64,000 nucleotides of DNA from Candidatus Woesearchaeota archaeon (GTDB taxonomy: Archaea; Nanobdellota; Nanobdellia; Woesearchaeales; JABIAG01): positions 1 through 64,000 of the forward strand of contig JABIAG010000002.1 in the NCBI GenBank assembly GCA_018653365.1, given 5' to 3'. The notes beneath the pieces were generated by a model that did no database searches, was not told the origin of the DNA, and worked only from the letters and a program-made list of their open reading frames with translations. Shown here piece after piece: positions 1-64,000 of the stretch. The first letter of the stretch is position 1. The number at the start of each line of letters is the position of its first letter. The translations under genes were made by a program, and so were the position numbers.

Positions 1-1
1 G

Positions 2-394
2 GGGGGGGGGTCTTGGAGTTATTCTTATGAGTATTGTGTTGATAGTTTTGTTTCTGAGTGTGAGGTTGGTGCGTCTTGTCCCGCACGTTTTTGGAATAAG
101 TATGCTCAAGTTTCTGTAGGGGATTGTTCACAAAATAGAGATTCTGATTTGGGTAATAGGAAGCATGAAATGGGCATAACTACCGGTTTTGATGTTAATG
201 GGGATTATGTTGATCATGTGGATTTTTGTATTAATGATACTTATGTTATGGAAGGTGTGATTAATGATTGTGTTGTTGAGTTAGTTCCTGTTGAGTGTCC
301 TGTTGGTTGCGATTCTGAATTTGGGGCTTGTGTTGGTTCTGTTCCCTCTTCTTGGCCTGAGACTAGTGGTAGTGAGGTGGTAGAATGCGATTAA
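2..394 (+). CDS. Cys-rich surface protein, C-terminal part (5' truncated by the window edge)
   Basis: Frame is open from position 2 (GGGSWSYSYEYCVDS...), upstream of the listed 149 start. It carries C-x-DSD-x-G and spaced-Cys motifs and overlaps the next start. Confidence 0.6.
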   Translation, partial: GGGSWSYSYEYCVDSFVSECEVGASCPARFWNKYAQVSVGDCSQNRDSDLGNRKHEMGITTGFDVNGDYVDHVDFCINDTYVMEGVINDCVVELVPVECPVGCDSEFGACVGSVPSSWPETSGSEVVECD

Positions 395-3300
395 AACTAT
401 TATTGCCTTTAATGTTATTATTGTTTGTTCCTTTTGTTTTGGCTGAGGATTTTGAGGTGCATCTTGACAAGGGGTGGAATATGTTTAGTATTCCTTTTGA
501 GTCTTTGTCTATTGATGATTTTAATTTGGCGTTGGCAGATGAGGGGTGCAGTATATCTTCTTCTGTTTGGGAGTATGGTGATGGGGAGTATGTTGATGTT
601 TCCGTTTTGAAGTCTGGTGAGGGGTATTGGGTTTATTCTGGTTCTGATTGTGATTTGGTTCTTTCAGGTGATGTTAATTTTTTTAAAAATGACCTTAGTG
701 TGGGTTGGAATTTGGTTGGTGCACCAGGGAAAGATTACACTTTTGCGGATCTTATGGGGAAGTGTGATGTTTCTTCAGTTATTTGGGATTGGGAGTATTC
801 TTCACAGGCAGGATTTTATGATTCAGTTTCGTTCTCTAGTGAGATAGTTCCTTTTTCGGGGTATTGGGTGTATGCTAATCATGATTGTACTTTTGGGGAG
901 TTGGTGAATAAAAAGCGTAATTATGGGGGGGTTTTTGATGCTGTTGAGGGTTGTAATGTTTTATATCCTGTTTATCAAGGGGATAGAACTGCGGATGAGG
1001 TAATTTCGCATTTGAAGAAGTATGCTTCTTATTTTAATGTTGATGGGGATAATGCAGTCACTCAAGATGATCTGAGATTGATTTATAATAAACGTAGAGT
1101 TTATGATAACCCTTTTTTTGGGGAAGAGCTTCGGTTGTCTCTTTTAATACCGAATTATTTAAAGGATACAATAAAGTTGTCTGCACAACAGGTTCTTGAG
1201 AATATTGAACGGTCTGAAAATCATTATGATTCAACTTCTGGTGACTCAGCTTTGGATGTAAATGATGATGGGCGTATGGATTTTTCAGATTTAATTTTGA
1301 TAAATCGTGCGTTTGTTACCTGTAATAAACTTCAGCTTCCTTTGAAGCAAGTTTTTGTTGTTTCTAATGAAAATTGGAGGGATGTGTTGTCTTTGGTTCC
1401 TGTTGCGGTTTGGTCTCAGCAAGAGGGGGATGATTCTGTTTGTTCAAGGGGTTATGGCGCTTCGGGTGATGTTTGTGTTTATCCTTTGCTTGTTTATCAT
1501 GAAGAAAAAGGGACGCAAACCTGGGTTCCTCAACCCTTAGATATAGCGCTTTATGATGAGAATGATGAGTTGATAGATTTGCTAGCAAGGTTAGTACTTC
1601 CTTCATCTTCTGTAGAAAAGAGCGCGATTCCTATTGGGGGAGATTATCGTTTAGATGTGAAGATCAATAGTTTAAGATCAGATATTTATGTTGAGAGTTT
1701 GGAGGTGCTGAATCTTCCTTCTCATTTAGTTCAGGAGTCACGTTTTATAGTTGGTGAAACGATTCTGAAGCGAGGGTCCGCATATGCTTATCCTACGATT
1801 AAGTCAATTTCTGAGCCTGATGATGCAATCACCTTAATTGATGCAGATTCTATTATTCATTTTATGCAACAGTATAGTGAAAAATCTCCGATTGATGGTG
1901 TTACCCTGTTTGGGGAGTCTCCTTTGGAGTTGGATGGGTTAATAACTGATGAGAATAACGAGTATGGTGCGAGGTTGGATGAGGATAGTGTGCAGAAGAT
2001 TTTGAAAAGGGCCGATCTTCCAGAGGGTGCCAATCCTGAGGATTATGTGTTATATGAAGATTTGATAAATTATTACTGGGAGTATTATGATTCTGTTGTT
2101 TTTGTCGAGGATGATTATGAGTTGGCTTTATTAGCTTCTACTTATGCTAGTTTAATCAATGTTCCGTTAATAATTGAGGGGACGGAACTGGATCAAGATA
2201 AGTATTTTGAAGGAAAACAGGTTATTTGTGTTGGAGTTGTTGGCAGGGTTTGTGATAGTGTTTATTCTTTAACGGATTTGCAAGAGGAGTATTTTAGTAA
2301 AACTCAAACTAATAAGTTAATTTTAACCAATCCTTCTGATTTAGATCTTAAAACGCTAGATGAATTAGAAACTGATAAATCGGAAGGGGATATAATAAAC
2401 TTGTATAGTAAAACTTCTTTGCTTGCACCGATTTTGGCAAGTGCAAAGCAGGAATTGATTCTTTCTGTTAATAGTGATGATTATGTTGTGGTTGATGATT
2501 ATTTGAAAGAGCAGTATGATAAGTATGTTGAGAGTGATATGAGAACATGTAATGCGGGGGAGGATTGTTCTTCAGGATTCGTGTTGGATAGTGTCCCTAT
2601 GTTAATATTTGAGAACGAGCTTACTTATGATTTTGTCGGGTTAAAAAAGCGCGCGGGTGTTGATCTATTAGGGGAAGCGATATTTTCTTCCTTACTTTTC
2701 TTTGATTGTGATGACTCTGTGCTTGAGGTGAGTCTATTTAATAATGATGTTCTGATTGGTTCAAAACTAACGGAGTGTCATCAGAGCTCGGAAGTATATG
2801 CATCAAAAGATTGGTATTATGGAGCATTTTATTTAAATGACCTTGAGGTTAACACGTTGGAACCGGGTACTTTAAGGTTAGAATTTGAAAATGCCAAGGT
2901 AGCTATTGATCAAGAATATGCCTATAATTATTTTCAGGTCAAAGCTGTTTACTTTATTGAAAATGTGTTACATTTTCAGGATTATGTGAGCTGTAAGTTT
3001 GATTACGCAGCAGATGGGACGTATGGTGTGAGAAATTGTATTGACCCTGAATTAGCACAATCAACTTCGGTTGAACAGCATGTTTCATCATCTGAAACAT
3101 TATTTAATTTTGATAATTTGGATGCCTCTAAAAAATATATGTTATCTGTTCAAGCAAGTGGACATTATCCTAGATCTGCACCTCTTGAATTATTTGGTAA
3201 TGATAATAAATTAGGGGAGCTAGTATTCGTAAGAGCGGCTGTGAGTGGGAGGTATGAAATTCCTCAAAGTATGATCGAGTCCGGTAATTTACAGGTCAAA

Positions 3301-4200
3301 TTCGTTCCAACAACTCCTCAGGGGGAGTATAATGTCAAGGTAAGTTTATCTGTTGTTGAGCCAACCTATTTAACTATATTTGCAGATGCAAAGGCAGTGC
3401 CTTATTCGAAAATTGATCGCATATACCGTTATGTTCTTAATTACGCTTTAGATCAAACTGAGTATGCAGATATTGATGGTGATTTTTATCCTGATCTTTA
3501 TACAGGTAGGATTATGGGCCTAACCACGTCCGATGTTTCAAGTTATTTGGCAAGAGATCTGTTTTATTCATCACTTGTTGACAATAATAAAGCCGCTTTC
3601 TTGGTAGGGAATGGATTTGATGATCATAATGGGGCTATGCAAAAGAATGGCAATGTTGCGCCCGTTTGGGCAAATTCGTTTAGTGCAGTGCAATATGCTG
3701 TGACCTGTTCTGAGGCAGATCCAAAAGGCGAGTCCTGTTTTCCTTATACTCCTCTCAATAAACGGGATGTTTGGAGGACTTCAATGAGCGGAAGAGAACT
3801 GATATTCTTAGCCAATCATGGTTCTACTTCAAGTGCAGGAATACATTCAGCATCAATACCTCCTCTTGAGAATAGCATAATCATTACTCACTCTTGTTCT
3901 ACTTGTGCCGCTAAACAATCAAGTGATTTTAAAGAGTTTGGAGCTCAGTCTTTTTGTAATAACGCTATTAGAAAGGGCGCAGTAGGGTATACTGGCGCAG
4001 TAAGCGTCTCTTATGGAAGTAATATTCAAAGAGAGATGATGAATAACCTTTATCTTGAAAATAAAGATTTGGGTCAGGCATTTGTAGCTTCTTATGAAGG
4101 AGCGACCGCTCGCTGGTGGAATGAGTTAATTGGGGATCCGACATTCAAGCTTAACCCTCAATACAATTTGTTGGAGCCTTTGGAGGTTGGATGGAAATGA
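385..4200 (+). CDS. Large secreted protein with dockerin/EF-hand-like motifs and a C-terminal C25 (gingipain-like) cysteine peptidase domain
   Basis: Signal peptide; LxxGWN(M/L) repeats; DVNDDGRMDFSDL Ca-binding motif; C25-type motifs LYTGRI, ANHG (His), HSCST (Cys), GAVGYTG, LIGDP. Confidence 0.7.
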   Translation: MRLKLLLPLMLLLFVPFVLAEDFEVHLDKGWNMFSIPFESLSIDDFNLALADEGCSISSSVWEYGDGEYVDVSVLKSGEGYWVYSGSDCDLVLSGDVNFFKNDLSVGWNLVGAPGKDYTFADLMGKCDVSSVIWDWEYSSQAGFYDSVSFSSEIVPFSGYWVYANHDCTFGELVNKKRNYGGVFDAVEGCNVLYPVYQGDRTADEVISHLKKYASYFNVDGDNAVTQDDLRLIYNKRRVYDNPFFGEELRLSLLIPNYLKDTIKLSAQQVLENIERSENHYDSTSGDSALDVNDDGRMDFSDLILINRAFVTCNKLQLPLKQVFVVSNENWRDVLSLVPVAVWSQQEGDDSVCSRGYGASGDVCVYPLLVYHEEKGTQTWVPQPLDIALYDENDELIDLLARLVLPSSSVEKSAIPIGGDYRLDVKINSLRSDIYVESLEVLNLPSHLVQESRFIVGETILKRGSAYAYPTIKSISEPDDAITLIDADSIIHFMQQYSEKSPIDGVTLFGESPLELDGLITDENNEYGARLDEDSVQKILKRADLPEGANPEDYVLYEDLINYYWEYYDSVVFVEDDYELALLASTYASLINVPLIIEGTELDQDKYFEGKQVICVGVVGRVCDSVYSLTDLQEEYFSKTQTNKLILTNPSDLDLKTLDELETDKSEGDIINLYSKTSLLAPILASAKQELILSVNSDDYVVVDDYLKEQYDKYVESDMRTCNAGEDCSSGFVLDSVPMLIFENELTYDFVGLKKRAGVDLLGEAIFSSLLFFDCDDSVLEVSLFNNDVLIGSKLTECHQSSEVYASKDWYYGAFYLNDLEVNTLEPGTLRLEFENAKVAIDQEYAYNYFQVKAVYFIENVLHFQDYVSCKFDYAADGTYGVRNCIDPELAQSTSVEQHVSSSETLFNFDNLDASKKYMLSVQASGHYPRSAPLELFGNDNKLGELVFVRAAVSGRYEIPQSMIESGNLQVKFVPTTPQGEYNVKVSLSVVEPTYLTIFADAKAVPYSKIDRIYRYVLNYALDQTEYADIDGDFYPDLYTGRIMGLTTSDVSSYLARDLFYSSLVDNNKAAFLVGNGFDDHNGAMQKNGNVAPVWANSFSAVQYAVTCSEADPKGESCFPYTPLNKRDVWRTSMSGRELIFLANHGSTSSAGIHSASIPPLENSIIITHSCSTCAAKQSSDFKEFGAQSFCNNAIRKGAVGYTGAVSVSYGSNIQREMMNNLYLENKDLGQAFVASYEGATARWWNELIGDPTFKLNPQYNLLEPLEVGWK

Positions 4201-5180
4201 AGAAGATTCTTTTATTAACGTTAATCTTGGTTTTTATATGTCCTGTTAATGCATTTATTGATGTAAGTTTGGATTCTGAGAGTTTTGGGTTGGGAGATGA
4301 GATTGTTCTTGTTTTTAATCTGTATTCTTTTAATGAGGATGTTTCTTTGAAGTATGATGTCACTGTAGATTGTCCTCAGTTGCCTACTGCTATGCTTGTG
4401 GATGAGGTAAGTGTGGTTGAGCTTGTGGCAAATGTTTCTTCTAAGGTTAATTATTCTTATTATAATGTAATTGAGGATACTGAGCCTCAGGTTTGTAAGG
4501 CGTTTTTTAATTTAGTGGAACCTAACAAGTATACTGTTACGAGGGAGTTTGAGATAATTACTGATCCGAGTTTTGATTTTAATATTAAGTTGTGTACTTC
4601 TGAGTCTTGTGAAGTGGAGTCTAAGTCTCATCTTAAAGGTGGGGAGGTATATTTTGATTATTTTGCAATGGTTTCGGAACCTTTGATAACGGCTTCTTTA
4701 ACTTATCCTGATAGTTCAATAAAGTCAATTACTTTACCTTCCTCAATCAACGCAAAACAGTTAGGTACTTACACTCTTAAGGTAACTGCTTCTAAGGATG
4801 GTTTTAAGACCGTTACTGACGAAGAGCAGTTTGTGATTTCTGATAGGCTTCCTAATATTGGTTTGGTTGAGAAGCGAGATGAACATGTTGTTAACGCTTC
4901 TGACTTACCGAGTATTCCTAGTTTAGAGGATCAACTTTACAAGACTAATTATCTTTTGACTGCGTTACTATCAATTATTTTAGTTCTTGCAGTAATATTT
5001 CTTTTGAATTTTGTTCTTAGGTTAAAAGAGGGTGAGAGAAGTGTTATTTTGAAGTTGGAGAATTATATCTTGAATGCTAAATCACAAGGTTATAGTAATT
5101 TTTCTATTAAGCGTGTTCTTAAGCGTAGTGGTTGGAAAATGGAGGAGATTGATCGTGCTTTCAGTCTGATTAAGAAATGA
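4191..5180 (+). CDS. Membrane-anchored surface protein with a C-terminal cytoplasmic 'GYS..I...L...GW' helical domain
   Basis: Signal peptide, Ig-like beta body, TM helix, then LENYILNAKSQGYSNFSIKRVLKRSGWKMEEIDRAF. Confidence 0.65.
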   Translation: MEMKKILLLTLILVFICPVNAFIDVSLDSESFGLGDEIVLVFNLYSFNEDVSLKYDVTVDCPQLPTAMLVDEVSVVELVANVSSKVNYSYYNVIEDTEPQVCKAFFNLVEPNKYTVTREFEIITDPSFDFNIKLCTSESCEVESKSHLKGGEVYFDYFAMVSEPLITASLTYPDSSIKSITLPSSINAKQLGTYTLKVTASKDGFKTVTDEEQFVISDRLPNIGLVEKRDEHVVNASDLPSIPSLEDQLYKTNYLLTALLSIILVLAVIFLLNFVLRLKEGERSVILKLENYILNAKSQGYSNFSIKRVLKRSGWKMEEIDRAFSLIKK

Positions 5181-5821
5181 AACTTTCAGTAAATGTTATT
5201 GTGATTTTAATTATTGCATTAGTGGTTTTGGGTTTAATCCTGGGGTTTGTAGTTCCTAGGTTTCAAACAACCTCTTCTAAGTTTGTTTATGAACAAGAGA
5301 CGCCTGAACCTCCCATTCCTGATCCAGTCAACCAGTTGACTATTTCACAGGAGGTTGTTAAGGTTTCTTCACAACAAACTGCTATCAAGGCCAGCTTGTA
5401 TAATCCTTCTGATGAAAGCTGGGATGTTATTGGGCATTGGGGAATTTTATTCAAGGGTTGTGCAGCATCTGATTCTATTTGTTTTATTAACTCTTCTAAC
5501 ACTTTATGTGATGATTTTGGCAAGGATGTTGATTGTGCTTCTAGCCCTACTTTTATGCCAGGGGATGGTTGTTTTGTTGAAGATTTGAATGATGGCGATC
5601 CTGATTGCGCACCTCAAGATATCAAATTGGAGGTGTATTGTAATACTAAACTAATTGGTGAGAGTTATGTTCAAGATATTCCTGCTAATAATTTTAGAAC
5701 GTTTACACTTTTACTATCGGTTCCTGCTACGTTTGAAAAAAATGAGTTTCAGGAATGTATTTTAAAATCTGTTTCCCCACTTCCTCGGGAAAAGTCATTC
5801 TCGCTTTATGTTGAAAAATAA
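5177..5821 (+). CDS. Archaeal pilin-like protein
   Basis: N-terminal LSVNVIVILIIALVVLGLILGFV resembles a class III/pilin hydrophobic helix; Cys-rich C-terminal domain. Confidence 0.5.
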   Translation: MKLSVNVIVILIIALVVLGLILGFVVPRFQTTSSKFVYEQETPEPPIPDPVNQLTISQEVVKVSSQQTAIKASLYNPSDESWDVIGHWGILFKGCAASDSICFINSSNTLCDDFGKDVDCASSPTFMPGDGCFVEDLNDGDPDCAPQDIKLEVYCNTKLIGESYVQDIPANNFRTFTLLLSVPATFEKNEFQECILKSVSPLPREKSFSLYVEK

Positions 5822-5855
5822 AAACCCTTATAAATTTCAATTATTATAATTAGTT

Positions 5856-6875
5856 ATGGACATTTTATATGGTGTTACTGGTGTGGGTATGGGTCATGCT
5901 ATTCGTAGTAAGATTATTATTACACACTTATTAAAAAAAGGGCATAATGTCATAATTTTTTCTTATGGTCCTGCTTTTGAATTTTTAAAAAAATCATTTA
6001 AGAACGTTCATAAGCTTGAGGGATTGGAATTGTTTTATGACAATAATGTTGTTCATGTTTCTAAAACCTTGATTGTAAATTTGTTAAAGTATCCTCATAA
6101 GTTTTTACTTAATCTTCCTAAGTTTCTCAAGTACAAGCCCCAATTTGTTATTACTGATTTTGAGCCCATGACTTACATGTTTGCTAAGCGAAGAAAAATA
6201 AAGGTTATTGGTGTGGATAATATTAGTATGATCAAGAAGGTTAAAAATCCTAAGTTGAAGAATCGGAAAGCCAAATTTTTAGCTAATCTTGTTGCTTCGG
6301 TTATTACTCCTCATTGCGATCATTATTTGATTCCCTCTTTTTTTGAACAAGCGAAGTACCCAAACATTCAGGTTTTTAGTCCGATTTTACGAGATGAAGT
6401 TATTCGGGCTAAGCCAAGAGTTGGGAAGAAAGTTTTGGTGTATACCACTTCTCAAAATTATGAAAAGAAATTACTTAAGATTCTACCTCAAGTTGATAAG
6501 GAGTTTATTGTTTATGGTTTTAACAAATCAGCAAAAGTGAAAAATATCACGTTTAAGAAATTTTCAGAAAAAAAGTTCTTAATGGATTTGAAAAATTGTC
6601 ATTCGGTTATTTGTTATGGTGGCTTTTCATTAATTTCTGAAGCATTATATCTTAAGAAGCCAGTATTAGTTCTTCCCATTAAGGATCACTATGAGCAATT
6701 ATTGAATGCGGACTTTGTTAGGTCTAGTCAGTTTGGAATCTCTTCTCCAAGTCTAACTCCTGAAGTTCTGAATGCATTTTTTATTAGTTCTACTGAGTTT
6801 AGAAGGAATCTTGCTGCTTATACGGGGGTTGGTAATAAGGCCTTGTTTAGAGAATTGGATATTTTACTCAAATAA
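5856..6875 (+). CDS. GT-B glycosyltransferase (MJ1255/VC2487-like)
   Basis: ILYGVTGVGMGHAIRS, ITDFEP, GGFSLISEALYLKKP, EQLLNA. Confidence 0.85.
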   Translation: MDILYGVTGVGMGHAIRSKIIITHLLKKGHNVIIFSYGPAFEFLKKSFKNVHKLEGLELFYDNNVVHVSKTLIVNLLKYPHKFLLNLPKFLKYKPQFVITDFEPMTYMFAKRRKIKVIGVDNISMIKKVKNPKLKNRKAKFLANLVASVITPHCDHYLIPSFFEQAKYPNIQVFSPILRDEVIRAKPRVGKKVLVYTTSQNYEKKLLKILPQVDKEFIVYGFNKSAKVKNITFKKFSEKKFLMDLKNCHSVICYGGFSLISEALYLKKPVLVLPIKDHYEQLLNADFVRSSQFGISSPSLTPEVLNAFFISSTEFRRNLAAYTGVGNKALFRELDILLK

Positions 6876-7997
6876 TGCTTGTTTTAGTTTTGTCTTTGAT
6901 TCACTAAGTTTGTCAAGTAATTCAGAATAACTCACCCATTTATATTCTTGTTCAAACAGGTCAAACAAGTACATGTCGTATTCATCAAATATTAAATAAA
7001 CAAAGCTTCCTTCAACATACTCGTTTTCAGGTATTTGTATAACTTTATCTCTTCTCATATCAAACATTACCTCGCCGGTTTGTGGTTCAATTAACAGTGC
7101 GTTATTCATTGATTCTTTGATGCCGTTACTTAAGCTAGTATCCGAAAATGCTAACAGACAATGTCCTCCAATCAGCCAACTTTCTTTTGGAATTATTTTT
7201 GTTTCCCATGGTTTGAGGGGCAAGTTGCCACACACTATGTAATTATGCTTTAATTCAAACTTATAGTCTTTTGCGTCTTTTATGAAGTAGTCTTCTTTAT
7301 TTTCAATAAAATGTTTTTGTCCTTTTGCTTCTTCATAACCAATGAATGTTATGTGTTGGTATTCTTCTTTTTGGTTATTACATTCATCTTTTAAATAATT
7401 TATTTCTGCATTGGTTAGCAAAGATATGTCTTCACAATCCCCTCCCTTGTTTTCAAAGATTGATTTAAGGTCTTGCATAAAGTCTTCCTTTCCCAATTCT
7501 GTGTCGTTTAAATAAGAAAACCCATTTTCTTCTTCATTTATGAATGGAAGACAGCTTAATCTTATTTGACATTCTCGATTTTCTAAGTTCATGCAATTTT
7601 TACGTAATTCAATTTGCATTCCAGAATAATCTAAAACGTTATCAATGTTTGAATTTGTATTAAACCAATTTAGCGAATCAACTATTCTGCCCTCAAACAT
7701 TTCTACTTCTGCAAGTATGTTGTATGCTTCTACTCTTAATCCATCATAGTTTTCACTTAGTTCGTTTTTTTCAGTTTCTAACTGTTCTGCAGTTCCTTCA
7801 ATTGTTCTTTTTTCTTTTTCTACCTCTTTTAAGTTCGCTCCCAGATTTATTAGTTGTTCTTCTTTCTCGGTTATTTGTACTTTTAGAATTTCTATTTCTT
7901 TCTTTAAATTAGCTCTGCCACTGGAAAAAACGATTATTGTTCCTAATAGAACGATTACAAGAATAACTATTGTTGAAAGAGAGGATCTTTCATCCAT
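6864..7997 (-). CDS. Membrane-anchored coiled-coil protein with a transglutaminase-like Cys-protease domain
   Basis: TM helix, coiled coil, GGDCED, GGHC, LIEPQTG. The start at 7997 (MDERSS) is preferred to 8042. Confidence 0.6.
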   Translation of the reverse strand: MDERSSLSTIVILVIVLLGTIIVFSSGRANLKKEIEILKVQITEKEEQLINLGANLKEVEKEKRTIEGTAEQLETEKNELSENYDGLRVEAYNILAEVEMFEGRIVDSLNWFNTNSNIDNVLDYSGMQIELRKNCMNLENRECQIRLSCLPFINEEENGFSYLNDTELGKEDFMQDLKSIFENKGGDCEDISLLTNAEINYLKDECNNQKEEYQHITFIGYEEAKGQKHFIENKEDYFIKDAKDYKFELKHNYIVCGNLPLKPWETKIIPKESWLIGGHCLLAFSDTSLSNGIKESMNNALLIEPQTGEVMFDMRRDKVIQIPENEYVEGSFVYLIFDEYDMYLFDLFEQEYKWVSYSELLDKLSESKTKLKQALFE

Positions 7998-8086
7998 TTG
8001 TCTTTTTGTAAGTTTATGAGTATAAAAAGATTTTGTAAACACTATTACGCAAACCTTTATATACGTTCTTTCTTACTTTTGTGCTT

Positions 8087-8728
8087 ATGGAAAATGTTTT
8101 GATTTTGTGCGCACATCCCGACGATGAAGTGTTTGGTGTAGGTGGCACTATAGCCAAGTATGTTAACGATGGGAATAAGGTAACTAGTGTTATTTTTTCT
8201 TATGGTGAGAAGGCACTTCCTTGGTTAAAGCCTGAAGAAGTGGTTAAAATCCGGAAGAATGAAAGTTTAAGGGCGGCTAAAGTGATTGGTACTCATAACA
8301 CGATTTTTTTAGGGTTGGCTGAAGGAAAAATTGGCGATGCTTCTAAAAAGATTCAAAATGAATTAAAAGTGATAATTAAAAAAATTGATCCTTCCAAAAT
8401 TTTTACTCATTCTCTAGATGATCCTCATGCTGATCATCGTGCAGTTTATAAGTTGGTTATGGAAATTTTAAAAGAGATTAAATATGTGAATGATTTGTAT
8501 GCGTTTGATGTTTGGAATCCAGTTCTTCTTAGAAAGAGAAATTCTCCAAAACTTTATGTTGACATAACTGATACGTTTAAGTTAAAACTTAGTGCTTTGA
8601 AGAAATTTAAAACACAAAATGTTCAGGGTAGGTGGCCTCTTATGCCTGCAGTTATTTCTAGAGCGTTTATTTATGGTATTATGAGTAAGCATCGTTTTGC
8701 AGAAAGGTTTGTTAAACTTAGTTTGTAG
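8087..8728 (+). CDS. PIG-L/LmbE family deacetylase
   Basis: AHPDDE, GGTIAK, HADH, KFKTQ, AERF. Confidence 0.9.
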   Translation: MENVLILCAHPDDEVFGVGGTIAKYVNDGNKVTSVIFSYGEKALPWLKPEEVVKIRKNESLRAAKVIGTHNTIFLGLAEGKIGDASKKIQNELKVIIKKIDPSKIFTHSLDDPHADHRAVYKLVMEILKEIKYVNDLYAFDVWNPVLLRKRNSPKLYVDITDTFKLKLSALKKFKTQNVQGRWPLMPAVISRAFIYGIMSKHRFAERFVKLSL

Positions 8729-8824
8729 GCTCGACCGTTAGGGAGACCTACTTCGTTTGGCATTGGCGAAAGAATGCTGAGTGAGCATCGTTTTGCAGAA
8801 AGATTTGTTAAACTTAGTTTGTAG
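8682..8824. repeat. 47-bp direct repeat of the PIG-L 3' end (8682-8728 / 8778-8824) flanking a 49-bp hairpin insert
   Basis: tgagt(a/g)agcatcgttttgcagaaag(g/a)tttgttaaacttagtttgtag, 2 mismatches. Confidence 0.95.
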
Positions 8825-8858
8825 AAACATTTATTAAGTAATTTGCTAATTTTTTAGT

Positions 8859-9530
8859 ATGAAATTAGGTCTTTATGTTTTCATGGTTATTATTTTTGTT
8901 TCTTTTGTATTTGCATTTGATTTGGATGACCTTCCTTTGGGTGATTTGCCAACTCCTAGTACTGGGGCGGATTCTGATTTAGATGATGCGTACGATTCTG
9001 CTTCTGCTGATGAGAGAGGTGACAATCTGCACTCTTCTACAACTTTTTATGATGATCCTCCTGAAAATTATAGTCCTCCGGCTCCAACTAATCCTGTTGT
9101 GCTAACTCAACCAAATACTATAAAAAATGCTTCTGAGCTGGTTGCTGATTTAAGAGCGGAGTTAAACTCTAAGTTTTTAACAGAATCTGAAATACAATCC
9201 TTAATCTCACAATACTCTCTTTCAGAGTCAGAAATCCTTGTTTTAATAGAAGAATATGTAAATGAAAAAAGATCCCCCTCTCATTATTTGACATATATTC
9301 TTTCTGGAGGAGTTATTTTTTTAGTTGTTTTAATCTTGATTATATTGTTTGTTACAAAGAAAAATTTAAAAGGTAAAGGTGTTAAGGTTGAAAGTAACGT
9401 TAATGAGTTGGTTGAATATATCAAAAAGAATTCGTCTTTTTCTTCTGTTCAGCTTAGATTGACATTAGCACAGGGTGGCTGGTCTGATAAGGACATAGCT
9501 CAAGCATTTAAGATTGTAGGGAGGAGTTAA
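8859..9530 (+). CDS. Secreted/membrane protein with the same C-terminal 'YI....L..GW..DI..AF' domain as 4191-5180
   Basis: Signal peptide, acidic Pro-rich linker, TM helix, LVEYIKKN...LAQGGWSDKDIAQAF. Confidence 0.65.
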   Translation: MKLGLYVFMVIIFVSFVFAFDLDDLPLGDLPTPSTGADSDLDDAYDSASADERGDNLHSSTTFYDDPPENYSPPAPTNPVVLTQPNTIKNASELVADLRAELNSKFLTESEIQSLISQYSLSESEILVLIEEYVNEKRSPSHYLTYILSGGVIFLVVLILIILFVTKKNLKGKGVKVESNVNELVEYIKKNSSFSSVQLRLTLAQGGWSDKDIAQAFKIVGRS

Positions 9531-9531
9531 A

Positions 9532-12396
9532 ATGAAAAAAATTATGTTATCATTAATTGTTTGTGTTTGTTTGTTTTTGGTGGGTTGTAGTAATGATTTG
9601 CCTCCTGAACCTGGTGCGATTGGGGGTTCTGATGATCTTACTGTTGGTGGTGCGATTTCTTATGCTACTTCTAGTTTTGGTCCGCCTTATGATATTAATG
9701 AGGGGAATGAGAATATTTTTTCGTTAGCTTCTTATGTTATAACGTTAACTGCAGGTGATACTACTGCTGATGTTGATGTTAATGTTGATCATGATGATGG
9801 TTTTATTTACAAGTATGGTTATTACTATACTTTTGATGGTTGGGAACAGTTTACTTTTAGTGAAAGCACAGTGGGTAGTTCTAACTGGATTAGGGACTCT
9901 GCTAGTGTTGAATTAGATATTGATGTTGATGATTTAGATGAAGGGCAAAATTTTGTTGTTGCTTATTCTTGTAAACTTTATGGAGGTTCTTGGAAGTGTG
10001 GTTGTGATTCTGTTGCTTGTGGTCAGTGGATGATTCAAGAATTTGACCTTGCTAAATTCCAATTCCCTGATAGTCCAACAGATCCAGAAGATTTACCTCA
10101 ATTTGAGGAAGATTCAGTGCTTATTAAAGCTAGTGGTAACAAATTAAATATTGGTGAAAGTATTGCGGATATTAGACCTAATGCTTTAGGTGACTCTGAT
10201 TTGCCAAATCTTTTGCGTGATGGAGTTTTTGAAGATTCAGAAGGAGCAAACCGAGACGACTATTCTTACACGCAACATTTAGCTTTTACTGATGATACAG
10301 GAACCCTGGCTGTTGTACAAGATGATGATGACGCACCCGATGGTGGTTTATATCTCGTATTTGATAGAAGTCTGGATGATGTAATGTATGAATATGACCT
10401 ACATTTTGATGATGCTGTTATTTATGATGCGTCTTCGTCAAACCTAGCTTGGATGGATTTGGTAAATCTGCCGTTAAATATTCAAGGAGAAGTTTATGGT
10501 GTTGTTTCAGTAATGTTAAAACAGGATGGTAGTGTAGATTCCTTGCGTTTATCAAACGCAGGGTTTGTTGCACAGTATGGTGGGACGGTGAAAATAGTTG
10601 CATTAAATGATAGTAAAGAAGTTGAAATTAATGGTATTAATATTGACGGTTCTGAAGTTGTTATTTATAGCACTCCTGGAGAGCTTGATAGTTTTATGAT
10701 TAACTACGTTCCAGAAGATAAAATTTATCTTGCTCCGGGTGATGAATTTGTTGATCCTGTTTTAGGTAATTTTAAATTTGTTTTTGCTGGATTTGAACCG
10801 GTTAATTTTGATGAAATTCGTTTTGAAACTGTTGGTCAAAATGTGGAGCTGATTTATCCTGATGAGGCTGGGGTGGAACAAACGGTTGAATTTGTTTGTG
10901 AAGGAGACTGTGATGCAATTGAAGATGGGATAACTTATTCCGGACCAACAACTATAACTACTGATAGCGGAGCACAAATTGTGATTCAAGAAAGCCAAGC
11001 AGGTGTTTTTAATGTAGTAATTACTGAACCTTCAGGCGTGTCTGATGGTGAAGATTCTTCATCGCAAATTAATATTGGTCTTCAAATTGATACTGCCGAC
11101 GAAGAATTACATCCAGTTTTTGGATCGGTAACTTCGACTTATCCTGAAGTTGATGTATCTGTTTCAGATAACATCAATAAGATTCTTTATACAGATTATG
11201 GAACGCGAATTGATTACAATTCAAATAATTTGGCAAGTACTGAACTAATAATTAATTTGCCTGAAGAAGAAATTAGTGCTAGAGTGTTTGTTACAGCGGG
11301 TCCGGGAGTGAGTATACCTTCTGAAGGGTCTGAGGCTTCTGCTGCAGTTGAACTTATTGCTGCGGACATTGGTGATTTTGTTTATGCTAGCTCTGTTGAA
11401 TCAACTACCTGTGAGCTTGCTTTGGGAACTTGTGAGGGTTCTGAAACTGCGACTTATACGGGAGACTTTGGGGTTGCTGCTACGGTTATGTCTTTTGATG
11501 CTGAAGTTGGTGCTTCGCAGTTACGTTCTGCTTTGCCTAGTACAACTTATGTTGCGGGGGATGTTGTGGGTGATGAGAATGTTTATCTTGCTCAGACGAG
11601 TGCAGACTGGTGTTATGTTTGGGTGAATGGTGAAAATGTTGTTAGAGTTTGTGGTGAGTCAGATAATAGTCCGTTTTCTGTTGCTGAAACGTATCTTACT
11701 GCGATTAGTAGTGAGTTAAATGCGGCATCTGTGTCTACTAAAGACTGTACGCTAAGTAATGTTGACTTAGATGGTAGTGGGGTTGTTGATGATATTGATT
11801 TGGCAACTTTTTCACTTGCAAACTTTTTGGCATTTAGTGCTGCCAACGATTTTTATGTGGATGATAGTAATCAAATTGATTTTAAAGATACTATGGCTTA
11901 TATTGATTGTTTTAATGAGCTTGTGACTGATGACTGGGCTAAGCCTCTTGTGGTGGATCGGATTATTAATGCTGTGCCGAGTGCAGAATTTGATTTTCAG
12001 ATTGCTTTTAAGAACTTTAAGTTTAATAGTTTAAAAGAGCTGGCGTATTATGATAAGGCCATAGTTGCCCCGCATAATAAGTTTCAAATTAATCCGAATT
12101 TTTATCCTTCGGATGGTATGATTTATATTAATTTGAGGGATGCTTCATATTCTGGCGAGCAAACGATTGAGTTAGAAACGGATATTGGTGTAATGACTGT
12201 TTGTCTTCCTGATATGAGTATTTCTGGTGTGTCTAACTTTTTATTAGTTGGGGATGATGGTTCTACTTATTGGTTGAATGAAGCTAAAACGCCTGCAACA
12301 ACGGTGGGGAGTACGTTTTGGTATCATCCTGATTTAAAGGATAGTTCTTTATTACTGCCTTTAAAACCAGGACAGCTTGCAAAAGAATGTGATTAA
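9532..12396 (+). CDS. S-layer-related acidic lipoprotein with a dockerin-like motif pair
   Basis: Lipobox LVG-C; WKCGC domain; S-layer-like segment (DLPNLLRDG...YTQHL, FVDPVLGNFK); DLDGSGVVDDIDL. Confidence 0.6.
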   Translation: MKKIMLSLIVCVCLFLVGCSNDLPPEPGAIGGSDDLTVGGAISYATSSFGPPYDINEGNENIFSLASYVITLTAGDTTADVDVNVDHDDGFIYKYGYYYTFDGWEQFTFSESTVGSSNWIRDSASVELDIDVDDLDEGQNFVVAYSCKLYGGSWKCGCDSVACGQWMIQEFDLAKFQFPDSPTDPEDLPQFEEDSVLIKASGNKLNIGESIADIRPNALGDSDLPNLLRDGVFEDSEGANRDDYSYTQHLAFTDDTGTLAVVQDDDDAPDGGLYLVFDRSLDDVMYEYDLHFDDAVIYDASSSNLAWMDLVNLPLNIQGEVYGVVSVMLKQDGSVDSLRLSNAGFVAQYGGTVKIVALNDSKEVEINGINIDGSEVVIYSTPGELDSFMINYVPEDKIYLAPGDEFVDPVLGNFKFVFAGFEPVNFDEIRFETVGQNVELIYPDEAGVEQTVEFVCEGDCDAIEDGITYSGPTTITTDSGAQIVIQESQAGVFNVVITEPSGVSDGEDSSSQINIGLQIDTADEELHPVFGSVTSTYPEVDVSVSDNINKILYTDYGTRIDYNSNNLASTELIINLPEEEISARVFVTAGPGVSIPSEGSEASAAVELIAADIGDFVYASSVESTTCELALGTCEGSETATYTGDFGVAATVMSFDAEVGASQLRSALPSTTYVAGDVVGDENVYLAQTSADWCYVWVNGENVVRVCGESDNSPFSVAETYLTAISSELNAASVSTKDCTLSNVDLDGSGVVDDIDLATFSLANFLAFSAANDFYVDDSNQIDFKDTMAYIDCFNELVTDDWAKPLVVDRIINAVPSAEFDFQIAFKNFKFNSLKELAYYDKAIVAPHNKFQINPNFYPSDGMIYINLRDASYSGEQTIELETDIGVMTVCLPDMSISGVSNFLLVGDDGSTYWLNEAKTPATTVGSTFWYHPDLKDSSLLLPLKPGQLAKECD

Positions 12397-12421
12397 TTTT
12401 TTTTATTTTCTTTTTTTAGAA

Positions 12422-15400
12422 TTAAATCTTTAAACTGGTTATTTTACTTATTCCATGTTCGTTCATACTAACGCCGTATAGATTGTCTGCTTCTCCGATT
12501 ACTGAGTCATTGTGTGATATTACTATATATTGTGCTCCGTTACAGTAACTTCTTACTAATTGAGCTAACTTTTCACTATTGTGTTTGTCTAGTGCTGCAT
12601 CTACCTCATCTAGTATGTAGAATGAGCCTGGTTCGTGTTCTTGGATTGCGAAGATGAATGCTAATGCGGTCATTGTTTTCTCCCCGCCTGATAGTCCACG
12701 AATATCCATGAATTTCTTTCCAGATAACTTAACCTTTATTGCTACTCCTGCTTCAAAAGGATTTTCTTTATTTTCTAGTTCTAAGAATGCATCTCCTTTT
12801 GTGCTTAGTGCATGGAATTTGTTGATGAAGTTTTTATTTACAACCTCGAAGGTGTTCATGAAGAGTTCTTTTTTCTTGCCCTCTATTTCTTCCATCATGT
12901 TCATTACTTTTTCTTTTTCGTTCATCAATACATTTTTCTTATCAACAAGTTTGTGGAATTCTATTTCGACTTCAGTATAAATTTCTAGGGCTCGCATGTT
13001 TATTCCCCCCAAATTATCTTTCATTCTTTCGAAGTCATTGATTTCTTTTTTTAGTTCTTCTTCTGTTTTTGTTATTTTGACTTTCATTTCTTTGTATTGG
13101 TCAAAGTCTTCTATTAGTCCTGAATATTCTGCGTTGGTTCTTGCTTCTTCTAGCGAGATCGTGTTCATTTTGTGTTCTGCTTTTCTTCTGTTTTCATCTA
13201 ATTTGTCAATACGTGATTCGTTTTTGGTTAGTTCTTCATTTGTTTGATTTCGTTTATTGAATAATGCCTTGAATTTTGAATAGAACTTCTTTTCTTTCTC
13301 TTCTTTTTCTTTAATCTCGCTATTTTGGCCTTTTATGACCTTGTTTAAACTTTCGATCTCTTCAGCAAACGAGCTAGTTTCTTTGTCATGTTGTTTTAGG
13401 ATTTTAACGATGTTTTCTTTTTCTGGTTCAAATATGGAGCTCACCTGGGTATTTAGGCCTTTTATTTCTGAGTTAATTTCATTTATTGAGTCATTGAGTT
13501 GTTTTCTTTTTTCTTCTAACGTGTTTAATTCTGCTAGGACTGTTGGGTTTCTTAATTCAGATATTTTTGTTTTAAGGTTTTGTTTTTGTATTTTTAGTTG
13601 TGCTAATTCTCTGTTTTTTTCAGTTATTGTATCTTGTACTTTTTCTATTTCATTTTCTACCTCTTTTATTCTTGTGCCCATTTCTTTTTTAGAATTAAGA
13701 CTGGATTCCATATCTGCGTCTTCTATGTGCAGACTTTTTTCCATTTTGATTATTTCTCCTTCTAGTTCTGCTTTTCTTGATCGTAATTTTTGAATTAGTT
13801 CTTCGTTTTCATCTCTTCGTCTCATGATGCCGCTAAGTTCAGCACGTAAATTCCCTACTTTTTCTTCTAGGGTAGTTATGTTTCTTCCGACCTCAACTTC
13901 ATTAAAGCCTATTCCTTTTCTTTTGCCTCTAAAGCCTCCTTGCATTGCACCCGAGGTTTCAATTACATCTCCTTCAAGAGTTACCATTCTAGCTTTTCCA
14001 ATTCCCACTCTTCTTCCAACCTCAACATCGTTTACGATTAGTGTATTGCCCAGAACGTATGAAAATGCTTTTTTGAATTTGTTATCAAAACTGACTAGGT
14101 TGATTGCAAGGTCAACAACGCCATTTGCTGATTTTAGTCGGTTTACTTCAGAATTTATCTCAACAGATTTTAGTTTGTTTAGTGGTAGGAATGTTGCTAC
14201 GCCATGTTTTCTTTCTTTCAAAAACTTGATACATCGGGCAGCTACACTGTCATCTTCTACTATTAAACTGTTAATTCTTCCGCCTGCTGCAATTTCTAGT
14301 GCAGTTGAATATTTAGAGCTTACACTTCCTAATTGGGATACCGTACCGTAGACTTTTCCTAATTCTTTATTGTCTAGTATTCTTTGGACTGCGTGATTTT
14401 GCATTGAGACCTCTTTCAGTCCTGCTTGTCTTACGCTTAATTTTGATAATTCTTCTTCATAACCTGCTAGTTCACGTTTTATGTTTATTGAGGATGCTGC
14501 TAGAGTTGAGTCTTCATTTAATTTTTTATTTAGTTCTAGTGTTGAATGTTTGAATTCTTCTCTTTTTCTTTTTAGATCGTCAAGTTCTTTTTTGTGTTCT
14601 TTGTCTATTTCTTCTACTTTTTTTATTCTTTCGTCTACACTTCCACACATGAATTCGAGTTTGTCTTTTTCTCTGATGAGTTCTTGTTGTTTCTCTCTTA
14701 ATTCATCAATTGATTTTTGTAGTTCTTCTGATCGAGAGTCAATTCCTTCAACTTCTTGGTCTACCTGTTCTAAATCTTTACCTAATTTGTTTTTTTGTTT
14801 GAATTTTTCAATGCTGCCATTGACCTGTTCTTTCTCTTTTTCTTTTGTGTTTATTTCTTGTTGTAGTCTTGATTTTTCTGTATCAAAATTTGTGATTTTT
14901 CCGTCAATTTCTTTATAACTTTCATCTAATTGATCTCTTCTTTGGGATATTCTTTCTATTTCATTTTTACATGAGTTGATTCTTTCTCGATTTTTTGCTA
15001 TGTCTATTCTTAGTGTTTCGAGTTGTTTTGAGAGTTGAACTTGTTCTTTTTCACCTTTCTGTTCGATTTCGTGTGCAATCTCATCCAGGGTTCTTTTCTT
15101 TTCTTCATTCTCTTTTTTTAGTTTCTCAATTATGTTATTATGTTTTTCAAATTCAGTAGTTGCAATGTTCTTTCTTTCAGTTAGTTCTTCCTTTTCTGCT
15201 TCTTTTCTTTCAATTTGAATTTTAAGATATGATGCTTTATTGTGTCGTATTTTGTCATTTAGATCTTTGTATTTTAGTGCTTGATCCCTGTCTTTTTTTA
15301 GTTCACGTAAATGGGTTTGTTTTTCTTTTAGTATAATTTCAGCACCATTAAGTCTTTCTTCTACTCTGTCTAGTTCTCTTACTGCTTTTTGTTTTTTTTC

Positions 15401-15922
15401 TTCATAAACGCTTATGCCTGCAATTTCTTCTACTAATTTTCTTCTTTTTTCTGTTGACATCTCTGTGAATTTTATAATGTCTCCCTGGAGTACTATGTTG
15501 TATCCGTCTGGGTTGATCCTTGCTGCAGCTAGAAGATCTAACACCTGATTTCTTGTTCGAGTCTTATCGCTTATTTTGTAAACAGAATTTCCATTTTTCT
15601 TAATGATTCTAGTTATCTTAATTTCTTCTTCAGTTGAGGGAAAGATTTTATTTTTGTTATCAAAGTAGATGCTGACTTCTCCTTGGGATGAGGGTTGTTT
15701 TTTCTTTCCACCATTATAAATTAGGTTGGATGATTTTTCTGCTCTTAGTGCTTTTGCGCTTCCTTTTCCAAGTACGAAGCACAAACTATCTAGAACGTTG
15801 CTCTTCCCACTACCGTTTGGTCCAAGTATGCAATTAAACTCATTTCCGAATAGAATTTCTGTCTTTTGGTTAAATGATTTGAACCCCTTCATTACCATCC
15901 TATTTATCTTAGTCATCTGCAT
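12422..15922 (-). CDS. smc: Chromosome segregation protein SMC
   Basis: GFKSF, Walker A GPNGSGKSN, hinge (TLEGD..GAMQGG), LSGGEK, LDEVDAALD; 1166 aa. Confidence 0.97.
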   Translation of the reverse strand: MQMTKINRMVMKGFKSFNQKTEILFGNEFNCILGPNGSGKSNVLDSLCFVLGKGSAKALRAEKSSNLIYNGGKKKQPSSQGEVSIYFDNKNKIFPSTEEEIKITRIIKKNGNSVYKISDKTRTRNQVLDLLAAARINPDGYNIVLQGDIIKFTEMSTEKRRKLVEEIAGISVYEEKKQKAVRELDRVEERLNGAEIILKEKQTHLRELKKDRDQALKYKDLNDKIRHNKASYLKIQIERKEAEKEELTERKNIATTEFEKHNNIIEKLKKENEEKKRTLDEIAHEIEQKGEKEQVQLSKQLETLRIDIAKNRERINSCKNEIERISQRRDQLDESYKEIDGKITNFDTEKSRLQQEINTKEKEKEQVNGSIEKFKQKNKLGKDLEQVDQEVEGIDSRSEELQKSIDELREKQQELIREKDKLEFMCGSVDERIKKVEEIDKEHKKELDDLKRKREEFKHSTLELNKKLNEDSTLAASSINIKRELAGYEEELSKLSVRQAGLKEVSMQNHAVQRILDNKELGKVYGTVSQLGSVSSKYSTALEIAAGGRINSLIVEDDSVAARCIKFLKERKHGVATFLPLNKLKSVEINSEVNRLKSANGVVDLAINLVSFDNKFKKAFSYVLGNTLIVNDVEVGRRVGIGKARMVTLEGDVIETSGAMQGGFRGKRKGIGFNEVEVGRNITTLEEKVGNLRAELSGIMRRRDENEELIQKLRSRKAELEGEIIKMEKSLHIEDADMESSLNSKKEMGTRIKEVENEIEKVQDTITEKNRELAQLKIQKQNLKTKISELRNPTVLAELNTLEEKRKQLNDSINEINSEIKGLNTQVSSIFEPEKENIVKILKQHDKETSSFAEEIESLNKVIKGQNSEIKEKEEKEKKFYSKFKALFNKRNQTNEELTKNESRIDKLDENRRKAEHKMNTISLEEARTNAEYSGLIEDFDQYKEMKVKITKTEEELKKEINDFERMKDNLGGINMRALEIYTEVEIEFHKLVDKKNVLMNEKEKVMNMMEEIEGKKKELFMNTFEVVNKNFINKFHALSTKGDAFLELENKENPFEAGVAIKVKLSGKKFMDIRGLSGGEKTMTALAFIFAIQEHEPGSFYILDEVDAALDKHNSEKLAQLVRSYCNGAQYIVISHNDSVIGEADNLYGVSMNEHGISKITSLKI

Positions 15923-15945
15923 AATTTCAACAGCTAATTAATTTA

Positions 15946-16108
15946 TAAACTTTTCTATGGTTTATACTCAGAACGACACATTGCTTGTGGAGTGAGGTTG
16001 TGTAAACTTTTCTATGGTTTATACTCAATGCAGATCGTTGAGTATTTCCAGAACGTTAGTGATGGTTTATACTCAATGCAGATCGTTGAGTATTTCCAGA
16101 ACGTTAGT
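15946..16108. repeat. Nested direct/tandem repeats with hairpins upstream of smc
   Basis: 25-bp repeat at 15946-15970 / 16003-16027; 47-bp perfect repeat at 16014-16060 / 16062-16108. Confidence 0.95.
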
Positions 16109-16156
16109 TAGGAGTTATATTGTTTTAATAAAATAATAAAAAGAAAAAATAAAATT

Positions 16157-16732
16157 TTATTTTTTATTGGCTTTTCTTTTGTATGCTGCATTCCTACTTG
16201 GTCGAAGTTTTTCCGCGCCTTTACCTTTATTTCGTAAGCCTCGGTTTTTTCTTCCAGCAGAAGTCAGTCCTCTTGATGCTCTTCCTTGCTTTAGAGAAAT
16301 CCAATTTAATTTTTCATTAGCAATGGTTGCAGGATGAGTTCTGTCAACTAAGATTACTTCATACCACATGTTTTGTCCATCTTCTGCAACGTAATAAGAG
16401 TTTAATACTTCACAATTGATGTATTTTTTATTTGCTCTCATTTCTGCAATTTGTTGGAAATTCATGTTTAGAACTTTTCTATGCCTGTATGCTTTTGGTC
16501 TTCGTCCGCCAGCAACAGCAGGTCTCATTCTTCTCTTTCGTGAAACCTTTTGTCGTACAATAATTATTCCTTGTTTTGCTTTGTACCCTAAACTTCTTGC
16601 TCTATCTAGTCTTGTTGGTTTTGCAAGTCTAACTGTGACTGGTTCTTTTCTCCATTGAACTAGTCTTTCTTTCCATAAAGAATTTTCTTTTGGCTTTTTC
16701 CAAGCCTCTCTAATATATTTGTATGCTCCCAT
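16157..16732 (-). CDS. rpl15e: 50S ribosomal protein L15e
   Basis: MGAYKYIREAWKKP, PTRLDRARSLGYKAKQG, LNSYYVAEDG, RGLTSAG. Confidence 0.98.
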   Translation of the reverse strand: MGAYKYIREAWKKPKENSLWKERLVQWRKEPVTVRLAKPTRLDRARSLGYKAKQGIIIVRQKVSRKRRMRPAVAGGRRPKAYRHRKVLNMNFQQIAEMRANKKYINCEVLNSYYVAEDGQNMWYEVILVDRTHPATIANEKLNWISLKQGRASRGLTSAGRKNRGLRNKGKGAEKLRPSRNAAYKRKANKK

Positions 16733-16765
16733 TTTTCTTAGCCTCCATTGTTATAATTTACTTTT

Positions 16766-16799
16766 TGTGATTCAGGCAAGCTACGCCCACATCTCACAC
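16766..16799 (-). promoter_or_regulatory. Candidate eL15 ribosomal-protein leader RNA (kink-turn-like hairpin)
   Basis: Minus strand GTGTGAG-ATGTG-GGCG-tagct-TGCC-TGA-ATCAC upstream of the RBS GGAGG. Resembles the euryarchaeal eL15 leader from memory; not searched. Confidence 0.5.
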
Positions 16800-16872
16800 T
16801 CTTTAGAACTGGTAACCGCTTTAAAAAGGTTATTATTTTATTCTAATAATCTTTAAATACTACCTTCACTTA

Positions 16873-17454
16873 ATGATATTTATGGAAAAAGAAGAAATTA
16901 AACTTAAAATAAATTTGCCCTTTCTTAAGTTAGAATTAAAAGGAGACCCTGCTAAACATCTTGGCGAGATTAGAAAGATCATCATGGAATTAAATAAGTT
17001 CTCTCTTAATGAATTAGAAGCAGATGCATTAGAAGAGTTAATGCCTTCTTTTGGTCTGCCTGTTTGGAAATTGTCTAGCGAATTACAAAAGAATGAGCAG
17101 GTTATGAATAACATTACTGAACTTTCCCAAATTGAGGACGGTGTTTTAGTTAAGAAAACATCTTTGGATAATATTAATGAAATTACAGATACTAAGACTA
17201 TTTCTAAACTTAATGTTAAAGAAATTTCTAGGTCTGTTTCAACGCTGTTTGATGACATTAATAAAACTCAGGTTAATTTTGCTATTGTTCATGCGATTGG
17301 TAATCTGCCAGCAGATAACTTTTCTATAATTTTTGATCAAGTAAAGAAACATCTTCCTAATACTAAGATTGAGGCTATTAAAACTAAAAAAGAAGTTCTT
17401 GGGAAAACAGTTATTGAGTGTGTTCTTTTTGGTAATTTTCCTAATGAAGAATAA
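16873..17454 (+). CDS. Hypothetical protein; C-terminal half resembles the FtsZ/tubulin C-terminal domain
   Basis: The pattern AIVHAIG...FDQVKKHL...EVLGKTVIECVLFG echoes FtsZ-C. No GGGTG motif. Confidence 0.45.
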   Translation: MIFMEKEEIKLKINLPFLKLELKGDPAKHLGEIRKIIMELNKFSLNELEADALEELMPSFGLPVWKLSSELQKNEQVMNNITELSQIEDGVLVKKTSLDNINEITDTKTISKLNVKEISRSVSTLFDDINKTQVNFAIVHAIGNLPADNFSIIFDQVKKHLPNTKIEAIKTKKEVLGKTVIECVLFGNFPNEE

Positions 17455-17891
17455 TTAGTTTGATTTTTTCTATTAAGCAAAAAATTCACTTAAGAATGTG
17501 TAACTGGAGTCAACATTCGATTTTATCTCCACGTGATCATTGTCTTCAAATGTTCTTCTGCCTAAGGAAACGGTTTCTGCTTTACCTGATACTGCCACCA
17601 TCTTAACGTTTTGGTTTAATGTCACCGCACTTGCATATGCGTTTCTAGCAGGTTCATCATCAACTGCTCCTGGTCGTTCAAAGTTAAGGTCCATGACTAG
17701 GGCATCTGTTGGTGTTGATAATGCAGTTCTTAATTCATCAGCGTTTGTGCAACTAATAGGGTCATAGTCTAACATCTCCATCCTCACTTTCATGAGTTCT
17801 CTTAAGGAGGGATTGTGCATTGCTATTACTGCTCTTCTTTCTGTCATTTTATGTCTCTGTTCTTTTTGGTAATTTTCCTGAGGAAGAATAA
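17421..17891. repeat. 34-bp direct repeat (17421-17454 / 17858-17891) bracketing the receiver-domain gene
   Basis: tgttctttttggtaattttcct(aat/gag)gaagaataa, 2 mismatches. Confidence 0.95.
17473..17847 (-). CDS. Stand-alone response-regulator receiver (CheY-like) domain, degenerate
   Basis: ALVMDLNF (phospho-Asp), VAVSG, Lys near the C-terminus. The N-terminal acidic pair is missing. Confidence 0.6.
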   Translation of the reverse strand: MTERRAVIAMHNPSLRELMKVRMEMLDYDPISCTNADELRTALSTPTDALVMDLNFERPGAVDDEPARNAYASAVTLNQNVKMVAVSGKAETVSLGRRTFEDNDHVEIKSNVDSSYTFLSEFFA

Positions 17892-17905
17892 AAATAAAAA
17901 AAGAT

Positions 17906-18814
17906 TTAAGCTACTGCTTTCTTCATAGCCTTACTCAAATACTTATTCTTAAGTCCTAATTTCTTAGAGAACTCTTTGTATCTGTTCCGGATTGTTACTT
18001 CAGTTACATTACTTACCATTGCTACCTTTTCCTGGGTTCTTTTTTCTCCATTCATGATAGCTGCTAAGTAGATTGCTCCAGCTGCAATTGCTTTTGGAGA
18101 TTTACCTGAGTTTAATCCATTTTTCTTGATACTATCAATTAACTTAAGAGCTTTTGTTTGAGTTATCGGACTTAATTCCAGGCGTGAAGCAAATCTATGT
18201 ACGTAGTTTACTGGGTCTGCCGGCATTAATTTAATGTCCAATTTTCTCATTACGAATCTGTAATTTTTACCAAGAGTTTTTTTGTCAATTCCTGCTGCTC
18301 TGCATACATCATCCATTGTTAATGAGCTATCATTAATTCTAGAGGAGATATATACTGCGCCTGCAACAATTTGTTCTAATCCTCTTCCTTTTACCAGTCC
18401 TTTTTGAACTGCTAGGGTGTAGATTCTTGCAGATTCTTCTTCTACTGCTTTTGACAGGTTTAGAATTGAACTTATTCTTTTTAGTTCAGATAGGGCTAGT
18501 TGCAAATTTCTTTCAATTGCTGTGCTAACTCTTCTTTGCCATTTTCTTAGTCTGAAAAATTTATCTTTATTTCCTAACCTGTAAATGTCTGCAGAACTTC
18601 CAATTTCTGTTCCTAGACCTTGGTCGTGTTGAGTGTATGTTAGTGGAGCTCCTGCTCTTCTTTTTGATTGATCGTTTGTATCGTGTTCTGTCCATTCTGG
18701 TGAAAAATCAACCATTTTGTCTTCTAGAACTAGTCCACACTCTTTACAAACAACTTCTCCTTTATCTTTATGATGCGCTAGTTTTAAACTTCCGCATTCT
18801 GGGCATTTTTTCAT
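17906..18814 (-). CDS. tfb: Transcription initiation factor IIB
   Basis: Zn ribbon CPEC...CKECG, RLRKWQ, ERNL, two cyclin repeats, VTEVTIRNRYKE. Confidence 0.95.
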   Translation of the reverse strand: MKKCPECGSLKLAHHKDKGEVVCKECGLVLEDKMVDFSPEWTEHDTNDQSKRRAGAPLTYTQHDQGLGTEIGSSADIYRLGNKDKFFRLRKWQRRVSTAIERNLQLALSELKRISSILNLSKAVEEESARIYTLAVQKGLVKGRGLEQIVAGAVYISSRINDSSLTMDDVCRAAGIDKKTLGKNYRFVMRKLDIKLMPADPVNYVHRFASRLELSPITQTKALKLIDSIKKNGLNSGKSPKAIAAGAIYLAAIMNGEKRTQEKVAMVSNVTEVTIRNRYKEFSKKLGLKNKYLSKAMKKAVA

Positions 18815-19029
18815 TTTAGATTCTCCTGTTTAGTTTTTGCACCCGATTTTCACCCCCAACAAAGAGTAAAAACTCAGTTCCGTTTATAAAGCTTATGCTT
18901 TTCCCCCTTTTATTTTAAAAAGATTCCCGAATATCTTTATATAATGAATACATAAGTATTCTATGTTTAATTCTAAAAGTTTGTTTGAACATACAAAAAT
19001 ATTAAAACCCCAAAATCTAATGCTCCCTT

Positions 19030-19758
19030 ATGGAAGAAGAGTTACTTAAAATCAAGGAAGCCCTAAACAAATCATACTCTATAGTATTAGGAACAAATTG
19101 TGAGATTACTTATTCTGGAAGAGCAGAGTCTTTCCTTCCAAAAGGGGACAGAATTATCTTAATCAAACAGGATGGAACGTTACTAGTTCATCAACCTACG
19201 GGTAATAATCCTATTAATTACATGAAGGAGGCTGAACACTCTCTTATTCTAGACAATAATGAACTTTGTCTTCAGTCTAAGAATATAAAAAATAAAGAAT
19301 TTCTAGATATCAAAATTCATAAACTTCACTTCCATACCATTCATTCTTTAGAAGACGCTGAAAAGATCCAGATCCAGGGAACTGAAAAGGACATGGCAGA
19401 TTTAATAATAAAACAGCCTGAATTAATCTCTAAAGACTTCAAGCCAGTCTCTCAAGAAGAACAAACTAAGTACGGATTTATTGATGTTCTTGGTCATGAT
19501 AAAGATAATAATCTAATTGTAGTAGAATGTAAACGTTACAACGGGGATCTGGCTGCAGTAACTCAATTAAGAAGATATGTCGAAAAACTCCAAGAGTCAA
19601 AAGGGGTAAATGTAGTAAAAGGAATCCTGGCCTGTCCTAAAATGTCTTCTAACGCAAAGAAAATGTTAAAAGATTGGGGTTTTAAGCACGTTTCTGTTTC
19701 TCCCCCAAAATACCTGGAACGTTATGACAATAAACAAAAAAAACTTGGAGAATACTAA
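19030..19758 (+). CDS. nucS: Endonuclease NucS/EndoMS
   Basis: YSGRA, KQDGTLLVH, GFIDVLG...VECKR, QLRRY, C-terminal PIP-like QKKLGEY. Confidence 0.93.
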   Translation: MEEELLKIKEALNKSYSIVLGTNCEITYSGRAESFLPKGDRIILIKQDGTLLVHQPTGNNPINYMKEAEHSLILDNNELCLQSKNIKNKEFLDIKIHKLHFHTIHSLEDAEKIQIQGTEKDMADLIIKQPELISKDFKPVSQEEQTKYGFIDVLGHDKDNNLIVVECKRYNGDLAAVTQLRRYVEKLQESKGVNVVKGILACPKMSSNAKKMLKDWGFKHVSVSPPKYLERYDNKQKKLGEY

Positions 19759-19964
19759 ACCTCTTCTACCTCGAACCCTTCTTTTTTTCCAATTCTAAAA
19801 CAAGATTGATTGCTTATTATTCGTTTAGCATCTAGATCAATAAAAATGAATTCCTTGAATCTGCCATTAAACTCTTCCCCCTCCAACAACTTAATAACCT
19901 CTCGCCAGTGCAGGAATGCATGTTTTATCTTTCCCTCTTTAACACATACGTTAATGAACGTCAT
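19755..19964 (-). CDS. Small hypothetical protein
   Basis: 69-aa ORF filling the gap, convergent with nucS. Confidence 0.5.
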   Translation of the reverse strand: MTFINVCVKEGKIKHAFLHWREVIKLLEGEEFNGRFKEFIFIDLDAKRIISNQSCFRIGKKEGFEVEEV

Positions 19965-20078
19965 CTGATTTTTGTCTTTTTTGTCTTAATAAGCTCTTGC
20001 TAAGATTTTTCGTAAATTTTTCAATATTTTCAGAAGATTTTCAATAGATTTTTAAACTAGGCTTTCAAAAGATTTAAG

Positions 20079-20822
20079 ATGAATGTTTGGGGTTACGCAA
20101 TTCTTAGTTCAGTTATAGTTAGTGTTATCTCACTAGTGGGCATATTTACACTTTCTTTAAAAATTAACCAACTTAAAAAAATTGTTTTTTATCTTATCAG
20201 TTTTTCAGCAGGAGCACTATTGGGGGATGCATTCCTTCATTTAATTCCTCATTCACTGGAGGGGGGATTTCATACATCAACTGCTTTTTTGATTTTATTT
20301 GGTGTATTGTTTATGTTTTTTATTGAAAAAATTATTCATTGGAGGCACTGTCATGAACCAACTTGTGAGTCTCATCCACACCCTTTCGCAATTATGAATA
20401 TTGTGGGAGATGTAATTCATAATTTGATTGATGGTTTAATTATTGGGGCTTCATATCTTGTAAACATTCCTTTAGGTATAGCCACTACTTTAGCTGTTGT
20501 TTTTCACGAGGTGCCTCAAGAAATTGGGGACTTTGGAGTTTTAATCCATGGAGGATTTTCAAAAGGAAAGGCAATTTTCTATAATTTTCTTACTGCATTA
20601 ACTGCCATTGTGGGGGTTGTATTGGCATTACTTATTGGTTCTAAAGTTGGCTCTTTAGCTCATCTGCTAATACCTTTCGCTGCAGGATCCTTCATATATA
20701 TTGCTGCTTCAGATCTCATTCCTGAGATGCATAAAGAACAACGGTTTTGGCGAGGCCTGTTACAGTTAGGGTTGATCGTGTTAGGTATTTTAGTTATGTT
20801 TGGATTGTTATTGTTGGAGTAA
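20079..20822 (+). CDS. ZIP family metal transporter
   Basis: AFLHLIPH, His-rich loop, HNLIDG, HEVPQEIGD, DLIPEMH. Confidence 0.93.
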   Translation: MNVWGYAILSSVIVSVISLVGIFTLSLKINQLKKIVFYLISFSAGALLGDAFLHLIPHSLEGGFHTSTAFLILFGVLFMFFIEKIIHWRHCHEPTCESHPHPFAIMNIVGDVIHNLIDGLIIGASYLVNIPLGIATTLAVVFHEVPQEIGDFGVLIHGGFSKGKAIFYNFLTALTAIVGVVLALLIGSKVGSLAHLLIPFAAGSFIYIAASDLIPEMHKEQRFWRGLLQLGLIVLGILVMFGLLLLE

Positions 20823-20825
20823 ATA

Positions 20826-21158
20826 ATGGATGATTTGATAAAAAGAAAAGGACAATTTTTAACTCGCTTTTTACATAGTCTTTTAGCATCAATTATTTTA
20901 GTATCAATTATAGTAATTTATTTTAGTGTTTTTACGAATGAGATTAATGGATTAACACATTTGTCTGTTGCAGTTGTTGTTTTCGAGGCAGCCATTTTAT
21001 TTATTTTTAAGGGAGATTGCCCATTTGTTTTCTTGCATCAACTTTTTGGAGATGAAAGAAGTTTTTTTAATTTGTTTATGCCTGAAAAGTTTGTTACTCC
21101 AGTAATCCTGGGCATAGGGTTAGTGGCTCTGGTGGGAATTGTTCTACTTGTATTTTAA
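20826..21158 (+). CDS. Small membrane protein with a GDCP motif
   Basis: Three hydrophobic helices; cotranscribed with the ZIP transporter. Confidence 0.55.
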   Translation: MDDLIKRKGQFLTRFLHSLLASIILVSIIVIYFSVFTNEINGLTHLSVAVVVFEAAILFIFKGDCPFVFLHQLFGDERSFFNLFMPEKFVTPVILGIGLVALVGIVLLVF

Positions 21159-21194
21159 TAACTTCTTGACCAACAAAAAATATATAAACATAGT

Positions 21195-22145
21195 ATGCCA
21201 AAAAAGAGCATGTCTGATATAAAAACTGATGTTGAGCAAAACTTTGTAACGTTTTTAAGAGAAGCTAAAAGTTTAGGACTTGACTTACCTTTGGAAGAAT
21301 ATGATTCTGTGGTTGTCGCAGGAATGGGTGGTTCAGGAATATCTGGAGACTTATTGAAAATCTTAATCCCAAATATCACAACAGTTCATGATTATTCTCT
21401 TCCTGATTGGGTTAATAATAAAACGTTAGTTATTGCATGTTCTTACTCAGGTAATACTGAGGAAATGATTGCATTGTATAATGATGCAAGAAAAAAGATT
21501 TGTCAAGTAGTAGTAATCTCTTCTGGGGGGAGATTGAGAGAAAAAGCACTAAAGGACAAACTTCCCTGCATTAGGATTCCTTTTGGGATTCAACCGCGTG
21601 CATCAATTCCTTATATGTTGCTTCCTTTAATGAATATTTTAAAGCAACCAATCCCTGATTTGACTAAACTGATTGAAGCACTTAAAAGTTCAAAAATAAG
21701 AAATAAGGCTAAAGAACTCGCAGTAAAACTTGTTGATAAAGTTCCAATAATTTATTCTTCACAACGAATTTATCCTGTTGCATACCGTTGGAAAACTCAG
21801 TTTAATGAGAATGCAAAGATTCATGCATTTTCAAATGCATTTTCTGAATTGAATCATAATGAGTTAGAGGGATTTGTTCATTTGAAGGCAGATTTTCATG
21901 TAGTTATTATTGTTGATGATGAAGACAATGCAAAGATAAAGAAAAGAATGGCAATAACAAAAAAATTAGTTCTGTCTAAAGGCGTATCGGTTACAGAAAT
22001 CGCAATTACTGGGAAGAAATTGTTTAATCGAATTATCACGGAGTTATACCTGGGGGATCTTACCTCGGTTTATCTTGCTGAAAATTACAAAATTGATCCT
22101 ACTGAAGTTCATCTTATTGAACAATTCAAGAAACAACTGAAATAA
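21195..22145 (+). CDS. Bifunctional phosphoglucose/phosphomannose isomerase
   Basis: GMGGSGISG, SYSGNTEE, SSGG, QPRA, RWKTQFNENAK, ELNHNE. Confidence 0.92.
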   Translation: MPKKSMSDIKTDVEQNFVTFLREAKSLGLDLPLEEYDSVVVAGMGGSGISGDLLKILIPNITTVHDYSLPDWVNNKTLVIACSYSGNTEEMIALYNDARKKICQVVVISSGGRLREKALKDKLPCIRIPFGIQPRASIPYMLLPLMNILKQPIPDLTKLIEALKSSKIRNKAKELAVKLVDKVPIIYSSQRIYPVAYRWKTQFNENAKIHAFSNAFSELNHNELEGFVHLKADFHVVIIVDDEDNAKIKKRMAITKKLVLSKGVSVTEIAITGKKLFNRIITELYLGDLTSVYLAENYKIDPTEVHLIEQFKKQLK

Positions 22146-22148
22146 ACA

Positions 22149-22643
22149 ATGGACCTAAAACAAATAAAAGAATTAAATGAAATGACAAAGACTTTACAAA
22201 AACACGGTCTAGCTAATAATTCTGAGGAAGGAGTAAAACTTGCAGAAGGCATTTCGGATGCAGATGTTCCAGAAAAAGATGTTAAATCTTCAGTTTCAAA
22301 AGAGTATGTGGAAATCATGTTTGAACGAAATAATCGCAAAATTTCAGAATACGTTTCAAGTTTAAAGGATGAAATCACTACTCTAAAAAATAAGGTGGAT
22401 CTTCTTGAACAAAGTATCCCTTCACATAAAAATTACACTTCCGAACCTGAAAAAATTGAAATAAAAGATGATGCAAAACCTGTTGTAGAAGAAGCTAAAC
22501 CTGCAGTTCAAGAAACTCTGTCTAAAGATGATACGCGAGATAACAAAATTACTAAAGATGATGTTAAGAACGGGCGAGACCCTGATGAGTTGGATGGGGC
22601 TGATGTGTCTGTTGAGAATATTTTTTATTACGGGAATAAGTAA
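22149..22643 (+). CDS. Coiled-coil hypothetical protein with a C-terminal VSVENIFYYG motif
   Basis: Coiled coil, charged linker and a short aromatic tail. Confidence 0.6.
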   Translation: MDLKQIKELNEMTKTLQKHGLANNSEEGVKLAEGISDADVPEKDVKSSVSKEYVEIMFERNNRKISEYVSSLKDEITTLKNKVDLLEQSIPSHKNYTSEPEKIEIKDDAKPVVEEAKPAVQETLSKDDTRDNKITKDDVKNGRDPDELDGADVSVENIFYYGNK

Positions 22644-22687
22644 CCTAGTACAACAATAATTATAAAGCAATTTTCTCATTAAGAATC

Positions 22688-24742
22688 ATGCTAATTAAAA
22701 CCCTAAAGCTCAACAACATAAGAACATATTTAGATGAAACTATAATTTTTCCAGATTCTTCAATAATGCTTTCAGGAGATATTGGGTGTGGAAAGTCATC
22801 TATTTTATTAGCAATAGAGTTTGCATTGTTTGGGATCTTACGAGGTGAACTGTCTGGAGAATCATTACTAAGAAAGGGTTCTACTGAGGGGAGTGTTGAA
22901 CTAGAGTTTCAAATAAACGAGCTTCCTTTAACAATAAAACGAACTCTTAAACGCTCGCCAAAAGGCGTGCAACAATCGGCAGGTTTTTTTATAGAAAATG
23001 GAATCAAAACTGAGGCAACTGCAATAGAACTAAAAACAAAAATTCTAACTCTGTTAGGTTATCCACAATCATTACTCACAACATCTAAATCTTTAATTTA
23101 CCGTTATACAGTTTACACGCCACAGGAAGAGATGAAACGAATAATTCAAGATGATGAGGAGTCTAGATTAAACATACTTAGAAAAGTTTTCAACATGGAC
23201 AAGTATAAGCGAATAAAAGAGAATGCAAGTACATTTCTTCTAACTTTAAGGGATGAATTACTTATTGATGATACTAAATTACAATCACTTTTTGATAAAC
23301 AGCGAGATCTTGCTGAAACGTCTTTGCAATTGAAACAAGTTGATGAACATCTTAAGTTGAGCTCTCCAAAGGAAGAAGTAATTGTTGCTGAGAAGAAACT
23401 TAAAATTCAAAAAATTAATGAAATTGAAACACATTTAGTGGAATTGAATAAGCTTAAGCAAACACTCTCAATTCAAGAAACTAACCTAAAAAATATTGAA
23501 ATTAAAATATCTGCTAATATTAATAAGATTTTTGAGACTAAGAATAAAAAAGAAACTCTTGAGTTAGAACTTGCTCAAACAAAATTGGATGATGAAGAAG
23601 AATTAAAGTCTAAAATACTTGCTTTAACAACAGTACTAGCTAATTTAGAACAAAAAGAGCGTGATGTAATTGCAAAAACATTTTCATTTAAGGAAAAAAT
23701 AAAAGAGGCTGAACAATTAAGTGAAAAGATAGCACAGTTAAAGAATTGCCCGCTATGTCTACAACCGGTTAATGATCTTCACAAAAAACTTGTCTCAGAA
23801 GAAGAACAAAAGAAGATTGCCGAATTTAAACAACAAATAGAATTATTAAATAAGGAACCCTCAAATGCTGAAGAAAAGAAGGTACAATTAGATGAATTTA
23901 AGAGATCTCTTAATAAAATCGAACTTATTAATTTCAAAAAGAAAACTCTTGACGAATACATTTTAACAATTAAGGAGTTGGAATCAGAGAACTTAGAGTC
24001 CAAGACAAAGATTGAATCCATAAACCAGGTTAAATCAGAATTGGTGTCTAAGATTGCAGGATTTGCACAATTAGAAGAACAGTATAAAAAGATTAAGCAA
24101 CAATATCTTGAGGTTTTAGAATCTGAAAAATCTTTGCACGTTAAATTAGCAGAACTAAAAACAAAGAAAGAAGCCTATTTTATTACTACAAAAAAGCTTG
24201 AAACCGAAATTGACTATCTTCTTAAGCTTCAACAGGAAGTAAAGAAACGAAGAGCTTTACAGAATTGGATCAAGGAACACTTTCTTAAGGTTGTAGATCT
24301 TATTGAACGTCATGTAATGCTTAAAATTCAACAAGAGTTCAATGGCTTTTTTCAGGAGTGGTTTAATTTTATGTTGGAGGATGAAAACATTTCTGCAAGG
24401 TTAGATGAAAAGTTTTCTCCAATTGTAACACAGAATGGTTATGAGATCGCATTTGGAGATCTTTCTGGGGGGGAAAAGACTAGTGTTGCTCTCGCTTATC
24501 GGTTAGCGCTTAACAAAGTTATTAATGATCTTATCTCAACAGTAAATACTAAAGATATTATTGTTCTTGACGAGCCTACTGATGGATTCAGTTCTGAACA
24601 ATTAGATAAACTCAAAGATGTTTTAGATCAACTAAATATGAATCAGGTAATTTTAGTGTCTCATGAATCTAAAGTAGAATCGTTTGTAGGTAGTGTTATT
24701 AGAATAACAAAAAATGCAGGTGTTAGTAAAGTTTTAGTTTAG
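22688..24742 (+). CDS. rad50: Rad50/SbcC DNA repair ATPase
   Basis: Walker A GDIGCGKSS, Zn hook CPLC, LSGGE, VLDEPT, VSHE. Confidence 0.88.
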   Translation: MLIKTLKLNNIRTYLDETIIFPDSSIMLSGDIGCGKSSILLAIEFALFGILRGELSGESLLRKGSTEGSVELEFQINELPLTIKRTLKRSPKGVQQSAGFFIENGIKTEATAIELKTKILTLLGYPQSLLTTSKSLIYRYTVYTPQEEMKRIIQDDEESRLNILRKVFNMDKYKRIKENASTFLLTLRDELLIDDTKLQSLFDKQRDLAETSLQLKQVDEHLKLSSPKEEVIVAEKKLKIQKINEIETHLVELNKLKQTLSIQETNLKNIEIKISANINKIFETKNKKETLELELAQTKLDDEEELKSKILALTTVLANLEQKERDVIAKTFSFKEKIKEAEQLSEKIAQLKNCPLCLQPVNDLHKKLVSEEEQKKIAEFKQQIELLNKEPSNAEEKKVQLDEFKRSLNKIELINFKKKTLDEYILTIKELESENLESKTKIESINQVKSELVSKIAGFAQLEEQYKKIKQQYLEVLESEKSLHVKLAELKTKKEAYFITTKKLETEIDYLLKLQQEVKKRRALQNWIKEHFLKVVDLIERHVMLKIQQEFNGFFQEWFNFMLEDENISARLDEKFSPIVTQNGYEIAFGDLSGGEKTSVALAYRLALNKVINDLISTVNTKDIIVLDEPTDGFSSEQLDKLKDVLDQLNMNQVILVSHESKVESFVGSVIRITKNAGVSKVLV

Positions 24743-24776
24743 AAAAGCTTATATATAAACTTATCATAAAAAATAT

Positions 24777-25760
24777 ATGGATTATCCTAATTTTAAAAAA
24801 AAGATAGACCCTGCTTTTAGAGCACAATTCTTTGATCATAGTGCCCATCATATGGAACATCATCTAAAAAAGATTATGGATCAATTAACTACTAAATACG
24901 ATTCTTATGAGTTGGAATTTTGGGAGTGGATTGCTGAACATGTTCATTTAATGTATGATTTAAAAGATGCATTAGAATATTTAAACAGTAATTTTTCAGC
25001 TAAAGAATTATTAGATCAGTTTCGTACAGCAAGAACTTTGGGTAGGGTATTATATGCGGGATTTTACACTGATTATTTTAAAGGAAAGACCGGGCAAGAA
25101 ATTTTGGCAGAAAACAATATGGATAATCATAAATATTATGAAAAGATTAAAGAAATTATAAAAGAGATAGAAAAATATAGGGATGAGATAAACCAAAACG
25201 GAAAAATCTTGAAGACCGAACGCCAGAGCATGGATTTTTATTACTTAGAACTATATCCTGCCCTAAAGAGAAATAAACAATTACGATTTTATCTTACCGC
25301 AAACCCCTTGCATCTAAGAGATTGCATATTTAGATTGTTAGAAGAACTTTTTAAAGTAGCGAATGAAGATCAAACTAGAATAGATTTTAAATTTTATGCG
25401 GGGGGAAAGGGGTATAGGAGAGATAGCATAGTTATTTATGGTCAAAAGAAAATTAAGAGCGTAATAAAAGACCTCCCCGATAATTGGTTTTTAGAGTCTC
25501 ATCTTCCTTTTGGTAAAAAGATTGCTAGTGGGAGAACTATTACTAAAGATAAAGGTAAAGAGATAAACGAAAAAGTTCTGGATAGCCGTGCCGAAAATTC
25601 AAATGGTTCGGCGTTAACTCAAATACTTGCTGATGTTTTGTATGGGACCGTTAAACATAATGATAAAATGCCTGAAAAACCAGAAGCGCAGTTTAACATA
25701 ATTCTTGATGTATGTTACAACCTTTTTATTAAAAGAGTAAAGATTCATGATGGATTGTAA
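24777..25760 (+). CDS. Hypothetical protein with a HopA1-like C-terminal domain
   Basis: LRFYL ... DFKF ... RRDSIVIY ... PFGKKI motif order resembles 'T3SS effector HopA1 family' proteins. Confidence 0.45.
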   Translation: MDYPNFKKKIDPAFRAQFFDHSAHHMEHHLKKIMDQLTTKYDSYELEFWEWIAEHVHLMYDLKDALEYLNSNFSAKELLDQFRTARTLGRVLYAGFYTDYFKGKTGQEILAENNMDNHKYYEKIKEIIKEIEKYRDEINQNGKILKTERQSMDFYYLELYPALKRNKQLRFYLTANPLHLRDCIFRLLEELFKVANEDQTRIDFKFYAGGKGYRRDSIVIYGQKKIKSVIKDLPDNWFLESHLPFGKKIASGRTITKDKGKEINEKVLDSRAENSNGSALTQILADVLYGTVKHNDKMPEKPEAQFNIILDVCYNLFIKRVKIHDGL

Positions 25761-25854
25761 AGTTTTAACTTAACTCAATACTTCTTCTCTATCATCAAAA
25801 GATTTATAAATTTCTGTGATTATTTCTCTTTTATCACAGTTGTGAGGGGATTAT

Positions 25855-27297
25855 ATGAAAAAATTACTGATTTACGCATTATTATTAACACTTTTAGTTA
25901 CTTTTGTTTCTGCAACTGATTTTACTGTAAAGACCACGGCAATAAAGGAGGTAATTGATATTGAAGATGTTGCTTCTTTTGAGCTAGCAATAAAAAACTT
26001 TGGGGTTTCAGACTCTTTCAGAGTTTATTATAATGGTGTTGAATGGGATATTCCTGTAGTATCTTTAGATTTACAGCATAAAGAACAAAAAACAATCACG
26101 GTTAATGCTCGTCCATTATATGTTAATAATGGACAACATGCAATAACACTTAATGTTAAATCTGCTGAAGGGAATGAGGTTGAAAAAATCCCCCTAATTA
26201 TTAATGTGCGAGAAAAAGATATATCCTCTTATCAACCTAGTGTGGGTGTTGTTATTCTCATGCCTGAAGAAACTTCACCAGATAGTGATCTTCCAATAAC
26301 CCTAATTTTTAAGAATAAGAACCCTTTGGAATTGGACGATATTGAAGTTAGTGTTGAAAGTTCACAATTCTCTGAGACTAAATCAATCTCTTTAGAATCA
26401 ACAACCTCAACTCAGGTTGGTGAAGCATCTTTTGATTTAGTATTGCCCTTGGAATCAACGCTTATTGCTGAACCCTTGCTTATTACGTTTACTTTATCAC
26501 ATCAAGATGAAATAATTTATCAAAATCAAAAAAGTGTTAATGTGGTGGGTTTTTCTCCTGATTTTGTAGTTGAGAAGAGGGTTGAGAAATCTTTTTTTAG
26601 AGTTACTGAAGATATTGCAGTAAAAAATTCAGGTAATCAGAATAAGAAACAAGTTTTTAAATTAAAAACCTCGGTTATTAAAGATCTTTTTTCATCTGAA
26701 ACTCCTGATGCAAGCATTTTAAAAGAGGATGGCGCAAGATATCTTTTTTGGGAGTTGGATCTGGAACCGGGGGAAGAATTCGAACTTGTTGTTGTAAGAA
26801 ACTATCGTCCGTTCTTGTTATTTTTGTTAATCCTCATTATTGTCATCACACTTTATTTCTCTCTTAGAAGTCCTCTTGCACTAAATAAAACTGCAGAAGT
26901 TTTTAAGAAGGACGAAGGTGGAATTTCAATGTTAAAGGTTAGGCTGAAATTGAAGAACATCTCTGAAAAAACCGTGAGTGATGTTAAAATTTACGATGCT
27001 ATACCTCACCTTGCAGGTTATGTTCAAGAAGAGCATGTTGGAAGTTTGACTCCAATTAAGGTTTTAAAACATCAACATAAAGGAACCTTGATTAAATGGG
27101 AAATTCCTGTTTTGGAGGGTTTCGAAGAAAGAATAATTAGTTATAAAATTCAGGCCCAACTTAAGATTTTGGGAGGGTTGACCTTGCCTGCAGCTTCAGG
27201 GCGGTTTAAGACTTTAAAGGGTAAGGATCGTTTTTCTAAGTCTAATATTTTTAAGTTATTGCTTAAATCTAAAGATTCTGAAAAGAAACAGCAGTAA
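25855..27297 (+). CDS. Membrane-anchored Ig-like domain protein
   Basis: Signal peptide, beta-sandwich repeats, TM helix, cytoplasmic WEIPVLEGFEERIISY domain. Confidence 0.7.
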   Translation: MKKLLIYALLLTLLVTFVSATDFTVKTTAIKEVIDIEDVASFELAIKNFGVSDSFRVYYNGVEWDIPVVSLDLQHKEQKTITVNARPLYVNNGQHAITLNVKSAEGNEVEKIPLIINVREKDISSYQPSVGVVILMPEETSPDSDLPITLIFKNKNPLELDDIEVSVESSQFSETKSISLESTTSTQVGEASFDLVLPLESTLIAEPLLITFTLSHQDEIIYQNQKSVNVVGFSPDFVVEKRVEKSFFRVTEDIAVKNSGNQNKKQVFKLKTSVIKDLFSSETPDASILKEDGARYLFWELDLEPGEEFELVVVRNYRPFLLFLLILIIVITLYFSLRSPLALNKTAEVFKKDEGGISMLKVRLKLKNISEKTVSDVKIYDAIPHLAGYVQEEHVGSLTPIKVLKHQHKGTLIKWEIPVLEGFEERIISYKIQAQLKILGGLTLPAASGRFKTLKGKDRFSKSNIFKLLLKSKDSEKKQQ

Positions 27298-27331
27298 GAT
27301 TTATAAACGCGTTATTTTTCTTTTTACTTAT

Positions 27332-27546
27332 CCCCGTCTGGCTTAACTGGCTAGAGCACTTGGCTGTAGATGTTGTGTAGAGTTGTCTTTTAAAGACTGA
27401 GATGAAACACGACCAGCTGTTACCGAGGGATTCCTGGTTCGAAACGCACCGTAGGAGCGTTTCGCTCAGAACGAAGCCATTTCATGGCGTAGTGATGATG
27501 CGAAATTCATAATCTCTTACTATGCGAGAAAGTCCGGGGACGGGGA
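27332..27546 (+). tRNA. tRNA-Tyr(GTA) with two introns (37/38: 27370-27421; 59/60: 27444-27532)
   Basis: Acceptor CCCCGTC/GACGGGG, D-arm GCTT..GAGC, anticodon stem CTTGG/CCGAG, T stem CCTGG/CCGGG, discriminator A. Confidence 0.88.
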
Positions 27547-27629
27547 TACACTATTTTATAAGGTTTCTAATATCATTGCTGTATAGTATATGCATAATAT
27601 TTTTAAATAATCTTGCCGCCCAAAATGGT

Positions 27630-27803
27630 ATGATTGACGACATAAAAGACGTTAAAAAGTGTCCAGATTGTTATGGTGATGAACTCATCTATAAGGATCA
27701 GGATGATCAAGTAGTTTGTAGAACCTGTGGGGGGATCTTTGAACCTTTAACGCCTAAAGAAGAAGAAGAAGAGTTTGAGAAAACTCACGACATAACTAGT
27801 TAG
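27630..27803 (+). CDS. Small TFIIB-type Zn-ribbon protein (57 aa)
   Basis: CPDC-x15-CRTCG. The start at 27630 follows a TATA box; the listed 27522 start lies inside tRNA-Tyr. Confidence 0.75.
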   Translation: MIDDIKDVKKCPDCYGDELIYKDQDDQVVCRTCGGIFEPLTPKEEEEEFEKTHDITS

Positions 27804-27842
27804 TTTTTTTATGAACTGGTTGTTAGAACTAAATATTTCTCT

Positions 27843-28823
27843 CTACTTCCAGGTTATTTCGATATCATCAGTTCGTTCATAGGGTCGTATTGTACTATCT
27901 GTTGTTCTTTTTCCAGATTCGTATTCTACTTTTCCTTGTACTGCAATCATAGCCGCATTGTCTACTAAGTACTGATTTTCTATAATGAAGAATTTACATC
28001 CTCTTGCTTCACACATCTGTTTGCACATTTCTTGAAGTCTGGTGTTACATGCGACTCCTCCTCCCAATAATAACTCTTTTTTCCCGGTGTGGGCGAGGGC
28101 TCTTTCTGCTACCTCTACCATCATTGAGAATACTGTTTCTTGAACAGAATAGCACAGGTCTTTTTTGTCAAATCCTTTTTTGAGTTTGTCTTTTAGGTTT
28201 GTCATTAGTCCACCAAACCCTACATCCATTCCTTTTACTGTGTAAGGAAGTTCAATGTAATTTTTGCTCTTTTCTGCGAGTGCAGCAACTTTTGGACCCC
28301 CTGGAAAGCCCAGTCCCATATTTCTTGCAAAGCTATCTAGAAAGTTTCCTATTCCCATATCTAGTGTTTCTCCAAATATTCTGTATTTGCCGCCTTCATA
28401 TGCAATTACTTGGGTATTGGCTCCTGAGACGTATAACAAGACTGTATCTTTTGCTCCAGTTAATTCTTCACCAATTGTTAAGTGTGCAATACAGTGATTA
28501 ACCCCTATCAGAGGGATGTCGTTTACAATACTTAGTGTTCTGGCGGTCATTGCACCTACTCTAAGTGTGTGTCCCATTCCAGGTCCTTGTGAGAAGGATA
28601 TTAAATCAACATCTTTCATGTTAATTCCTGCAGTTTCTAGTGCGTTTTTGATAACTTCATCACAAACTTTTACGTGATGTTCTTGTGCTTTGAAAGGAAT
28701 CATACCGCCCTCTTCAGTTGTATAACTATCTTTTACATTAGCTAAGACCTCTTTGTCTTTGATTATTCCTACCCCGAATGTGTGGGCCGTTGATTCTATT
28801 CCTAATACTATCATTTTATTCAA
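27843..28823 (-). CDS. kae1: tRNA t6A biosynthesis protein Kae1/TsaD
   Basis: LGIESTAHT, SQGPG, NHCIAH, VSGANTQ, GETLD, GGVACN, DNAAMIA. Confidence 0.96.
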   Translation of the reverse strand: MNKMIVLGIESTAHTFGVGIIKDKEVLANVKDSYTTEEGGMIPFKAQEHHVKVCDEVIKNALETAGINMKDVDLISFSQGPGMGHTLRVGAMTARTLSIVNDIPLIGVNHCIAHLTIGEELTGAKDTVLLYVSGANTQVIAYEGGKYRIFGETLDMGIGNFLDSFARNMGLGFPGGPKVAALAEKSKNYIELPYTVKGMDVGFGGLMTNLKDKLKKGFDKKDLCYSVQETVFSMMVEVAERALAHTGKKELLLGGGVACNTRLQEMCKQMCEARGCKFFIIENQYLVDNAAMIAVQGKVEYESGKRTTDSTIRPYERTDDIEITWK

Positions 28824-29473
28824 GTTCCTCTTAATTTTAGATATAGTTTGAAGGATTCAACAAGACCTAGATGTCTTGTTTTTCTTCTTACTTTTCCTTG
28901 TTTTATTGCGTTGATTACTGAACTAATGTTTTTTTCTGCATCAATTAGCGTGTAGTTCTCTCCTAATTGTTCTATAAAGTGTGTGTCTGAGTTTGCAACT
29001 ATTGGTTTGTTTAATTTTTTAGCTACTCTTATTGCTTTTCTATTTAAATTTACAATTTTGTTATGCATAAAACAAAATTCTACCGCATCAAAAAGTTCAG
29101 CATACTTTTTTAGTTTTTTCCCTACACATGCTTTCGAAAGAAAAAAGGGGTGGGCAGCTATTACTAATTGTTTGTTGCCTTTTTGTTTTCTTAAATCCTC
29201 AAAATGTCTTATCTCTAATGCTTTTTTTTCATTAAAGTTGTATAATAATACGTGTGCTCGTTCTATGTTTCTTTCCATTCCTGGAATTAATAATATTCCT
29301 TTTTCTTCAGCATATGCTTTTATTTCGTGATAGAATGTCTTGTTGTGAAATGTGAAACTTAGTACATCAAAGTTTAGTTCTGCTGCTTTATCTATGATCT
29401 CTTTTGCAGTTACAGATACTTTGTCCTGTCCGTCTTCCGCTGCATGTATGTGTAGGTCTGCTTTTAATGTCAT
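28820..29473 (-). CDS. PHP-domain phosphoesterase
   Basis: DLHIH, TFHN, PGME, AHPF, NSDTH. Confidence 0.88.
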   Translation of the reverse strand: MTLKADLHIHAAEDGQDKVSVTAKEIIDKAAELNFDVLSFTFHNKTFYHEIKAYAEEKGILLIPGMERNIERAHVLLYNFNEKKALEIRHFEDLRKQKGNKQLVIAAHPFFLSKACVGKKLKKYAELFDAVEFCFMHNKIVNLNRKAIRVAKKLNKPIVANSDTHFIEQLGENYTLIDAEKNISSVINAIKQGKVRRKTRHLGLVESFKLYLKLRGT

Positions 29474-29562
29474 TTTGTTATTTTTGAGCTCATCTGAATA
29501 GTAAGTCTCATACTAAGAAAACTCGGATTTGATTTAAAAAACTATTGGTAAAAACTCTGTTT

Positions 29563-30270
29563 TTAATTATTTTTAATATTGAAAGAAGTTAGCTTCCCCT
29601 CTTTTTCTTCCATGACTGCTTCAGTTATTTTATTTTTAGAATTTAGTTTATTCAATATTAGCCATTCATCGGAGGGAATGACTTTTTCTAGTTTGTTTAT
29701 GTCAAACCAGTCTGGCTTTCCATGTTCTGATTCCTTAAGTTCGTTAGTTTCAACGCTAACTTTTGTAAAAAATAATATGAAGCTGTGTTTTATGATCTCG
29801 TCTCCTTTGACTTGTTCGTGTAATATTGCGTTGGTTGATACAAATTGGCAATCCAGTCCTGTTTTTTCTTTTACTAATCTTTTACTTGCTTGTTCAAAGC
29901 TTTCTTCAATTAACATTTTTCCACCAACCAAAGACCAGTAGCCTTTGTAGGGGCGTCGTTTTCTTTTTATCAGTAATATTCTTTCATCCTTGATAACTGC
30001 AACTAAAACAACAGGTAATGGGCTCATTCCCTCTCCAGTTATGTGTGGAAGTATTGGCAAATATCTTTCTGCCTCTTTTGTTAAATAGTAGTACATCCCT
30101 TTTTTTTCTAACAACCCCTCTTCTTGCATTTTATCGAGATGATAAGAAACCATATTTGAACGTATTTCTAGTTTCTTTTCTATTTCATTAAACTTTAATT
30201 TATTATCTCCTAAGAACATTCTAAATATTTCTTCTCTTTCTTTTTTTACTAAACTGCCTGAATATCTCAT
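29563..30270 (-). CDS. Winged-HTH plus Nudix domain protein (probable ligand-sensing regulator)
   Basis: N-terminal HTH (SYHLDKMQEEGLLEK); degenerate Nudix box GGKMLIEESFEQASKRLVKEKTGL. Confidence 0.75.
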   Translation of the reverse strand: MRYSGSLVKKEREEIFRMFLGDNKLKFNEIEKKLEIRSNMVSYHLDKMQEEGLLEKKGMYYYLTKEAERYLPILPHITGEGMSPLPVVLVAVIKDERILLIKRKRRPYKGYWSLVGGKMLIEESFEQASKRLVKEKTGLDCQFVSTNAILHEQVKGDEIIKHSFILFFTKVSVETNELKESEHGKPDWFDINKLEKVIPSDEWLILNKLNSKNKITEAVMEEKEGKLTSFNIKNN

Positions 30271-30342
30271 CTTTACTCAAATGAAGTTGAGGGATTATTT
30301 AAAAATATTGGATTTGTGTTTATTTCTATTGGGGGTATTAAA

Positions 30343-30816
30343 ATGGATGAATTTAAAGAAAAAGCGCATTATATTGCCGTGACAGGCATAATTAAGAAAG
30401 AGGGTAAGTATTTAATTTGTAAGAGAAGTCCTAATGAGAAGGCTTTTCCTGAAAAGTGGTGCGTTCCTGGGGGAAAACTTGAAGTTAAAGACTTTGTTAA
30501 CACTCCTAAGGATACTGAGAACCATTGGCTTGGTGTTTTGGAGAAAACGCTTAAACGAGAGGTTAAGGAAGAGACTAATTTGGATATCAAAAATTTGGGT
30601 TATGTTTCTAATATTGCTTTTTTGAGAGGTAATGGTTTTTCTACTGTCATTCTTAGTCTGTCTGCGGATCATGCAGAAGGTGAAGTGAAGTTAAAGGAAG
30701 ATGAATTAACTGAGCATGCCTGGGTTACTTTGGAAGAGGCTAAACAATATGATTTGATTGAGAATATTTACGAGCAGATTGCTAAGGTGGACTCATTAGG
30801 ATCAAAAACTATTTAA
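30343..30816 (+). CDS. Nudix hydrolase
   Basis: WCVPGGKLE...LKREVKEETNL. The start at 30343 follows a GGGGT RBS. Confidence 0.85.
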   Translation: MDEFKEKAHYIAVTGIIKKEGKYLICKRSPNEKAFPEKWCVPGGKLEVKDFVNTPKDTENHWLGVLEKTLKREVKEETNLDIKNLGYVSNIAFLRGNGFSTVILSLSADHAEGEVKLKEDELTEHAWVTLEEAKQYDLIENIYEQIAKVDSLGSKTI

Positions 30817-30839
30817 ACGCGCTTTTTATTCTTTCTTTT

Positions 30840-32033
30840 ATGATTATTGGTGTTGTTGGAAAACCTTCGGTAGGAAAGTCGACTTTCTTTAAAGCTGCTA
30901 CTTTGGCAGAGGTGGACATAGCAAATTATCCTTTTACAACAATTAAACCTAATGAGGGGGTTGGTTTTGTTAAGACTGAAGATGCTGCTGCTTTCTTTGA
31001 TAAGGTCTCTAATCCACGAGAGGGTTATGTTATTGACAAAACAAGGTTTGTGCCTGTTCAGATGATTGATGTCGCAGGGCTTGTTCCTGGAGCTCATAAG
31101 GGAGAGGGTATGGGTAATCAGTTTTTAGATGATTTACGTCAAGCCGATGTTTTAATTCATGTTATTGATGTTTCTGGTTCAACAAATGAGAAAGGTGAGT
31201 CTATTGAGACCGGGTCTTATGATCCTTCTAATGATATTAAGTTTTTAGAAGAGGAACTTGATCAGTGGTATTTTGGTATTTTAAAGAAGGGTTGGGAACG
31301 CTTTGCTAGACAGGTACAACAAGAACACCTGGATATTAAAAAAGCTCTAGCGAAACAATTATCAGGGTTAAAAGTAGATTTGCCAATGATGGAAGATACT
31401 GTTAAGAAACTTGCACTTAATACTGAAAAGCCAATTGAGTGGACTGAAGAACAACTTTTTAGTTTAACTAGGGAGTTGCGAAAGTTAACAAAGCCTATGA
31501 TTATTGCATGTAATAAGGCCGATGTTAATAATGGTAAAGAGAACTTTGAAAAGTTACAAAAAGATTTTCCTGATCATCTTCTTATTCCGTGTTCAGCAGA
31601 ATCAGAGATTGCGTTGAAAGAGGCAGCTAAGCATGAATTGATTGATTACGTTCCGGGAGCTAATGATTTCACAATTAAGGGTGAATTAAATGATAAGCAA
31701 ACGAGTGCGTTAGAATTCATAAAAACGCATGTTTTGAATACATTCAATTCTACTGGAGTTCAACCAGTATTAGATCAAGCAGTTTTCAGTTTACTAAAGT
31801 ACATCACCATATTCCCTGGCGGAGTTAATAAGTTAGAAGATAAAAACGGTAATGTGTTGCCAGATTGTTTTTTGATGCCTCCTAATACTACTGCGCTGGA
31901 CTTTGCTTACAAACTACATACCGACTTTGGAAAGAATTTTATTCGAGCTATTGATGTTAAGACTAAGCAAACTATTGGTAAAGAACATTTGCTTAAGTCT
32001 GGCGATGTTGTAGAAATTATTAGTGGTAAGTAA
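30840..32033 (+). CDS. ychF: Archaeal YchF/OBG-family translation-associated GTPase/ATPase with a TGS domain
   Basis: GKPSVGKST, NYPFTTI, DVAGLVPGA, NKAD, HTDFGK. Confidence 0.93.
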   Translation: MIIGVVGKPSVGKSTFFKAATLAEVDIANYPFTTIKPNEGVGFVKTEDAAAFFDKVSNPREGYVIDKTRFVPVQMIDVAGLVPGAHKGEGMGNQFLDDLRQADVLIHVIDVSGSTNEKGESIETGSYDPSNDIKFLEEELDQWYFGILKKGWERFARQVQQEHLDIKKALAKQLSGLKVDLPMMEDTVKKLALNTEKPIEWTEEQLFSLTRELRKLTKPMIIACNKADVNNGKENFEKLQKDFPDHLLIPCSAESEIALKEAAKHELIDYVPGANDFTIKGELNDKQTSALEFIKTHVLNTFNSTGVQPVLDQAVFSLLKYITIFPGGVNKLEDKNGNVLPDCFLMPPNTTALDFAYKLHTDFGKNFIRAIDVKTKQTIGKEHLLKSGDVVEIISGK

Positions 32034-32066
32034 TCTTTTTAAACATAATTTCCTTCTTTTCTTATT

Positions 32067-32903
32067 ATGACTACAAAATTAGTTGATATTGAATTACATG
32101 CCCACCTGCACTTTGATCATTATAGTTTGTATGATGTAATTGAGGTAATGGAAGATAACATGTTGGATGTGCTTGTTCCATTACATTTTGGTTTTGGGTG
32201 TTTTGATGAGGTGGCAATGGCTGCTAAAGATCTTCCTGAAGGGTTTTTTAAGGTGGAAAGGGATGAGTTAATGTTGAGAGTTGAACATGAGGGAATGTTC
32301 TCTTATTTCTTACGAGGAGTAGAATTTTCAACTCAAGAAGCTAATTGTGATGTTGCCCACATGATTATGGTGGGGCATGATCAGTATGAAGAGAGGCAAC
32401 CAATGGATGTTATGATTGATAGAGCATTAGATAAAGATGCACTAGTTATTCTGGATCATCCTTTTGTTGATGCTAAAAATTTGATGAAGGCAATAACTCC
32501 TGAGATTGGTCTGGCTTTATTTGAGAGATGTAAAAGATATTCTGGTCGGGTAGCTTTGGAATATAATGGTTATTGTATCCCTTGGGTTAGAGCCCTTTTG
32601 GGTGGTAAAGATGTTAATCAGTCTGTTCAGGATTTATCTTTGGCTTTGGAACTTGATGGGTCTAATGTTCCTGTTGTTTCAGGTACTGATCTCCATGCAA
32701 GAACTAGAAGGTCATTAAATGCTTTAGGTACTGCTAGAACTTCTATGGATGTGGATACTTCTTCTGGGAGAGCTATGGTGGATTCGTTAAAACAGCAGAT
32801 CTTTGATGGGTCACATACCAATAGATATCAAACAGTTCCTTTTTTTACTCATCTCGCACCTTGTTGGGCTATTCCTCATATGTATAGAAAGGTTATGGGT
32901 TGA
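32067..32903 (+). CDS. Divergent PHP-family protein
   Basis: ELHAH, RGVE, DHPF, LEYNG, GTDLH. Confidence 0.7.
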   Translation: MTTKLVDIELHAHLHFDHYSLYDVIEVMEDNMLDVLVPLHFGFGCFDEVAMAAKDLPEGFFKVERDELMLRVEHEGMFSYFLRGVEFSTQEANCDVAHMIMVGHDQYEERQPMDVMIDRALDKDALVILDHPFVDAKNLMKAITPEIGLALFERCKRYSGRVALEYNGYCIPWVRALLGGKDVNQSVQDLSLALELDGSNVPVVSGTDLHARTRRSLNALGTARTSMDVDTSSGRAMVDSLKQQIFDGSHTNRYQTVPFFTHLAPCWAIPHMYRKVMG

Positions 32904-32906
32904 ACA

Positions 32907-33335
32907 TTATTTTTTAATAAACGTTCTTATCATATTTGCTTTTTCTTTTCTTCCTGTTTTTTCATAACATTCTGCCTCTGTTTTAAGGTCAAAAACGTTT
33001 ACCTCAACTTCTGCACATTTGATTCTTTTTGTTTCATCTAATTTTCTGGAATAAATGCTAGTTTCGTAGTCGGCACAAATTTGTACTTCTACATCTTTGA
33101 TATGCACATTAAATTCTTCACATTCTTCAGAACTGTTTTTTTTGATTTCTGTGGTTTTGTAGTCTTTAAATGCACGTTTTACTTTTTGTATGTCTTTGTT
33201 TTTTATGAGAATGTCTAAATCTTTTGGTTTTGTGTTTATTCCTTGAAGTGCCAAGGAAGTGCTGCCTATTATTGCCCATTTAATGCTTAATCTATTAAGT
33301 ATTGATGCAACGTTTTTTATTACTTCAGATTTCAT
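32907..33335 (-). CDS. Nucleotidyltransferase (Pol-beta superfamily, aminoglycoside-NTase-like)
   Basis: WAIIGSTSLALQG...PKDLDI. Confidence 0.75.
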   Translation of the reverse strand: MKSEVIKNVASILNRLSIKWAIIGSTSLALQGINTKPKDLDILIKNKDIQKVKRAFKDYKTTEIKKNSSEECEEFNVHIKDVEVQICADYETSIYSRKLDETKRIKCAEVEVNVFDLKTEAECYEKTGRKEKANMIRTFIKK

Positions 33336-33715
33336 TTCTTAATAAATTCTTTAAATGTATTCGGTAAATCAATCATGTATTTACCTTCAGAAAGTTTTAC
33401 TATTAATGGTTGTTTTTTAAACAAGCTAACCAGATCTAGTTCATACTTTCCTGGTTGCAATACGCGAACACTCTCAAAGTCTAGTATTACTGGGTCGTCT
33501 TTGTTCCAGTCCTGTCCTACTAAGTCAAAAACATCTTTTTCTAGTTCTGTTTTTTGTTCTTCGGATAACTTTTCAGCAAATTCTTGTTTTTTTAACTTTT
33601 CTAATTTTTCTTTTTTAATATAGAAGAATAATTTTCCACCGCAACTACATCCAGTTAGTATTGCTTTATCTCCGTCATCGTAGAAATTATTACACCGTAC
33701 ACATTGATGGGGCAT
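33332..33715 (-). CDS. Zn-ribbon protein DUF2072 (OapC-like)
   Basis: MPHQCVRC, GCSCGGKLFFY, ESVRVLQPGKYELDL; third gene of the cluster. Confidence 0.88.
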   Translation of the reverse strand: MPHQCVRCNNFYDDGDKAILTGCSCGGKLFFYIKKEKLEKLKKQEFAEKLSEEQKTELEKDVFDLVGQDWNKDDPVILDFESVRVLQPGKYELDLVSLFKKQPLIVKLSEGKYMIDLPNTFKEFIKK

Positions 33716-33716
33716 T

Positions 33717-34109
33717 TTATCGCTTTTTCCTCTTTTTGGTATCTTTTGTTAATAATTCGATTTTGTCAGGATTTTGTTTTATTTCTTTTACTACTGATGC
33801 TGGTCCGATTATCGTTAGTCCAGTTCTATTTTTCCAGATTGCATTCATCATACTCATTCTTAGTTTGGTTAATAGTGCTGCATCTTTTGATTCTGGATTG
33901 ATTACTGCTAGTTCGATTCCTTTGAATTTTTTACTAATCTCTTCCATTGTTATCGCAATTAGATCTTTTTCTTCTTCTTTTTTTAGACGTCCTTCTAATA
34001 ATACGATTTTGTTTTGTTTAACAATGTCAATTAGTTTTTTTACCCTCATTGCAGATCCCATATCGGAGATCTGAGTGTGTGGTACAAATTGTAGTGTTAG
34101 TCCGGCCAT
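33717..34109 (-). CDS. DUF2073 protein (OapB-like)
   Basis: IVLLEGRL..EEE..LI..TM, FKGIE, GLTIIGPA. Confidence 0.88.
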   Translation of the reverse strand: MAGLTLQFVPHTQISDMGSAMRVKKLIDIVKQNKIVLLEGRLKKEEEKDLIAITMEEISKKFKGIELAVINPESKDAALLTKLRMSMMNAIWKNRTGLTIIGPASVVKEIKQNPDKIELLTKDTKKRKKR

Positions 34110-34111
34110 TT

Positions 34112-34741
34112 TTATTTTACTAGATCAAACAAGCTGTCGTAAAACTTATTCTTGTTCTTTCCATATTTCGCACTTATTCCCACAATTCCATATTGGGGAA
34201 ATGCGCTTTCTATCTTTTTTATATTTGATCTTTTTAAATCTATCTTATTTGCGACTATTAGGACGGGTATGTCTCGGGCCTGTAGATTTCCAATGATTGT
34301 TATGTTTACTTGAGAATATGGGTCTTCGGTTGAGTCTAGAACAACAATTACTGCGTCCATGTTATCTAACCATTTGATTGAGTCTATTACTCCTTTTGTT
34401 GCCTCTTTTGCTCTTTTTTTAGCTTCTTCTTTCTTCATTCCTTTTTTAATAAAGTCTTCATAATCGATTTTTGTTGCAATTCCTGGGGTGTCAACAAGAT
34501 TAAATGTTAGTTCTTTTCCATTTCTTTCTATGTTGATTTGTTCTTTTATGTGGACCTCTCTTGTTTCGTGTGCAACATTGGAGACTGATCCCATTTCTTC
34601 TCCTAGCCAATCTTTACATATCTGGTTTGCTAGAGTTGTTTTTCCGCCGTTTGGGGGTCCATAAAGTCCTAGTTTAACGTGCTTTTTCTTCTTAAATACA
34701 TTCTTCAGAAATTTGTTTACAAACCTTTTTACGAGCCCCAT
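34112..34741 (-). CDS. Era-like GTP-binding protein (OapA-like)
   Basis: GPPNGGKTTL, HETR, DTPG, ANKID, ISAK. Confidence 0.9.
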   Translation of the reverse strand: MGLVKRFVNKFLKNVFKKKKHVKLGLYGPPNGGKTTLANQICKDWLGEEMGSVSNVAHETREVHIKEQINIERNGKELTFNLVDTPGIATKIDYEDFIKKGMKKEEAKKRAKEATKGVIDSIKWLDNMDAVIVVLDSTEDPYSQVNITIIGNLQARDIPVLIVANKIDLKRSNIKKIESAFPQYGIVGISAKYGKNKNKFYDSLFDLVK

Positions 34742-34915
34742 ATTGATCCCCTTTTCTTCATTTTTTTATGCTGGATTGGTGCTTTATATACTTTTCTATT
34801 TTCTAATCCCATTAACAAGTTACCACTCACGAGTAGCACAAAAACAAAACATTTATATATGAGTTATACGTTCTTACATCATATTAAATTTAAATAATAA
34901 AAAGAGGTTAAAAAA

Positions 34916-35578
34916 ATGGGACAAGCATGGAATGATTTTAAATTTGGATGCGCTTATCACCTTGGTGATTTGGGCATAGGACATTTTGCTACAGTTCTTG
35001 CTATTGCAGCAGCTGTTGGTGGATGTGCAAAGATTAGACCCGATAAACATGCAATGAATGCACTTACTGCTTTATGGCCTGAATCTGAGATAGTTCAATC
35101 TATGCCTGCAGAACCTGCAGAACCCGCTTTACCTAATGATCATTACGCTAACGAGTTAAGAAGTGCTTATAATTCTGCAATGACTTCCTTAGAAGGTAGA
35201 AAAGCAGAGATTATTCGTGCAACTGGTGCACAATCTAGTGAAGGAGGAATGTTAGCAAGTGTTTTGGGTATGGGAATTGATGCAAGACGTGCTCATGTTA
35301 ATGAAAGAAATTCTCGTTCAAGACGTAGTTCAAGACGTAAGTTTGATCATAAAAATTGGGATCGTGCTGCAAATCACGCTGTTGAAGGTGCTGATATTTA
35401 CTTTTCAGTTCCAGAAATTGAGGCAGATGTTGCTGCTTTAAGCCGAGAGTACGATCGGATTCTTGCTGATGGAGAAGTTACTAGAGCAGAAGCATCACGT
35501 TTCAGACCTAAACTGGATCTAGCAGTTGCAAGAAGTGGTTATGGTAAACGTAGACGTTCTACTAGAGGAATTTTTTAA
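34916..35578 (+). CDS. Orphan putative lipoprotein
   Basis: Hydrophobic stretch ending in VGG-C; RBS GAGGT upstream. Confidence 0.5.
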   Translation: MGQAWNDFKFGCAYHLGDLGIGHFATVLAIAAAVGGCAKIRPDKHAMNALTALWPESEIVQSMPAEPAEPALPNDHYANELRSAYNSAMTSLEGRKAEIIRATGAQSSEGGMLASVLGMGIDARRAHVNERNSRSRRSSRRKFDHKNWDRAANHAVEGADIYFSVPEIEADVAALSREYDRILADGEVTRAEASRFRPKLDLAVARSGYGKRRRSTRGIF

Positions 35579-35583
35579 TTTTT

Positions 35584-37074
35584 TTAAATTATTGTTTCTT
35601 TATAATTATCAGTAACCCACTTTAGTAAGGTAGTTATTTGATCGTCAGTTAATGTTGATGCCTTTGTGCTTAGTTGATTTTTAATACCTTTAACTTCTTC
35701 ACTTGTTAGTTTACAAGTTAGTTGAAATGGACTAAATTGCATTGCATTATTGTTGGGTTGTGTTACCTTGATATTTGCTCTTTGGGCCTGTTTTAAATCA
35801 TAATTGTAATCTGCTTTTAGAGTAGTACCTAACCTTCCTCCATGTTGACGTTGACTTCTTTCAAAAAACTCTTTTACAACTTCAAATAAGTTATCTCGTT
35901 TTTCTTTATTCTCTTGATCTATCTTTTGTGTACTTTCTAGTGCTTTTTTAATTGCTTCTTCTACTTGTTTCTCTCTTTGTTCGGCAGTTCTTAGGTTTCC
36001 TGCAACTTCTTTGTGTAGTGCATTTATTGCTGCGGGTTTAGCATTTACAACTAGTTTTCTTACCTTGAATTTTGTACTTGCTATTAGTGCTTCAAAAAAT
36101 TGAGCAAAACTTTTTCTGGTATTTTGTAACTTGCTAATTTGTGAGTTAAATCTGGTTATTTGTGTTGGATCAAAATCATTTGCTGCAAGGGTATTTTGTA
36201 TCGTTGTAATCATTTGATCAATATTTTGTATTTCTGCAATGTTATCTTCATTTTGTTTAAATTCTGTTTGTATATCGCTTAATTTGTGTTCGGCATTTTC
36301 TAAGACTTGTTTTCCTTCGGTACTTGTTCCGAATAGGTTTTGTATTGCTTTAAAGTTTGGGTGTGAAACATCAAATCGAGGTATGTTTCGTATTACTGTT
36401 GTTAATGCTTTTGTGTAAGCGCTTAGATTTGGTCTAATGTTGTGTGCATTTAGGTCATGTATTTTAGATGCCCCTTCTGTTAACATTCCTGAAGGGTCAT
36501 CGTTTAGAAATGCGTTGTCTCGTAAGTTTTTAACTGAAGCATTTATTGTATTTCTTGCACTGTCCATTAACTCTAGCCCTTCTGCTTCCATGGTCATTAT
36601 CGCACCCCTGTTTTTCGCCCAGACGCCTTTTAGTGCGAGTAACATTAGTACTACCACTACGACGATTGCAAATAACCCTACAATGGCCGTCATTCCAAAG
36701 AAGAATGCAACTAATCCTGCAATCATTTCTATTACTGGTGCCGCAAAGATTGATGTTAATGTTAACCCTATTGCTAGTCCTTTATGAACAGACTCTGTAT
36801 CTCCAAGTACTCTTTCTAAGAATTTTTTTGATAGTCCGAAAAATATAAAGTATAATCCAATACCCACGCCAATTGCTAACCAAATAAGAACTTTTTCACG
36901 TCCATAGTTTGCTGGGTGGGGTATTACTATCTCAAATGTTGCCACTTCATCTAACATGTCTAAAGATGGCTTTAACGGTGTTCTTCTTTCTACATCGTCT
37001 ACAGCAAATACAGAAACTGTGGATATTAAAACTAAGGTTAGAACAATCATCCACAGTAATATTTTTTTGTTCAT
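35584..37074 (-). CDS. Membrane protein with a long C-terminal coiled coil
   Basis: Signal peptide, about 3 TM helices, helical tail. Confidence 0.6.
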   Translation of the reverse strand: MNKKILLWMIVLTLVLISTVSVFAVDDVERRTPLKPSLDMLDEVATFEIVIPHPANYGREKVLIWLAIGVGIGLYFIFFGLSKKFLERVLGDTESVHKGLAIGLTLTSIFAAPVIEMIAGLVAFFFGMTAIVGLFAIVVVVVLMLLALKGVWAKNRGAIMTMEAEGLELMDSARNTINASVKNLRDNAFLNDDPSGMLTEGASKIHDLNAHNIRPNLSAYTKALTTVIRNIPRFDVSHPNFKAIQNLFGTSTEGKQVLENAEHKLSDIQTEFKQNEDNIAEIQNIDQMITTIQNTLAANDFDPTQITRFNSQISKLQNTRKSFAQFFEALIASTKFKVRKLVVNAKPAAINALHKEVAGNLRTAEQREKQVEEAIKKALESTQKIDQENKEKRDNLFEVVKEFFERSQRQHGGRLGTTLKADYNYDLKQAQRANIKVTQPNNNAMQFSPFQLTCKLTSEEVKGIKNQLSTKASTLTDDQITTLLKWVTDNYKETII

Positions 37075-37077
37075 TCT

Positions 37078-37515
37078 CTATCTCCTTGAATTTGGACTAT
37101 TTAAACCTTGCGATTTTTCTTTAATGATTTCTTCAACTTCGTTATGTGTTGCAAAGTTTATTGGATTCCAGGCATCTAAGTATTTTCTTAAAGTATCTAC
37201 TTCTTCTCTTCGTGCAAAGTTTTTTAGATCTGCAGCCATTTCTACTATTCTTCTTTTTATTAGTCCTATTTCTTTTTCTAATTCCATCATTTTTGAATTG
37301 ATGGTTTTGAGTTCGACGTTTTGTCTTTTATTTATGCTTAGAATGTTGTTTTCAATTAGTTCAGTTTTTCTATCTAAATTTGATAAGCGTTCTTCAATTA
37401 CTTTTACTGCACGTAGTGCTCTTCCTTCTGTGGGAGAAAATGTTGGGGCTTTTTTTGGCGTTTCTTTCTTCTTGCCAAAGGATATTACCTTCTTACCATC
37501 TTTTTCTTCTATCAT
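37078..37515 (-). CDS. Coiled-coil hypothetical protein divergent from the pilus ATPase
   Basis: Heptad pattern; FARREEV..L.KYLD.W.P..F.T motif. Confidence 0.65.
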   Translation of the reverse strand: MIEEKDGKKVISFGKKKETPKKAPTFSPTEGRALRAVKVIEERLSNLDRKTELIENNILSINKRQNVELKTINSKMMELEKEIGLIKRRIVEMAADLKNFARREEVDTLRKYLDAWNPINFATHNEVEEIIKEKSQGLNSPNSRR

Positions 37516-37588
37516 TTTTCATAATAAAAACTTTTAAATACCCATTGATTCAATACTATATTAATGTTTTGTAAAAAGAGGTGTATTG

Positions 37589-39856
37589 ATGCCTGAGGAT
37601 AAGGAATATAGTTACGAGGTAGTGCGCGAAGGTTCTGATGTAATTCTTAAAGTGAACTATGAGAATGTACTGAGTCCGCCCTCTATAGAGGAGGATCCGG
37701 TTTGTATGTCTCGTACTATTAATATGCTTTTAGAAGCGGGTAAAGTTACAAAACTTATCTTTCAACAGAAACGTGATTTTGAGTATGATTTTGATCAGGT
37801 TCAAATTATTCAAGAGATCGCTTCATTATATAACAAGTTTGTTAAAAATCGAGATTTGATGACGTTTCTACTTGCAAAAGATAATCCTGCTTCAAAATCT
37901 AGACAGGCACTTTTACAAAAGTTTGTTTATAGTATAATGAAAAAGGATCCTTTGGGTGCTTATGTTTTAATTAGAAGGGAGAGAAGAGAACAGGAACACA
38001 TTCTTGAATCTGACCCAAATAATCTTGATAAAGAAACTATTCAAGAGTTTGCTAGAGTTTTGGATCATATGCTTGATGAGTTTGAAGCAACAGCATTAAT
38101 TAAACTTGCTCAACCTTATGTTATGGGATATAAGTTGGGTGATCGTTCAATTTATAAGAAACTTTTCCATCCTACAATTAAACCTGATTTTATGTTTACT
38201 AAGCTTATGGCTTCATATCCTCAGGAAGGGGAGGTTTTAGCTAATTATTCAATTGCTAATACGGATGTTACTATTTTTGAACTTCCTGGTTCTGTTAATT
38301 ACTTGTATCATATTGTTCCTCCTGAGTTTAAACTTACTGAAGCAAAGTATGATTTATTAGACACTGCTAGATCTATAATGGCAGAACACAAACCTACTCG
38401 TTCCGAGTTTGTTAATCCTGCATTGATGCGTGAAGTTTTCTATAATGTTGGTCATGACTTAATTGAGGAGTTAGCAAACAAGCAGGATGTAAGACTTAGA
38501 TTAAAAGAGATCGATGAACTGGCAGAAATCTTAGTTCGATACACTGTCGGTTTTGGGTTAATAGAAATCTTACTTAATGATCCTCAAATTCAAGATATCT
38601 CTATCAATTCTCCAATGGGTAATATTTCAATGTTTATTGTTCATGGCGAGTTTGGAGATTGTAAAACTAATATTATTCCTACTGCTTCTGATGGAGAGTC
38701 CTGGGCTACTAAACTGAGATTGATGTCTGGTCGTCCTTTAGATGAAGCTAACCCTATTCTTGATACTGAACTCGAACTACCAACAGTTAGGGCGAGAATT
38801 GCAGTTATTTCTCCACCGTTAAACCCGTCAGGGTTAGCGTACTCTTGGCGTCGTCACAGAATTAAACCCTGGACGTTACCATTATTTATAAAATATAAAA
38901 TGATGAATCCCTTGGCAGCAGGTTTGATGTCTTTTATTGTTGATGGTGCACGAACTATTCTTGTTGCCGGAACACGTTCCGCTGGTAAGACCTCTTTGTT
39001 GGGAAGTTTGATGGTAGAACTTATGAGGCGGACTAGAATTATTACTGTTGAGGATACTTTAGAACTTCCTTCAGATGCATTAAGAAAGTTTGGTTATAAT
39101 ATTCAACCCTTAAAAGTTGCTGCAGCTCTTTCTAAGGGGTCTAGTGAAGTTCCTGCAGATGAAGGAATTCGGTCTACTTTAAGGTTAGGCGATTCGGCTT
39201 TGTTTGTTGGTGAAGTTCGTTCCACTGAGGCCAAGGCTTTGTACGAAGCTATGAGGGTTGGAGCACTAGCAAATGTTGTTGCAGGTACAATTCACGCAGA
39301 CTCACCGTATGGTATTTATGATAGGGTTGTTAATGATTTAGGCGTTCCTAAAACCTCTTTTAAAGCTACTGATATTGCACTTGTTGCTAATCCAATTAGA
39401 AGTCCGGATGGAATTCATCGTTGGAGAAGGGTCACACAAATTACTGAAGTTAGAAAATTCTGGGAAGAGGATCCTTTGAGAGAAAACGGATTTGCTGATT
39501 TAATGAAGTATGACGCAACAACTGACGAATTACAAGAATCTGAGGTTTTAATTAATGGTGAATCTGAAATTCTTAAGGCAATTGCAGGTAATGTTAAGGA
39601 ATGGGCAGGTAATTGGGATGCAGTGTGGGATAATGTTTTGTTAAGAACTAAGATTAAAGAAAGAGTTGTCAAGGCCGCTGCACAAACGGGAGATGACAAC
39701 TTATTAGAAGCGGGTTTTGTTATTGTTGCAAATGATGAATTTCATAAGATTTCAGAAAGGGTTCGTGAGGAGGTTGGAGCTCTGGATTCAGATCGAATTT
39801 ATTTTGAGTGGGAGTCTTGGTTAAAAACTGCGTTAACTAAAAAGAAATTTTTATAA
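37589..39856 (+). CDS. Type IV pilus/secretion ATPase (VirB11/TadA/ArlI family)
   Basis: Walker A GTRSAGKTS, TVEDTLEL, VGEVRS.EA, GTIHADS; RBS GAGGTG. Confidence 0.92.
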   Translation: MPEDKEYSYEVVREGSDVILKVNYENVLSPPSIEEDPVCMSRTINMLLEAGKVTKLIFQQKRDFEYDFDQVQIIQEIASLYNKFVKNRDLMTFLLAKDNPASKSRQALLQKFVYSIMKKDPLGAYVLIRRERREQEHILESDPNNLDKETIQEFARVLDHMLDEFEATALIKLAQPYVMGYKLGDRSIYKKLFHPTIKPDFMFTKLMASYPQEGEVLANYSIANTDVTIFELPGSVNYLYHIVPPEFKLTEAKYDLLDTARSIMAEHKPTRSEFVNPALMREVFYNVGHDLIEELANKQDVRLRLKEIDELAEILVRYTVGFGLIEILLNDPQIQDISINSPMGNISMFIVHGEFGDCKTNIIPTASDGESWATKLRLMSGRPLDEANPILDTELELPTVRARIAVISPPLNPSGLAYSWRRHRIKPWTLPLFIKYKMMNPLAAGLMSFIVDGARTILVAGTRSAGKTSLLGSLMVELMRRTRIITVEDTLELPSDALRKFGYNIQPLKVAAALSKGSSEVPADEGIRSTLRLGDSALFVGEVRSTEAKALYEAMRVGALANVVAGTIHADSPYGIYDRVVNDLGVPKTSFKATDIALVANPIRSPDGIHRWRRVTQITEVRKFWEEDPLRENGFADLMKYDATTDELQESEVLINGESEILKAIAGNVKEWAGNWDAVWDNVLLRTKIKERVVKAAAQTGDDNLLEAGFVIVANDEFHKISERVREEVGALDSDRIYFEWESWLKTALTKKKFL

Positions 39857-39857
39857 A

Positions 39858-42101
39858 ATGAATGGAAGTATAAAGGAGTTAAAAAAGAGGTATAGAGATG
39901 AGCTTGAGAAAAAGCTAACCGTTTCTTCTGATGATTTAAAACCTATTAAGACTAAAGAGTATGTTCAGTTTAAAAAAGAGTTAAAACCCAAGTCTGTTGA
40001 CTGGTATGAAAAATTATGTAACTCTTTTGAACACATTTTCAAATTTACTCCCTCTCCTAAAGCTAGACAAAAATTATTAGAACAAATTAACATAGCTCAT
40101 ATGAATGTTACGCCCGAGGGAGTTTACACCCTTTCATATTTACTTCCTCTCTCTTTACTTTTGCTTTCTGTTGTTGGTTTTGCGCTTGTTCCAATGTTGA
40201 TTGGGGGCAATATTTCCATGTTTTTCTTGGGGATGGCCATGATTGTTAGTTTATTATTGATCGTGCCTTTGCAAAAATATCCTTCTTATTTGGCCACGGC
40301 TTGGCGGTTGAAATCTTCTAATCAGATGGTTTTGTGTGTGTTTTATCTTGTTACTTATATGCGTCAATCCTCTAATCTTGAACGAGCAATAGAGTTTGCA
40401 GGCGATCATTTGGATCCTCCTCTTTCTTTGGATCTTAAAAAAATATTGTGGAACGTTGAAAACAGAACATTTAGCTCTATGACTGATGCTCTGGATGAGT
40501 ATCTAATAAGTTGGAAGCGATTTAGTGATGAATTCATTGATGCTATTCATTTAATTCAGTCCTCTTTATTGGAGGGGAATGAGAGTAGACGGTTGGCACT
40601 TCTTGACAAGTCTTTAGATGTTATTCTTGAAGGCACTTATGAAAAAATGTTGCATTATGCTCAAAATCTTAAGAACCCAATTACAACCTTGCACATGTTG
40701 GGTGTTATTCTACCTGTTTTAGGTCTAGTTATCCTGCCTTTGGCGGTTAGTTTTATGGAGGGTTTGCAGTGGTATCATCTTGCAGTATTTTATAATTTTT
40801 TATTGCCAATTGTTGTATTCTTTCTTTCTAAGAGTATTCTTTCGACGCGTCCTGCTGGTTATGGTGATTCAGATATTAGTGAGCACATTAAGGGTTTGAA
40901 GAAATATAAGAAAGTGGGTATTTTTGGTAAGAAGATTAGAATGTCTCCTGCATTAATTGGGGGCATGATTTTTGTTGTTCTTCTTTTAATTGGTTTAATT
41001 CCAATATTTGTTTTTCCTGCAGGTGTTGAAGATACGTGTTGGGATTTCAAAAATGAAGGCTTCTTTTGTAATGATATTGAGGAAGAGGCCTGTCGTATTA
41101 CTTATTGTGCTTGGCAGTATAAGCTAGTTGAAGGGCAATTTTCTCAGTTAATTCTTAATCCTAATTCTTTTGATGTTCGTGATAAGTTAGATCGTGGTGC
41201 GGACGTTATTGGACCTTTTGGGGTCATTGCAGCACTGATGAGTTTACTAATTCCAATTGGTGCAGGTGTTGGTTTGGGTTATTATTATAAGATGCGTTCC
41301 ACTCGTGTTCTAAAAGTTAGAAAAGAAACAAAGATGATGGAGAAAGAGTTCTCTACTGCACTATTTCAGTTAGGTAATCGGTTGGGTGATGGTCTGCCTG
41401 CAGAACTCGCAATTCCTCGGGTTGCTACAATTATGGAGGGTAGTATCTCTGGTAATTTTTTCTCTCAAGTAAGTATGAACATGCAGAAGTTGGGAATGGG
41501 TTTGGCACCTGCTATTTTTGATAAAGAACATGGTGCAATTAATTATTTCCCTTCTAAAATTATTGAATCCGCTATGAAAGTTTTGGTAGAGTCGGTTAAG
41601 AAAGGTCCTTTGGTGGCTGCTCAGGCAGTTAATAACATTGCACGGTATATTAAAGAGATACATCGTGTTAATGAACGTTTAAAGGATTTGCTTGCAGATA
41701 TTATCTCCTCTATGCGTCAGCAAATTAATTTCCTTGCACCTATGATTTCAGGTGTTGTTGTGGGTATCACTTCTATGATTACGTTTATTCTTGGTAGGTT
41801 AAAGACTCAGGCTGCTGGTTTTGATGTTGGTGATGCTTCCTCTTTCCTTACTATGATGGGTGAAGGAATTCCTACGTATTTCTTTCAGTTAGTTGTTGGT
41901 TTGTATGTTGTTGAGATAGTTTTCATCTTGTCTATTATGGCAAATTCTATTGAGAATGGTAATGATAAGTTGGGTGAACGTGCCACTCTTGGTAAGAACT
42001 TACTTAAGTCCACTATGTTATATGCAACTATTGCTTTCTTTGTAATGATGGCCTTCCAGTTAATGGCTGGTGAGATAATTAGTAAAACTGGTTTGATTTA
42101 A
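39858..42101 (+). CDS. Type IV pilus membrane platform protein (fused TadB/TadC, T2SS-F-like)
   Basis: Multi-TM protein directly after the ATPase, with two T2SSF-like helical domains (NLERAIEFA; LGNRLGDGLPAE). Confidence 0.82.
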   Translation: MNGSIKELKKRYRDELEKKLTVSSDDLKPIKTKEYVQFKKELKPKSVDWYEKLCNSFEHIFKFTPSPKARQKLLEQINIAHMNVTPEGVYTLSYLLPLSLLLLSVVGFALVPMLIGGNISMFFLGMAMIVSLLLIVPLQKYPSYLATAWRLKSSNQMVLCVFYLVTYMRQSSNLERAIEFAGDHLDPPLSLDLKKILWNVENRTFSSMTDALDEYLISWKRFSDEFIDAIHLIQSSLLEGNESRRLALLDKSLDVILEGTYEKMLHYAQNLKNPITTLHMLGVILPVLGLVILPLAVSFMEGLQWYHLAVFYNFLLPIVVFFLSKSILSTRPAGYGDSDISEHIKGLKKYKKVGIFGKKIRMSPALIGGMIFVVLLLIGLIPIFVFPAGVEDTCWDFKNEGFFCNDIEEEACRITYCAWQYKLVEGQFSQLILNPNSFDVRDKLDRGADVIGPFGVIAALMSLLIPIGAGVGLGYYYKMRSTRVLKVRKETKMMEKEFSTALFQLGNRLGDGLPAELAIPRVATIMEGSISGNFFSQVSMNMQKLGMGLAPAIFDKEHGAINYFPSKIIESAMKVLVESVKKGPLVAAQAVNNIARYIKEIHRVNERLKDLLADIISSMRQQINFLAPMISGVVVGITSMITFILGRLKTQAAGFDVGDASSFLTMMGEGIPTYFFQLVVGLYVVEIVFILSIMANSIENGNDKLGERATLGKNLLKSTMLYATIAFFVMMAFQLMAGEIISKTGLI

Positions 42102-42120
42102 TTCTTTTTAGAAAATAAGG

Positions 42121-42214
42121 TGGGGCAACCGGGATTTATGTCATCACTTCGTTCTGGACAAATCCCTATTGTTTGTAAACCAATTTAGGATAAGAAATGG
42201 GGCAACCGGGATTT
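42121..42214 (-). repeat. 17-bp duplicate of the tRNA-Phe 3' end (42121-42137 / 42198-42214) with a 60-bp hairpin spacer
   Basis: Exact repeat tggggcaaccgggattt. Confidence 0.92.
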
Positions 42215-42302
42215 GAACCCGGGACACCTGCGTCTTCAGCGCAGCGCTCTCCCAGTCTGAGCTATTGTTCTGGTTTCAAAAGCCGTAACTTCCAAAATCC
42301 CC
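42198..42302 (-). tRNA. tRNA-Phe(GAA) with a 31-nt acceptor-stem intron (42268-42298, position 4/5)
   Basis: Spliced sequence GGGG^CAA TA GCTC AGACTGGGA GAGC G CTGCG CTGAAGA CGCAG GTGTC CCGGG TTCAAAT CCCGG TTGCCCC A; BRE/TATA at about 42335-42352. Confidence 0.88.
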
Positions 42303-42430
42303 AGTAAAACCCAGACAAGGTTAGGATTTATCATATATTTAAATGCTTTTCGTTTTTTTTCACTGGACATTTTTGTGCTGCACTGGACAAACGCTGCCCC
42401 AAAGTTTATAAAAAAACTTGATTCTGTTTT

Positions 42431-42573
42431 AAAAGAGCCTCGCGCAAAACTCTTTACAAAAACTTTTCCCTCAAAGAGGTCGGAACTGGTGTTCCTAAAA
42501 GTTTTTTGTGAGTTTCGCTGGTTGAGTCTCTTTTTTTGCCAAATCCAAAGTTTTGTGTAGTGAAAACTTTGGA
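42431..42573 (+). ncRNA. Structured leader or small RNA upstream of the LAGLIDADG gene
   Basis: Long interrupted stem 42431-42534 with two internal hairpins and a T7 tract, plus a perfect 11-bp hairpin (42544-42554 / 42563-42573) overlapping the RBS. Confidence 0.5.
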
Positions 42574-42583
42574 GGTTAAGAAA

Positions 42584-43330
42584 ATGAATAAAAAACCACT
42601 TTTAGTATTTGATGATGTATTAAGAACATACAAGTCTGAATATCACGGAAGAAAAGCATTTGAGAGTTACATGTCTTGGTTTCCGTTAATAGTTTCCCCT
42701 TGTCTTGCGGGAATTGTTGCAGATTTAATGTGTGATGGACATTTACAAGGTAAAAAATGGAGGTTTGATTACACTTCCAATTCTATTGAAGAGTTAGAGA
42801 GATTCAACAGAACGATTCATTCTTTATTCAAAGTTAAAGGTAAAGTAAGAAAGTGTACAACCAATAAATATGAAACTTTTAATCTAGGTGTAAATAACAG
42901 TCCTTTAGCAAGAGTGTTGAAACTTCTAGAAGTCCCTGCAGGAGCCAAGGTTTTATCTAGTTTTTCCATTCCTGATTGGATTCTTGCTGATAAGACTCTG
43001 TTTGGTAGATTCATAAATCGTTTAGTTAGTTGTGAAGGGTCTGTTGATGTAAAAAATAAATGTATTGACATTAGAATGTCAAAGTCTGAAGACTTGATTG
43101 TTGACGGTTTGTCATTCTTCAAAGATATTCAAAATTACTTGTGGAATTATTTTGAGATTAAAACAACAAACCCTTTTTTAGATCGAAGTTTCAATTTAAG
43201 AAAAGATGGGATAAAAACAAAGACGATCCGACTAAAAATAAAAAGGAAAGAATCTCTTATAACTTTCAACAAATTCATAGGTATTGATGATAAAATTAAG
43301 AATAAAAAATTAAAAAGAATAATTGGTTAA
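42584..43330 (+). CDS. Free-standing double-motif LAGLIDADG homing endonuclease
   Basis: LAGIVADLMCDG and FINRLVSCEG motifs; GGAGGT RBS before ATG 42584; no intein ends. Confidence 0.85.
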   Translation: MNKKPLLVFDDVLRTYKSEYHGRKAFESYMSWFPLIVSPCLAGIVADLMCDGHLQGKKWRFDYTSNSIEELERFNRTIHSLFKVKGKVRKCTTNKYETFNLGVNNSPLARVLKLLEVPAGAKVLSSFSIPDWILADKTLFGRFINRLVSCEGSVDVKNKCIDIRMSKSEDLIVDGLSFFKDIQNYLWNYFEIKTTNPFLDRSFNLRKDGIKTKTIRLKIKRKESLITFNKFIGIDDKIKNKKLKRIIG

Positions 43331-43711
43331 TTATTCTACAACTTCTTCTTCAACTGAACTTTCAGGTGTTTCTTCAGCTTCATCAGGTGATTCAGTTGGT
43401 GCAGCTTCTGTTGCGGGTGTATCTCCACTTACAACTTCTAACTTACCAAACTTACCTGTGGATAATTGTAATTCGCCTTGCCATTCTCCAACCCAGCCGT
43501 TCTCAATATGGATTTTGTCTCCAACGTTTACTTTGTCTACGTCTTCATTCCATAGTGTGAGTGTTACTGTTCCTGTTGAGTCTTTTACTGTTGCATTACA
43601 TACTTTGCCTGATTTTCCGAACTTTTCGAACTCTCTTGCTTCTGCTTTTTCTGCAACTTCTACTACTACATCTACATTTCCTGTTTTTGCTTTTAGATCT
43701 TTTATTTCCAT
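43331..43711 (-). CDS. ssb: Single OB-fold ssDNA-binding protein (SSB/RPA)
   Basis: KDSTGTVTLTLW, IENGWVGEWQGELQL, acidic tail. Confidence 0.88.
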   Translation of the reverse strand: MEIKDLKAKTGNVDVVVEVAEKAEAREFEKFGKSGKVCNATVKDSTGTVTLTLWNEDVDKVNVGDKIHIENGWVGEWQGELQLSTGKFGKLEVVSGDTPATEAAPTESPDEAEETPESSVEEEVVE

Positions 43712-43750
43712 TTTAAATACCTCATTGATAAAAAGAAATTAATTAGATCT

Positions 43751-45157
43751 TTATAAAAGTTTTTGTTGTAGATAATTTTTCAGCTCATCTATTTTTACTC
43801 TTTCTTGTTCGGTTGAATCTCGATCACGAACAGTCACACAGCCATCTTCTTCAAAGTCTACAGTTACACAAAAAGGAGTTCCTTCTTCATCTGCTCGTGC
43901 GTATCTCCTTCCAATTGAACCTGAAGAGTCAAACTTGCATATGAATTCGTTTCGTAATTCTTCAAACACTTCACGAGCTTCTTCTTTTAATTTATTTACT
44001 AGTGGGAATATCATTACTTTTGTTGGTGCTAGTTTATTATTGAAATGCAATACAATGTTTCCTCTTTTTTTGTCATCTTCATATGCTTCGTACATCAACA
44101 CCAAAAAGCTTCTTTCAACTCCTAGTGAGGGTTCTGCTACTACTGCGGGAATCACTTTTTCTTTTTTCTCTTCATCGTATAAGCTAAGATCTTTACCTGA
44201 TTGTTCTATGTGATTTTTTAAATCAAATTGTCCTCTGTCTGCAATTCCTTGTAATTCTTTCCATCCGAAGGGAAATTTGTATTCTAAGTCCCAACAATCT
44301 GTTGAATAGTGTGCTTTTTCATCTTTTTCGTGTTGTCTTATTCTAAAATTAGTGCCATTACATCCTAGTTCTAAGAAGAATCTTAATTCGGTTCCTAGCC
44401 AGTATGCGTGCCAGGGACTTTTTATGATGTTTTTTCCCAATGCGTCTTTTAGTTTCATTGGTTCCATTTTTTCGTTTTTTTCTTGCATTTCTGCTGAGTA
44501 AACGTTTATCTTAACATCTTCTACCTCTTTTACAAAGGGGCAGTCATTGATTGAATCTGGATGTATGAAATATTCAATTTCCATTTGTTCGAATTCTCTA
44601 TCTCGGAATATGAAGTTTCTTGGACTGATTTCATTTCTGAATGCTCTTCCTATTTGTGCTATTCCAAATGGTAACTTCATCCTGGCATTTTCAGCTACTA
44701 GTTTGAAATCTACAAACATTAGTTGTGCTGTTTCGGGTCGTAGATAGCTTTCTACTCCTTTTCCTGGGCCAACAGCTGTTTTGAACATTAGGTTAAAGTC
44801 ACCTTCAACAGCATAATCTCCCCCACATTCACATTTCACTTTTCCAACTTCTGATTTGTCGAGTTTATTTTCTTTTTTACATTTTTTACAGACTACGTAA
44901 ACGTCTGTGAAACAATCAACATGTCCAGAAGCTTTCCATACTTTTGGGTGTGTAATGATGGAACCATCTATTCCTACAATGTCTTCTCTGGATTGTACGT
45001 GGTATTTCCACCAGGCATCTTTTAAATTCTTCTTCAACTCACTTCCTAATGGTCCGAAGTCAAAGAATCCTGCCATTCCGCCGTAAATTTCAGAGTTTGG
45101 ATAGACAAAACCTTTTTTCTTACAAAAGCTTGCCATTTCATCTATTGATAATGTCAT
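43751..45157 (-). CDS. glyS: Glycine--tRNA ligase (homodimeric type)
   Basis: SEIYGG, ASGHV, YLRPETAQ, FRNEISPR, REFEQME, SIGRRYARADE. Confidence 0.97.
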   Translation of the reverse strand: MTLSIDEMASFCKKKGFVYPNSEIYGGMAGFFDFGPLGSELKKNLKDAWWKYHVQSREDIVGIDGSIITHPKVWKASGHVDCFTDVYVVCKKCKKENKLDKSEVGKVKCECGGDYAVEGDFNLMFKTAVGPGKGVESYLRPETAQLMFVDFKLVAENARMKLPFGIAQIGRAFRNEISPRNFIFRDREFEQMEIEYFIHPDSINDCPFVKEVEDVKINVYSAEMQEKNEKMEPMKLKDALGKNIIKSPWHAYWLGTELRFFLELGCNGTNFRIRQHEKDEKAHYSTDCWDLEYKFPFGWKELQGIADRGQFDLKNHIEQSGKDLSLYDEEKKEKVIPAVVAEPSLGVERSFLVLMYEAYEDDKKRGNIVLHFNNKLAPTKVMIFPLVNKLKEEAREVFEELRNEFICKFDSSGSIGRRYARADEEGTPFCVTVDFEEDGCVTVRDRDSTEQERVKIDELKNYLQQKLL

Positions 45158-45220
45158 GTTGGTTGAGAAAGATGTTGTGTTTATAAAATTTGTGTAGAAA
45201 AAAATAAAAAAATAATGGAA

Positions 45221-45862
45221 TTACTTCCATATCCACCCAAATAGTCCTTTAGATTTCTTTTCTTTTGTTGCAACGTTGTTTAGTCTTGTTTGTTCTTGTT
45301 CCATCGCTGTTATTTGTTCTTCCATGATTGCTTTTTCTTCTTCTGTTGCTTCTTCTGTTAGAACTTTTAGTTGTTCGATTTTCTCTTTGTTTGACTTAAC
45401 TTTTTCTTCGATTTCTTTTGCTGCTTCTTCATCGCCACCGGCAAACATTCTTTTGAATTTACTTCTTTTTGCAATTTTTTCTTCTGAGTTTGTTGTGGCT
45501 TTAAGTGAGTTGTTAAAGTCTTTTGCGATTGCACTTACTTGTTTGCCAATTCCGCCCTCTCTGTTTTCCATTGTTAGTAATGATTTTACTGCATCTCTAA
45601 CTCTATTTTGGCTTTGTACTTCTGATCGTACTTGTTTTTGTACTTGCTTATTTTCTGTTGAATCTGTTTTATCTTCGTCATCATCCATTAGGTCATCATC
45701 TTCGTTATCTAAATTATCATCCATTCCCTGTCCACTTCCTGCTGCCTTTAGTTCAGGATTTTCAATTCCGGTTCCTGGTTCATGTACTCCCTCTCCTTGT
45801 CTTGCCATTGCTACACTTGCTAGCAATAGTGTAATACATAGTATTAATAATATTTTTTTCAT
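45221..45862 (-). CDS. Secreted helical/coiled-coil protein
   Basis: Signal peptide, acidic linker, GGIGKQV, GLFGW at the C-terminus. Confidence 0.65.
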   Translation of the reverse strand: MKKILLILCITLLLASVAMARQGEGVHEPGTGIENPELKAAGSGQGMDDNLDNEDDDLMDDDEDKTDSTENKQVQKQVRSEVQSQNRVRDAVKSLLTMENREGGIGKQVSAIAKDFNNSLKATTNSEEKIAKRSKFKRMFAGGDEEAAKEIEEKVKSNKEKIEQLKVLTEEATEEEKAIMEEQITAMEQEQTRLNNVATKEKKSKGLFGWIWK

Positions 45863-46449
45863 TTTTGTTCCTCCTTTGCAAATATTTTTGTAAAACTATA
45901 TAGTAATCGTAAAACGGTTTCAATAACGATGATCATTATTAAATAATATATTATTGTGCTTGTTAATGAAAAGCTTTGTTTTAACACCGTAATAGAACTT
46001 GATATGGTTATTAGATTGAAGTCAATAATAAAAACACCTAGTAGTGCTAAAGGTAACATTTTTGCCAAATCTTTTGCCAGGTCTTCACTTAGGTAGGCGG
46101 TTATTCTTATTGCTGCTAATATCGCGATTGAGATTAGTAGTATGTGATTTATTGTTTGATTTTGTGTTAATAAGGATAATAGTCCAACTAATATTGCGAA
46201 CCAGATGAATGCAAATATTGGGAATAGTATTATGTATTCTACAATGTAAAGAAGGATTCTTACTGTTTTTTCTAGTGTTGGGTGTTGAGCAGTGTTGTAT
46301 TTTTTTAAGTTTAATTCAAATATGTTTTTTGCTGATATTCGTTTATATAAGACAAAAACAAGTACTGCATATATTACAATTCCAATTATAAAATAGAACG
46401 TTGGTTGTAGAACGGTTATTCCTTCAGCTATGCTTAAGTTTGAAATCAT
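45859..46449 (-). CDS. Multi-pass membrane protein
   Basis: About 5 TM helices; RITAY.SEDLAKDLAKMLP. Confidence 0.7.
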   Translation of the reverse strand: MISNLSIAEGITVLQPTFYFIIGIVIYAVLVFVLYKRISAKNIFELNLKKYNTAQHPTLEKTVRILLYIVEYIILFPIFAFIWFAILVGLLSLLTQNQTINHILLISIAILAAIRITAYLSEDLAKDLAKMLPLALLGVFIIDFNLITISSSITVLKQSFSLTSTIIYYLIMIIVIETVLRLLYSFTKIFAKEEQK

Positions 46450-46496
46450 GAATTTAAATTAGAAAACTACTATTTAAATGTTAAGAAAAAGAATTA

Positions 46497-47669
46497 TTAT
46501 TTTCTAAGCCAGGTTATTTCTTCTTCTGATAGGTCAAACTCTCTGAATTCTTTTCCCTTTTTTATCATGGTTTGAACATAAGGTAGTACGTCTGAAATAA
46601 CTCTTTTAGCAGAAGTATGAGTTTTTTCAGCTATCTTTCTAGCTATTTCTTTTCGCTTTTGATATTTCATGTTTGCCATCCATATTTTAAGGATGCGCGA
46701 GGTTGGTTTGTATGTTATCATTTCTTTGTATTTTTCTTTTTTCGATAGTGCAACTCCTGCACTCATTAACGTACCTGCATATACTAAGAATCTCCAGTGT
46801 TGCCATCTTCTTATTCTTCCCATGTAAACACTTGCTTTTGATAAGCAATCAAATGCATTAGCTATATCTTTTCCTTTATATTCTCTTGGAATGTTCTCTT
46901 CTAGCCATAACATTTGTTTGTCAATGTCTTCATTTACATTCCAAAATGCAGAATTTGCAACGTTGGCATCTGTTGTTTTAAACACTTTTAGTAATGCATT
47001 TAGCATGTTTTCTGTTTTGTCTCTAAATCCAATTAGTTCTAAATTGTCAAGTTTTCCCTCACCGGTTAACATTTGTAAATCGTTTATTGCTGCTCTTAAA
47101 TCTCCCCCACTTCTTCTTGCTAAATCAGATAGTAATTCTTCTTTATATTCGATTCCTTCGTTTTCACAAATATGTTTTAGTTTGTTTAAGATTGCTTCAT
47201 GGTCGAGTGTGTTGAATTCAAGTAGGGTGCATTTTTTTCTTAATCCTGAGAATTTTTTGTCAAAGGGATCATTTGCTGTGATGATCATTGGGAATGGTGA
47301 ATCAATGATTAGTTTTACTAATGCTGTTACTCCTCCGCGATCTTTTTGTCCAGATATGCCATCTACTTCATCTATTAATACTATTTTGCCCTTGTTAAAT
47401 GAGAATAGGGATTGTTGTTGGGTTGCACTTCCTACTATGTCTTCTATTTGGCTTTTATTACGTGCATCTGATGCGTTTACCTCGAATACTTCCATTTCGC
47501 TTTCTGCAGCTATGGCATATATTGCGGATGTTTTTCCACATCCTACTGGTCCGTATACAAATGCTGCTTTTCCTTTTTTGAAGTTGCTAACAAATTCTTT
47601 TAACCCTTTCAAATCCTGGCCTACTACTTCAGCAGAAGTTTTTGGCAGGTATTTATCTGTGTAGTTCAT
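46497..47669 (-). CDS. rfcL: Replication factor C large subunit
   Basis: KYLPK, GPVGCGKTS, EVNASDAR, IDEVDG, GDLRAAINDLQ. Confidence 0.95.
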   Translation of the reverse strand: MNYTDKYLPKTSAEVVGQDLKGLKEFVSNFKKGKAAFVYGPVGCGKTSAIYAIAAESEMEVFEVNASDARNKSQIEDIVGSATQQQSLFSFNKGKIVLIDEVDGISGQKDRGGVTALVKLIIDSPFPMIITANDPFDKKFSGLRKKCTLLEFNTLDHEAILNKLKHICENEGIEYKEELLSDLARRSGGDLRAAINDLQMLTGEGKLDNLELIGFRDKTENMLNALLKVFKTTDANVANSAFWNVNEDIDKQMLWLEENIPREYKGKDIANAFDCLSKASVYMGRIRRWQHWRFLVYAGTLMSAGVALSKKEKYKEMITYKPTSRILKIWMANMKYQKRKEIARKIAEKTHTSAKRVISDVLPYVQTMIKKGKEFREFDLSEEEITWLRK

Positions 47670-47702
47670 TAAGAATTATTAACTTTTAATCATATATAAC
47701 TA

Positions 47703-49862
47703 TTATTGTTTCTTACTTTGTCTTTCTATGTTTCGACATTTGGGGTATGCATCGCATGCTAGGAAGTGTCCATATACTGATTTTCTTAACACCATTTTTC
47801 CTTTTTTACATTTGGGACATTTTTTGCCCTCGTTTTTTGCCTCTATTTTTTTAGAAGGGCAGTCTGTGTTTATGCAGACTTCTTGTGGTCGTTTTCCTCT
47901 TTTTATCATTGTGATCATTATTGAGTTGCATTCTTCACATATTTTTTCTGATTTTTTTACCATGCCATTTGAAGGTATGGAAAAAGTTGTCTTACAATCA
48001 GGGTATTTGTCACATGCTATGAATTGGCCAAATCTGCCTCTTCTTATTCTTAGTACTCCCTCTTTGCAGTTGGGACATTTTCCCATTGTTTCTATTTGGT
48101 CTCGAGTTTCAGTGAAGGTTTTTCTTAGTTCTCCGCCTACTTTTGCTTCTTTTAGTCCGAAGTCTTTTATTATTTCAATTATGATTTTTTTTGCTTCTGC
48201 TAATACTGATTCTGGTTTTTTCTTTTCTTTTCTTATCTTTTCCATTTCTTCTTCGAAATGTCTTGTCATCTCTTCATCAGTTATTTTTGGTACGTATTTT
48301 GCTAGAATTTTATCAACTTTAAGTCCTAATTCTGTAACCTCTAATTTTTTCCCATCAAGATAATGTCTTTGGAATAATGTATCGATGATAGAAGCACGGG
48401 TAGCTTTGGTTCCTAAATTTCTTTTTTCTAATTCTTTAATTATTGAGGCTTCTGTAAATCTTTTTGGGGGTTGAGTTTCTTTGTCTAATTTTTTTATTTT
48501 CTTGCTTTTTACTTCTTCACCGGTGGTTGTTTTTGGTAGTTCTTCTTCTTTTTGTTTTCCAAATGTTCCGTAATATTCCAGCCACCCTTTTTCTTTTGTT
48601 ACTGTTCCTTTTGTTACGAATATTTCTTCATTACAGTCTATATTGTATGTTACTGTTTCTTTTAGTGCTGGTTCTCCGAATGTTGCTAGGAATCTTCTTA
48701 CAATTAGTTCGTATAATTTTCCTTTTCTACTGTCTAGTTTCTTTGGTGAGTCGCCTGTAGGATATATTGCGGGGTGGGCTTCGTCTTTTTTCTTTCCATT
48801 ATTGGGTTTTAGACTTTTGCCCATTAATTCTGTTGCATGTTTTTCAAATTCTGCTTGATTGGCTAATTTTTTCAAAATTTTCTTGTACCCAATACTTTCG
48901 GGTAATTGTTGGGAAGAAGTTCTTGGATAAGAAATTGCTCCGGAAGTATACAGCTCTTGTGCTATTGATAGGGTTTCTTTTGGTGGAATTTTTATTTTTC
49001 CATATGCTTCAATTTGTAGTGAGGTTAAGTCAAAGGGGTGTGGGGGTTGTTGTTTAAACTCCCTACTTTTTATGTCTTTGATGTTGGCTTTTTTACCTTT
49101 TGTTTTTTCAAGAATGTCTAAAACCTCTTTTTCTTTTTCGAACTTTCCATTTTTGTGTGATGCGATTACTTCACCATTTTCTAATTTACCTGTTAGTTCA
49201 ATTTCCCAGAAGGGTGTTGGTTTGAATTTTTTTATCTCTCTTTCACGATCTGCTAATAATTTCAAAGCAGGTCCCTGAACTCTTCCTGTAGATAATAATT
49301 TGTATGTGCCTGCACTTGATATTGCTTTTGTTAGTGCTCTTGATATGTTGATGCCGTAGAACCAATCTAGTTTGTGTCTTGTCTCTCCTGCATTTGCTTG
49401 TCCCCAATCGAGATGCGATTCTTTTTTCTCGTAAGAACTAACTAGTTCGTCTTTAGTTAAAGTAGAGAACTTCATTCGGTTTGCATCTTTTTTCTTTGCA
49501 ACATATCTTACAATGTTTAGACCTATGACTTCTCCCTCAATATCAAAGTCTGTTGCAACGGTGAATGTGTCACATTGTTTTGCTAATCTTTTCAAAGTAT
49601 TCAAATATTTTTTTGAGAAGTCTGCTTGTTTTCTTAGTTCGGATGAGGGTACCCAGTCAATATCAAATAGGGGGAATCCTTTACCTTTTGCTTTTAATCC
49701 ATATAAGTGACCAACTGCACATCCTACAATTATATCGTTATTTTTATATTTTAGTTTGTAAAATGGTACTTTGTTGTCGCTTTCTTTTGTTGCTTTACCG
49801 TCGGAAAGAGCGTCTGCAATTCTTTTGGCTGCATTTGGTTTTTCTGAAATGATTAATTCCAT
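47703..49862 (-). CDS. topA: Type IA DNA topoisomerase with Zn-ribbon tail
   Basis: SEKP, TDFDIEGE, GRVQ, ISYPRT (catalytic Tyr), LGTKATR, C4 repeats. Confidence 0.96.
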   Translation of the reverse strand: MELIISEKPNAAKRIADALSDGKATKESDNKVPFYKLKYKNNDIIVGCAVGHLYGLKAKGKGFPLFDIDWVPSSELRKQADFSKKYLNTLKRLAKQCDTFTVATDFDIEGEVIGLNIVRYVAKKKDANRMKFSTLTKDELVSSYEKKESHLDWGQANAGETRHKLDWFYGINISRALTKAISSAGTYKLLSTGRVQGPALKLLADREREIKKFKPTPFWEIELTGKLENGEVIASHKNGKFEKEKEVLDILEKTKGKKANIKDIKSREFKQQPPHPFDLTSLQIEAYGKIKIPPKETLSIAQELYTSGAISYPRTSSQQLPESIGYKKILKKLANQAEFEKHATELMGKSLKPNNGKKKDEAHPAIYPTGDSPKKLDSRKGKLYELIVRRFLATFGEPALKETVTYNIDCNEEIFVTKGTVTKEKGWLEYYGTFGKQKEEELPKTTTGEEVKSKKIKKLDKETQPPKRFTEASIIKELEKRNLGTKATRASIIDTLFQRHYLDGKKLEVTELGLKVDKILAKYVPKITDEEMTRHFEEEMEKIRKEKKKPESVLAEAKKIIIEIIKDFGLKEAKVGGELRKTFTETRDQIETMGKCPNCKEGVLRIRRGRFGQFIACDKYPDCKTTFSIPSNGMVKKSEKICEECNSIMITMIKRGKRPQEVCINTDCPSKKIEAKNEGKKCPKCKKGKMVLRKSVYGHFLACDAYPKCRNIERQSKKQ

Positions 49863-49904
49863 GAATTTAATGGTAACTAAAGAATCTTATAAAAAAGTAT
49901 CTAT

Positions 49905-50267
49905 TTAGTGTAAAAATTCGGTTGTAAATGCATTATTTACATCCATTCCTTCTGAAACTATTCCCTCTTCTACTAGTCGATCATATGTTTCTTTGAACAT
50001 TTCATAATCCATATGTCCGTCAACACTAGTAACTGAATTATCAATAATTAATCTTTTCATTTCTGTTTCTGCATTAAGTTTTGCATTTCTTTTCACTGTT
50101 GATTTAACTCCGTCTTCTGGATTTTCAACAACATAGTTCACTCCTTTTAATGTTGCCCTCACAAATCGTTGTACTGTTTCTGGATGTTCTTTAATCATTT
50201 CTTCTGTCGCAAATAAGGTAAGTCCGTGTGTATTAATTCCATAATTTGCAGGAGATATGATATTAAG
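49905..50267 (-). pseudogene. C-terminal fragment of an NMT1/THI5-like ABC substrate-binding protein
   Basis: Frame reads LNIISPANYGINTHGLTLFATEEMIKEHPETVQRFVRATLKG back to a TGA at 50268-50270. The N-terminal part and permease genes are absent. Confidence 0.7.
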
Positions 50268-50316
50268 TCAAAACAAAATGCTGAACGGTATAGAAAGTTC
50301 TTTCACTCGGTTTGGT

Positions 50317-50589
50317 CTAGGCAATCATCTTAACAAAAACTAGTATTAATGCAAGATTGATTCCTACTGCTGTTAGTCTAAACATCTTTTCTATTTTTTG
50401 TATTTTGTGAGCGTTTAATCTTTTAATGTATGCATCATACTCTTTTACTTTTGCAGAATAGAAATCTTCAGCATCATTGAAGTCATGGTAAACTCCATTT
50501 TTTCTTTTATTTTTTTCTAATTCTAAATGTGCTACATACTTGTAAGTGTGTGCTAGATGTAATCGGTTTTCAATCTCCCCCAGTTTCAT
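50317..50589 (-). CDS. Small hypothetical protein with a C-terminal TM helix
   Basis: 90-aa ORF with an upstream TATA-like site. Confidence 0.5.
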   Translation of the reverse strand: MKLGEIENRLHLAHTYKYVAHLELEKNKRKNGVYHDFNDAEDFYSAKVKEYDAYIKRLNAHKIQKIEKMFRLTAVGINLALILVFVKMIA

Positions 50590-50633
50590 GCTTTTTTATA
50601 GAATCTTAACTATATAAATTTTGTGTCATTAGA

Positions 50634-51056
50634 TCAGGGAGCTTCCATTCGTGCTTTAAGATCTCTAAATGTGGTTTTTAGTCCATATGGGAGTCGATCT
50701 TGTAAGTTAAGATCTTTGCTGTGCCCTTTTGCTCCTCTTTCAATTTCTTTTCTTGCAGAGTCTGGACATCGGTCTTCCAGTTTTGCTATTATTTGTTGGC
50801 CGACTTCTCGCGATCTTCCTGAAGAACATAGGGGTTGGTAGGGACAGCGTAACGTATTGCAGATGTGGTCTGAAGTTTTAACAATCTCTATTCGGGTCAT
50901 ATCTCGAACTGAGACTGAGAATGCCAACAACCTATCATAAAAAGGACCGTATGCATGAATAAATATTGCACGGTTTTTTTCTCGCTGTCTCTGGGTTATG
51001 GTCTGAGCAGCAATTATGAATGTGATGTGGTGGGGTTTTAACCTTATGTAATCCAT
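50634..51056 (-). CDS. DUF1284-like metal-binding protein
   Basis: LKPHH ... DHIC...CPY motifs. Confidence 0.55.
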   Translation of the reverse strand: MDYIRLKPHHITFIIAAQTITQRQREKNRAIFIHAYGPFYDRLLAFSVSVRDMTRIEIVKTSDHICNTLRCPYQPLCSSGRSREVGQQIIAKLEDRCPDSARKEIERGAKGHSKDLNLQDRLPYGLKTTFRDLKARMEAP

Positions 51057-51148
51057 GGTCGAGGGAGGGGTTGTGATTATTTAAAGATTGAGGAATTATC
51101 GGTTTTAATGTTAGAAAAAGTTAAAAACATTCCGTTTAGAAGAGGATC

Positions 51149-52093
51149 ATGGATCAAATAATCGATGAACTCTTACAATCTTTGAGTGAGACTATTAACA
51201 AACCCAGCACTAAAGCATTGTTTCAGGGCAAAGACTATCATGAAATTCCTTTTAATCAGTCTAACTTCAATCCAATAACTCCAATAAAGGGTAAGTTGGC
51301 ATTTGTTGACGGGGGTAATGCAGAAATACTTTCAGCCGTTAACTTCTCTTTACAATTCTTCAGAATATACTATTGTATTTATGAAAATAACAAACTACTA
51401 AAACAAGATAAGAAAGAGTTCTTTGCTTTAATTAATTCTATTCCAAAAAATAATAAAATCTTTTTTCAAACTAAACTATTTCAATCAGACCTAGAAATCC
51501 CCTTAATACAATCTACTGAAGTTGAATCACTAGCATCAGTTGCAGACCTAATCAGAAGAGCAGCAGAAATAGAAATCACAAAAGAAATAAATTCAGAATA
51601 TGTTATTCTTGATGGTAATCTAAAAGCAGATGCAGAGTTCATTAGGGAATTGCTAAAAAACAAAACATTATACGCGTTATCAAAAACTAACGAATTATAC
51701 ACTGATTCAGGAAACTCATTAACCGTTGAACTTTCTACCCTTTCCCCGTTCGATTCTTGGCAGTACACCAACTTAGTTAAGATATCTTCAAAAATGCACA
51801 ACGCAGATATTGTAATAACCAAACTTCATCCATTATCAAAATACATTTTCAAACTCGAAACTCCTAAAGATACTGATTTAAACATAATTCCTGTTCTGGC
51901 TTCTAATTCAACAGATCCAGTATTTCTTGGTTATCCGTACGGGCTTGTACAAGCAGATAAACATGCAAGGGTCTCAAATCAAGAAAAAGAATATTTTAAG
52001 GTGAAACTTCTCACTTCCTCTAAAAATAAGGAGAAATTATCACAATATTTAAATACTATTAACGCGCATAATATTTTAGATAGCATATTATAG
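51149..52093 (+). CDS. nurA: NurA 5'-3' nuclease
   Basis: AFVDGG, ILDG, LSKT, GYPYGL..AD..A. Confidence 0.85.
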   Translation: MDQIIDELLQSLSETINKPSTKALFQGKDYHEIPFNQSNFNPITPIKGKLAFVDGGNAEILSAVNFSLQFFRIYYCIYENNKLLKQDKKEFFALINSIPKNNKIFFQTKLFQSDLEIPLIQSTEVESLASVADLIRRAAEIEITKEINSEYVILDGNLKADAEFIRELLKNKTLYALSKTNELYTDSGNSLTVELSTLSPFDSWQYTNLVKISSKMHNADIVITKLHPLSKYIFKLETPKDTDLNIIPVLASNSTDPVFLGYPYGLVQADKHARVSNQEKEYFKVKLLTSSKNKEKLSQYLNTINAHNILDSIL

Positions 52094-52101
52094 AAAGTAA
52101 A

Positions 52102-52566
52102 ATGGTTAAAAAAAGGGGTGTAAAGAAAAGAGGCAGTACTAAGAAGTCTTCTGTTAAGTCTCGTTCTAAAAAAGCACCTAAACGTTCTAAAAAACAGAAA
52201 ATAATCTTAGATATTGGAAAAGGAGGTTTTGTTTTCGGTATTATTCTTGCGATTGTTGTAGGTATTTTGTTAGGCACTTCTAATGTCAAACTTGGTTTAG
52301 GCGTGGGTATTACATATTCAATTATTTTTCTATTGGGTTTAATTGTCGGTATTTTGAATATTACGGTTGATGAAATTAATGAGTTTTTAATTGCAGCCAT
52401 TACTTTTTTAGTTGCTGCTGGCGTTAACGTTTTTGTTATTAAGATGACCTTGCCTTTATTTGGGGGAGTTATTGAACAAATTTCTGTTGCGATTGGAGTT
52501 TTCGTTGCTCCTGCTGCAACCATTGTTGCGATCAAAGCAATGTATGAATTAGCAAAGAAAAAGTAA
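52102..52566 (+). CDS. Membrane protein with a Lys/Arg-rich N-terminus
   Basis: Basic tail, then 4 TM helices (LGLIVGILNI; FVAPAA). Confidence 0.7.
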   Translation: MVKKRGVKKRGSTKKSSVKSRSKKAPKRSKKQKIILDIGKGGFVFGIILAIVVGILLGTSNVKLGLGVGITYSIIFLLGLIVGILNITVDEINEFLIAAITFLVAAGVNVFVIKMTLPLFGGVIEQISVAIGVFVAPAATIVAIKAMYELAKKK

Positions 52567-52659
52567 AGTTTATAAAGGAATTCTCACTACTTTATCATAT
52601 GGATGCGAAATCAATTATAGGAATGCATCATTAACAACCCTTCTCATAGTTTTTACTTT

Positions 52660-52733
52660 GGTGACCATAGTGTAGCCTGGTAGCATTGAAGCCTGTGGAG
52701 CTTTAGGGGCGGGTTCAAATCCCGCTGGCCACC
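52660..52733 (+). tRNA. tRNA-His(GTG) with encoded G-1
   Basis: G GTGACCA..TGGCCAC C; anticodon stem GAAGC/GCTTT; T arm GCGGG TTCAAAT CCCGC. Confidence 0.92.
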
Positions 52734-52838
52734 CTCTTTTTAATTTCTTAAATAAGGAGTAGTAGAGTCATATCTATACTTCTTGGAGGACTAAAATGAA
52801 ACAAAAAACAGAACAGATTAGGGAGGCTAAGGCACAGG

Positions 52839-53345
52839 GTGCTGGTTGTATTCACTGTTAGGCCGTATGATTGCAAGGACCTAAATAGTGTGATATCTAT
52901 TTATCAAGCAGTATTTGCTGAACCGCCCTGGAATGAAAGTTGGACAAGAGAGGAAGTAATTGAAGACCTGAGAAGTGCATTAAGACAACCGCAAACAACC
53001 CGGCTTGTTGCAGAATCTGAGAAGCAAGTACTCGGATTTACTTGGGGATATCAATTGCCATCTGAAATGTTTGGTTTGTTGCCAAACTTAACTAAATTTA
53101 GTTACATGGATGAGATGGCTGTTCGCAAGGGAATAAGAAAGAGAGGAATTGGAACACTTCTTGGAGAGGCGTATATAGAAAATGTTAAAAACCAGGGATT
53201 GCCTGGAGTTGTGTTAAGAACCGATCAAAGAAATGATGCATCCATGGCATTGTTTAAACGGTTGGGTTTTTCTTCGGATTTTAATGGAAGAAAAATTTAT
53301 GACCCAAAATATCCTGACAGAGTTTATCTGTGGAGGACGACATGA
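52839..53345 (+). CDS. GNAT acetyltransferase (true start possibly 52796 with a frameshift)
   Basis: FAEPPWNESW, DEMAV..RKRGIG, LFKRLGF. Confidence 0.85.
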   Translation: MLVVFTVRPYDCKDLNSVISIYQAVFAEPPWNESWTREEVIEDLRSALRQPQTTRLVAESEKQVLGFTWGYQLPSEMFGLLPNLTKFSYMDEMAVRKGIRKRGIGTLLGEAYIENVKNQGLPGVVLRTDQRNDASMALFKRLGFSSDFNGRKIYDPKYPDRVYLWRTT

Positions 53346-54298
53346 ACGCAACAGAATTAACAAAGGAATTATTAAAAATTCCTTCCCCTTCTGGGGAGGA
53401 AAAAGAAATAGGTAACTACTTAGTTAATAGATTGAAAACTAATTTTGAGGTAACAACTCAAAAGGTTGATAATAATTTCAATATTTTTGCAATTAAGGGT
53501 AACCCAAAACTTGTTCTACAAACGCACATAGATACTGTTCCCAAACAATTGGAGTTAAAAGAGGATGTAGGATTTGTTTATGGTAGGGGTGCCTGTGATA
53601 CTAAAGGAATTATTGCATGTATGGTTCTTGCTGCTGAAGAAGCTGTCAAGGTAGGGAAAACTAATTTTGGATTGGTTTTTACAGTATGTGAAGAGACTAA
53701 TTTTGCAGGAATTAAGCAAGCAGTAACGCAGTTGGATCCTGAATTGGTGATTGTTGGCGAACCAACTGATTTTAAGGTTGTTTATGGACAAAAAGGAATA
53801 TTTTCTTTTAAGATTGAGTGTAAGGGTAAATCTGCTCACAGCGCAATGCCAGAAAAAGGAGACTCTGCAATAATCAAATTGTTGGATGAGTTAGATAGAA
53901 TAAGAAAAATTAAACTTCCAGAGAACGAATTAGGTAAGACTACCTTGAACATTGGGACAATCAAGGGTGGAACAGTAAACAATGTCATTCCTGATTATGC
54001 AGAAGCAGATATTTCAGTTCGAACTACTGTGAGTGCAGAAGAGATAAAAGAATTGTTGGGAATTAAAGAAGCAGTTAGTTTAGATCCCACCATAATAACT
54101 GACCAAGAATTACTCGACAAGTTTTCATATGATAAAATAACTGTTCCTTATTTTACGGAAATGTATTTTTGGAAGAAAGCAATTGTGTTTGGTCCAGGCA
54201 AAATAGAATTTGCACACAGTGATGATGAAAAAATCAGTAAGACTGATTTGGAAAGGGGAAAAGAAGAGTATTTGCAAATTATTAATTTATTGTCCTGA
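53342..54298 (+). CDS. M20 family metallopeptidase/deacylase (ArgE/DapE-like)
   Basis: SPSGEE, THIDTV, GRGACDTKG, CEE, VGEPT, SAHS, AHSDDE. Confidence 0.9.
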   Translation: MNATELTKELLKIPSPSGEEKEIGNYLVNRLKTNFEVTTQKVDNNFNIFAIKGNPKLVLQTHIDTVPKQLELKEDVGFVYGRGACDTKGIIACMVLAAEEAVKVGKTNFGLVFTVCEETNFAGIKQAVTQLDPELVIVGEPTDFKVVYGQKGIFSFKIECKGKSAHSAMPEKGDSAIIKLLDELDRIRKIKLPENELGKTTLNIGTIKGGTVNNVIPDYAEADISVRTTVSAEEIKELLGIKEAVSLDPTIITDQELLDKFSYDKITVPYFTEMYFWKKAIVFGPGKIEFAHSDDEKISKTDLERGKEEYLQIINLLS

Positions 54299-55762
54299 AC
54301 AAGCCTGGCGTAATTTTTCATCAAAAATATTCCCCATTTTTATGTAGTGGTTGCCCTCTTCTTCAGGTAGTGGAATTTCCATAATTAAATAATTAAGGGC
54401 ATCAATTCCTGATCTAATTGCTGCTTGGACATCCCTAGTTCTTCCCTGTCTTTGATAATATGCTGCCTTATCCATTGCTCTTTCTACTGTGGCAGCTAAG
54501 AACTCATGTAAAAAACTCTCTTCTATTTCACCTCCCTCTGTTATCACGTAATCAGCATATCTTTCGGCAGCCTCAACTTTTTCTTCCATTGTTTTGTAGA
54601 ATGGAACAAACCCGAGTATGTGAGCTGCTTCTGCAGCATATGTTGCGAGTCCTTTATCGGCAGTATCTAAAAACATAATTCCTCCCTCTTCTAATGCCAT
54701 TAGGTTGTCTGTGTGTGGGTCACGACTAACACATCTTCTTCCTTGTTCTATTGTATTGGCTAGTGTATCTGTGTGTTCAACAAGGCGTGCATCAAATTCT
54801 GCTGCATGTTTTCTTGCTTTTGTTAGATAATCATAGGGTGTAAAACTTTCTCTGGGAGTGTGTACGTTGGCTTTTGCTAGCTCTCTTAATGCATTGTCAT
54901 ATGTGTCTTCACTTAAGGCATTAGCTTTTATTAATTCAGTTAGCACTTCTCCTTCTGCAAATTCCATAACATAATATTGTCTATTTCCTGTTGTTAGTAA
55001 AATTATTTCTTGTGGGACTCTTACTATTCCTTCACTTATTCTTCTTACCTGGAGTTCTCGTTCAAATCCCTCTTCACTCTCTTTAACGGCGAGGGTTCCA
55101 ACCTCTCCCTGTCCCACTGTGCTTATTTTTGACATTGCGATTCGGTAGGTTGTGAATTGTCTTAGAAAAACCCCTTTTCTTATCATTTTTTCAACCATTG
55201 ATTGGAGTAGTGGTTGAGTGATATCGTTTCCAAGTTCTAATGTTCTGTAAATTCCAAGTAATGCTTGGAATGCCATCCAGTCTTCATTAGTTTCGTCTTC
55301 TGTCATAGCAACTAATCTTTTTATCATGCTTCTATCCTCTCTTAGAAAATAGTTTGTGTAGAGGAGTGCAGCATTTATTTTTCCCTGATTTATGGCCTCG
55401 TCTAATGTTCTTTCAGCTTTTCTGGGATCTGTTTCAAAATAGTGCAGTGCTAGTGCTTGGTATGTTTCTGGCCTGGCTTCGCCCTGTTCTTTTAGTCTTT
55501 CTAATACTTCTAGTGCCATTTCTTTGCTAAAACCTTCATCATCGTCATCGTACATTGTTAGTCGTAATTGTGCAGGAAATTCCATTCCTCTATCTCCCAA
55601 TAGGATTAGGTGATCAAGATCGTGTATTATTTCTTCACGTGTTGCGGAACCTCTTTCGATTTGTTCTTGTAATTCTGTAACTTTTTGTAGGCCTTCTTTA
55701 TTATGTTGTCGCATTCGAGATATTTCTCTTGCTGTTTCAGAATCAATTGGACTTTCATTCAT
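54287..55762 (-). CDS. Helical-repeat plus APH/kinase-like phosphotransferase
   Basis: AVKE, RE, YYVME, RDPHTDN catalytic loop, FLDT; TPR-like N-terminus. Confidence 0.65.
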   Translation of the reverse strand: MNESPIDSETAREISRMRQHNKEGLQKVTELQEQIERGSATREEIIHDLDHLILLGDRGMEFPAQLRLTMYDDDDEGFSKEMALEVLERLKEQGEARPETYQALALHYFETDPRKAERTLDEAINQGKINAALLYTNYFLREDRSMIKRLVAMTEDETNEDWMAFQALLGIYRTLELGNDITQPLLQSMVEKMIRKGVFLRQFTTYRIAMSKISTVGQGEVGTLAVKESEEGFERELQVRRISEGIVRVPQEIILLTTGNRQYYVMEFAEGEVLTELIKANALSEDTYDNALRELAKANVHTPRESFTPYDYLTKARKHAAEFDARLVEHTDTLANTIEQGRRCVSRDPHTDNLMALEEGGIMFLDTADKGLATYAAEAAHILGFVPFYKTMEEKVEAAERYADYVITEGGEIEESFLHEFLAATVERAMDKAAYYQRQGRTRDVQAAIRSGIDALNYLIMEIPLPEEEGNHYIKMGNIFDEKLRQACSGQ

Positions 55763-55882
55763 GCATTTGGTTAATTTCCTGGTTATTATAAAAATTTGTA
55801 TATACTTTAATGAATTTCACCACTCAAAGGTAACACATAACCAAAAACTTTAAATACTAATTATGCTTTACTGGTCTATAAT

Positions 55883-56893
55883 ATGAGACAAATGCTTGCT
55901 AAATACAGTGGTGCACTAAGAGATTCTTTTAATTATGCTAGACGTACTTCTGTTTCTGATGCTGGTAAAGACCTTAGTTCTTATGTTGGTCGTGTTGCAG
56001 GTGATGCTAGATCTTATGTTTCTGATGCACGGGATTCTATTGGTGAATTTTCTAATGGATTTTTTTCTAATGGATTTGTTAGCTCGATGAGACGTTTAAG
56101 TGGTAATCCTATGCAATCTTTGGCTTTTGCTGGTGGTTATGCTCAACGTATGCCTGAAGATAGACAACAAGAACTTGCTGGTCGTGGTTATGATGCTTTA
56201 AGAGCTCAACACGGTAAAGGTGCGGGTAAAGCACTTGAAAAACTTCAATCTCAACATAAAGATTTCACACTTATAGAATTACTTGTAGTAATTGCAATTA
56301 TAGCAATTCTTGCAGGTATGTTACTTCCTGCTTTGGCTGGTGCTAGAGAAAAAGCAAGATCTTCACAATGTATTAATAATTTGAAACAGCAAGGACTTGC
56401 TGCAACAATGTATGCTCAAGATTATGAAGGAATGTTCCCACAAGCTTCTGGAGCAGACCCTTATGTTACGCCTACAATTAGATTGCGAGCGGGTGCTACA
56501 GCAATTATGGGGGCTGGAAGACTTATTGATGGAAATTATGGTGTTGGGCCAGAACAATTTGAATGCCCTTCTAATTCTAATAAGTGGTTTAGGGGAGGAA
56601 AAGTGGTAAGTAATTGGGGGAGTTTAGCAACTGTTGATAATGCTTACATGTGGACTGGTATGCGAAATATCCGAAGGGATAGATCTCCAACTAGTTCTGT
56701 TTTGGCTTTTGATGCCAACGTTCTTGGTGGCGGAAGTGCAAGTAATGGTCATCCTGGTGGGGTTAATTTAGTTCGTGCAGATGGTGGAGCACAACGTGAG
56801 AACGATACTGCGGGAATTTCTCGTCCATTGACTAGTTCTAGTACTAATATGGCTGATGCTTCAGATCGTTTACAAACCCAATTTGGTCAATAG
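55883..56893 (+). CDS. DUF1559/H-X9-DG prepilin-type protein with a 127-aa N-terminal extension
   Basis: [53 protein letters not shown]. Confidence 0.88.
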
Positions 56894-56937
56894 TTGGCTT
56901 TCTAAATAAAAACATTTAAATAGTTCTTTTCTGATAC

Positions 56938-56980
56938 GTTAAACATATTAACCTAATTTAACAGGTTAAACTTGTTTAAC
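56938..56980. promoter_or_regulatory. Operator-like array of TTAA(A)C half-sites, including the palindrome GTTAAAC-tt-GTTTAAC
   Basis: Five TTAA cores 8-10 bp apart, between the TATA box and ATG 56982. Confidence 0.6.
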
Positions 56981-56981
56981 T

Positions 56982-57140
56982 ATGAAGTCAAATAAACTAA
57001 TTAAAAATCTTGATGAACAAACCTGGAATAAGTTTGTTGCTTTCTGTAAGCTAAAGAATGTTAAGGTAGCTCCTGAACTCGAAATCATAATAAATACGCA
57101 TTTAGATAAGAATCTAAAACAATTGTTCAATAAAAAATGA
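56982..57140 (+). CDS. Small ribbon-helix-helix-type regulator (52 aa; absent from the ORF track)
   Basis: MKSNKLIKNLDEQTWNKFVAFCKLKNVKVAPELEIIINTHLDKNLKQLFNKK; ATGA overlap with the next gene. Confidence 0.7.
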   Translation: MKSNKLIKNLDEQTWNKFVAFCKLKNVKVAPELEIIINTHLDKNLKQLFNKK

Positions 57141-59689
57141 AAAATAGAATACTTGCATCACTAACCTTGGTTTTTGCACTTTTCGCAGTGTTTGCATTTT
57201 ATAATCAGGGGATTACGGGGTTTGTTGTTAATGTGGGGGCATGTAATTTTAATGCAGATAGTGTGGGAGAAACATACACTTTATCAGGAAACCTGGGAAC
57301 TTGCTCTGGGGAAAATGCAATTAATGTTTTAGCTAATAACATTATTGTTGATTGCAATGGTAATGAGATCATTGGAAATGGGGTGGCGGGGAGCGCAATG
57401 GGTATAAATGTGGGTGCTAGTCTGACGGGAATCACCCTCAAGAATTGCATAATTAAAGATTTTCTTTTTGGTATTTCAACTGCGGGTTCGGGGGTTTCTA
57501 TTGAAAACGTTCAGATTTATGATGATGATATGAGCTCTTGTTATACTGGAGGAAATCCCACTGAAGTTGGAGATCTTAATTACTGCGGTGCCGAAGCTGA
57601 TCTGCCGGTAACAGACAATGCTCCAACTATAACATCTTTAGATTTTCCTCCTGATGATGAAACTATTATTAATGTTCCTGTTGATTTTAATTTTACTGTT
57701 TGGGATGATTTTAATGTTTCTACCTGTGACTTGTGGTCGAACTTTAGCGGTACGTGGGAATTAAACTCTTCCATTGCTCCTGAGAATAATCACTCTGAAA
57801 CGTTTAATTTTACCCTATCGCCTTTGGATGGCGAATATATTTGGAATGTTAATTGTACTGATAATGCAACAACTCCTAATTCTGTTTGGTATGCTGCAGG
57901 TAATTATTCAGTAACTATCAACACAACTGATCCTCCTCCAACCATTACAGAATTAACTCATCCCTCTTCAACGTTTAGTGCGATTGCCGAACCTTTGGAT
58001 TTTAATTTCACTGTTCATGATAATTGGAATGTTTCAAATTGTTCTTTGTGGACAAATATTTCAACTGTTTGGGCTGAAACTGCGTTTAGAACTATTGGTA
58101 CTAATGTTTCTGCCACATATAATATTTCGTTGGTTGTTGGTGTGGGAGACTATATTTGGAATGTTAATTGTACTGATAATGCTTCTAATTCTTCGTGGTA
58201 TGTGTCTAATGCTTCAGTTGTTATTTCTGATCCTGCTCCAACATTAAGCTTATATTCTCCAAGTTCTGCTTCAACAGTTTCTGCAGTTCCTATGAATTTT
58301 ACGTTTAATGTTTCTGATAATTATAATGTTTCGAGTTGTTCTTTATTTGCTAATTTTAGTGGAGCTTGGAGTCAGAATGATTCTTTGGAAATTCAAAATA
58401 ACACTCAAGGTATTTACAACTTGACTCTTTCCCCGACTGATGGAATTTATTTGTGGGGTGTTAATTGTTCAGACAATGCATCTCAAACAACTTGGTCTGA
58501 TAATTATACTGTTACTGTCAATGCAGTGGATGATTATCCTACGGTGACTCTGGCTTCGCCAAGTAATGCAGCATCAATTACTGCATCGTCAACTACTTTG
58601 CAAATTACAACTTTGGATGATTATAATGTTACGGCTTGTACTTTGTGGACTAATTTTAATGGTTCTTGGGCAGCTAATGAAACCCTGAATGTTAGTGTTC
58701 CTGCTTCCACAACAACGTCATTTACTGTCTCTCCAGCATATGGTACTTATACTTGGAATGCTAATTGTACTGATAATGCTTCTCAGTCTTCTTGGGCAGC
58801 AGATAATTTCACATTTGCTTTACAACAAGCTACAACAACTAGTAATACTGGGGGAAGTAGTGGGGGGGGAAGCGATGACGATGATGAGGAAGAGGTTACT
58901 CCTGCTCTTGTCATTCCTGCTGTAGTTCCTGTTGAAGAAGAGGAAGAAGAAGTTGAAGAAGTCATTGAGGAAGTTGTTGAAGAAGAATTGTTTGCTCCGC
59001 CTGTTGAGGAAGAGGAAGCAGAAAAACAAGAATCAATATCAAATGCAAAAAGGTCAAAATCAGAGATAGTTGAGGTAGAGTGTGATCCTGCAGAGAGTAA
59101 TTGTGATGAATGGTTTGATAACTTAATAACAAAGATGGATCGTACTTTGGATAAGGTTGATTTGACAAAGAATGTGACTTTTGATAACGAAACTAATACT
59201 ACTAAAGTCGCGATTAGTATTGTTCCTGAAGAGGATCTTGAAGATTTCAGGTATTATCAAAGTATTCCGAAGTGTATGGCAATTTATGTTCACTTAGTTA
59301 AGTTTAAGAATACTGATTTCGAGGTATTAAAAGACGATCCTTTGATTGTTTGGAGTTTTGCAAATGTTCAAAAAGGTGAAGAATTAGATCTTGGTTTTGA
59401 GGTTATGGGTGACATTCCAGAGAATTGTTATGAATTCATTTCCGAACTTCTTTATGAAGAACAAGAAAAGTTTTCTGGTAAGCATATGTTTGGGTTGATC
59501 ACTGGTTTGTCAGTTCTTGGTTTGGTTGCTTTGGGTATTACGTATTCTTCTAAGTATTCACACCATTTAGTTGCTGCTAAGAATGTTGGAACTAAGTTCT
59601 TTAAGAAATCATCTAAGTCTGAGATAAAAGTACCTGCTAAGGTTGATAAAAAGATCGATATCATCAAAGAAAGGATGAAACAATTATAA
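57137..59689 (+). CDS. Surface glycoprotein with four Ig-like repeats and a C-terminal TM anchor
   Basis: ITGFVV N-terminus, beta-helix-like segment, four repeats ending Y.W..NC.DNA, dense NxS/T sequons, GGSSGGG plus acidic linker. Confidence 0.8.
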   Translation: MKNRILASLTLVFALFAVFAFYNQGITGFVVNVGACNFNADSVGETYTLSGNLGTCSGENAINVLANNIIVDCNGNEIIGNGVAGSAMGINVGASLTGITLKNCIIKDFLFGISTAGSGVSIENVQIYDDDMSSCYTGGNPTEVGDLNYCGAEADLPVTDNAPTITSLDFPPDDETIINVPVDFNFTVWDDFNVSTCDLWSNFSGTWELNSSIAPENNHSETFNFTLSPLDGEYIWNVNCTDNATTPNSVWYAAGNYSVTINTTDPPPTITELTHPSSTFSAIAEPLDFNFTVHDNWNVSNCSLWTNISTVWAETAFRTIGTNVSATYNISLVVGVGDYIWNVNCTDNASNSSWYVSNASVVISDPAPTLSLYSPSSASTVSAVPMNFTFNVSDNYNVSSCSLFANFSGAWSQNDSLEIQNNTQGIYNLTLSPTDGIYLWGVNCSDNASQTTWSDNYTVTVNAVDDYPTVTLASPSNAASITASSTTLQITTLDDYNVTACTLWTNFNGSWAANETLNVSVPASTTTSFTVSPAYGTYTWNANCTDNASQSSWAADNFTFALQQATTTSNTGGSSGGGSDDDDEEEVTPALVIPAVVPVEEEEEEVEEVIEEVVEEELFAPPVEEEEAEKQESISNAKRSKSEIVEVECDPAESNCDEWFDNLITKMDRTLDKVDLTKNVTFDNETNTTKVAISIVPEEDLEDFRYYQSIPKCMAIYVHLVKFKNTDFEVLKDDPLIVWSFANVQKGEELDLGFEVMGDIPENCYEFISELLYEEQEKFSGKHMFGLITGLSVLGLVALGITYSSKYSHHLVAAKNVGTKFFKKSSKSEIKVPAKVDKKIDIIKERMKQL

Positions 59690-59761
59690 GCCCTTGAAGA
59701 GATTTGAACTCTCGATCTTCTGCTTACGAGGCAGATGCATTAGCCGCTATGCTACAAGGGC
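59689..59761 (-). tRNA. tRNA-Thr(CGT)
   Basis: GCCCTTG..CAAGGGC T; TCTGC CT CGT AA GCAGA; TTCAAAT. Confidence 0.94.
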
Positions 59762-59814
59762 ACTAACTGTTCTACTTTCATAAACTATAAAAAGATTTCC
59801 TCCTAGACTTAAGT

Positions 59815-60561
59815 ATGGCTTCTATTGGATTGTGGAAAAAGGCGGCAAACATTGAGGGGGTGGGTTTACTTTCAACTACTGGTGTTTATTCCAAGATTAA
59901 AGGGATGGGTTTGAAAACAGTTCAATGGATTAAGTTTTCGCCAAGTTCTAAAAAAGATATTCTAAATATGAAAAAGCGGTGTTCAGAATTCATAACTAAA
60001 CATACCCCCTGTTTGTTTATTTGGGAGCCAAGACACACTGGTGAGAAAGGTTATATTATTGATGTGAATGAAATAAGTCAAGTTGTTGAGTCATTAGCTA
60101 GTTTGCCTGTTTTGGCTTATTCTTATTTGATCACTACACAAATATCTAATCCTAAAAAGGGATTCATTGGAAGTGTAATCTCTGATGGTAAAGGGAAGTT
60201 GTATTGCGAAACTTATCATGAACCAGGAATTTGTAGTCATCGTGTGTTAAGTCAGTCAAAAATAGATGAGAATAAATCAAGTTTTTTTGGTAGATTCTCA
60301 ACAGTAAATTTCGACCTATTTAATTTGGAAGGAAGTGTTTTATCTTCTGCTAATGTGAGAACTATATTGAATAATTATTCTGGTATGAAGGGCTATTTTG
60401 AGTTTGTTTACGGTGTCCATCTGGGAAATTGGGAGTTGTGTACAACTGGTTTTGAGAATTTGGGTTTTATCACCTTTCCCGAACACGTTGTAAGCGCAGC
60501 TTTAAGTAGTACAGGAAACCGTTGGCGTGCTGAAACATTAAGACATTATTCTGATTTCTGA
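59815..60561 (+). CDS. Hypothetical protein
   Basis: 248-aa ORF with an upstream TATA; no confident motif. Confidence 0.55.
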   Translation: MASIGLWKKAANIEGVGLLSTTGVYSKIKGMGLKTVQWIKFSPSSKKDILNMKKRCSEFITKHTPCLFIWEPRHTGEKGYIIDVNEISQVVESLASLPVLAYSYLITTQISNPKKGFIGSVISDGKGKLYCETYHEPGICSHRVLSQSKIDENKSSFFGRFSTVNFDLFNLEGSVLSSANVRTILNNYSGMKGYFEFVYGVHLGNWELCTTGFENLGFITFPEHVVSAALSSTGNRWRAETLRHYSDF

Positions 60562-60616
60562 CAAGGTGAACGTTAGAGAGCTTTTTCAGAAATCTCTGAT
60601 TTCTGACAGAGTGAAC
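60550..60616. repeat. 22-bp direct repeat spanning the stop codon (60550-60571 / 60595-60616) plus the palindrome TCAGAAATC-tct-GATTTCTGA
   Basis: tctgatttctgaca(ag/ga)gtgaac. Confidence 0.85.
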
Positions 60617-60817
60617 AAATAGCTTTTCCTTTAACAATCGTACCTTTGATTTTATTTAAGAATGTTTTTTCTATTTTTTTATTACATTTACTGCATTTCA
60701 TATTCTGTATAAATCTGGTTTGATATATAAAACTTACTCATAACAAAAACAATATTTTTGAACTTATCTGCAATAAGTACCAAAAAATATATAAGGCAAT
60801 TAATCCATTTTTTACTT

Positions 60818-61393
60818 ATGCCCGATCCAGACGTAGTTGCAGATATAAAAGTAGTTTATCAAGATCCTTTTCATTTTAAGAATTTGTACAAGCTTATTTT
60901 CCGTTTCTTATTGGATCATGGTTATTTGGATAAAAAGGTTTCTCCTGACACTAAAATGGAAATTTTGTATTCTGAACAGGTAAGATCTGGCGATGTGAAA
61001 GAGTATCATATTTGGTGGAGAACTAAGAAACAACCTAAAAATAGTTATTTTTTGTATAAGATTGATATTGATTATCTTGGATTGGGTGTTAAGAATACTG
61101 AGGTTTTACAAGGGGATAAAAAGCATAAAATGCAAATTGGCGAGATTACTATTCTGCTTAAGGGCACTTTAATGTTAGAAGCAAATGATTCTAAAGGTAA
61201 GTGGGAAACTGGTTTTTTAAGGTATTTTCGTAATTGGTTTAGAAATAAGTGGTATCATGCTAAGATTGAACAACATGAAGATGAATTGTATGAAGATGTT
61301 TACAAATTACAATCTTTTATTAAGGAATATCTTGAACTTAAACAGTTTGGTGTTTCTCCTGAGATTTTCTTTAAGAGAAAGGGTTTCGAATAA
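60818..61393 (+). CDS. Hypothetical protein
   Basis: Start at MPDPD, after the TATA box at about 60788, is preferred to 60758. Confidence 0.65.
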   Translation: MPDPDVVADIKVVYQDPFHFKNLYKLIFRFLLDHGYLDKKVSPDTKMEILYSEQVRSGDVKEYHIWWRTKKQPKNSYFLYKIDIDYLGLGVKNTEVLQGDKKHKMQIGEITILLKGTLMLEANDSKGKWETGFLRYFRNWFRNKWYHAKIEQHEDELYEDVYKLQSFIKEYLELKQFGVSPEIFFKRKGFE

Positions 61394-61430
61394 TAACTTT
61401 TATAAAGTAATTATCTCTCCCCGTTATTGT

Positions 61431-61516
61431 GCCCCCGTAGCATAGTAGCTATTGCGTTTGACTTGTACGTTTTCAAGGATATCAAAAGGTCGTGAGTGCA
61501 ACTCTCACCGGGGGCC
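61431..61516 (+). tRNA. tRNA-Thr(TGT) with a 13-nt canonical intron (61468-61480) and atypical D/T loops
   Basis: GCCCCCG/CGGGGGC; TTTGA/TCAAA; CTTG pairs with intron CAAG; T loop TGCAACT. Confidence 0.85.
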
Positions 61517-61576
61517 TTATTATAACTTGTTTTCAAGTTATGATATTCAAAAATCAGAGATTTTTGTTTTATTATC

Positions 61577-62470
61577 ATGAAACCTTTTTGTTTAGCGCCA
61601 ATGGCGGGAATTAATTCAACGGCTTTTAGACTTCTTTGTAAAGAGAACGGTGCAGATATAATCTATACTCAAATGTATGATGTTAACTTATTATGCACTA
61701 AGACAAAAGAAGAAGTTAAAAAATTGCTTAATATTAAAAAGGAAGAACATCCTGTTGTGATCCAATTAATTGGATCTAACCTGAAAAAGTTTCGACAAAC
61801 AATTCCGTTGGTGGAAGGTCTTGCAGAAGAGATTAATATTAATGTGGGCTGTATAGAAAAAAGGTATTTAGAACACGATTGTGGTGCAGCTTTGTTAAAA
61901 GATCCTGAAGAGTTGGGATATCTTGTTAAAAGAATTGTTGCATGTACTAAAAAACCAATCAGCGTAAAAATCAGAATTGGGTGGGATGGACAATCTCTTA
62001 ATGCAGTAAAAGTTTGTAATATTCTTGAAGATAATGGGGTTAAAAAGATCATTATTCATGGAAGAACGGCAATGCAGAAGTATGCGGGAAAATCTAATTG
62101 GACTATTATGAAACAGGTTAAAGAAAAATCATCCATTCCAATTATCGCTAATGGTGATGTTAAATCTTACCAGGATGGTCTGGACCTGTTAGAACGTACT
62201 GGTTGTGATGAGGTTATGGTGGGACGAGAAGCTAAATATGCGCCCTGGATTTTTAGTAACAAGCAACTAACAAAAGATGACATTATTAAACAAATCCTGA
62301 GATATATTGAACTTTACGAAACGTATGAAAATAGATGTTCCGTTAGTGAAGTTTACGATCAAGTTTTCAGAATGACGAGAGATATTGAAACTACAATAAA
62401 TAAAAGGGATGTTAAAGAATGCGCTTCCATTGCCGAGATCAAACAGTTTATTTCGGGGCTGAATTCTTAG
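61577..62470 (+). CDS. dus: tRNA-dihydrouridine synthase family protein
   Basis: LAPMAG, QLIG, NINVGC, GAALL, SVKIRIG, HGRT, IANGD, VMVGR. Confidence 0.9.
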   Translation: MKPFCLAPMAGINSTAFRLLCKENGADIIYTQMYDVNLLCTKTKEEVKKLLNIKKEEHPVVIQLIGSNLKKFRQTIPLVEGLAEEININVGCIEKRYLEHDCGAALLKDPEELGYLVKRIVACTKKPISVKIRIGWDGQSLNAVKVCNILEDNGVKKIIIHGRTAMQKYAGKSNWTIMKQVKEKSSIPIIANGDVKSYQDGLDLLERTGCDEVMVGREAKYAPWIFSNKQLTKDDIIKQILRYIELYETYENRCSVSEVYDQVFRMTRDIETTINKRDVKECASIAEIKQFISGLNS

Positions 62471-62515
62471 TGAAAAACAGAAAACAATTTAAATGGTTTA
62501 GTTATTGTTGGTTAA

Positions 62516-63070
62516 ATGAACAAACAAGCGATTATGGCATGGGTTGTAGCACTTATCTTTATTTCTAGTGCATTTGGTATGGTTGCTAGTAATATGACTT
62601 CCTCAAAAATAAGATACAACGATCACGTTATTAATGTTGGAGAAGATCGATATTTCTATGAAGTTGATGATGTAGAAGTTTCTTTTTATTCTTCGCCAGG
62701 TTCTGTTGAAAATGTGGTTCTTCCTGAAGACTTTGTTGGAGTTTTAAGAAATACTAAGATGATTTATATGACTGCTGAACTTAATGATACTTTGATTGAA
62801 CCTATCAGTGTTTTAATTTTTGATGTTAGTAAGTATGTTTTTGATACTGATTCAGTGTATGTTCAACCCGCTTTTACTACAAATGAGACTGAACTTCCTA
62901 AAATAACTTGTGAAGATGCGTCTTCTTCGGTTCCAGTAGTATACCTAAAGAAGGGATTAACGAGATCTGCAAGTTTTGTAGATAATTGTTTGAATATTAC
63001 GGTTGCATCTGCTTATGATGTTGCATCATATCGTGATAGATTATTATATGGTTTTTATGGGGTAATTTAA
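62516..63070 (+). CDS. Membrane-anchored hypothetical protein
   Basis: TM helix, YN.H, PKITC..A....PV, C-terminal DRLLYGFYGVI. Confidence 0.7.
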   Translation: MNKQAIMAWVVALIFISSAFGMVASNMTSSKIRYNDHVINVGEDRYFYEVDDVEVSFYSSPGSVENVVLPEDFVGVLRNTKMIYMTAELNDTLIEPISVLIFDVSKYVFDTDSVYVQPAFTTNETELPKITCEDASSSVPVVYLKKGLTRSASFVDNCLNITVASAYDVASYRDRLLYGFYGVI

Positions 63071-63071
63071 G

Positions 63072-63752
63072 ATGGAAGAACACGAAGTTAAAGATGTGGA
63101 AGAGCAAGAACTTGATAAAAGAAGCCAACGAAATATGATCTTTGTTATTGTTATTATTGCACTAGTGGTTATTGGCTTTATTGCGTTTAAAGCATTTCAC
63201 GAACCTGCACCTCAAACGGTTGATGATGTTTTTCAACAAGCTCTTGATGGCAAATTGGATGAGGATGTTGCATATAGTTACAATGGCTATGTTTTTGTTA
63301 ACATTATGGGTTCTTGGATGACGCGTATTCAGGTAGGAAATGAGATGATTGAAATTCCTTTACATTTCGGTCCAAGAGATTTAGAAAATAATATTAGTAT
63401 TATGGGTTCAGTTGATAACCGGTTTACTAGTAATCCTAACTTGTTTATTACTTTTGATCCTAACTCTACACAAATGAAGTATATTGCGTTGTCTGCTGCT
63501 GAACTGAGTTTAAGTCTGGCTAAAGGTATTAAGGTTAATCCTGTTGCGGCTTGTACCTCCAATGAAACAGCTTGTGAGGGTCGTCCAATTGTTACTTGTG
63601 ATTCAACTAACGCGCCAGTAATTTATATCAAGAAGGATAGTGATGCTATGATCGTTCAATCAGGTAATTGTGTTATTCTTTCAGGTAATGAGTGGGACCT
63701 GGTTAGAGTTGTTGATAGATTCTTATTGGCTTGGTATGGGATCATGCCTTAA
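63072..63752 (+). CDS. Membrane-anchored hypothetical protein, paralogous to 62516-63070
   Basis: TM helix, YNGY, PIVTC.....PVIYIK, DRFLLAWYGIM. Confidence 0.7.
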   Translation: MEEHEVKDVEEQELDKRSQRNMIFVIVIIALVVIGFIAFKAFHEPAPQTVDDVFQQALDGKLDEDVAYSYNGYVFVNIMGSWMTRIQVGNEMIEIPLHFGPRDLENNISIMGSVDNRFTSNPNLFITFDPNSTQMKYIALSAAELSLSLAKGIKVNPVAACTSNETACEGRPIVTCDSTNAPVIYIKKDSDAMIVQSGNCVILSGNEWDLVRVVDRFLLAWYGIMP

Positions 63753-64000
63753 ACTTCTTTTATTTTATTTTCTTCTGTTGTTACAATTCGCATACCTACT
63801 CCTAATTTTAACACTGCACTGATTATTGCCATGTGTTCAGTTCCAGTTCCAGAAATTAAATTGACTGCGACCTCTTCAAAGCTTAATTTATTTTTTAAAC
63901 TAGCGTGGATCTGATCTCTCATCTCGTTAACATTGCCTTTCACAACTATTAGCTCTGCTTTTTCATGTGTGAATTTTTCTTTTCCGAAATCATTTGTAAT
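63749..64000 (-). CDS. Hypothetical protein (5' truncated by the window edge)
   Basis: Frame is open to the window end (ITNDFGKEKF...); EVAVNLISGTGTEHMA. Confidence 0.65.
   Translation of the reverse strand: MTNDFGKEKFTHEKAELIVVKGNVNEMRDQIHASLKNKLSFEEVAVNLISGTGTEHMAIISAVLKLGVGMRIVTTEENKIKEV

Follow-up and report, generated by a model that had tools for sequence, protein, structure and literature searches.

Within a 64,000-nt stretch of a Candidatus Woesearchaeota contig (the window), the terminal bases of several genes reappear a short distance downstream and bracket an insert. The question is whether incoming DNA can replace the 3' end of a resident gene, strand the old end downstream and leave new DNA between the two, and what that DNA usually is. 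An earlier note had listed six such loci and proposed a route of gene capture that leaves resident genes intact.

Gene ends repeated downstream

The enrichment of such repeats predicted by the note is strong. In a genome-wide scan of this genome (G000), a non-coding downstream copy of the gene end with a score of at least 11 was found for 14 of 1174 gene ends, compared with 1/1174 upstream and 0/2320 at other loci; at a score of at least 16 there were nine downstream copies and none upstream or at other loci. The second copy was required to be non-coding, by which the paralogue ends C1:258987 and C1:265277 were dropped, and the tRNA-Ile repeat (C1:748441), which is kept in the relative G002 and lacks the hairpin core described below, was excluded.

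Three of the six loci, PIG-L, gene 16873 and tRNA-Phe, hold up, and all three have an empty site in a relative. The PIG-L deacetylase gene (8087–8728, plus strand; Pfam PF02585; 213 aa) ends in a 47-bp sequence (8682–8728, copy A) that recurs with two mismatches behind a 49-bp insert (8778–8824, copy B) and is there followed by the ancestral flank seen in the relative L234, where the site is empty. Repeat and insert are identical in three independent assemblies. Several differences between copies had been described as synonymous or stop-preserving; of the two here, AGG/AGA is synonymous and AAG/GAG non-synonymous. Gene 16873 (16873–17454, plus strand; 193 aa, no family assigned) carries a 34-bp repeat with two mismatches, reproduced in the assembly L214. 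Its copy A (17421–17454) ends in …PNEE and differs from L232 and G002, which end in …PEEE like the stranded copy B (17858–17891); copy B continues into the ancestral flank to TFB. The cargo between them is a minus-strand gene (17473–17847) with a predicted receiver-like fold (TM 0.76). It is absent from L232 and L233, whose gene end and flank match the downstream copy, and G002 has another insert at the same position. In the minus-strand tRNA-Phe gene, the active 3' end (42198–42214) is repeated exactly over 17 bp at 42121–42137, a stranded end starting from the T loop and followed by the ancestral flank; this site is empty in G002.

The remaining three loci are wrongly assigned or score no better than chance. 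The 22-bp repeat assigned to gene 59815 is real (60550–60571 and 60595–60616, 20/22 identical), but the supposed insert is the end of a convergent 42-aa CxxC…CxxC zinc-finger gene (60573–60701, minus strand) conserved in G002, and thus is not a capture behind 59815; the repeat is better read as a local duplication of the end of the zinc-finger gene. At rad50, the 3' end (24726–24742, plus strand) contains the claimed 11-bp exact match, yet the stop-anchored score, counted by hand as about 8, falls inside the null, in which 10% of genes reach 9. The weak second copy (25757–25773, plus strand) lies behind the gene at 24777–25760 and includes its stop codon; G002 has a different gene at this site, where the repeat was not found. 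The label of this cargo as HopA1-like serves as a lead only, PF17914 being present in 12–29% of Atlas members while the protein itself has no Pfam match. The oapC end (33332–33346, minus strand; Pfam OapC) matches 32907–32921 on the same strand in 13 of 15 positions, nearly all of them A/T, with a score inside the null, and the second copy is the C-terminus of the NTase-like gene itself. G002 lacks the NTase gene at oapC but keeps an apparent remnant of its end.

These two scores, together with scaffold gaps at two arrays in G002, are what speaks for chance or misassembly as a general explanation. Chance is the likely reading for rad50 and possibly for oapC. For PIG-L, 16873 and tRNA-Phe chance and misassembly are already refuted, and for the phenomenon as a whole they are very improbable, given 100% identity in independent assemblies, the empty sites and 0/2320 controls. 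Empty sites in relatives were found for about 12 sites of G000 and five of G002, with the flank 3' of copy B being the ancestral one; at one locus 28 extra bases separate the downstream copy from this flank.

A dispersed hairpin element

The proposal that the route serves mainly gene capture is not supported: the typical passenger is a non-coding hairpin element. What had been missed is that the inserts at PIG-L and tRNA-Phe are members of one dispersed family whose junction is fixed, a point against purely random illegitimate joining at these two loci. About 25 copies of a tandem-GA hairpin element, 35–80 bp long, are scattered over the genome, with the 3' end of the element abutting the stranded copy of the gene end. 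The hairpin occurs 14 times in 109 kb of non-coding and once in 983 kb of coding sequence, compared with 0.05 in shuffles, and a flanking repeat accompanies 8/11 indels with the motif but 10/58 without it (p = 0.0005). More than 20 unrelated targets (genes, tRNAs and promoters) share this one 35–80 bp unit, which moves among different tRNAs and genes and also forms short arrays of two to three units; its flanking direct repeats vary from 5 to 71 bp, and alignment of the element ends shows no terminal inverted repeats. Since ViennaRNA does not model sheared GA pairs, it assigns the hairpins weak folding energies. An Rfam search matched tRNAs alone, and all 45 matches to a 16-base motif in viral contigs lacked the rest of the element. 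A K-turn or C/D box reading was rejected on inspection, as there is no 3-nt bulge beside the GA pairs.

The two-hairpin type A element, present in 10 copies, is exemplified at PIG-L (8725–8777, plus strand), where it opens with GTAG, four bases that contain the PIG-L stop codon, and abuts copy B with its 3' end; a variant occupies the same junction in G002. It has a tandem-GA stem; 4 of 15 pairs covary, and there is a G-C/C-G closing pair as well. The tetranucleotide (GTAG, GTGG or GTAT) lies within the stem, where it pairs and covaries with the 3' strand, so that there is no unpaired GTAG-type tag. Among the 13 type A copies with a repeat, the duplication begins 0 nt past the element end in nine, with lengths of 12–55 bp; two copies have no duplication.

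Type B elements also lack a GTAG-type tag and carry a 5' arm complementary to the target at a fixed register (31 loci, 5.6 versus 3.3, p < 5e-5); some arms are already present as inverted repeats in the empty site. The 60-bp element at tRNA-Phe (42138–42197, minus strand) consists of a spacer, an arm (42160–42166) complementary to the T-stem strand with which copy B starts, and a core (42142–42156), and a homologous 60-bp unit lies at tRNA-Gly in G002. At the smc promoter (plus strand), a TATA region forming an inverted repeat (left copy 15946–15970) is followed by a long core variant with two tandem-GA steps (15969–15997) and by the right copy with two 48-bp tandem units (16003–16109; cores 16049–16064 and, partial, 16097–16109). 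Elements sit at the same position in G001 and G002, L232 has the inverted repeat without an element, and the array is reproduced in L214. Another type B element is nested in the T-loop intron of tRNA-Tyr (27440–27505, plus strand), with a 5-bp repeat (27440–27444 and 27501–27505), a complementary arm and a core at 27467–27497; it is present in G002 too.

A second core lies within the tRNA-Ser(GGA) intron, and these two introns speak for an RNA route, in which the hairpins would be mobile or fossil BHB-type introns and an uninterrupted allele would repair a gene interrupted close to its end and strand both intron and old end. We regard this as improbable, since hairpins are also found at TATA boxes and past stop codons, where splicing cannot help, and no RVT_1 reverse transcriptase was matched in G000–G003. 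The GNA/GNNA loops and the tandem GA, both DNA-type motifs, again disfavour it. A diversity-generating retroelement was rejected on the same absence of RVT_1 and on copy differences not limited to A.

Gene cargo is solid at only two sites, 16873 and C1:324660; the latter has an empty site in a relative and identical copies. Most of the roughly 37 other indels that bear genes are without the 3'-end duplication signature, and 3'-end replacement accounts for only a small part of the gene gains. Neither gene-cargo site has a hairpin where the insert joins, and both fit homology-facilitated illegitimate recombination of the ordinary kind. This process, with displacement of C-terminal parts, is known for Rhs, CDI and T6SS effector-immunity arrays (PMC5361080). 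As there, a homologous anchor is combined with a non-homologous joint and the new 3' part pushes the old one downstream, and at 16873 the empty site matches the downstream copy while a new allele stands upstream; at C1:324660 there is an empty site, but the copies are identical. In contrast to those arrays, the displacement here affects housekeeping genes, tRNAs and promoters across the genome; the stranded old end measures only 10–70 bp, and the joint is mostly fixed by the hairpin element.

Origin of the two copies

Differences between copies comprise 20 synonymous and nine non-synonymous changes and no indels (p = 0.0002–0.008 against identical duplication followed by drift); the ends of orthologues, for comparison, differ by 61% synonymous changes. 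Among the changes assigned by hand to copy B, 9/16 are synonymous, compared with 21–29% under neutrality (p = 0.002–0.02). This excess indicates that both copies were once coding. At diagnostic codons the downstream copy agrees with the relatives in gene 16873, C2:114156 and the endA gene of G002, and at tRNA-Ser it is copy B that is identical to the allele of G002, whereas copy A has changed jointly with the arm. As to which copy matches the orthologues overall, the answer is mixed: in a hand tally, with relatives only 75–88% identical, copy A matches at 16 codons and copy B at about 12 sites. At the shared sites PIG-L, smc promoter and C3:82170, copy B follows its own copy A within each genome, and in one low-coverage assembly copy A carries the B allele; both point to later exchange between copies, which blurs their origin. 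No conspecific strain with the B allele was found among the near-clonal cluster members.

The copy B that tracks copy A, the arrays of two to three units and the duplication of the entire pre-existing inverted repeat at TATA-type sites would suit a variable-length target-site duplication, in which an enzyme acting in trans makes staggered cuts (at palindromic targets, at both hairpin feet) and the initially identical copies later undergo exchange, unequal crossing-over and drift. IS1549 and IS1634 do produce variable repeats of 8–514 bp (PMC2266710). We nevertheless consider this explanation unlikely, if well worth keeping in view: the synonymous excess goes beyond its model, the element has no terminal inverted repeats, and a DDE transposase (DDE_Tnp_1, PF01609) was matched in 0/5 family genomes. 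Moreover, the spacer that separates copy A from the element is missing from empty sites and homologous across different tRNA loci, and thus is not duplicated target.

Replacement of the 3' end by incoming DNA, mostly carrying the small non-coding hairpin element, is the reading we favour, with confidence about evenly divided. The part of the original proposal in which incoming DNA brings the new end and strands the old one is supported by the empty sites, the ancestral flank, the diagnostic codons and the synonymous excess, the site running from the gene with its new end through a spacer to the element or gene and then to the old end and old flank. Single-stranded DNA from a related strain would carry the end of a gene, its trailer and an element. 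The gene part might recombine homologously, or a small circle might integrate via the shared 10–70 bp, and the element end, cut at the hairpin foot, would be joined to the recipient gene shortly before its stop; in type B, the 5' arm may aid the joining by pairing with the target strand. Survivors would be only those events that rebuild the gene, hence the proposed 3'-end bias.

Candidate enzymes and related systems

Cutting and joining would most likely be done by a hairpin-recognising single-stranded DNA nuclease or HUH transposase in trans (possibly from a virus, a plasmid or a lost gene), or by host repair enzymes. Of the window genes scanned, none was identified as an integrase or transposase, in line with the earlier note. 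Nor was a mobilising enzyme found in G000 (95% complete) or G002 (79%) among the families searched (Y1_Tnp, RVT_1, GIY-YIG, DDE_Tnp_1, Cas1, IS110 and resolvase). Y1_Tnp had no match in G000 and G002–G004, GIY-YIG none in G000, G002, G004 and G047 (a motif scan was also run), and resolvase none in G000 and G002; Cas1 and the IS110 DEDD recombinase were each found in 0/5 genomes. The Y1 genes of G001, G047 and G188 have no tblastn homologue in G000 or G002, and no core lies near those of G001 and G047.

Three tyrosine recombinases are encoded in G000 outside the window, one of them adjoining a type B core, and at the tRNAs the junction falls in the T loop, which tyrosine integrases are known to target. 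The sites might then be attL/attR pairs left after near-total deletion of viruses or plasmids, the more so as a rebuilt tRNA with a direct repeat and stranded 3' fragment is established geometry for integrases such as those of SSV1 and pNOB8 (PMC3293823). Such an origin has little probability: scars would hardly leave one 35–80 bp remnant at more than 20 unrelated targets with repeats of 5–71 bp, and G047 has eight cores and no tyrosine recombinase match (PF00589). Unlike tRNA att sites, the units here are inserts of 35–100 bp without an integrase, at many targets including protein genes.

Among mobile repeats, the element resembles REP/BIME/REPIN sequences mobilised by TnpA-REP (RAYT, HUH Y1) in being a short, non-coding, imperfect palindrome, multicopy, extragenic, tandemly clustered and strand-specific, and type A, which begins with GTAG or GTGG, can, like GTAG REPs, provide a TAG stop codon. 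It differs in the pairing of the tetranucleotide within the stem, in the absence of RAYT/Y1 matches in G000 and G002 and in its archaeal host; long target duplications are not reported in the REP literature examined (PMC8266576, PMC3733652). Ssn GIY-YIG nucleases cut single-stranded hairpins in SRM/NTS repeats of transforming DNA a few bases to one side, but are reported to cut and not to join (PMC11893778). The reverse strand of some type B cores opens like an SRM tag, with the junction on the Ssn-cut side; the degenerate SRM pattern gave 0 matches in G000 and G002, and no small single-domain GIY-YIG gene was found beside a repeat. IS200/IS605 elements likewise choose their target by DNA-DNA pairing beside a single-stranded hairpin (PMC8266576), whereas the arm here is 5–13 nt long and differs from site to site. 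IS1634 and IS1549 share the long variable-length direct repeats but not the lack of terminal inverted repeats and of a DDE transposase match, nor copies that differ like alleles. The core in G047 is carried as a passenger by a separate MITE that has terminal inverted repeats. IS200/IS605 elements are not known to make a duplication.

The geometry of 3'-end displacement is already known from att sites, Rhs displacement and homology-facilitated illegitimate recombination; our literature search found no paper on the hairpin element or on such elements in DPANN. The importance of the finding is limited by this established geometry, by the minor share of gene capture and by the missing enzyme. It nevertheless shows, in a worked and polarised case, how DNA is added to a DPANN genome that is 92% coding while its residents are kept, and it links 3'-end displacement, a feature of Rhs/T6SS toxins and of integrase att sites, with a small hairpin element. 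The core shared by two tRNA introns suggests a testable DNA route to the gain of archaeal introns, an open question. On a bolder and doubtful view, the element would be a protein-free mobile DNA unit of about 20–60 bases. An unrecognised enzyme, possibly one of the host, would cut and join its folded core, and its arm of 5–13 nt would act as a reprogrammable DNA guide by pairing with the target strand. As every integration would bring a replacement gene end, such a unit could insert into tRNAs, essential genes and promoters without harm, give rise to tRNA introns and occasionally take a gene along. Should the arm prove to be a true guide, this would be a minimal DNA-guided insertion system.

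Repeated gene ends and empty sites

The genome under study (G000; 1.09 Mb, 34% GC, about 92% coding, three contigs), whose named homologues come from Woesearchaeota, was compared with G002, a genome of the same genus (82% mean protein identity, 789 kb fetched), with G001, G003 and G004, and with a third close relative (L232-L235, 75-87% nucleotide identity). The window corresponds to C3:1-64000 in G000. The G002 record (CAYRWJ01; L071/L073) is labelled Methanosarcinales, yet it is syntenic with the window and was placed in the same genus.

The earlier note had read 3'-end duplications at six loci as a candidate route of gene capture. The phenomenon is real, with three of the six examples solid and the interpretation right in part. 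The repeats at PIG-L (47 bp, two mismatches), gene 16873 (34 bp, two mismatches) and tRNA-Phe (17 bp, exact) were reproduced on rechecking, and those at PIG-L and 16873 are not misassemblies, since independent assemblies from ENA, NCBI and JGI reproduce both stretches at 100% identity. The pair at gene 59815 is a true repeat (20/22), but the sequence that separates its copies encodes the C-terminal end of a convergent zinc-finger gene of 42 aa (60701-60573), common to G002, and the second copy, read on that gene's strand, is a stranded end, short and closed by a stop of its own. This small, conserved gene (60573-60701, minus strand) is absent from the ORF lists. At rad50 the 11 identical bases exist, but their score falls within the null and G002 has a different gene and no repeat in the slot; capture there stays unproven. 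Capture at oapC is likewise unproven: the 13/15 match is almost all A/T, its second copy forms the end of the NTase gene itself, and G002 is without the NTase gene, yet keeps an apparent remnant of it.

Several other features of the window were observed. The slot behind rad50 (24777-25760) is variable, with a HopA1-like lead in G000, an unrelated 161-aa gene in G002 and other genes in G001 and G003. Directly upstream of tRNA-Phe lies a LAGLIDADG-like gene (42536-43330; weak Pfam match, E 0.001), absent from G002, and the tRNA has an apparent acceptor-stem intron (42268-42298) in G000, its 5' end being uninterrupted in G002. Four internal repeats of about 300 bp (57670-58779) lie in gene 57137-59689, whose 850-aa product is probably a surface protein.

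Genome-wide, stop-anchored copies in non-coding DNA up to 1.5 kb away from the 1174 genes called for this analysis are enriched downstream: a score of at least 11 was reached by 14 gene ends downstream versus one upstream and 0/2320 at other loci, and a score of at least 16 by nine, none and none, respectively. A short-repeat scan added cases at tRNA-Lys, -Ser, -Arg and -Leu, an ncRNA-like end and several TATA boxes. At C1:748441-748564, a conserved unit of about 100 bp follows tRNA-Ile, and its last part repeats the tRNA end; the unit has few changes in G002, is without a hairpin core and may be a tRNA-like RNA.

Sites without insert and repeat were found in relatives: in G002 at tRNA-Phe, tRNA-Lys, ferredoxin, C2:11044, C2:114156, C2:216410 and others, in the third relative at PIG-L and 16873, and in G000 at the endA, tRNA-Gly, tRNA-His and tRNA-Leu insertion sites of G002. 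The ancestral flank is the sequence after the downstream copy, preceded at C1:11146 by 28 extra bases. In the third relative, 16873 ends in PEEE and a stop, followed by the flank that in G000 comes after the downstream copy; the active G000 end is PNEE and a stop.

The synonymous character of differences between copies was upheld in 14 coding cases (411 nt), with 20 synonymous or stop-preserving versus nine non-synonymous codons and no indels; orthologue ends are 61% synonymous. Changes hand-assigned to the downstream copy are synonymous in 9/16, versus 21-29% under neutrality. This excess indicates that both copies were once coding ends in different lineages. A variable target-site duplication with later exchange between copies is possible, if doubtful, because copies that start out identical, one then held by selection and the other left to drift, should show 35-45% synonymous differences (p=0.0002-0.008). 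Exchange itself does occur, since downstream copies at shared sites follow their own gene and in one low-coverage assembly the active copy has the downstream allele. Polarity is mixed: the downstream copy, expected to be the old end, matches the relative at about 12 sites, and the upstream copy does so at 16 codons.

Hairpin elements at the junctions

At PIG-L the 49-bp insert is a type A element, which has two hairpins and occurs in ten copies, with covariation in four pairs of the first stem and a G-C or C-G closing pair in the second. The insert at tRNA-Phe is of type B, with a core of about 15 bases and longer variants. Both types share a fold in which tandem GA-GA is flanked by two pairs on each side, with a GNA or GNNA loop. 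Counts of this pattern are 14 in the non-coding DNA (109 kb), one in the coding DNA (983 kb) and 0.05 in shuffled sequence. Loops and sheared pairs of this kind are characteristic of single-stranded DNA hairpins. An Rfam search of the elements gave no match.

The element sets the position of the junction: in 9/13 type A copies with a repeat, the downstream copy begins 0 bases past the last element base, with repeats that range over 12-55 bp. The type B core is directly preceded by an arm, which differs in sequence from site to site and is complementary, in fixed register, to the opening 5-13 bases of the downstream copy (mean complementarity 5.6 versus 3.3 across loci; 31 loci, 0/20000 permutations). 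At promoters the arm can pre-exist in the empty site as an inverted repeat; at tRNAs it is missing there and travels with a spacer; the spacers at tRNA-Phe in G000 and at tRNA-Gly in G002 are homologous. Units are stacked in arrays of two or three. Cores also lie within introns of tRNA-Tyr (27467-27497) and tRNA-Ser(GGA); an origin of the units by an intron route is nevertheless quite improbable.

Another dispersed repeat with two hairpins, type D, shares its first bases with the left side of type B and is often near gene ends (G000 C1:222235, 532839, 640732, 668631; C2:120690; C3:89467, 105027; G002 C7:29072). At C3:82101-82234 of G000 and in L141, an element stands behind a GC-rich hairpin resembling a non-coding RNA end, and a relative has a different variant in that position.

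Distribution of the elements and search for an enzyme

In a wider sample of 400 genomes of the order, the type B pattern matched 24/401 genomes; most single matches are chance, because the reversed control matches eight genomes, once each. Multiple copies occur in G000, G002, G001, G004 and G047. The eight cores of G047 are branches within a separate TIR-bounded MITE (207-297 bp, 13-bp inverted ends, 9-bp target repeats; C3, C7, C14, C17, C19, C26 and C45 of that genome, L190-L196), whose copies vary in having gained or lost two-hairpin modules with 3-4 bp repeats. In G281 the tRNA-end arrangement occurs in another family.

Searches of G000 and G002 for Y1, RT, GIY-YIG, DDE_Tnp_1, Cas1, IS110 and resolvase gave no match. 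Three tyrosine recombinases are present in G000, one adjoining a core, and none was found in G047. That the repeats are scars of islands appears hardly probable. Two XerA-like recombinases have dif-like sites upstream (C3 about 106400-106480, C1 about 543760); the one on C3 stands at the contig end and is without an orthologue in the part of G002 that was fetched, which suggests a Xer-exploiting mobile element.

Mechanism and share of gene capture

The best explanation, to which we give an even chance, is that single-stranded donor DNA, linear or in a small circle, which carries the element together with a gene end and its trailer, would recombine by homology on one side and be joined at the foot of the hairpin on the other, surviving only if the gene were rebuilt. 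Structure, junction, empty sites and allele-like copy differences are observed; uptake of the single strand, the cut and an enzyme are parts that we infer. A DNA-guided, protein-free unit is rather unlikely. The geometry of the inserts is the one known from homology-facilitated illegitimate recombination and C-terminal displacement (PMC5361080) and from tRNA att sites (PMC3293823). The elements behave like REP/RAYT and Ssn/SRM hairpins (PMC8266576, PMC3733652, PMC11893778) and have variable repeats like IS1634 (PMC2266710), yet they fail the defining tests of each system. Our literature search found no paper on these elements; the protein-gene ends, empty-site polarity, synonymous excess and arm statistic are added here.

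Among 69 syntenic indels relative to G002, which are not polarised as gains, a flanking repeat accompanies 8/11 with the motif versus 10/58 without (p=0.0005). About 37 of the 69 bear genes, and six of these have a repeat scoring at least 11, mostly of low complexity. Gene cargo is solid at 16873 and C1:324660 (17 bp, empty in G002), both missed by the indel repeat filter, and likely, without a clean empty site, at LeuRS (25 bp) and an ABC permease (47 bp); none of these four has a hairpin at the junction. Capture of genes by 3'-end replacement exists in this organism as the earlier note proposed, but its share is small.

What the first reader, a model, noticed from the sequence alone, without database searches (positions are those of the whole stretch)
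42198..42304. tRNA-Phe split in the acceptor stem by a leader-dependent BHB intron (position 4/5)
Seen: the minus strand reads CT-GGGG^ATTTTGGAAGTTACGGCTTTTGAAACCAGAA^CAA. CTGG (-2 to +2) pairs perfectly with intron CCAG. The bulges are GG^A and AA^C. The inner helix TTTTGGAAGT/GCTTTTGAAA is capped by TACG. Cutting after the second nt of each bulge, the established rule for the archaeal splicing endonuclease, restores a perfect GGGGCAA/TTGCCCC stem. The outer helix is weak, so the BHB is relaxed. Inference: splicing must precede 5'-leader removal, and the acceptor stem cannot form until splicing is done. tRNA finders may call this gene truncated or missing.
Basis: partly seen in the sequence, partly recalled or inferred. 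Interest (0 to 1): 0.8.

Follow-up and report, generated by a model that had tools for sequence, protein, structure and literature searches.

The report
Leader-built intron in tRNA-Phe acceptor stem
The only phenylalanine-tRNA gene found in this tiny archaeon is interrupted four bases in by a 31-base intron whose splice signal is built partly from the transcript's 5' leader, and the intron seems to have arrived recently with a neighbouring selfish DNA-cutting gene, a possible route for the spread of such introns.

Summary
Confirmed. On the minus strand GGGG (42302-42299) is separated from CAATAGCTCAG... (42267 onward) by 31 nt (42298-42268). Two same-genus genomes and a metagenome contig carry the uninterrupted gene, and one equals the predicted spliced product. 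ARAGORN and Rfam call a full-length tRNA-Phe with a wrong 5' strand (AGAACAA, three bad pairs; 49.5 bits against 66.8 for the intact gene).

The same 4/5 intron occurs in 21 of 401 genomes of the order. Inner-helix sequences differ but stay 95% paired.

New here: a leader hexamer YTGRGY (42314-42309) pairs with D-arm 10-15 in 20 of 21 intron genes and 0 of 19 intronless ones. The leader therefore supplies an outer clamp, although the pair next to the 3' bulge is usually missing.

EndA (one alpha-type gene), RtcB and RNase P RNA are present. No other tRNA-Phe was found.

The intron belongs to a roughly 1-kb insertion carrying a free-standing LAGLIDADG endonuclease gene, whose close orthologs sit beside this intron in other families.

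No RNA data exist, so splicing and processing order are inferred. The scan had already noted this stretch (e1-5605853) and the endonuclease (e1-5605856).

The parts
42198..42267 (-). tRNA-Phe(GAA) exon 2, mature positions 5-73 (CAATAGCTCAG...TTGCCCCA); no encoded CCA; followed by TTTCTT
   Evidence: ARAGORN and Rfam. It is 100% identical to the same part of the uninterrupted gene of same-genus G002.
42268..42298 (-). 31-nt intron: A + TTTTGGAAGT (inner helix, 5' arm) + TACG loop + GCTTTTGAAA (3' arm) + CCAG (H helix, 3' strand, 42273-42270) + AA
   Evidence: Absent from G001, G002 and L025. Fold. BHB scoring H 4/4 with the inner helix. Homologous introns occur in 20 other genomes.
42299..42302 (-). 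Exon 1, GGGG (mature positions 1-4). G1 and G2 lie in the H helix; G3 and G4 plus the first intron base A form the 5' bulge.
   Evidence: GGGG+CAA pairs 7/7 with TTGCCCC.
42303..42304 (-). Leader bases -1 (T) and -2 (C), which complete the 4-bp H helix CTGG/CCAG
   Evidence: Position -2 pairs with its intron partner in 15 of 21 genomes, as C-G, A-T, T-A or G.T.
42309..42314 (-). Leader hexamer CTGGGT (-12 to -7), complementary to D-arm positions 10-15 (GCTCAG). With its neighbours (-14 to -6, 42316-42308) it makes 9 bp with positions 9-17.
   Evidence: 6/6 complementarity in 20 of 21 intron-bearing genes, 0 of 19 intronless ones and 3.5% of shuffled leaders. Predicted in 18 of 21 local folds and in the whole pre-tRNA MFE.
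42334..42343 (-). TATA-like box TTTAAATATA, 32-41 nt upstream of G1. It predicts a start near -14 to -11, giving a short leader that includes the hexamer.
   Evidence: Read from the sequence. The position rule for archaeal promoters is general knowledge; the transcription start was not tested.
42584..43330 (+). Free-standing double-motif LAGLIDADG homing-endonuclease gene (248 aa), divergent from the tRNA. Its stop codon abuts the stop codon of the SSB-like gene (43331-43711, minus strand).
   Evidence: Motifs LAGIVADLMCDGH and FINRLVSCEGS. Pfam LAGLIDADG_3 in 5 of 7 orthologs, best E 1.4e-11. The profile hits intein endonuclease domains 7QSS/7QSU. The gene is absent from the syntenic site in G001, G002 and L025.
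42121..42137 (-). Second copy of the tRNA 3' end (AAATCCCGGTTGCCCCA), followed by the ancestral downstream flank
   Evidence: Repeat with a 77-nt offset. The flank after it matches the flank after the tRNA in L025 and G002. No BHB supports its use as an alternative 3' exon.
42138..42197 (-). 60-nt spacer with the core GTCCAGAACGAAGTGATGAC between GGATTT and AAATCC arms; not part of the intron
   Evidence: The same core lies behind tRNA-Lys(CUU) and tRNA-Ser(CGA) on contig C1. Each is followed by a copy of that tRNA's own 3' end.

Best explanation
This is a functional archaeal protein-spliced (bulge-helix-bulge) intron between positions 4 and 5 of the only tRNA-Phe gene found in the assembly.

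Proposed pathway (inferred, not shown by RNA data):
1. The primary transcript starts about 11-14 nt upstream of G1.
2. The leader pairs with exon 2. Leader -12..-7 (probably -14..-6) pairs with D-arm 10-15 (9-17), and -4 pairs with position 7.
3. Leader -2/-1 plus G1 and G2 pair with intron CCAG to make the 4-bp central helix.
4. This helix is flanked by the 3-nt bulges GG^A and AA^C and by the 10-bp intron hairpin.
5. The genome's single alpha-type splicing endonuclease cuts after the second base of each bulge.
6. The leader:D-arm helix keeps the roughly 18-nt 5' piece (leader plus GGGG) on the body so that RtcB can join G4 to C5.
7. Only then can the GGGGCAA/TTGCCCC acceptor stem and the D stem form, and RNase P remove the leader.

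Shown here: the insertion and its exact borders, the motif, its conservation and covariation in 21 genomes, and the presence of EndA, RtcB and RNase P RNA.

On origin: the intron reached this genome recently as part of a roughly 1-kb insertion carrying a free-standing LAGLIDADG endonuclease gene, a promoter and the leader.
For: Borders and product:
- Uninterrupted same-genus genes exist, and one is identical to the spliced product.
- Rfam gives 66.8 bits for the intact form and 49.5 bits with three bad pairs for the unspliced call.

Motif:
- MFE fold and BHB scoring.
- Shuffle test: 173 of 200,000.

Conservation:
- The pattern is found in 22 of 401 order genomes, against one hit for the reversed control. 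One hit (G119) is a false positive.
- 20 of the 21 real hits have a matching 3' acceptor strand, with nine acceptor types.
- Inner-helix pairs 1-9: 179 of 189 cells paired, against 88-111 when slid; up to six pair types per position; 20 distinct arms.

Leader:
- Position -2 pairs in 15 of 21 genes, as four pair types.
- The -4:7 pair forms in 18 of 21 genes, as C-G, T.G or T-A.
- The hexamer is 6/6 complementary in 20 of 21 intron genes and in 0 of 19 intronless genes. It is also kept in the 14 loci with no detectable endonuclease gene or remnant.
- Only the three hexamer positions where a transition keeps pairing vary.

Fold: the whole pre-tRNA MFE equals this model at -41.6 kcal/mol, against -30.1 for the cloverleaf alternative.

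Machinery and need:
- EndA, RtcB and RNase P RNA are present.
- No second tRNA-Phe was found in an assembly that is 94.9% complete.
Against: - There are no RNA data, so splicing, the transcription start and the order of processing are not observed.
- The structure is AU/GU-rich and weak on energy alone (z about -1.1).
- In 13 of 21 local folds the MFE pairs G3G4, not G1G2, with CC.
- The pair next to the 3' bulge (-3:6) is missing in 16 of 21 genes, so the motif is not a strict hBHBh'.
- The only EndA found is alpha-type, with no insertion relative to the strict M. jannaschii enzyme (PMC3239211).
- H-helix positions 2-4 were fixed by my search pattern, so they carry no independent weight.
- The 21 genomes are kin and not independent. 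Two of them (G212, G316) are unpublished.
Confidence: 0.8

Rival explanations
1. The intron is spliced, but the leader is dispensable. The endonuclease would need only G1G2/CC, the bulges and the intron hairpin. The conserved leader hexamer would then be a promoter, initiator or DNA-level feature of the mobile cassette, not an RNA helix.
For: Position -2 is mismatched in 6 of 21 genes, and -3:6 in 16 of 21. All these loci descend from one cassette, so conservation may partly reflect descent. H-helix positions 2-4 were forced by my pattern.
Against: The hexamer is kept in the 14 loci with no detectable endonuclease gene or remnant, while neighbouring leader bases and the intron arms have diverged. 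Variation is confined to the three positions where transitions keep pairing with GCTCAG. The -4 base covaries with position 7. Without the leader, the 4-nt exon 1 has nothing but four G-C pairs to hold it for ligation.
Confidence: 0.12
2. The insert is an unspliced scar of the endonuclease-gene insertion. This copy would be a pseudogene, and tRNA-Phe would come from a gene in the unassembled about 5% of the genome or from a host.
For: The assembly is 94.9% complete in three contigs. The locus has clearly been rearranged: about 1 kb inserted upstream and a 77-nt duplication downstream. DPANN archaea depend on hosts for much else (general knowledge).
Against: The same interruption is kept in 21 genomes of 20 genera, with compensatory changes in the inner helix and intact exons that always restore a 7/7 acceptor stem. 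Exon 2 is 100% identical to the intact gene of G002. No other tRNA-Phe-like sequence was found in the assembly.
Confidence: 0.05
3. The tRNA is used as the gene finders call it. RNase P would cut at 42271/42272 and the tRNA would carry AGAACAA as its 5' acceptor strand.
For: ARAGORN and Rfam accept this form above threshold, at 49.5 bits.
Against: Three of seven acceptor pairs are A-C mismatches, including 1:72. Relatives show GGGG at 1-4. This reading does not explain the upstream GGGG, the BHB or their conservation.
Confidence: 0.02

Closest known systems
Non-canonical BHB introns of archaeal tRNA genes, especially the 3/4 acceptor-stem intron of some Thermoproteales tRNAs (Sugahara et al. 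2008, as cited in PMC4090602)
   Same: A short protein-spliced intron outside the anticodon loop, in the 5' strand of the acceptor stem. It has a 3-4-3 bulge-helix-bulge with the splice sites in the bulges, and it sits in a genome rich in interrupted tRNA genes.
   Different: The position is 4/5, which is not among the positions listed in the review I read (PMC4090602). The host is a small-genome DPANN-type archaeon with a single alpha-type EndA, not an (alpha-beta)2 enzyme. A conserved leader element helps to build the motif. I could not read the 2008 paper, so I do not know whether leader pairing was described for the 3/4 introns.
Split and permuted tRNAs (Nanoarchaeum equitans, Caldivirga, Thermofilum, Cyanidioschyzon), where leader and trailer sequences pair to build the BHB (PMC4090602, PMC4033280, PMC3218864)
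   Same: Sequence outside the mature tRNA (a leader) base-pairs to create and clamp the splice motif, and is removed during maturation.
   Different: Here the pairing is in cis, on one transcript. It joins the 5' leader to exon 2 (the D-arm), not two separate transcripts or permuted ends. The leader still has to be removed by RNase P after ligation.
Collaborative homing: free-standing endonuclease F-CphI and the psbA group I intron of cyanophage S-PM2 (Zeng, Bonocora and Shub 2009, as described in PMC6083498)
   Same: A free-standing homing-endonuclease gene lies beside an intron that has no endonuclease gene of its own. The two co-occur, and the intron interrupts a highly conserved sequence that is a plausible cleavage target.
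   Different: This case involves an archaeal BHB intron in a tRNA gene and a LAGLIDADG enzyme, not a phage group I intron and an Endo VII-type enzyme. The cleavage site of this endonuclease is unknown, and protection by the intron is untested.
LAGLIDADG endonucleases encoded inside archaeal rRNA introns (I-DmoI and I-PorI type; from my own knowledge)
   Same: A LAGLIDADG enzyme associated with a BHB intron of a stable RNA gene in archaea.
   Different: Here the gene lies outside the 31-nt intron, 281 nt upstream and on the opposite strand, with its own promoter and a long leader.

Membership tests
Archaeal protein-spliced (BHB) tRNA intron | It interrupts an otherwise complete tRNA gene, and removal restores the cloverleaf. 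| tested here: met
   GGGG+CAA pairs 7/7 with TTGCCCC. The spliced product is identical to G002's intact gene. Rfam gives 66.8 bits against 49.5.
Archaeal protein-spliced (BHB) tRNA intron | Two 3-nt bulges are separated by a 4-bp helix, with splice sites after the second base of each bulge. | tested here: met
   CTGG/CCAG, GG^A and AA^C. The geometry is the same in 21 genomes: B1 is GGA in 19 and GAA in 2.
Archaeal protein-spliced (BHB) tRNA intron | A splicing endonuclease and an RtcB ligase are encoded. | tested here: met
   One EndA with PF01974 and PF02778 domains, 177 aa. RtcB scores 565 bits.
Archaeal protein-spliced (BHB) tRNA intron | The spliced RNA is observed, or the motif is cleaved by the enzyme. 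| not testable with these tools
   No transcriptome or enzyme assay is available.
Strict hBHBh' motif (the substrate of alpha4 and alpha'2 endonucleases, PMC3239211) | Both flanking helices are paired right up to the bulges. | tested here: not met
   The inner helix is paired from its first pair (21 of 21). The pair next to the 3' bulge (-3:6) is A x A here and forms in only 5 of 21 genomes. The outer helix resumes at -4:7 and at the leader hexamer.
Collaborative homing (free-standing endonuclease plus protective intron) | A free-standing homing-endonuclease gene lies next to an intron that has no endonuclease gene, and the two co-occur. | tested here: met
   Close orthologs (49-54% identity) occur in 6 other genomes of 6 families. 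Five lie 100-220 nt from a 4/5-intron tRNA-Phe in divergent orientation; the sixth is at a contig edge. G302 keeps a 35-aa remnant.
Collaborative homing (free-standing endonuclease plus protective intron) | The endonuclease cuts the intronless allele at or near the intron insertion site, and the intron blocks cutting. | not testable with these tools
   This needs a cleavage assay on the G002-type and G000-type alleles.
Integrase att site (for the duplicated tRNA 3' end) | Direct repeats of the tRNA 3' part flank an integrated element that carries an integrase gene. | tested here: not met
   The repeats enclose only 60 nt with no ORF. The same spacer core follows two other tRNAs.

The most novel reading that the evidence does not exclude
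The unit endonuclease gene + promoter + pairing leader + GGGG + intron, often together with the whole tRNA-Phe gene, is a mobile cassette. It spreads among Woesearchaeales-like archaea by homing into intronless tRNA-Phe genes.

In this reading the LAGLIDADG enzyme cuts the conserved 4/5 region. The intron shields carriers from cutting. The cassette brings its own leader so that the host's narrow-specificity splicing endonuclease can remove an intron at a place where the tRNA body alone cannot form the motif.

After fixation the endonuclease gene decays and leaves an orphan intron: 14 of 21 loci have no detectable gene and one keeps a remnant. This would be a concrete DNA-level mechanism for the gain of non-canonical archaeal tRNA introns, whose mechanism the 2014 review calls unknown (PMC4090602).
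Probability: 0.5. Interest if true: 0.8.

Novelty: new variant of a known kind. Interest (0 to 1): 0.66.

Why it matters
- Annotation. Standard tRNA finders give this essential gene a wrong 5' end. The same error will affect about 5% of genomes in this large order.
- Processing order. The case gives a clear, testable prediction. An intron only 4 nt into the tRNA can form its splice motif, and keep its tiny 5' exon in place for ligation, only with help from the 5' leader. Splicing should therefore precede RNase P.
- Enzyme specificity. A genome full of odd introns appears to have only a plain alpha-type endonuclease. This bears on the idea that intron diversity co-evolves with endonuclease architecture (PMC3239211, PMC5829648).
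- Intron gain. The recent arrival of the intron beside a homing-endonuclease gene, with intronless sister genomes at hand, makes the open question of how archaeal tRNA introns are gained directly testable.

Tried and rejected
- T-loop intron ending at the second copy of the tRNA 3' end (42137-42121). I scanned all 18 registers of the 77-nt offset and found no BHB; the best had H 3/4, inner helix 3 bp and outer helix 0.
- Integrase att site for that duplication. Rejected: only 60 nt are enclosed, with no ORF.
- Intron copied from elsewhere in the genome. blastn-short of the 31 nt finds no second copy; the best hit is 13 nt.
- Paralogs of the endonuclease gene in this genome: none at E <= 1.
- Second EndA subunit: none with PF01974 or PF02778, even at E <= 10.
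- Census of BHB quality for the other introns of this genome, starting from ARAGORN's intron calls. The result was too noisy to use because ARAGORN's borders are unreliable and many genes have several introns.
- MAFFT alignment A2 of the 21 leader-intron segments. It mis-registers the leader because spacer length varies, so I counted pairs by structural register in scripts instead.
- Copy number of tRNA-Phe in five endonuclease-bearing genomes. The short DNA query also hits other tRNAs, so I make no claim.
- Sugahara et al. 2008.
- Literature searches found no paper on tRNA introns linked to homing endonucleases in DPANN archaea. The library is partial, so this is not proof of absence.

Full report
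**The observation**

The minus strand of 42198-42316 reads gtCTGGGTtttaCT GGGG [ATTTTGGAAGTTACGGCTTTTGAAACCAGAA] CAATAGCTCAGACTGGGAGAGC...GGTTGCCCCA. ARAGORN and Rfam both call tRNA-Phe(GAA) at 42198-42271. That call starts inside the bracketed segment, so the 5' acceptor strand is AGAACAA. Rfam marks three of the seven acceptor pairs as non-standard and scores the gene at 49.5 bits.

Taking GGGG (42302-42299) as positions 1-4 and removing 42298-42268 gives GGGGCAA/TTGCCCC, a perfect stem.

**Independent definition of the borders**

I searched 40 relatives with the locus. I also scanned the metagenome and genome collections with the exon-2 sequence.

- The two same-genus genomes (G002, G001) and a metagenome contig (L025) all have GGGGCAATAGCTCAG... 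with no interruption.
- G002's gene is identical, base for base, to the predicted spliced product.
- G002's gene scores 66.8 bits in Rfam with a clean acceptor stem.

The 31 nt are therefore an insertion exactly between positions 4 and 5, and no sliding of the borders is possible. This does not depend on any fold.

**The splice motif**

- The central helix is CUGG (leader -2, -1, G1, G2) paired with intron CCAG.
- The 5' bulge is G3 G4 A.
- The inner helix is 10 bp, capped by UACG.
- AA^C follows CCAG as the 3' bulge.

This is the correct order for an archaeal bulge-helix-bulge: outer helix, H, bulge, inner helix and loop, H', bulge, outer helix. [quoted passage not shown]

The fold is weak on energy alone (z -1.1). 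With the borders fixed, however, only 173 of 200,000 shuffles of the insert give a 4/4 H helix plus an inner helix of at least 4 bp, and the real insert has 10-11 bp.

**Comparative evidence**

I searched 401 genomes of the same order with the pattern TGGGRA-N18-40-CCA-N6-TAGCTCA. It hit 22 genomes in 21 genera, and the reversed control hit one.

- One hit (G119) is a false positive, and one (G191) is cut by a contig end.
- In the other 20, exon 1 plus exon 2 pair 7/7 with a downstream acceptor 3' strand followed by discriminator A. Nine acceptor types occur.
- All carry the GAA anticodon, and most have further introns.
- The intron is 27-34 nt long, and the 5' bulge is GGA (19 genomes) or GAA (2).
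- Inner-helix pairs 1-9 are paired in 179 of 189 cells, against 88-111 when the partner is slid by 1-2 positions.
- There are up to six pair types per position and 20 distinct arm sequences among the 21.

That is compensatory change under selection for structure, which a dead scar would not show. G212 and G316 are unpublished genomes. Leaving them out gives 19 genomes and does not change any conclusion.

**The leader**

My pattern fixed H-helix positions 2-4, so only position 1 (leader -2) is a free test. It pairs with its intron partner in 15 of 21 genomes: A-T in 12, C-G here, T-A in G195 and G.T in G138. Six are mismatched.

It starts at -11 to -13 (CTGGGT here, 42314-42309).
- It is 6/6 complementary to D-arm positions 10-15 (GCTCAG) in 20 of 21 intron-bearing genes.
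- The same is true of 0 of 19 intronless tRNA-Phe genes of the same order, and of 3.5% of shuffled leaders.
- It varies only at the three positions where a transition keeps pairing (Y opposite G15, R opposite T12, Y opposite G10).
- It is retained in the 14 loci with no detectable endonuclease gene or remnant, which argues for an RNA role.
- Leader -4 also pairs with position 7 in 18 of 21 genomes, as C-G, T.G or T-A. Leader -3 with position 6 is usually mismatched, pairing in only 5 of 21.

I folded the whole G000 precursor from -14.
- The unconstrained MFE (-41.6 kcal/mol) is exactly this model: 9 bp between leader -14..-6 and positions 9-17, then the H helix, the GGA bulge and the inner hairpin.
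- Forcing the mature acceptor stem, with the intron as a side hairpin, gives -30.1.
- In local folds of the 21 genes the leader:D-arm helix appears in 18. The H helix appears in only 8, because G3G4 can pair with CC instead of G1G2.

**Mechanism**

The genome encodes one EndA (177 aa, with N- and C-terminal domains), RtcB and RNase P RNA. No second endonuclease subunit was found, even at E <= 10.

- This EndA is closest to the N. equitans catalytic subunit and to the M. jannaschii homotetramer enzyme.
- The spacing between its catalytic Tyr and His equals that of M. jannaschii.
- It lacks the six-residue insertion that N. equitans has at that place.

Published work holds that alpha4 enzymes need strict motifs (PMC3239211). 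It also reports that DPANN alpha4 enzymes with an extra loop go with disrupted tRNA genes (PMC5829648). Whether this enzyme accepts a motif lacking the -3:6 pair is open.

My reading is as follows. The leader builds and clamps the motif. After cutting, it holds the roughly 18-nt 5' piece for RtcB. Only after ligation can the acceptor and D stems form and RNase P act. Every step of this order is inference from sequence.

No other tRNA-Phe was found in the assembly, which is 94.9% complete. ARAGORN's two 'Phe(aaa)' calls have improbable introns, and the DNA search finds one locus only.

**Origin**

In G002, G001 and L025 the tRNA starts about 17-27 nt after the stop codon of an SSB-like OB-fold gene. 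In the window that gene ends at 43331 and the tRNA starts at 42302. The extra 1,028 nt hold a 248-aa ORF (42584-43330, plus strand).

Evidence that the ORF is a LAGLIDADG endonuclease gene:
- It has two LAGLIDADG motifs.
- Pfam LAGLIDADG_3 matches 5 of 7 orthologs.
- A profile of the orthologs hits the endonuclease domains of V-ATPase inteins.

Distribution:
- Orthologs of 49-54% identity occur in only 6 of 400 other genomes. They lie in six different families, and none is in the same genus as this genome.
- Five of the six lie 100-220 nt from a 4/5-intron tRNA-Phe in divergent orientation. The sixth is at a contig edge.
- G302 keeps a 35-aa remnant. Fourteen intron-bearing loci have no detectable endonuclease gene.

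This is the pattern of a homing cycle. It resembles collaborative homing (PMC6083498), but the cleavage site is untested.

GGGGACG acceptors are found in 12 of 21 intron genes and 1 of 19 intronless ones. This hints that the whole tRNA gene often travels with the cassette. In G000, by contrast, exon 2 is the native sequence.

**What is known**

Non-canonical BHB introns are well known, and a 3/4 acceptor-stem intron is reported for Thermoproteales (PMC4090602). Position 4/5 is not in the lists I could read. Leader pairing to build a BHB is known for split and permuted tRNAs (PMC4033280, PMC3218864).

I found no paper linking archaeal tRNA introns to free-standing homing endonucleases, but the library is partial. 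I class the finding as a new variant of a known kind.

The taxon label 'Woesearchaeota/DPANN' comes from earlier notes of this scan. It fits the 1.09-Mb, 34% G+C genome, but I did not test it. NCBI titles of the same-genus MAGs say 'uncultured Methanosarcinales archaeon', which I doubt.

**Earlier notes of this scan**

Earlier notes cover this same stretch (e1-5605853, follow-up withheld) and the endonuclease gene (e1-5605856, same collaborative-homing idea). I had written that idea in my notebook before reading them, and I checked the co-occurrence myself.

Noticed in passing
window 42121-42197 (-); G000 C1 about 350220-350283 and C1 about 230060-230124: Three tRNA genes (Phe, Lys-CUU, Ser-CGA) are each followed by a spacer of about 60 nt with the shared core GTCCAGAACG...CGAAGTGATGAC (tandem G-A, C-box-like GUGAUGA) between GGATTY and RAATC arms. 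Each spacer is then followed by a 12-17-nt copy of that tRNA's own 3' end. No integrase is present and there is no BHB, so the mechanism is unknown.
   Followed up: partly
window 42361-42595; G000 C1:719046-719261, C1:751718-751855, C2:126405-126550: The roughly 230 nt between the tRNA promoter and the endonuclease ATG are repeated upstream of three unrelated ORFs. The segment holds a TGTCCAGTG motif, a TTTATAAA box, a long-range helix AAAAGAG...CTCTTTT and a 10-bp hairpin CCAAAGTTTT/AAAACTTTGG that ends at the GGAGG before the ATG. It looks like a shared structured 5' leader or regulon element.
   Followed up: partly
window 42361-42369, 42381-42389, 42152-42160; L035 about 2275-2283; L036 about 224-232: TGTCCAG(TG) occurs twice upstream of the tRNA TATA box and once in the downstream spacer. 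The same 9-mer lies between the endonuclease gene and the tRNA in G126 and G105.
   Followed up: no
G000 C1:14503-15036 (L021 1474-2007, minus strand): A single 177-aa alpha-type splicing endonuclease is the only EndA found in a genome with many interrupted tRNA genes. It shows no insertion relative to M. jannaschii EndA and lacks the six-residue loop that N. equitans alpha has before the catalytic His.
   Followed up: partly
G000 whole genome: ARAGORN finds only 29 tRNA genes and Rfam 27, many with odd intron calls. Much of the tRNA set must be hidden by non-canonical or multiple introns.
   Followed up: no
L034 (G226 C34), about 90-110 nt downstream of its tRNA-Phe: A second copy of the tRNA 3' end plus flank (GGTTCCCCAtctttttaattct) lies about 100 nt behind the endonuclease-linked tRNA-Phe (..CGTTCCCAtctttttaattct). 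It is preceded by a GTTGAGC leader-like motif and looks like the stranded end of a replaced resident gene.
   Followed up: no
L018 (G009 C28), about 1545-1580: The tRNA-Phe of another family has no 4/5 intron. Instead it carries an insert of about 33 nt between the anticodon stem and the T arm.
   Followed up: no
G000 C1:592197-592290; also C3:93655 and C3:105484: There are three tandem 33-nt units containing CTCAGAACGAAGTGATGTTG, plus single copies on C3. They share the AGAACGAAGTGATG core with the tRNA-trailing spacers.
   Followed up: no
L036 (G105 C1) 1-290: An endonuclease ortholog lies at a contig start. Upstream of it are TGTCCAGTG and a possible orphan 'GGGA + CCAA' fragment, but no recognisable tRNA-Phe body.
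   Followed up: no
L026, L027 (records CAYRWJ010000007.1, CAZLQZ010000017.1): Same-genus MAGs are titled 'uncultured Methanosarcinales archaeon' in the public records. This does not fit genomes of about 1 Mb in an order with more than 130 families of small genomes.
   Followed up: no

Follow-up and report, generated by a model that had tools for sequence, protein, structure and literature searches.

The pseudopilin gene and its product

The window analyzed here is the whole stretch of DNA under study, 64,000 nucleotides at the start of a woesearchaeal contig. Near its end lies a gene whose product, P0001, is a PVC-family, bacterial-type DUF1559 pseudopilin-like protein on an archaeal chromosome. 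The gene and the parts of its product are as follows.

55883..56893, plus strand: leader-extended DUF1559 pseudopilin-like gene (P0001), ATG start, 336 aa
55883..56263, plus strand: N-terminal extension (aa 1-127), hydrophilic, rich in Ser, Ala, Gly and Arg, net charge +6, predicted all-helical
56264..56335, plus strand: bacterial prepilin-type hydrophobic helix (aa 128-151), with F at +1 and E at +5, from family models and alignment
56342..56476, plus strand: stretch matched by the Pfam model of DUF1559 (aa 154-198), on the long alpha-1 helix of the pilin-fold head
56750..56785, plus strand: H-X9-DG motif (H290-G301), from the translation, with literal spacing

A preliminary description of this DNA had placed the protein in the DUF1559 prepilin-type family, and the profile scores agree. 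PF07596 (DUF1559, SBP_bac_10) scored the protein at 41.7 bits (cut-off 23.3), on a match limited to model positions 3-46 of 268, and reached 38 bits when the genome was searched; NCBIfam TIGR02532 (IV_pilin_GFxxxE) gave 21.5-22.4 bits against a cut-off of 16.3. The latter score and the translation also uphold the proposed bacterial prepilin-type motif from aa 128 with Asp at position -1: the helix is preceded by Lys-Asp (Lys at -2, Asp127 at -1), not by Lys/Arg-Gly. PF07963 (N_methyl) scored 21.1 bits on the whole protein, narrowly below its cut-off of 21.2, and 24.6 bits at the locus in a six-frame genome search. Across the 1.09-Mb genome, this gene is the sole N_methyl match and the sole DUF1559 match. 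The H-X9-DG motif described near the C terminus is present, and H290, N295 and D300 fall in conserved columns of the family alignment. The curated model of this motif, TIGR04294 (cut-off 19 bits), did not report P0001 even at E <= 10, and the archaeal homologues in genomes G565 and G003 reached 13.4 and 12.9 bits, under the cut-off.

Amino acids F128, T129, L130, E132, L133 and L134 are invariant across all aligned archaeal and bacterial homologues, and C163, K168, Y177, D180, C228 and D300 are invariant in alignment A1. Short bacterial-type members from Omnitrophota, Victivallales and Verrucomicrobiia align over 33-60% of P0001 (E 1e-17 to 1e-23), with 35-45% identity across the mature part. 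The dN/dS ratio is 0.30 for residues 128-180; for the globular head, dN is 0.51 and dN/dS 0.67.

For structure prediction, an AF2 run with 7 sequences (pLDDT 40) was discarded and a run with 125 sequences (pLDDT 77) was used. The model suggests that the head adopts a pilin fold, in which a long N-terminal helix leads into a small beta-sheet head, with a pLDDT of ~90 at residues 130-180 and 210-230, mostly ~60-90 over the remainder, and dips near residues 190-210 and 280-290. The best structural matches over the head are pilins, at modest Z scores (6xxd, PilA4, Z 6.5; 4lw9, EpsG, Z 5.9; 9iuf, Z 5.5). Foldseek with the P0001 model returned nothing from the PDB at E <= 0.001, and a PDB sequence search found no DUF1559 structure. 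The extension is modelled as helical throughout (H2-21, H24-57, H63-72, H76-89, H92-124; pLDDT ~50-80). VIA-align matches to the leader were generic long helices, from which no meaning is drawn.

Archaeal host and gene residency

SSU and LSU rRNA on contig C1 are archaeal, and TFB, Kae1 and RFC are encoded within the window, TFB on the same contig as the pseudopilin gene, so that the archaeal host of the preliminary description is secure. Among control genomes, N_methyl matched in 8 bacterial genomes and in 0 of 4 archaeal genomes. Upstream of the gene lies one further feature.

55843..55856, plus strand: A/T-rich BRE/TATA-like element aaaaactttaaata, 26 nt 5' of the P0001 ATG, read from the sequence

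This element, suspected earlier as an archaeal BRE/TATA near 55843, is almost invariant on the independent metagenome contig L112, yet P0001 and its homologue encoded there, P0003, are only ~54% identical. The block from about -60 to -10 is near-identical between the two genes. The position of the element implies a putatively leaderless or nearly leaderless mRNA beginning at the long open reading frame. We rejected an alternative start at M90, since the conserved promoter precedes Met1, the alignment of the leader with those of P0003 and P0004 begins at Met1, and M90 is absent in P0005; this start would still leave a leader of 38 aa. The interval from M90 to F128 contains no in-frame ATG, GTG or TTG. 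By an estimate from base composition, 127 open codons would arise by chance in 34% G+C DNA with p ~7e-5.

Codon use is that of the host. The T/A-ending codons remarked on earlier are reflected in a GC3 of 0.155 against a genome mean of 0.24 (1st percentile), and the codon fit of the gene lies at the 98th percentile among genome ORFs; the amelioration proposed earlier is, on this measure, complete. Both flanks are syntenic with G003, a genome of another genus, and L112 carries the same promoter, pseudopilin gene, small downstream ORF and surface-protein gene in order. Because of the host codon fit, the syntenic flanks and this shared arrangement, we conclude that the gene is not the product of a chimeric assembly, a danger raised in the preliminary description.

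It is extremely improbable that the gene is an assembly or binning artefact or a functionless decaying relic. Such an explanation would draw on a leader dN/dS close to 1 and on two matches in other archaeal bins, G392 and G086, which we dropped as evident contaminants because their loci have 68% and 58% G+C. It would have to accommodate a window of uniform G+C throughout, codon use more host-like than that of 98% of ORFs, TFB on the same contig, synteny with G003 on both sides, and homologues that sit on contigs of 351 kb (G003), 575 kb (G565) and 731 kb (G176). Moreover, the reading frame is intact, and both promoter and start codon are conserved on L112.

The N-terminal extension

Leaders of the archaeal proteins comprise 127, 120, 119, 148, 143, 281, 363, 147, 372 and 63 aa, whereas the median leader of bacterial-type homologues (n = 115) is 8 aa. 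The P0001 leader is homologous only to those of P0003, P0004 and P0005: a word-indexed search of 5.8 billion proteins returned P0004 as the sole match, and P0003 and P0005 were recognized through alignment and profile. No Pfam family matched the leader, the ESM Atlas gave nothing usable, and JGI metagenome contigs probed with leader patterns yielded no relative. In a literature search, we found no description of pilin-type signals with extensions of such length.

Archaeal leaders are rare and fall into at least two classes without detectable mutual homology; an hhalign comparison of class A with class B gave a probability of 3.5%, so that common ancestry is not demonstrated. No other locus in the genome resembles the P0001 leader. 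The suggestion that the extension might act as a shared targeting signal therefore fails: the leaders are rare, belong to at least two classes and are common to no other protein.

Compared with P0003, the leader has an NG86 dN/dS of 0.93, which is near neutral, with dS depressed by strong codon bias. Such near-neutral evolution is as compatible with a disposable pro-peptide as with a functional domain. Three further archaeal genomes encode similar long leaders ahead of helices of the G|FTLIE or G|MTLIELL type, a hint that the phenomenon is more widespread.

A neighboring surface protein

Two features follow the pseudopilin gene.

56982..57140, plus strand: 52-aa ORF between the pseudopilin and surface-protein genes, with its own TATA-like element
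57137..59689, plus strand: 850-aa surface-protein partner gene, from signal peptide to transmembrane anchor as read from the sequence

The stop codon of the 52-aa ORF overlaps the ATG of the surface-protein gene. This ORF and its upstream TATA-like element are conserved on L112, and its comparison with PHROG gave a weak match only. The partner protein consists, in order, of a signal peptide, a beta-helix-like N-terminal part, repeated sequon-rich modules, an acidic linker, a C-terminal domain and the transmembrane anchor. Of the 401 genomes of the order, 113 were found to encode its conserved C-terminal domain (aa 646-800), and searches of the protein against Pfam, NCBIfam and PDB sequences returned no match. 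A homologous membrane-anchored protein of 745-1047 aa is encoded directly downstream of the pseudopilin gene in G000 (the genome of the window), G003, G176, G079 and G565 and on L112. At 81 bacterial DUF1559 loci, we sought the partner and did not find it. We infer that the partner is native to these archaea.

This conserved gene neighborhood is in keeping with a role of the pseudopilin at the surface or in adhesion, given the large surface protein encoded beside it. Against functional coupling, the adjacency is absent in G001 and G165, and in G000 and on L112 the partner gene has its own promoter and is separated by the small intervening ORF.

Family distribution and origin

A profile scan of genome contigs with alignment A2 (helix pattern) placed only bacterial loci among its best 80, mostly from Verrucomicrobiota, Lentisphaerota and Planctomycetota, in keeping with the dominance of these phyla stated in the preliminary description. 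DUF1559 is among the largest families of unknown function in Planctomycetes, with 68-74 paralogues per planctomycete genome (PMC10632474, PMC2754498) against one copy per archaeal genome, and a 2023 paper citing InterPro gives it as apparently restricted to Planctomycetes (PMC10632474). Within the order, ~1.5% of the genomes sampled encoded leader-extended homologues; outside it, one genome of a second order did so. This archaeal set is narrow, unlike the broad, vertically inherited archaeal clade that had been considered as an alternative to transfer.

The P0001 gene is probably an old cross-domain acquisition, rebuilt for the archaeal cell surface, with a PVC or Omnitrophota-like bacterium as its most likely source. 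Synteny between two genera makes the transfer older than at least the host family. Thus, of the old, ameliorated cross-domain transfer proposed earlier, age and amelioration stand. The gene is not an isolated case, however, but one of a small archaeal set with a patchy distribution and with synteny across two genera. In a tree of the mature domain (110 rows, 209 columns), support is lacking for 65 of the 107 inner branches. The archaeal rows fall into more than one clade in this tree, and a single-clade constraint was only borderline rejected (AU p = 0.045). Because this tree is weak, it identifies no donor phylum and fixes no count of transfers. A viral origin was rejected, as PHROG matches cover the pilin helix only.

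Filament machinery, cleavage and topology

Candidate filament machinery is encoded elsewhere in the window, the ATPase gene 16 kb upstream of the pseudopilin gene.

37586..39856, plus strand: T2SSE-family ATPase, candidate type IV filament motor, the only one in the genome above the Pfam cut-off
39858..42101, plus strand: 747-aa protein adjoining the ATPase, with a weak T2SSF (platform) match of 18.4 bits, below cut-off

A search of the 747-aa platform-like protein against Pfam returned nothing at E <= 0.01. Bacterial T2SS or T4P machinery is not present in the genome, and its single A24 peptidase, encoded at C1:211185, is archaeal-type and has no methyltransferase domain. The host's class III-like N termini, collected with a motif scan in which -1 was restricted to Gly, Ala or Ser, have leaders mostly of 3-12 aa, and the clearest of these end in Lys/Arg-Gly.

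Cleavage of archaeal class III signals requires Gly, Ala or Ser at -1 (PMC4371748). The Asp at this position thus suggests that P0001 is probably not cut by the single archaeal-type A24 peptidase of the cell. Asn or Lys occupies -1 in close relatives of P0001, with Gly in one only. As for the bacterial-type homologues, 36 of 115 have no Gly, Ala or Ser at -1 (Asp in 1 of 115), so the -1 residue is a weak predictor in this family.

With roughly even confidence, we favor the reading that P0001 is an archaeal-resident PVC-type pseudopilin that acts as an uncleaved N-in/C-out surface protein together with its neighbor. The pilin helix (aa 128-151) would insert N-in/C-out like any class III signal; the extension, which is presumed to be cytoplasmic, would then stay inside, and the DUF1559 head would be displayed outside. 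The net charge of +6 on the leader and the pilin fold of the head speak for this topology. If uncleaved, P0001 would remain a bitopic membrane protein and could contribute to attachment or to the organization of the cell surface jointly with the neighboring adhesin-like protein. Processing may continue in those family members whose -1 residue is still Gly or Ala; P0005 and the G565 protein, for example, have Gly there.

A second reading, which we consider possible but clearly less probable, is that P0001 is a processed pro-pilin: the A24 peptidase would tolerate Asp at -1 and cut off the leader, and the mature subunit would enter a filament. It would probably be a minor or tip subunit of a filament built by the single ATPase and platform at 37.6-42.1 kb, and it may link the neighboring large adhesin to that filament in a PilY1-like manner. 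In bacterial type IV pili, minor pilins hold PilY1.

The pilin helix speaks for such processing, as it is invariant including E at +5. The invariance of F+1, T+2, L+3 and E+5 in all archaeal copies points to a peptidase or an assembly platform that still recognizes the helix, and conservation of Phe, Thr, Leu and Glu exceeds the need of a plain membrane anchor, which argues against an uncleaved one. Lys or Arg at -2/-3 is retained in all archaeal copies. Among 15 archaeal bacterial-type pilin-like proteins (10 of the DUF1559 type, G499, P0124 and 3 other pilin-like ORFs), 9 keep Gly or Ala at -1 together with Lys or Arg at -2/-3, so that cleavage may be the ancestral state. In addition, the genome has one A24 peptidase, one T2SSE ATPase and a platform-like gene, the predicted head is of the pilin fold, and the leader evolves at the fast pace that a disposable pro-region would show. 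PibD-type enzymes have been described as flexible (PMC4187195). However, Asp, Asn, Lys or Pro at -1 in G000, G001, G003, G165, P0003 and P0004 breaks the Gly/Ala/Ser rule, and leaders of 63-372 aa far exceed both the usual 6-12 aa of archaeal class III signals (PMC4187195) and the host's own. The gene also lies outside any pilin or machinery cluster, at a distance from the ATPase.

Extending this, the leader-bearing proteins could constitute a new DPANN class of "giant-leader" pro-pilins, with a cytoplasmic pro-domain of 60-370 aa that is fused to a bacterial-type class III signal and that the A24 peptidase cuts at the membrane; we regard this as doubtful. If it were true, each subunit committed would free one cytoplasmic protein, and assembly at the surface would thereby be tied to the cytoplasm. 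Just as well, the leader could serve to fit a pilin of foreign origin to the archaeal machine.

The PVC-type head displayed by such pro-pilins might engage bacterial partners. A stronger version of this idea, a host-interaction mimic whose head docks on or interferes with the T2SS or T4P of PVC or Omnitrophota bacteria on which the archaeon lives, concerns purpose and is compatible with either model of maturation. We consider it quite unlikely. The DUF1559 family is otherwise typical of PVC bacteria, the head evolves fast (dN 0.51, dN/dS 0.67), as expected for an interaction surface, and the gene is paired with that of an adhesin-like protein. Yet not even in Planctomycetes has DUF1559 been assigned a function (PMC10632474), and pilin helices normally assemble within the producer's own membrane rather than from outside another cell.

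Comparison with known systems

The bacterial DUF1559/H-X9-DG proteins of Planctomycetota, Verrucomicrobiota, Lentisphaerota and Omnitrophota share with P0001 the prepilin helix, an AREKAR...C..NLKQ.G.A..MY..DY block, the head Cys and an H...N....DG motif. They differ in their bacterial hosts and short leaders, against an archaeon and 127 aa for P0001, and in their neighbors, since P0001 is encoded beside an archaeal surface protein that was not seen next to the bacterial homologues. GspG/EpsG and type IVa pilins (PilA4, 6xxd; EpsG, 4lw9) have the pilin fold in common with P0001. However, TIGR01710 (GspG) matched the N-terminal helix of P0001 only, at 32.8 bits and thus far under the equivalog cut-off of 88.85, and the host has neither T2SS/T4P machinery nor an N-methyltransferase domain in its peptidase.

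The archaeal substrates of PibD, FlaK and EppA (pilins, archaellins and the sugar-binding proteins of the Sulfolobus bindosome) have the same expected topology as P0001, and its Lys at -2 and acidic +5 residue resemble EppA substrates (PMC4187195). By contrast, archaeal class III proteins have a leader of 6-12 aa and Gly, Ala or Ser at -1, where P0001 has 127 aa, Asp and a bacterial-type helix.

The arrangement of a pilin-like gene adjoining the gene of a giant surface protein, which several genomes conserve, resembles bacterial minor-pilin/adhesin pairs (FimU-PilVWX with PilY1) and modular pilins. For P0001 and its partner, this likeness extends no further than the layout: the partner carries a signal peptide and a C-terminal membrane anchor of its own and has no sequence relation to PilY1, and there is one pilin-like gene instead of a set.

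Conclusions

In conclusion, we report here a DUF1559 pseudopilin with a long leader in an archaeal host, from a family otherwise typical of PVC bacteria. The locus shows that a bacterial-type class III signal can persist for a long time in an archaeon. Every archaeal copy found carries a long N-terminal extension, which poses the question of whether it is cut and by which enzyme. For the ecology of DPANN archaea, the gene pair adds a candidate surface or attachment module. A single-copy DUF1559 protein with one conserved neighbor in tiny archaeal genomes provides a far simpler setting in which to find the role of this domain.

The pseudopilin gene and its family

55883-56893, plus strand: pseudopilin-like open reading frame, 336 aa, confirmed real

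The preliminary description had proposed a reading frame of this length with a bacterial prepilin-type motif at amino acid 128 and Asp at position -1, and translation and family models bear it out. Residue 128 is the first of a bacterial prepilin-type helix and is directly preceded by Lys-Asp. In Pfam, PF07596 (DUF1559) scored 41.7 bits (cut-off 23.3), with the match limited to model positions 3-46, and N_methyl scored at threshold; TIGR02532 of NCBIfam exceeded its cut-off. The proposed H-X9-DG motif is literally present in family-conserved alignment columns (H290-G301), but the protein does not reach the curated TIGR04294 model.

An AF2 model from 125 aligned sequences (pLDDT 77) predicts a helix of 50 residues (130-180) and, after it, a small sheet. 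With this model as the query, the structural matches spanning the mature part were pilins or pseudopilins only, namely PilA4 (6xxd, Z 6.5), EpsG (4lw9, Z 5.9), a type IVb pilin (9iuf, Z 5.5) and PilE (4noa, Z 5.1). Matches of the DUF1559 family profile to solved pilins were confined to the N-terminal helix, so that by sequence no structure of a DUF1559 head, the part following the helix, was found in the PDB. By comparison with the gene of the closely grouping metagenome protein P0003, dN/dS was 0.30 for the pilin helix region (aa 128-180), 0.67 for the head and 0.93 for the leader, ratios that are inflated because strong codon bias lowers dS. The helix is the constrained part, with leader and head both fast-changing.

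Bacterial affinity and archaeal distribution

The closest matches were three leader-bearing relatives; every homologue listed below them was 185-442 aa long with a prepilin-type N terminus, and the named sources among these were Omnitrophota, Victivallales or Verrucomicrobiia. In a scan of 185,579 species genomes, the best 80 loci were all bacterial, mostly from Verrucomicrobiota, Lentisphaerota and Planctomycetota, in agreement with the earlier assignment of the family to PVC phyla. N_methyl matches were found in 8 bacterial control genomes, compared with none of four archaeal controls. Planctomycete genomes carry 68-74 DUF1559 paralogues each, of unknown function (PMC10632474, PMC2754498); in the host genome (G000), the pseudopilin gene is the sole N_methyl match. 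That the protein is a device aimed at PVC bacteria, the phyla to which its family points, is improbable in our judgment.

A profile built from the archaeal-type proteins and run on 401 genomes of the order strongly matched G000, G001 (same genus), G003 (same family), G165, G176 and G079. When the profile was run on 401 genomes sampled across the phylum, G565, which belongs to a different order of the class, also matched, and G499 gave a weaker DUF1559-like match; a weak match in the unpublished G501 was left out of use. At about 1.5% of the sampled order, the archaeal set is patchy, and not a broad, vertically inherited clade. Contigs holding the gene reach 731 kb (G176), 575 kb (G565) and 351 kb (G003). 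Prepilin-type genes in G392 (L015) and G086 (L018) were not counted as archaeal relatives: their loci have 68% and 58% G+C, and are thus probably bacterial contamination of low-G+C archaeal MAGs. Our literature search gave no report of DUF1559 or bacterial-type pilins from DPANN archaea.

Residency and origin of the gene

The host genome (1.09 Mb, three contigs, about 95% complete) has archaeal SSU and LSU rRNA on contig C1, and TFB, Kae1, RFC and SMC genes on the window's contig. G+C is even along the window. Codon use is host-like, as described earlier: GC3 of the gene is 0.155 (1st percentile), and its fit to genome preferences lies at the 98th percentile, in the same range as several ribosomal-protein genes (recognised by eye from their N-terminal sequences). 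Synteny with G003, of another genus, extends over both flanks, and an independent JGI metagenome contig (L112, with the P0003 gene) shares the promoter, the pseudopilin gene, the small ORF downstream and the gene for the surface protein. On this evidence, which speaks against a chimeric assembly, the gene is resident, and an artefact or a relic is very hard to credit.

The mature-domain tree was poorly resolved. The G000 protein and P0003 grouped together with a starred support of 98, and one starred clade comprised G565, G165, G176, G003 and four short-leader metagenome proteins. Forcing all archaeal rows together was borderline rejected (AU p = 0.045). Because of this resolution and this borderline test, the donor would be named no more finely than a PVC/Omnitrophota group, by one or several transfers. 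The proposal of an old, ameliorated cross-domain transfer is favoured by the bacterial family, the codon fit and the synteny with G003; the gene is no lone transfer, being part of a patchy archaeal set.

N-terminal leaders and the cleavage site

Every archaeal copy (n=10) carries a long extension ahead of the helix. The median leader of bacterial-type homologues is 8 aa (n=115), the few long ones having internal Met residues or likely miscalled starts.

Leaders of the archaeal copies: leader length; residue at -1; leader class where assigned
G000: 127 aa; Asp; A
P0003: 120 aa; Asn; A
P0004: 119 aa; Lys; A
P0005: 148 aa; Gly; A
G003: 143 aa; Pro
G001: 281 aa; Asp; B
G165: 363 aa; Asn; B
G176: 147 aa; Ala
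G079: 372 aa; Ala; B
G565: 63 aa; Gly

The G000 leader aligns with those of P0003 and P0004 from Met1 (67% leader identity to P0004). A TATA-like element 26 nt upstream of the start, noted earlier as an archaeal promoter, is nearly invariant in L112; the M90-F128 stretch contains no in-frame start codon, and M90 is absent from P0005. On these observations, the leader is translated.

There are at least two leader classes, between which no homology was detectable. Searched against 1.84 billion representatives, a class B profile matched only three proteins, and one of these, P0124, joins a class B leader and pilin helix to a different head. The G000 leader has a net charge of +6, and is thus basic; modelling predicts it to be all-helical. 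It gave no Pfam family, no Atlas look-alike and no second locus in the genome, and is therefore not a targeting signal shared with other proteins.

Open frames in three archaea of the order (L016 of G109, L017 of G254, L019 of G323) have bacterial-type helices (G/MTLIELL or G/FTLIEL) behind N-terminal extensions of roughly 40-80 aa, with non-DUF1559 heads. It may be that long leaders before such helices are more widespread in these archaea.

According to reviews, archaeal class III leaders typically span 6-12 aa, and the residue at -1 must be Gly, Ala or Ser for processing (PMC4371748 for this rule). All archaeal copies have Lys or Arg at -2 or -3, and Gly occupies -1 also in P0124 and G499. 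The host's own candidate class III proteins have leaders of 3-12 aa, those ending in Lys/Arg-Gly being the clearest, in a scan restricted to Gly, Ala or Ser at -1, which makes it informative on leader length alone. On C1, an ORF run at about 56.4-92.0 kb with short class III-like N-termini (e.g., MKKRG/, MNKRA/), one encoding a 7,512-aa protein, is the host's own pilin-like array.

The genome encodes one A24 peptidase, without a methyltransferase domain, and a single T2SSE ATPase, next to which lies a platform-like gene (window 37.6-42.1 kb). The protein might be a true pro-pilin, processed and assembled by this one filament machine, a reading that we regard as possible but doubtful. It has to be weighed against the Asp at -1, and also in light of the bacterial-type homologues, in which -1 is Gly in 59, Ala in 11, Ser in 9 and another residue (Ile, Glu, Arg, Lys and others) in 36. 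Since these 36 of 115 lack Gly, Ala or Ser, -1 is no strong predictor in the DUF1559 family, whose canonical cleavage site is unexpectedly loose.

A conserved surface-protein neighbour

57137-59689, plus strand: 850-aa surface protein (partner)
59072-59686: its conserved C-terminal domain and membrane anchor, aa 646-850

A homologous protein of 745-1047 aa is encoded by the next downstream gene on the same strand in G000, G003, G176, G079, G565 and L112, a 52-aa ORF preceding it in G000 and L112; the G565 partner matches that of G176 alone, weakly (E 7e-6). In G001 and G165, the partner is not adjacent. Besides a signal peptide and a membrane anchor, the partner has repeated sequon-rich modules and a conserved C-terminal domain. 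Sequence searches of Pfam, NCBIfam and the PDB gave no match for this domain. It was found in 113 of the 401 genomes sampled from the order (five of them unpublished: G004, G212, G135, G186 and G210), ending many large proteins (open frames of about 100-5100 aa), and beside none of 81 bacterial DUF1559 genes. These counts suggest that the partner is native to these archaea and that the pairing arose among them.

Conservation between G000 (window 56900-57140) and the P0003 contig (L112 1640-1915) covers both the 52-aa ORF and the TATA-like element belonging to it, aaaacatttaaatag; this element resembles the pseudopilin promoter, aaaaactttaaatac. Elsewhere in the window, a divergent 491-aa protein (54287-55762, minus strand) gave an APH/kinase-like match below threshold (22.7 bits vs 23.2) and has no counterpart beside the pseudopilin gene in other archaeal genomes, and a 1,271-aa protein (385-4200, plus strand) ends in a Peptidase_C25 (gingipain-like) domain (E 2.7e-15).

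In conclusion, the pseudopilin gene was acquired by archaea from bacteria long ago and has been domesticated as a single-copy surface protein. There is perhaps an even chance that, in the G000 lineage, the protein would stay uncleaved in an N-in/C-out orientation and act together with the neighbouring surface protein, whose C-terminal domain, from its presence in many large proteins across the order, appears to serve these archaea as a common surface-anchoring module that lacks annotation.
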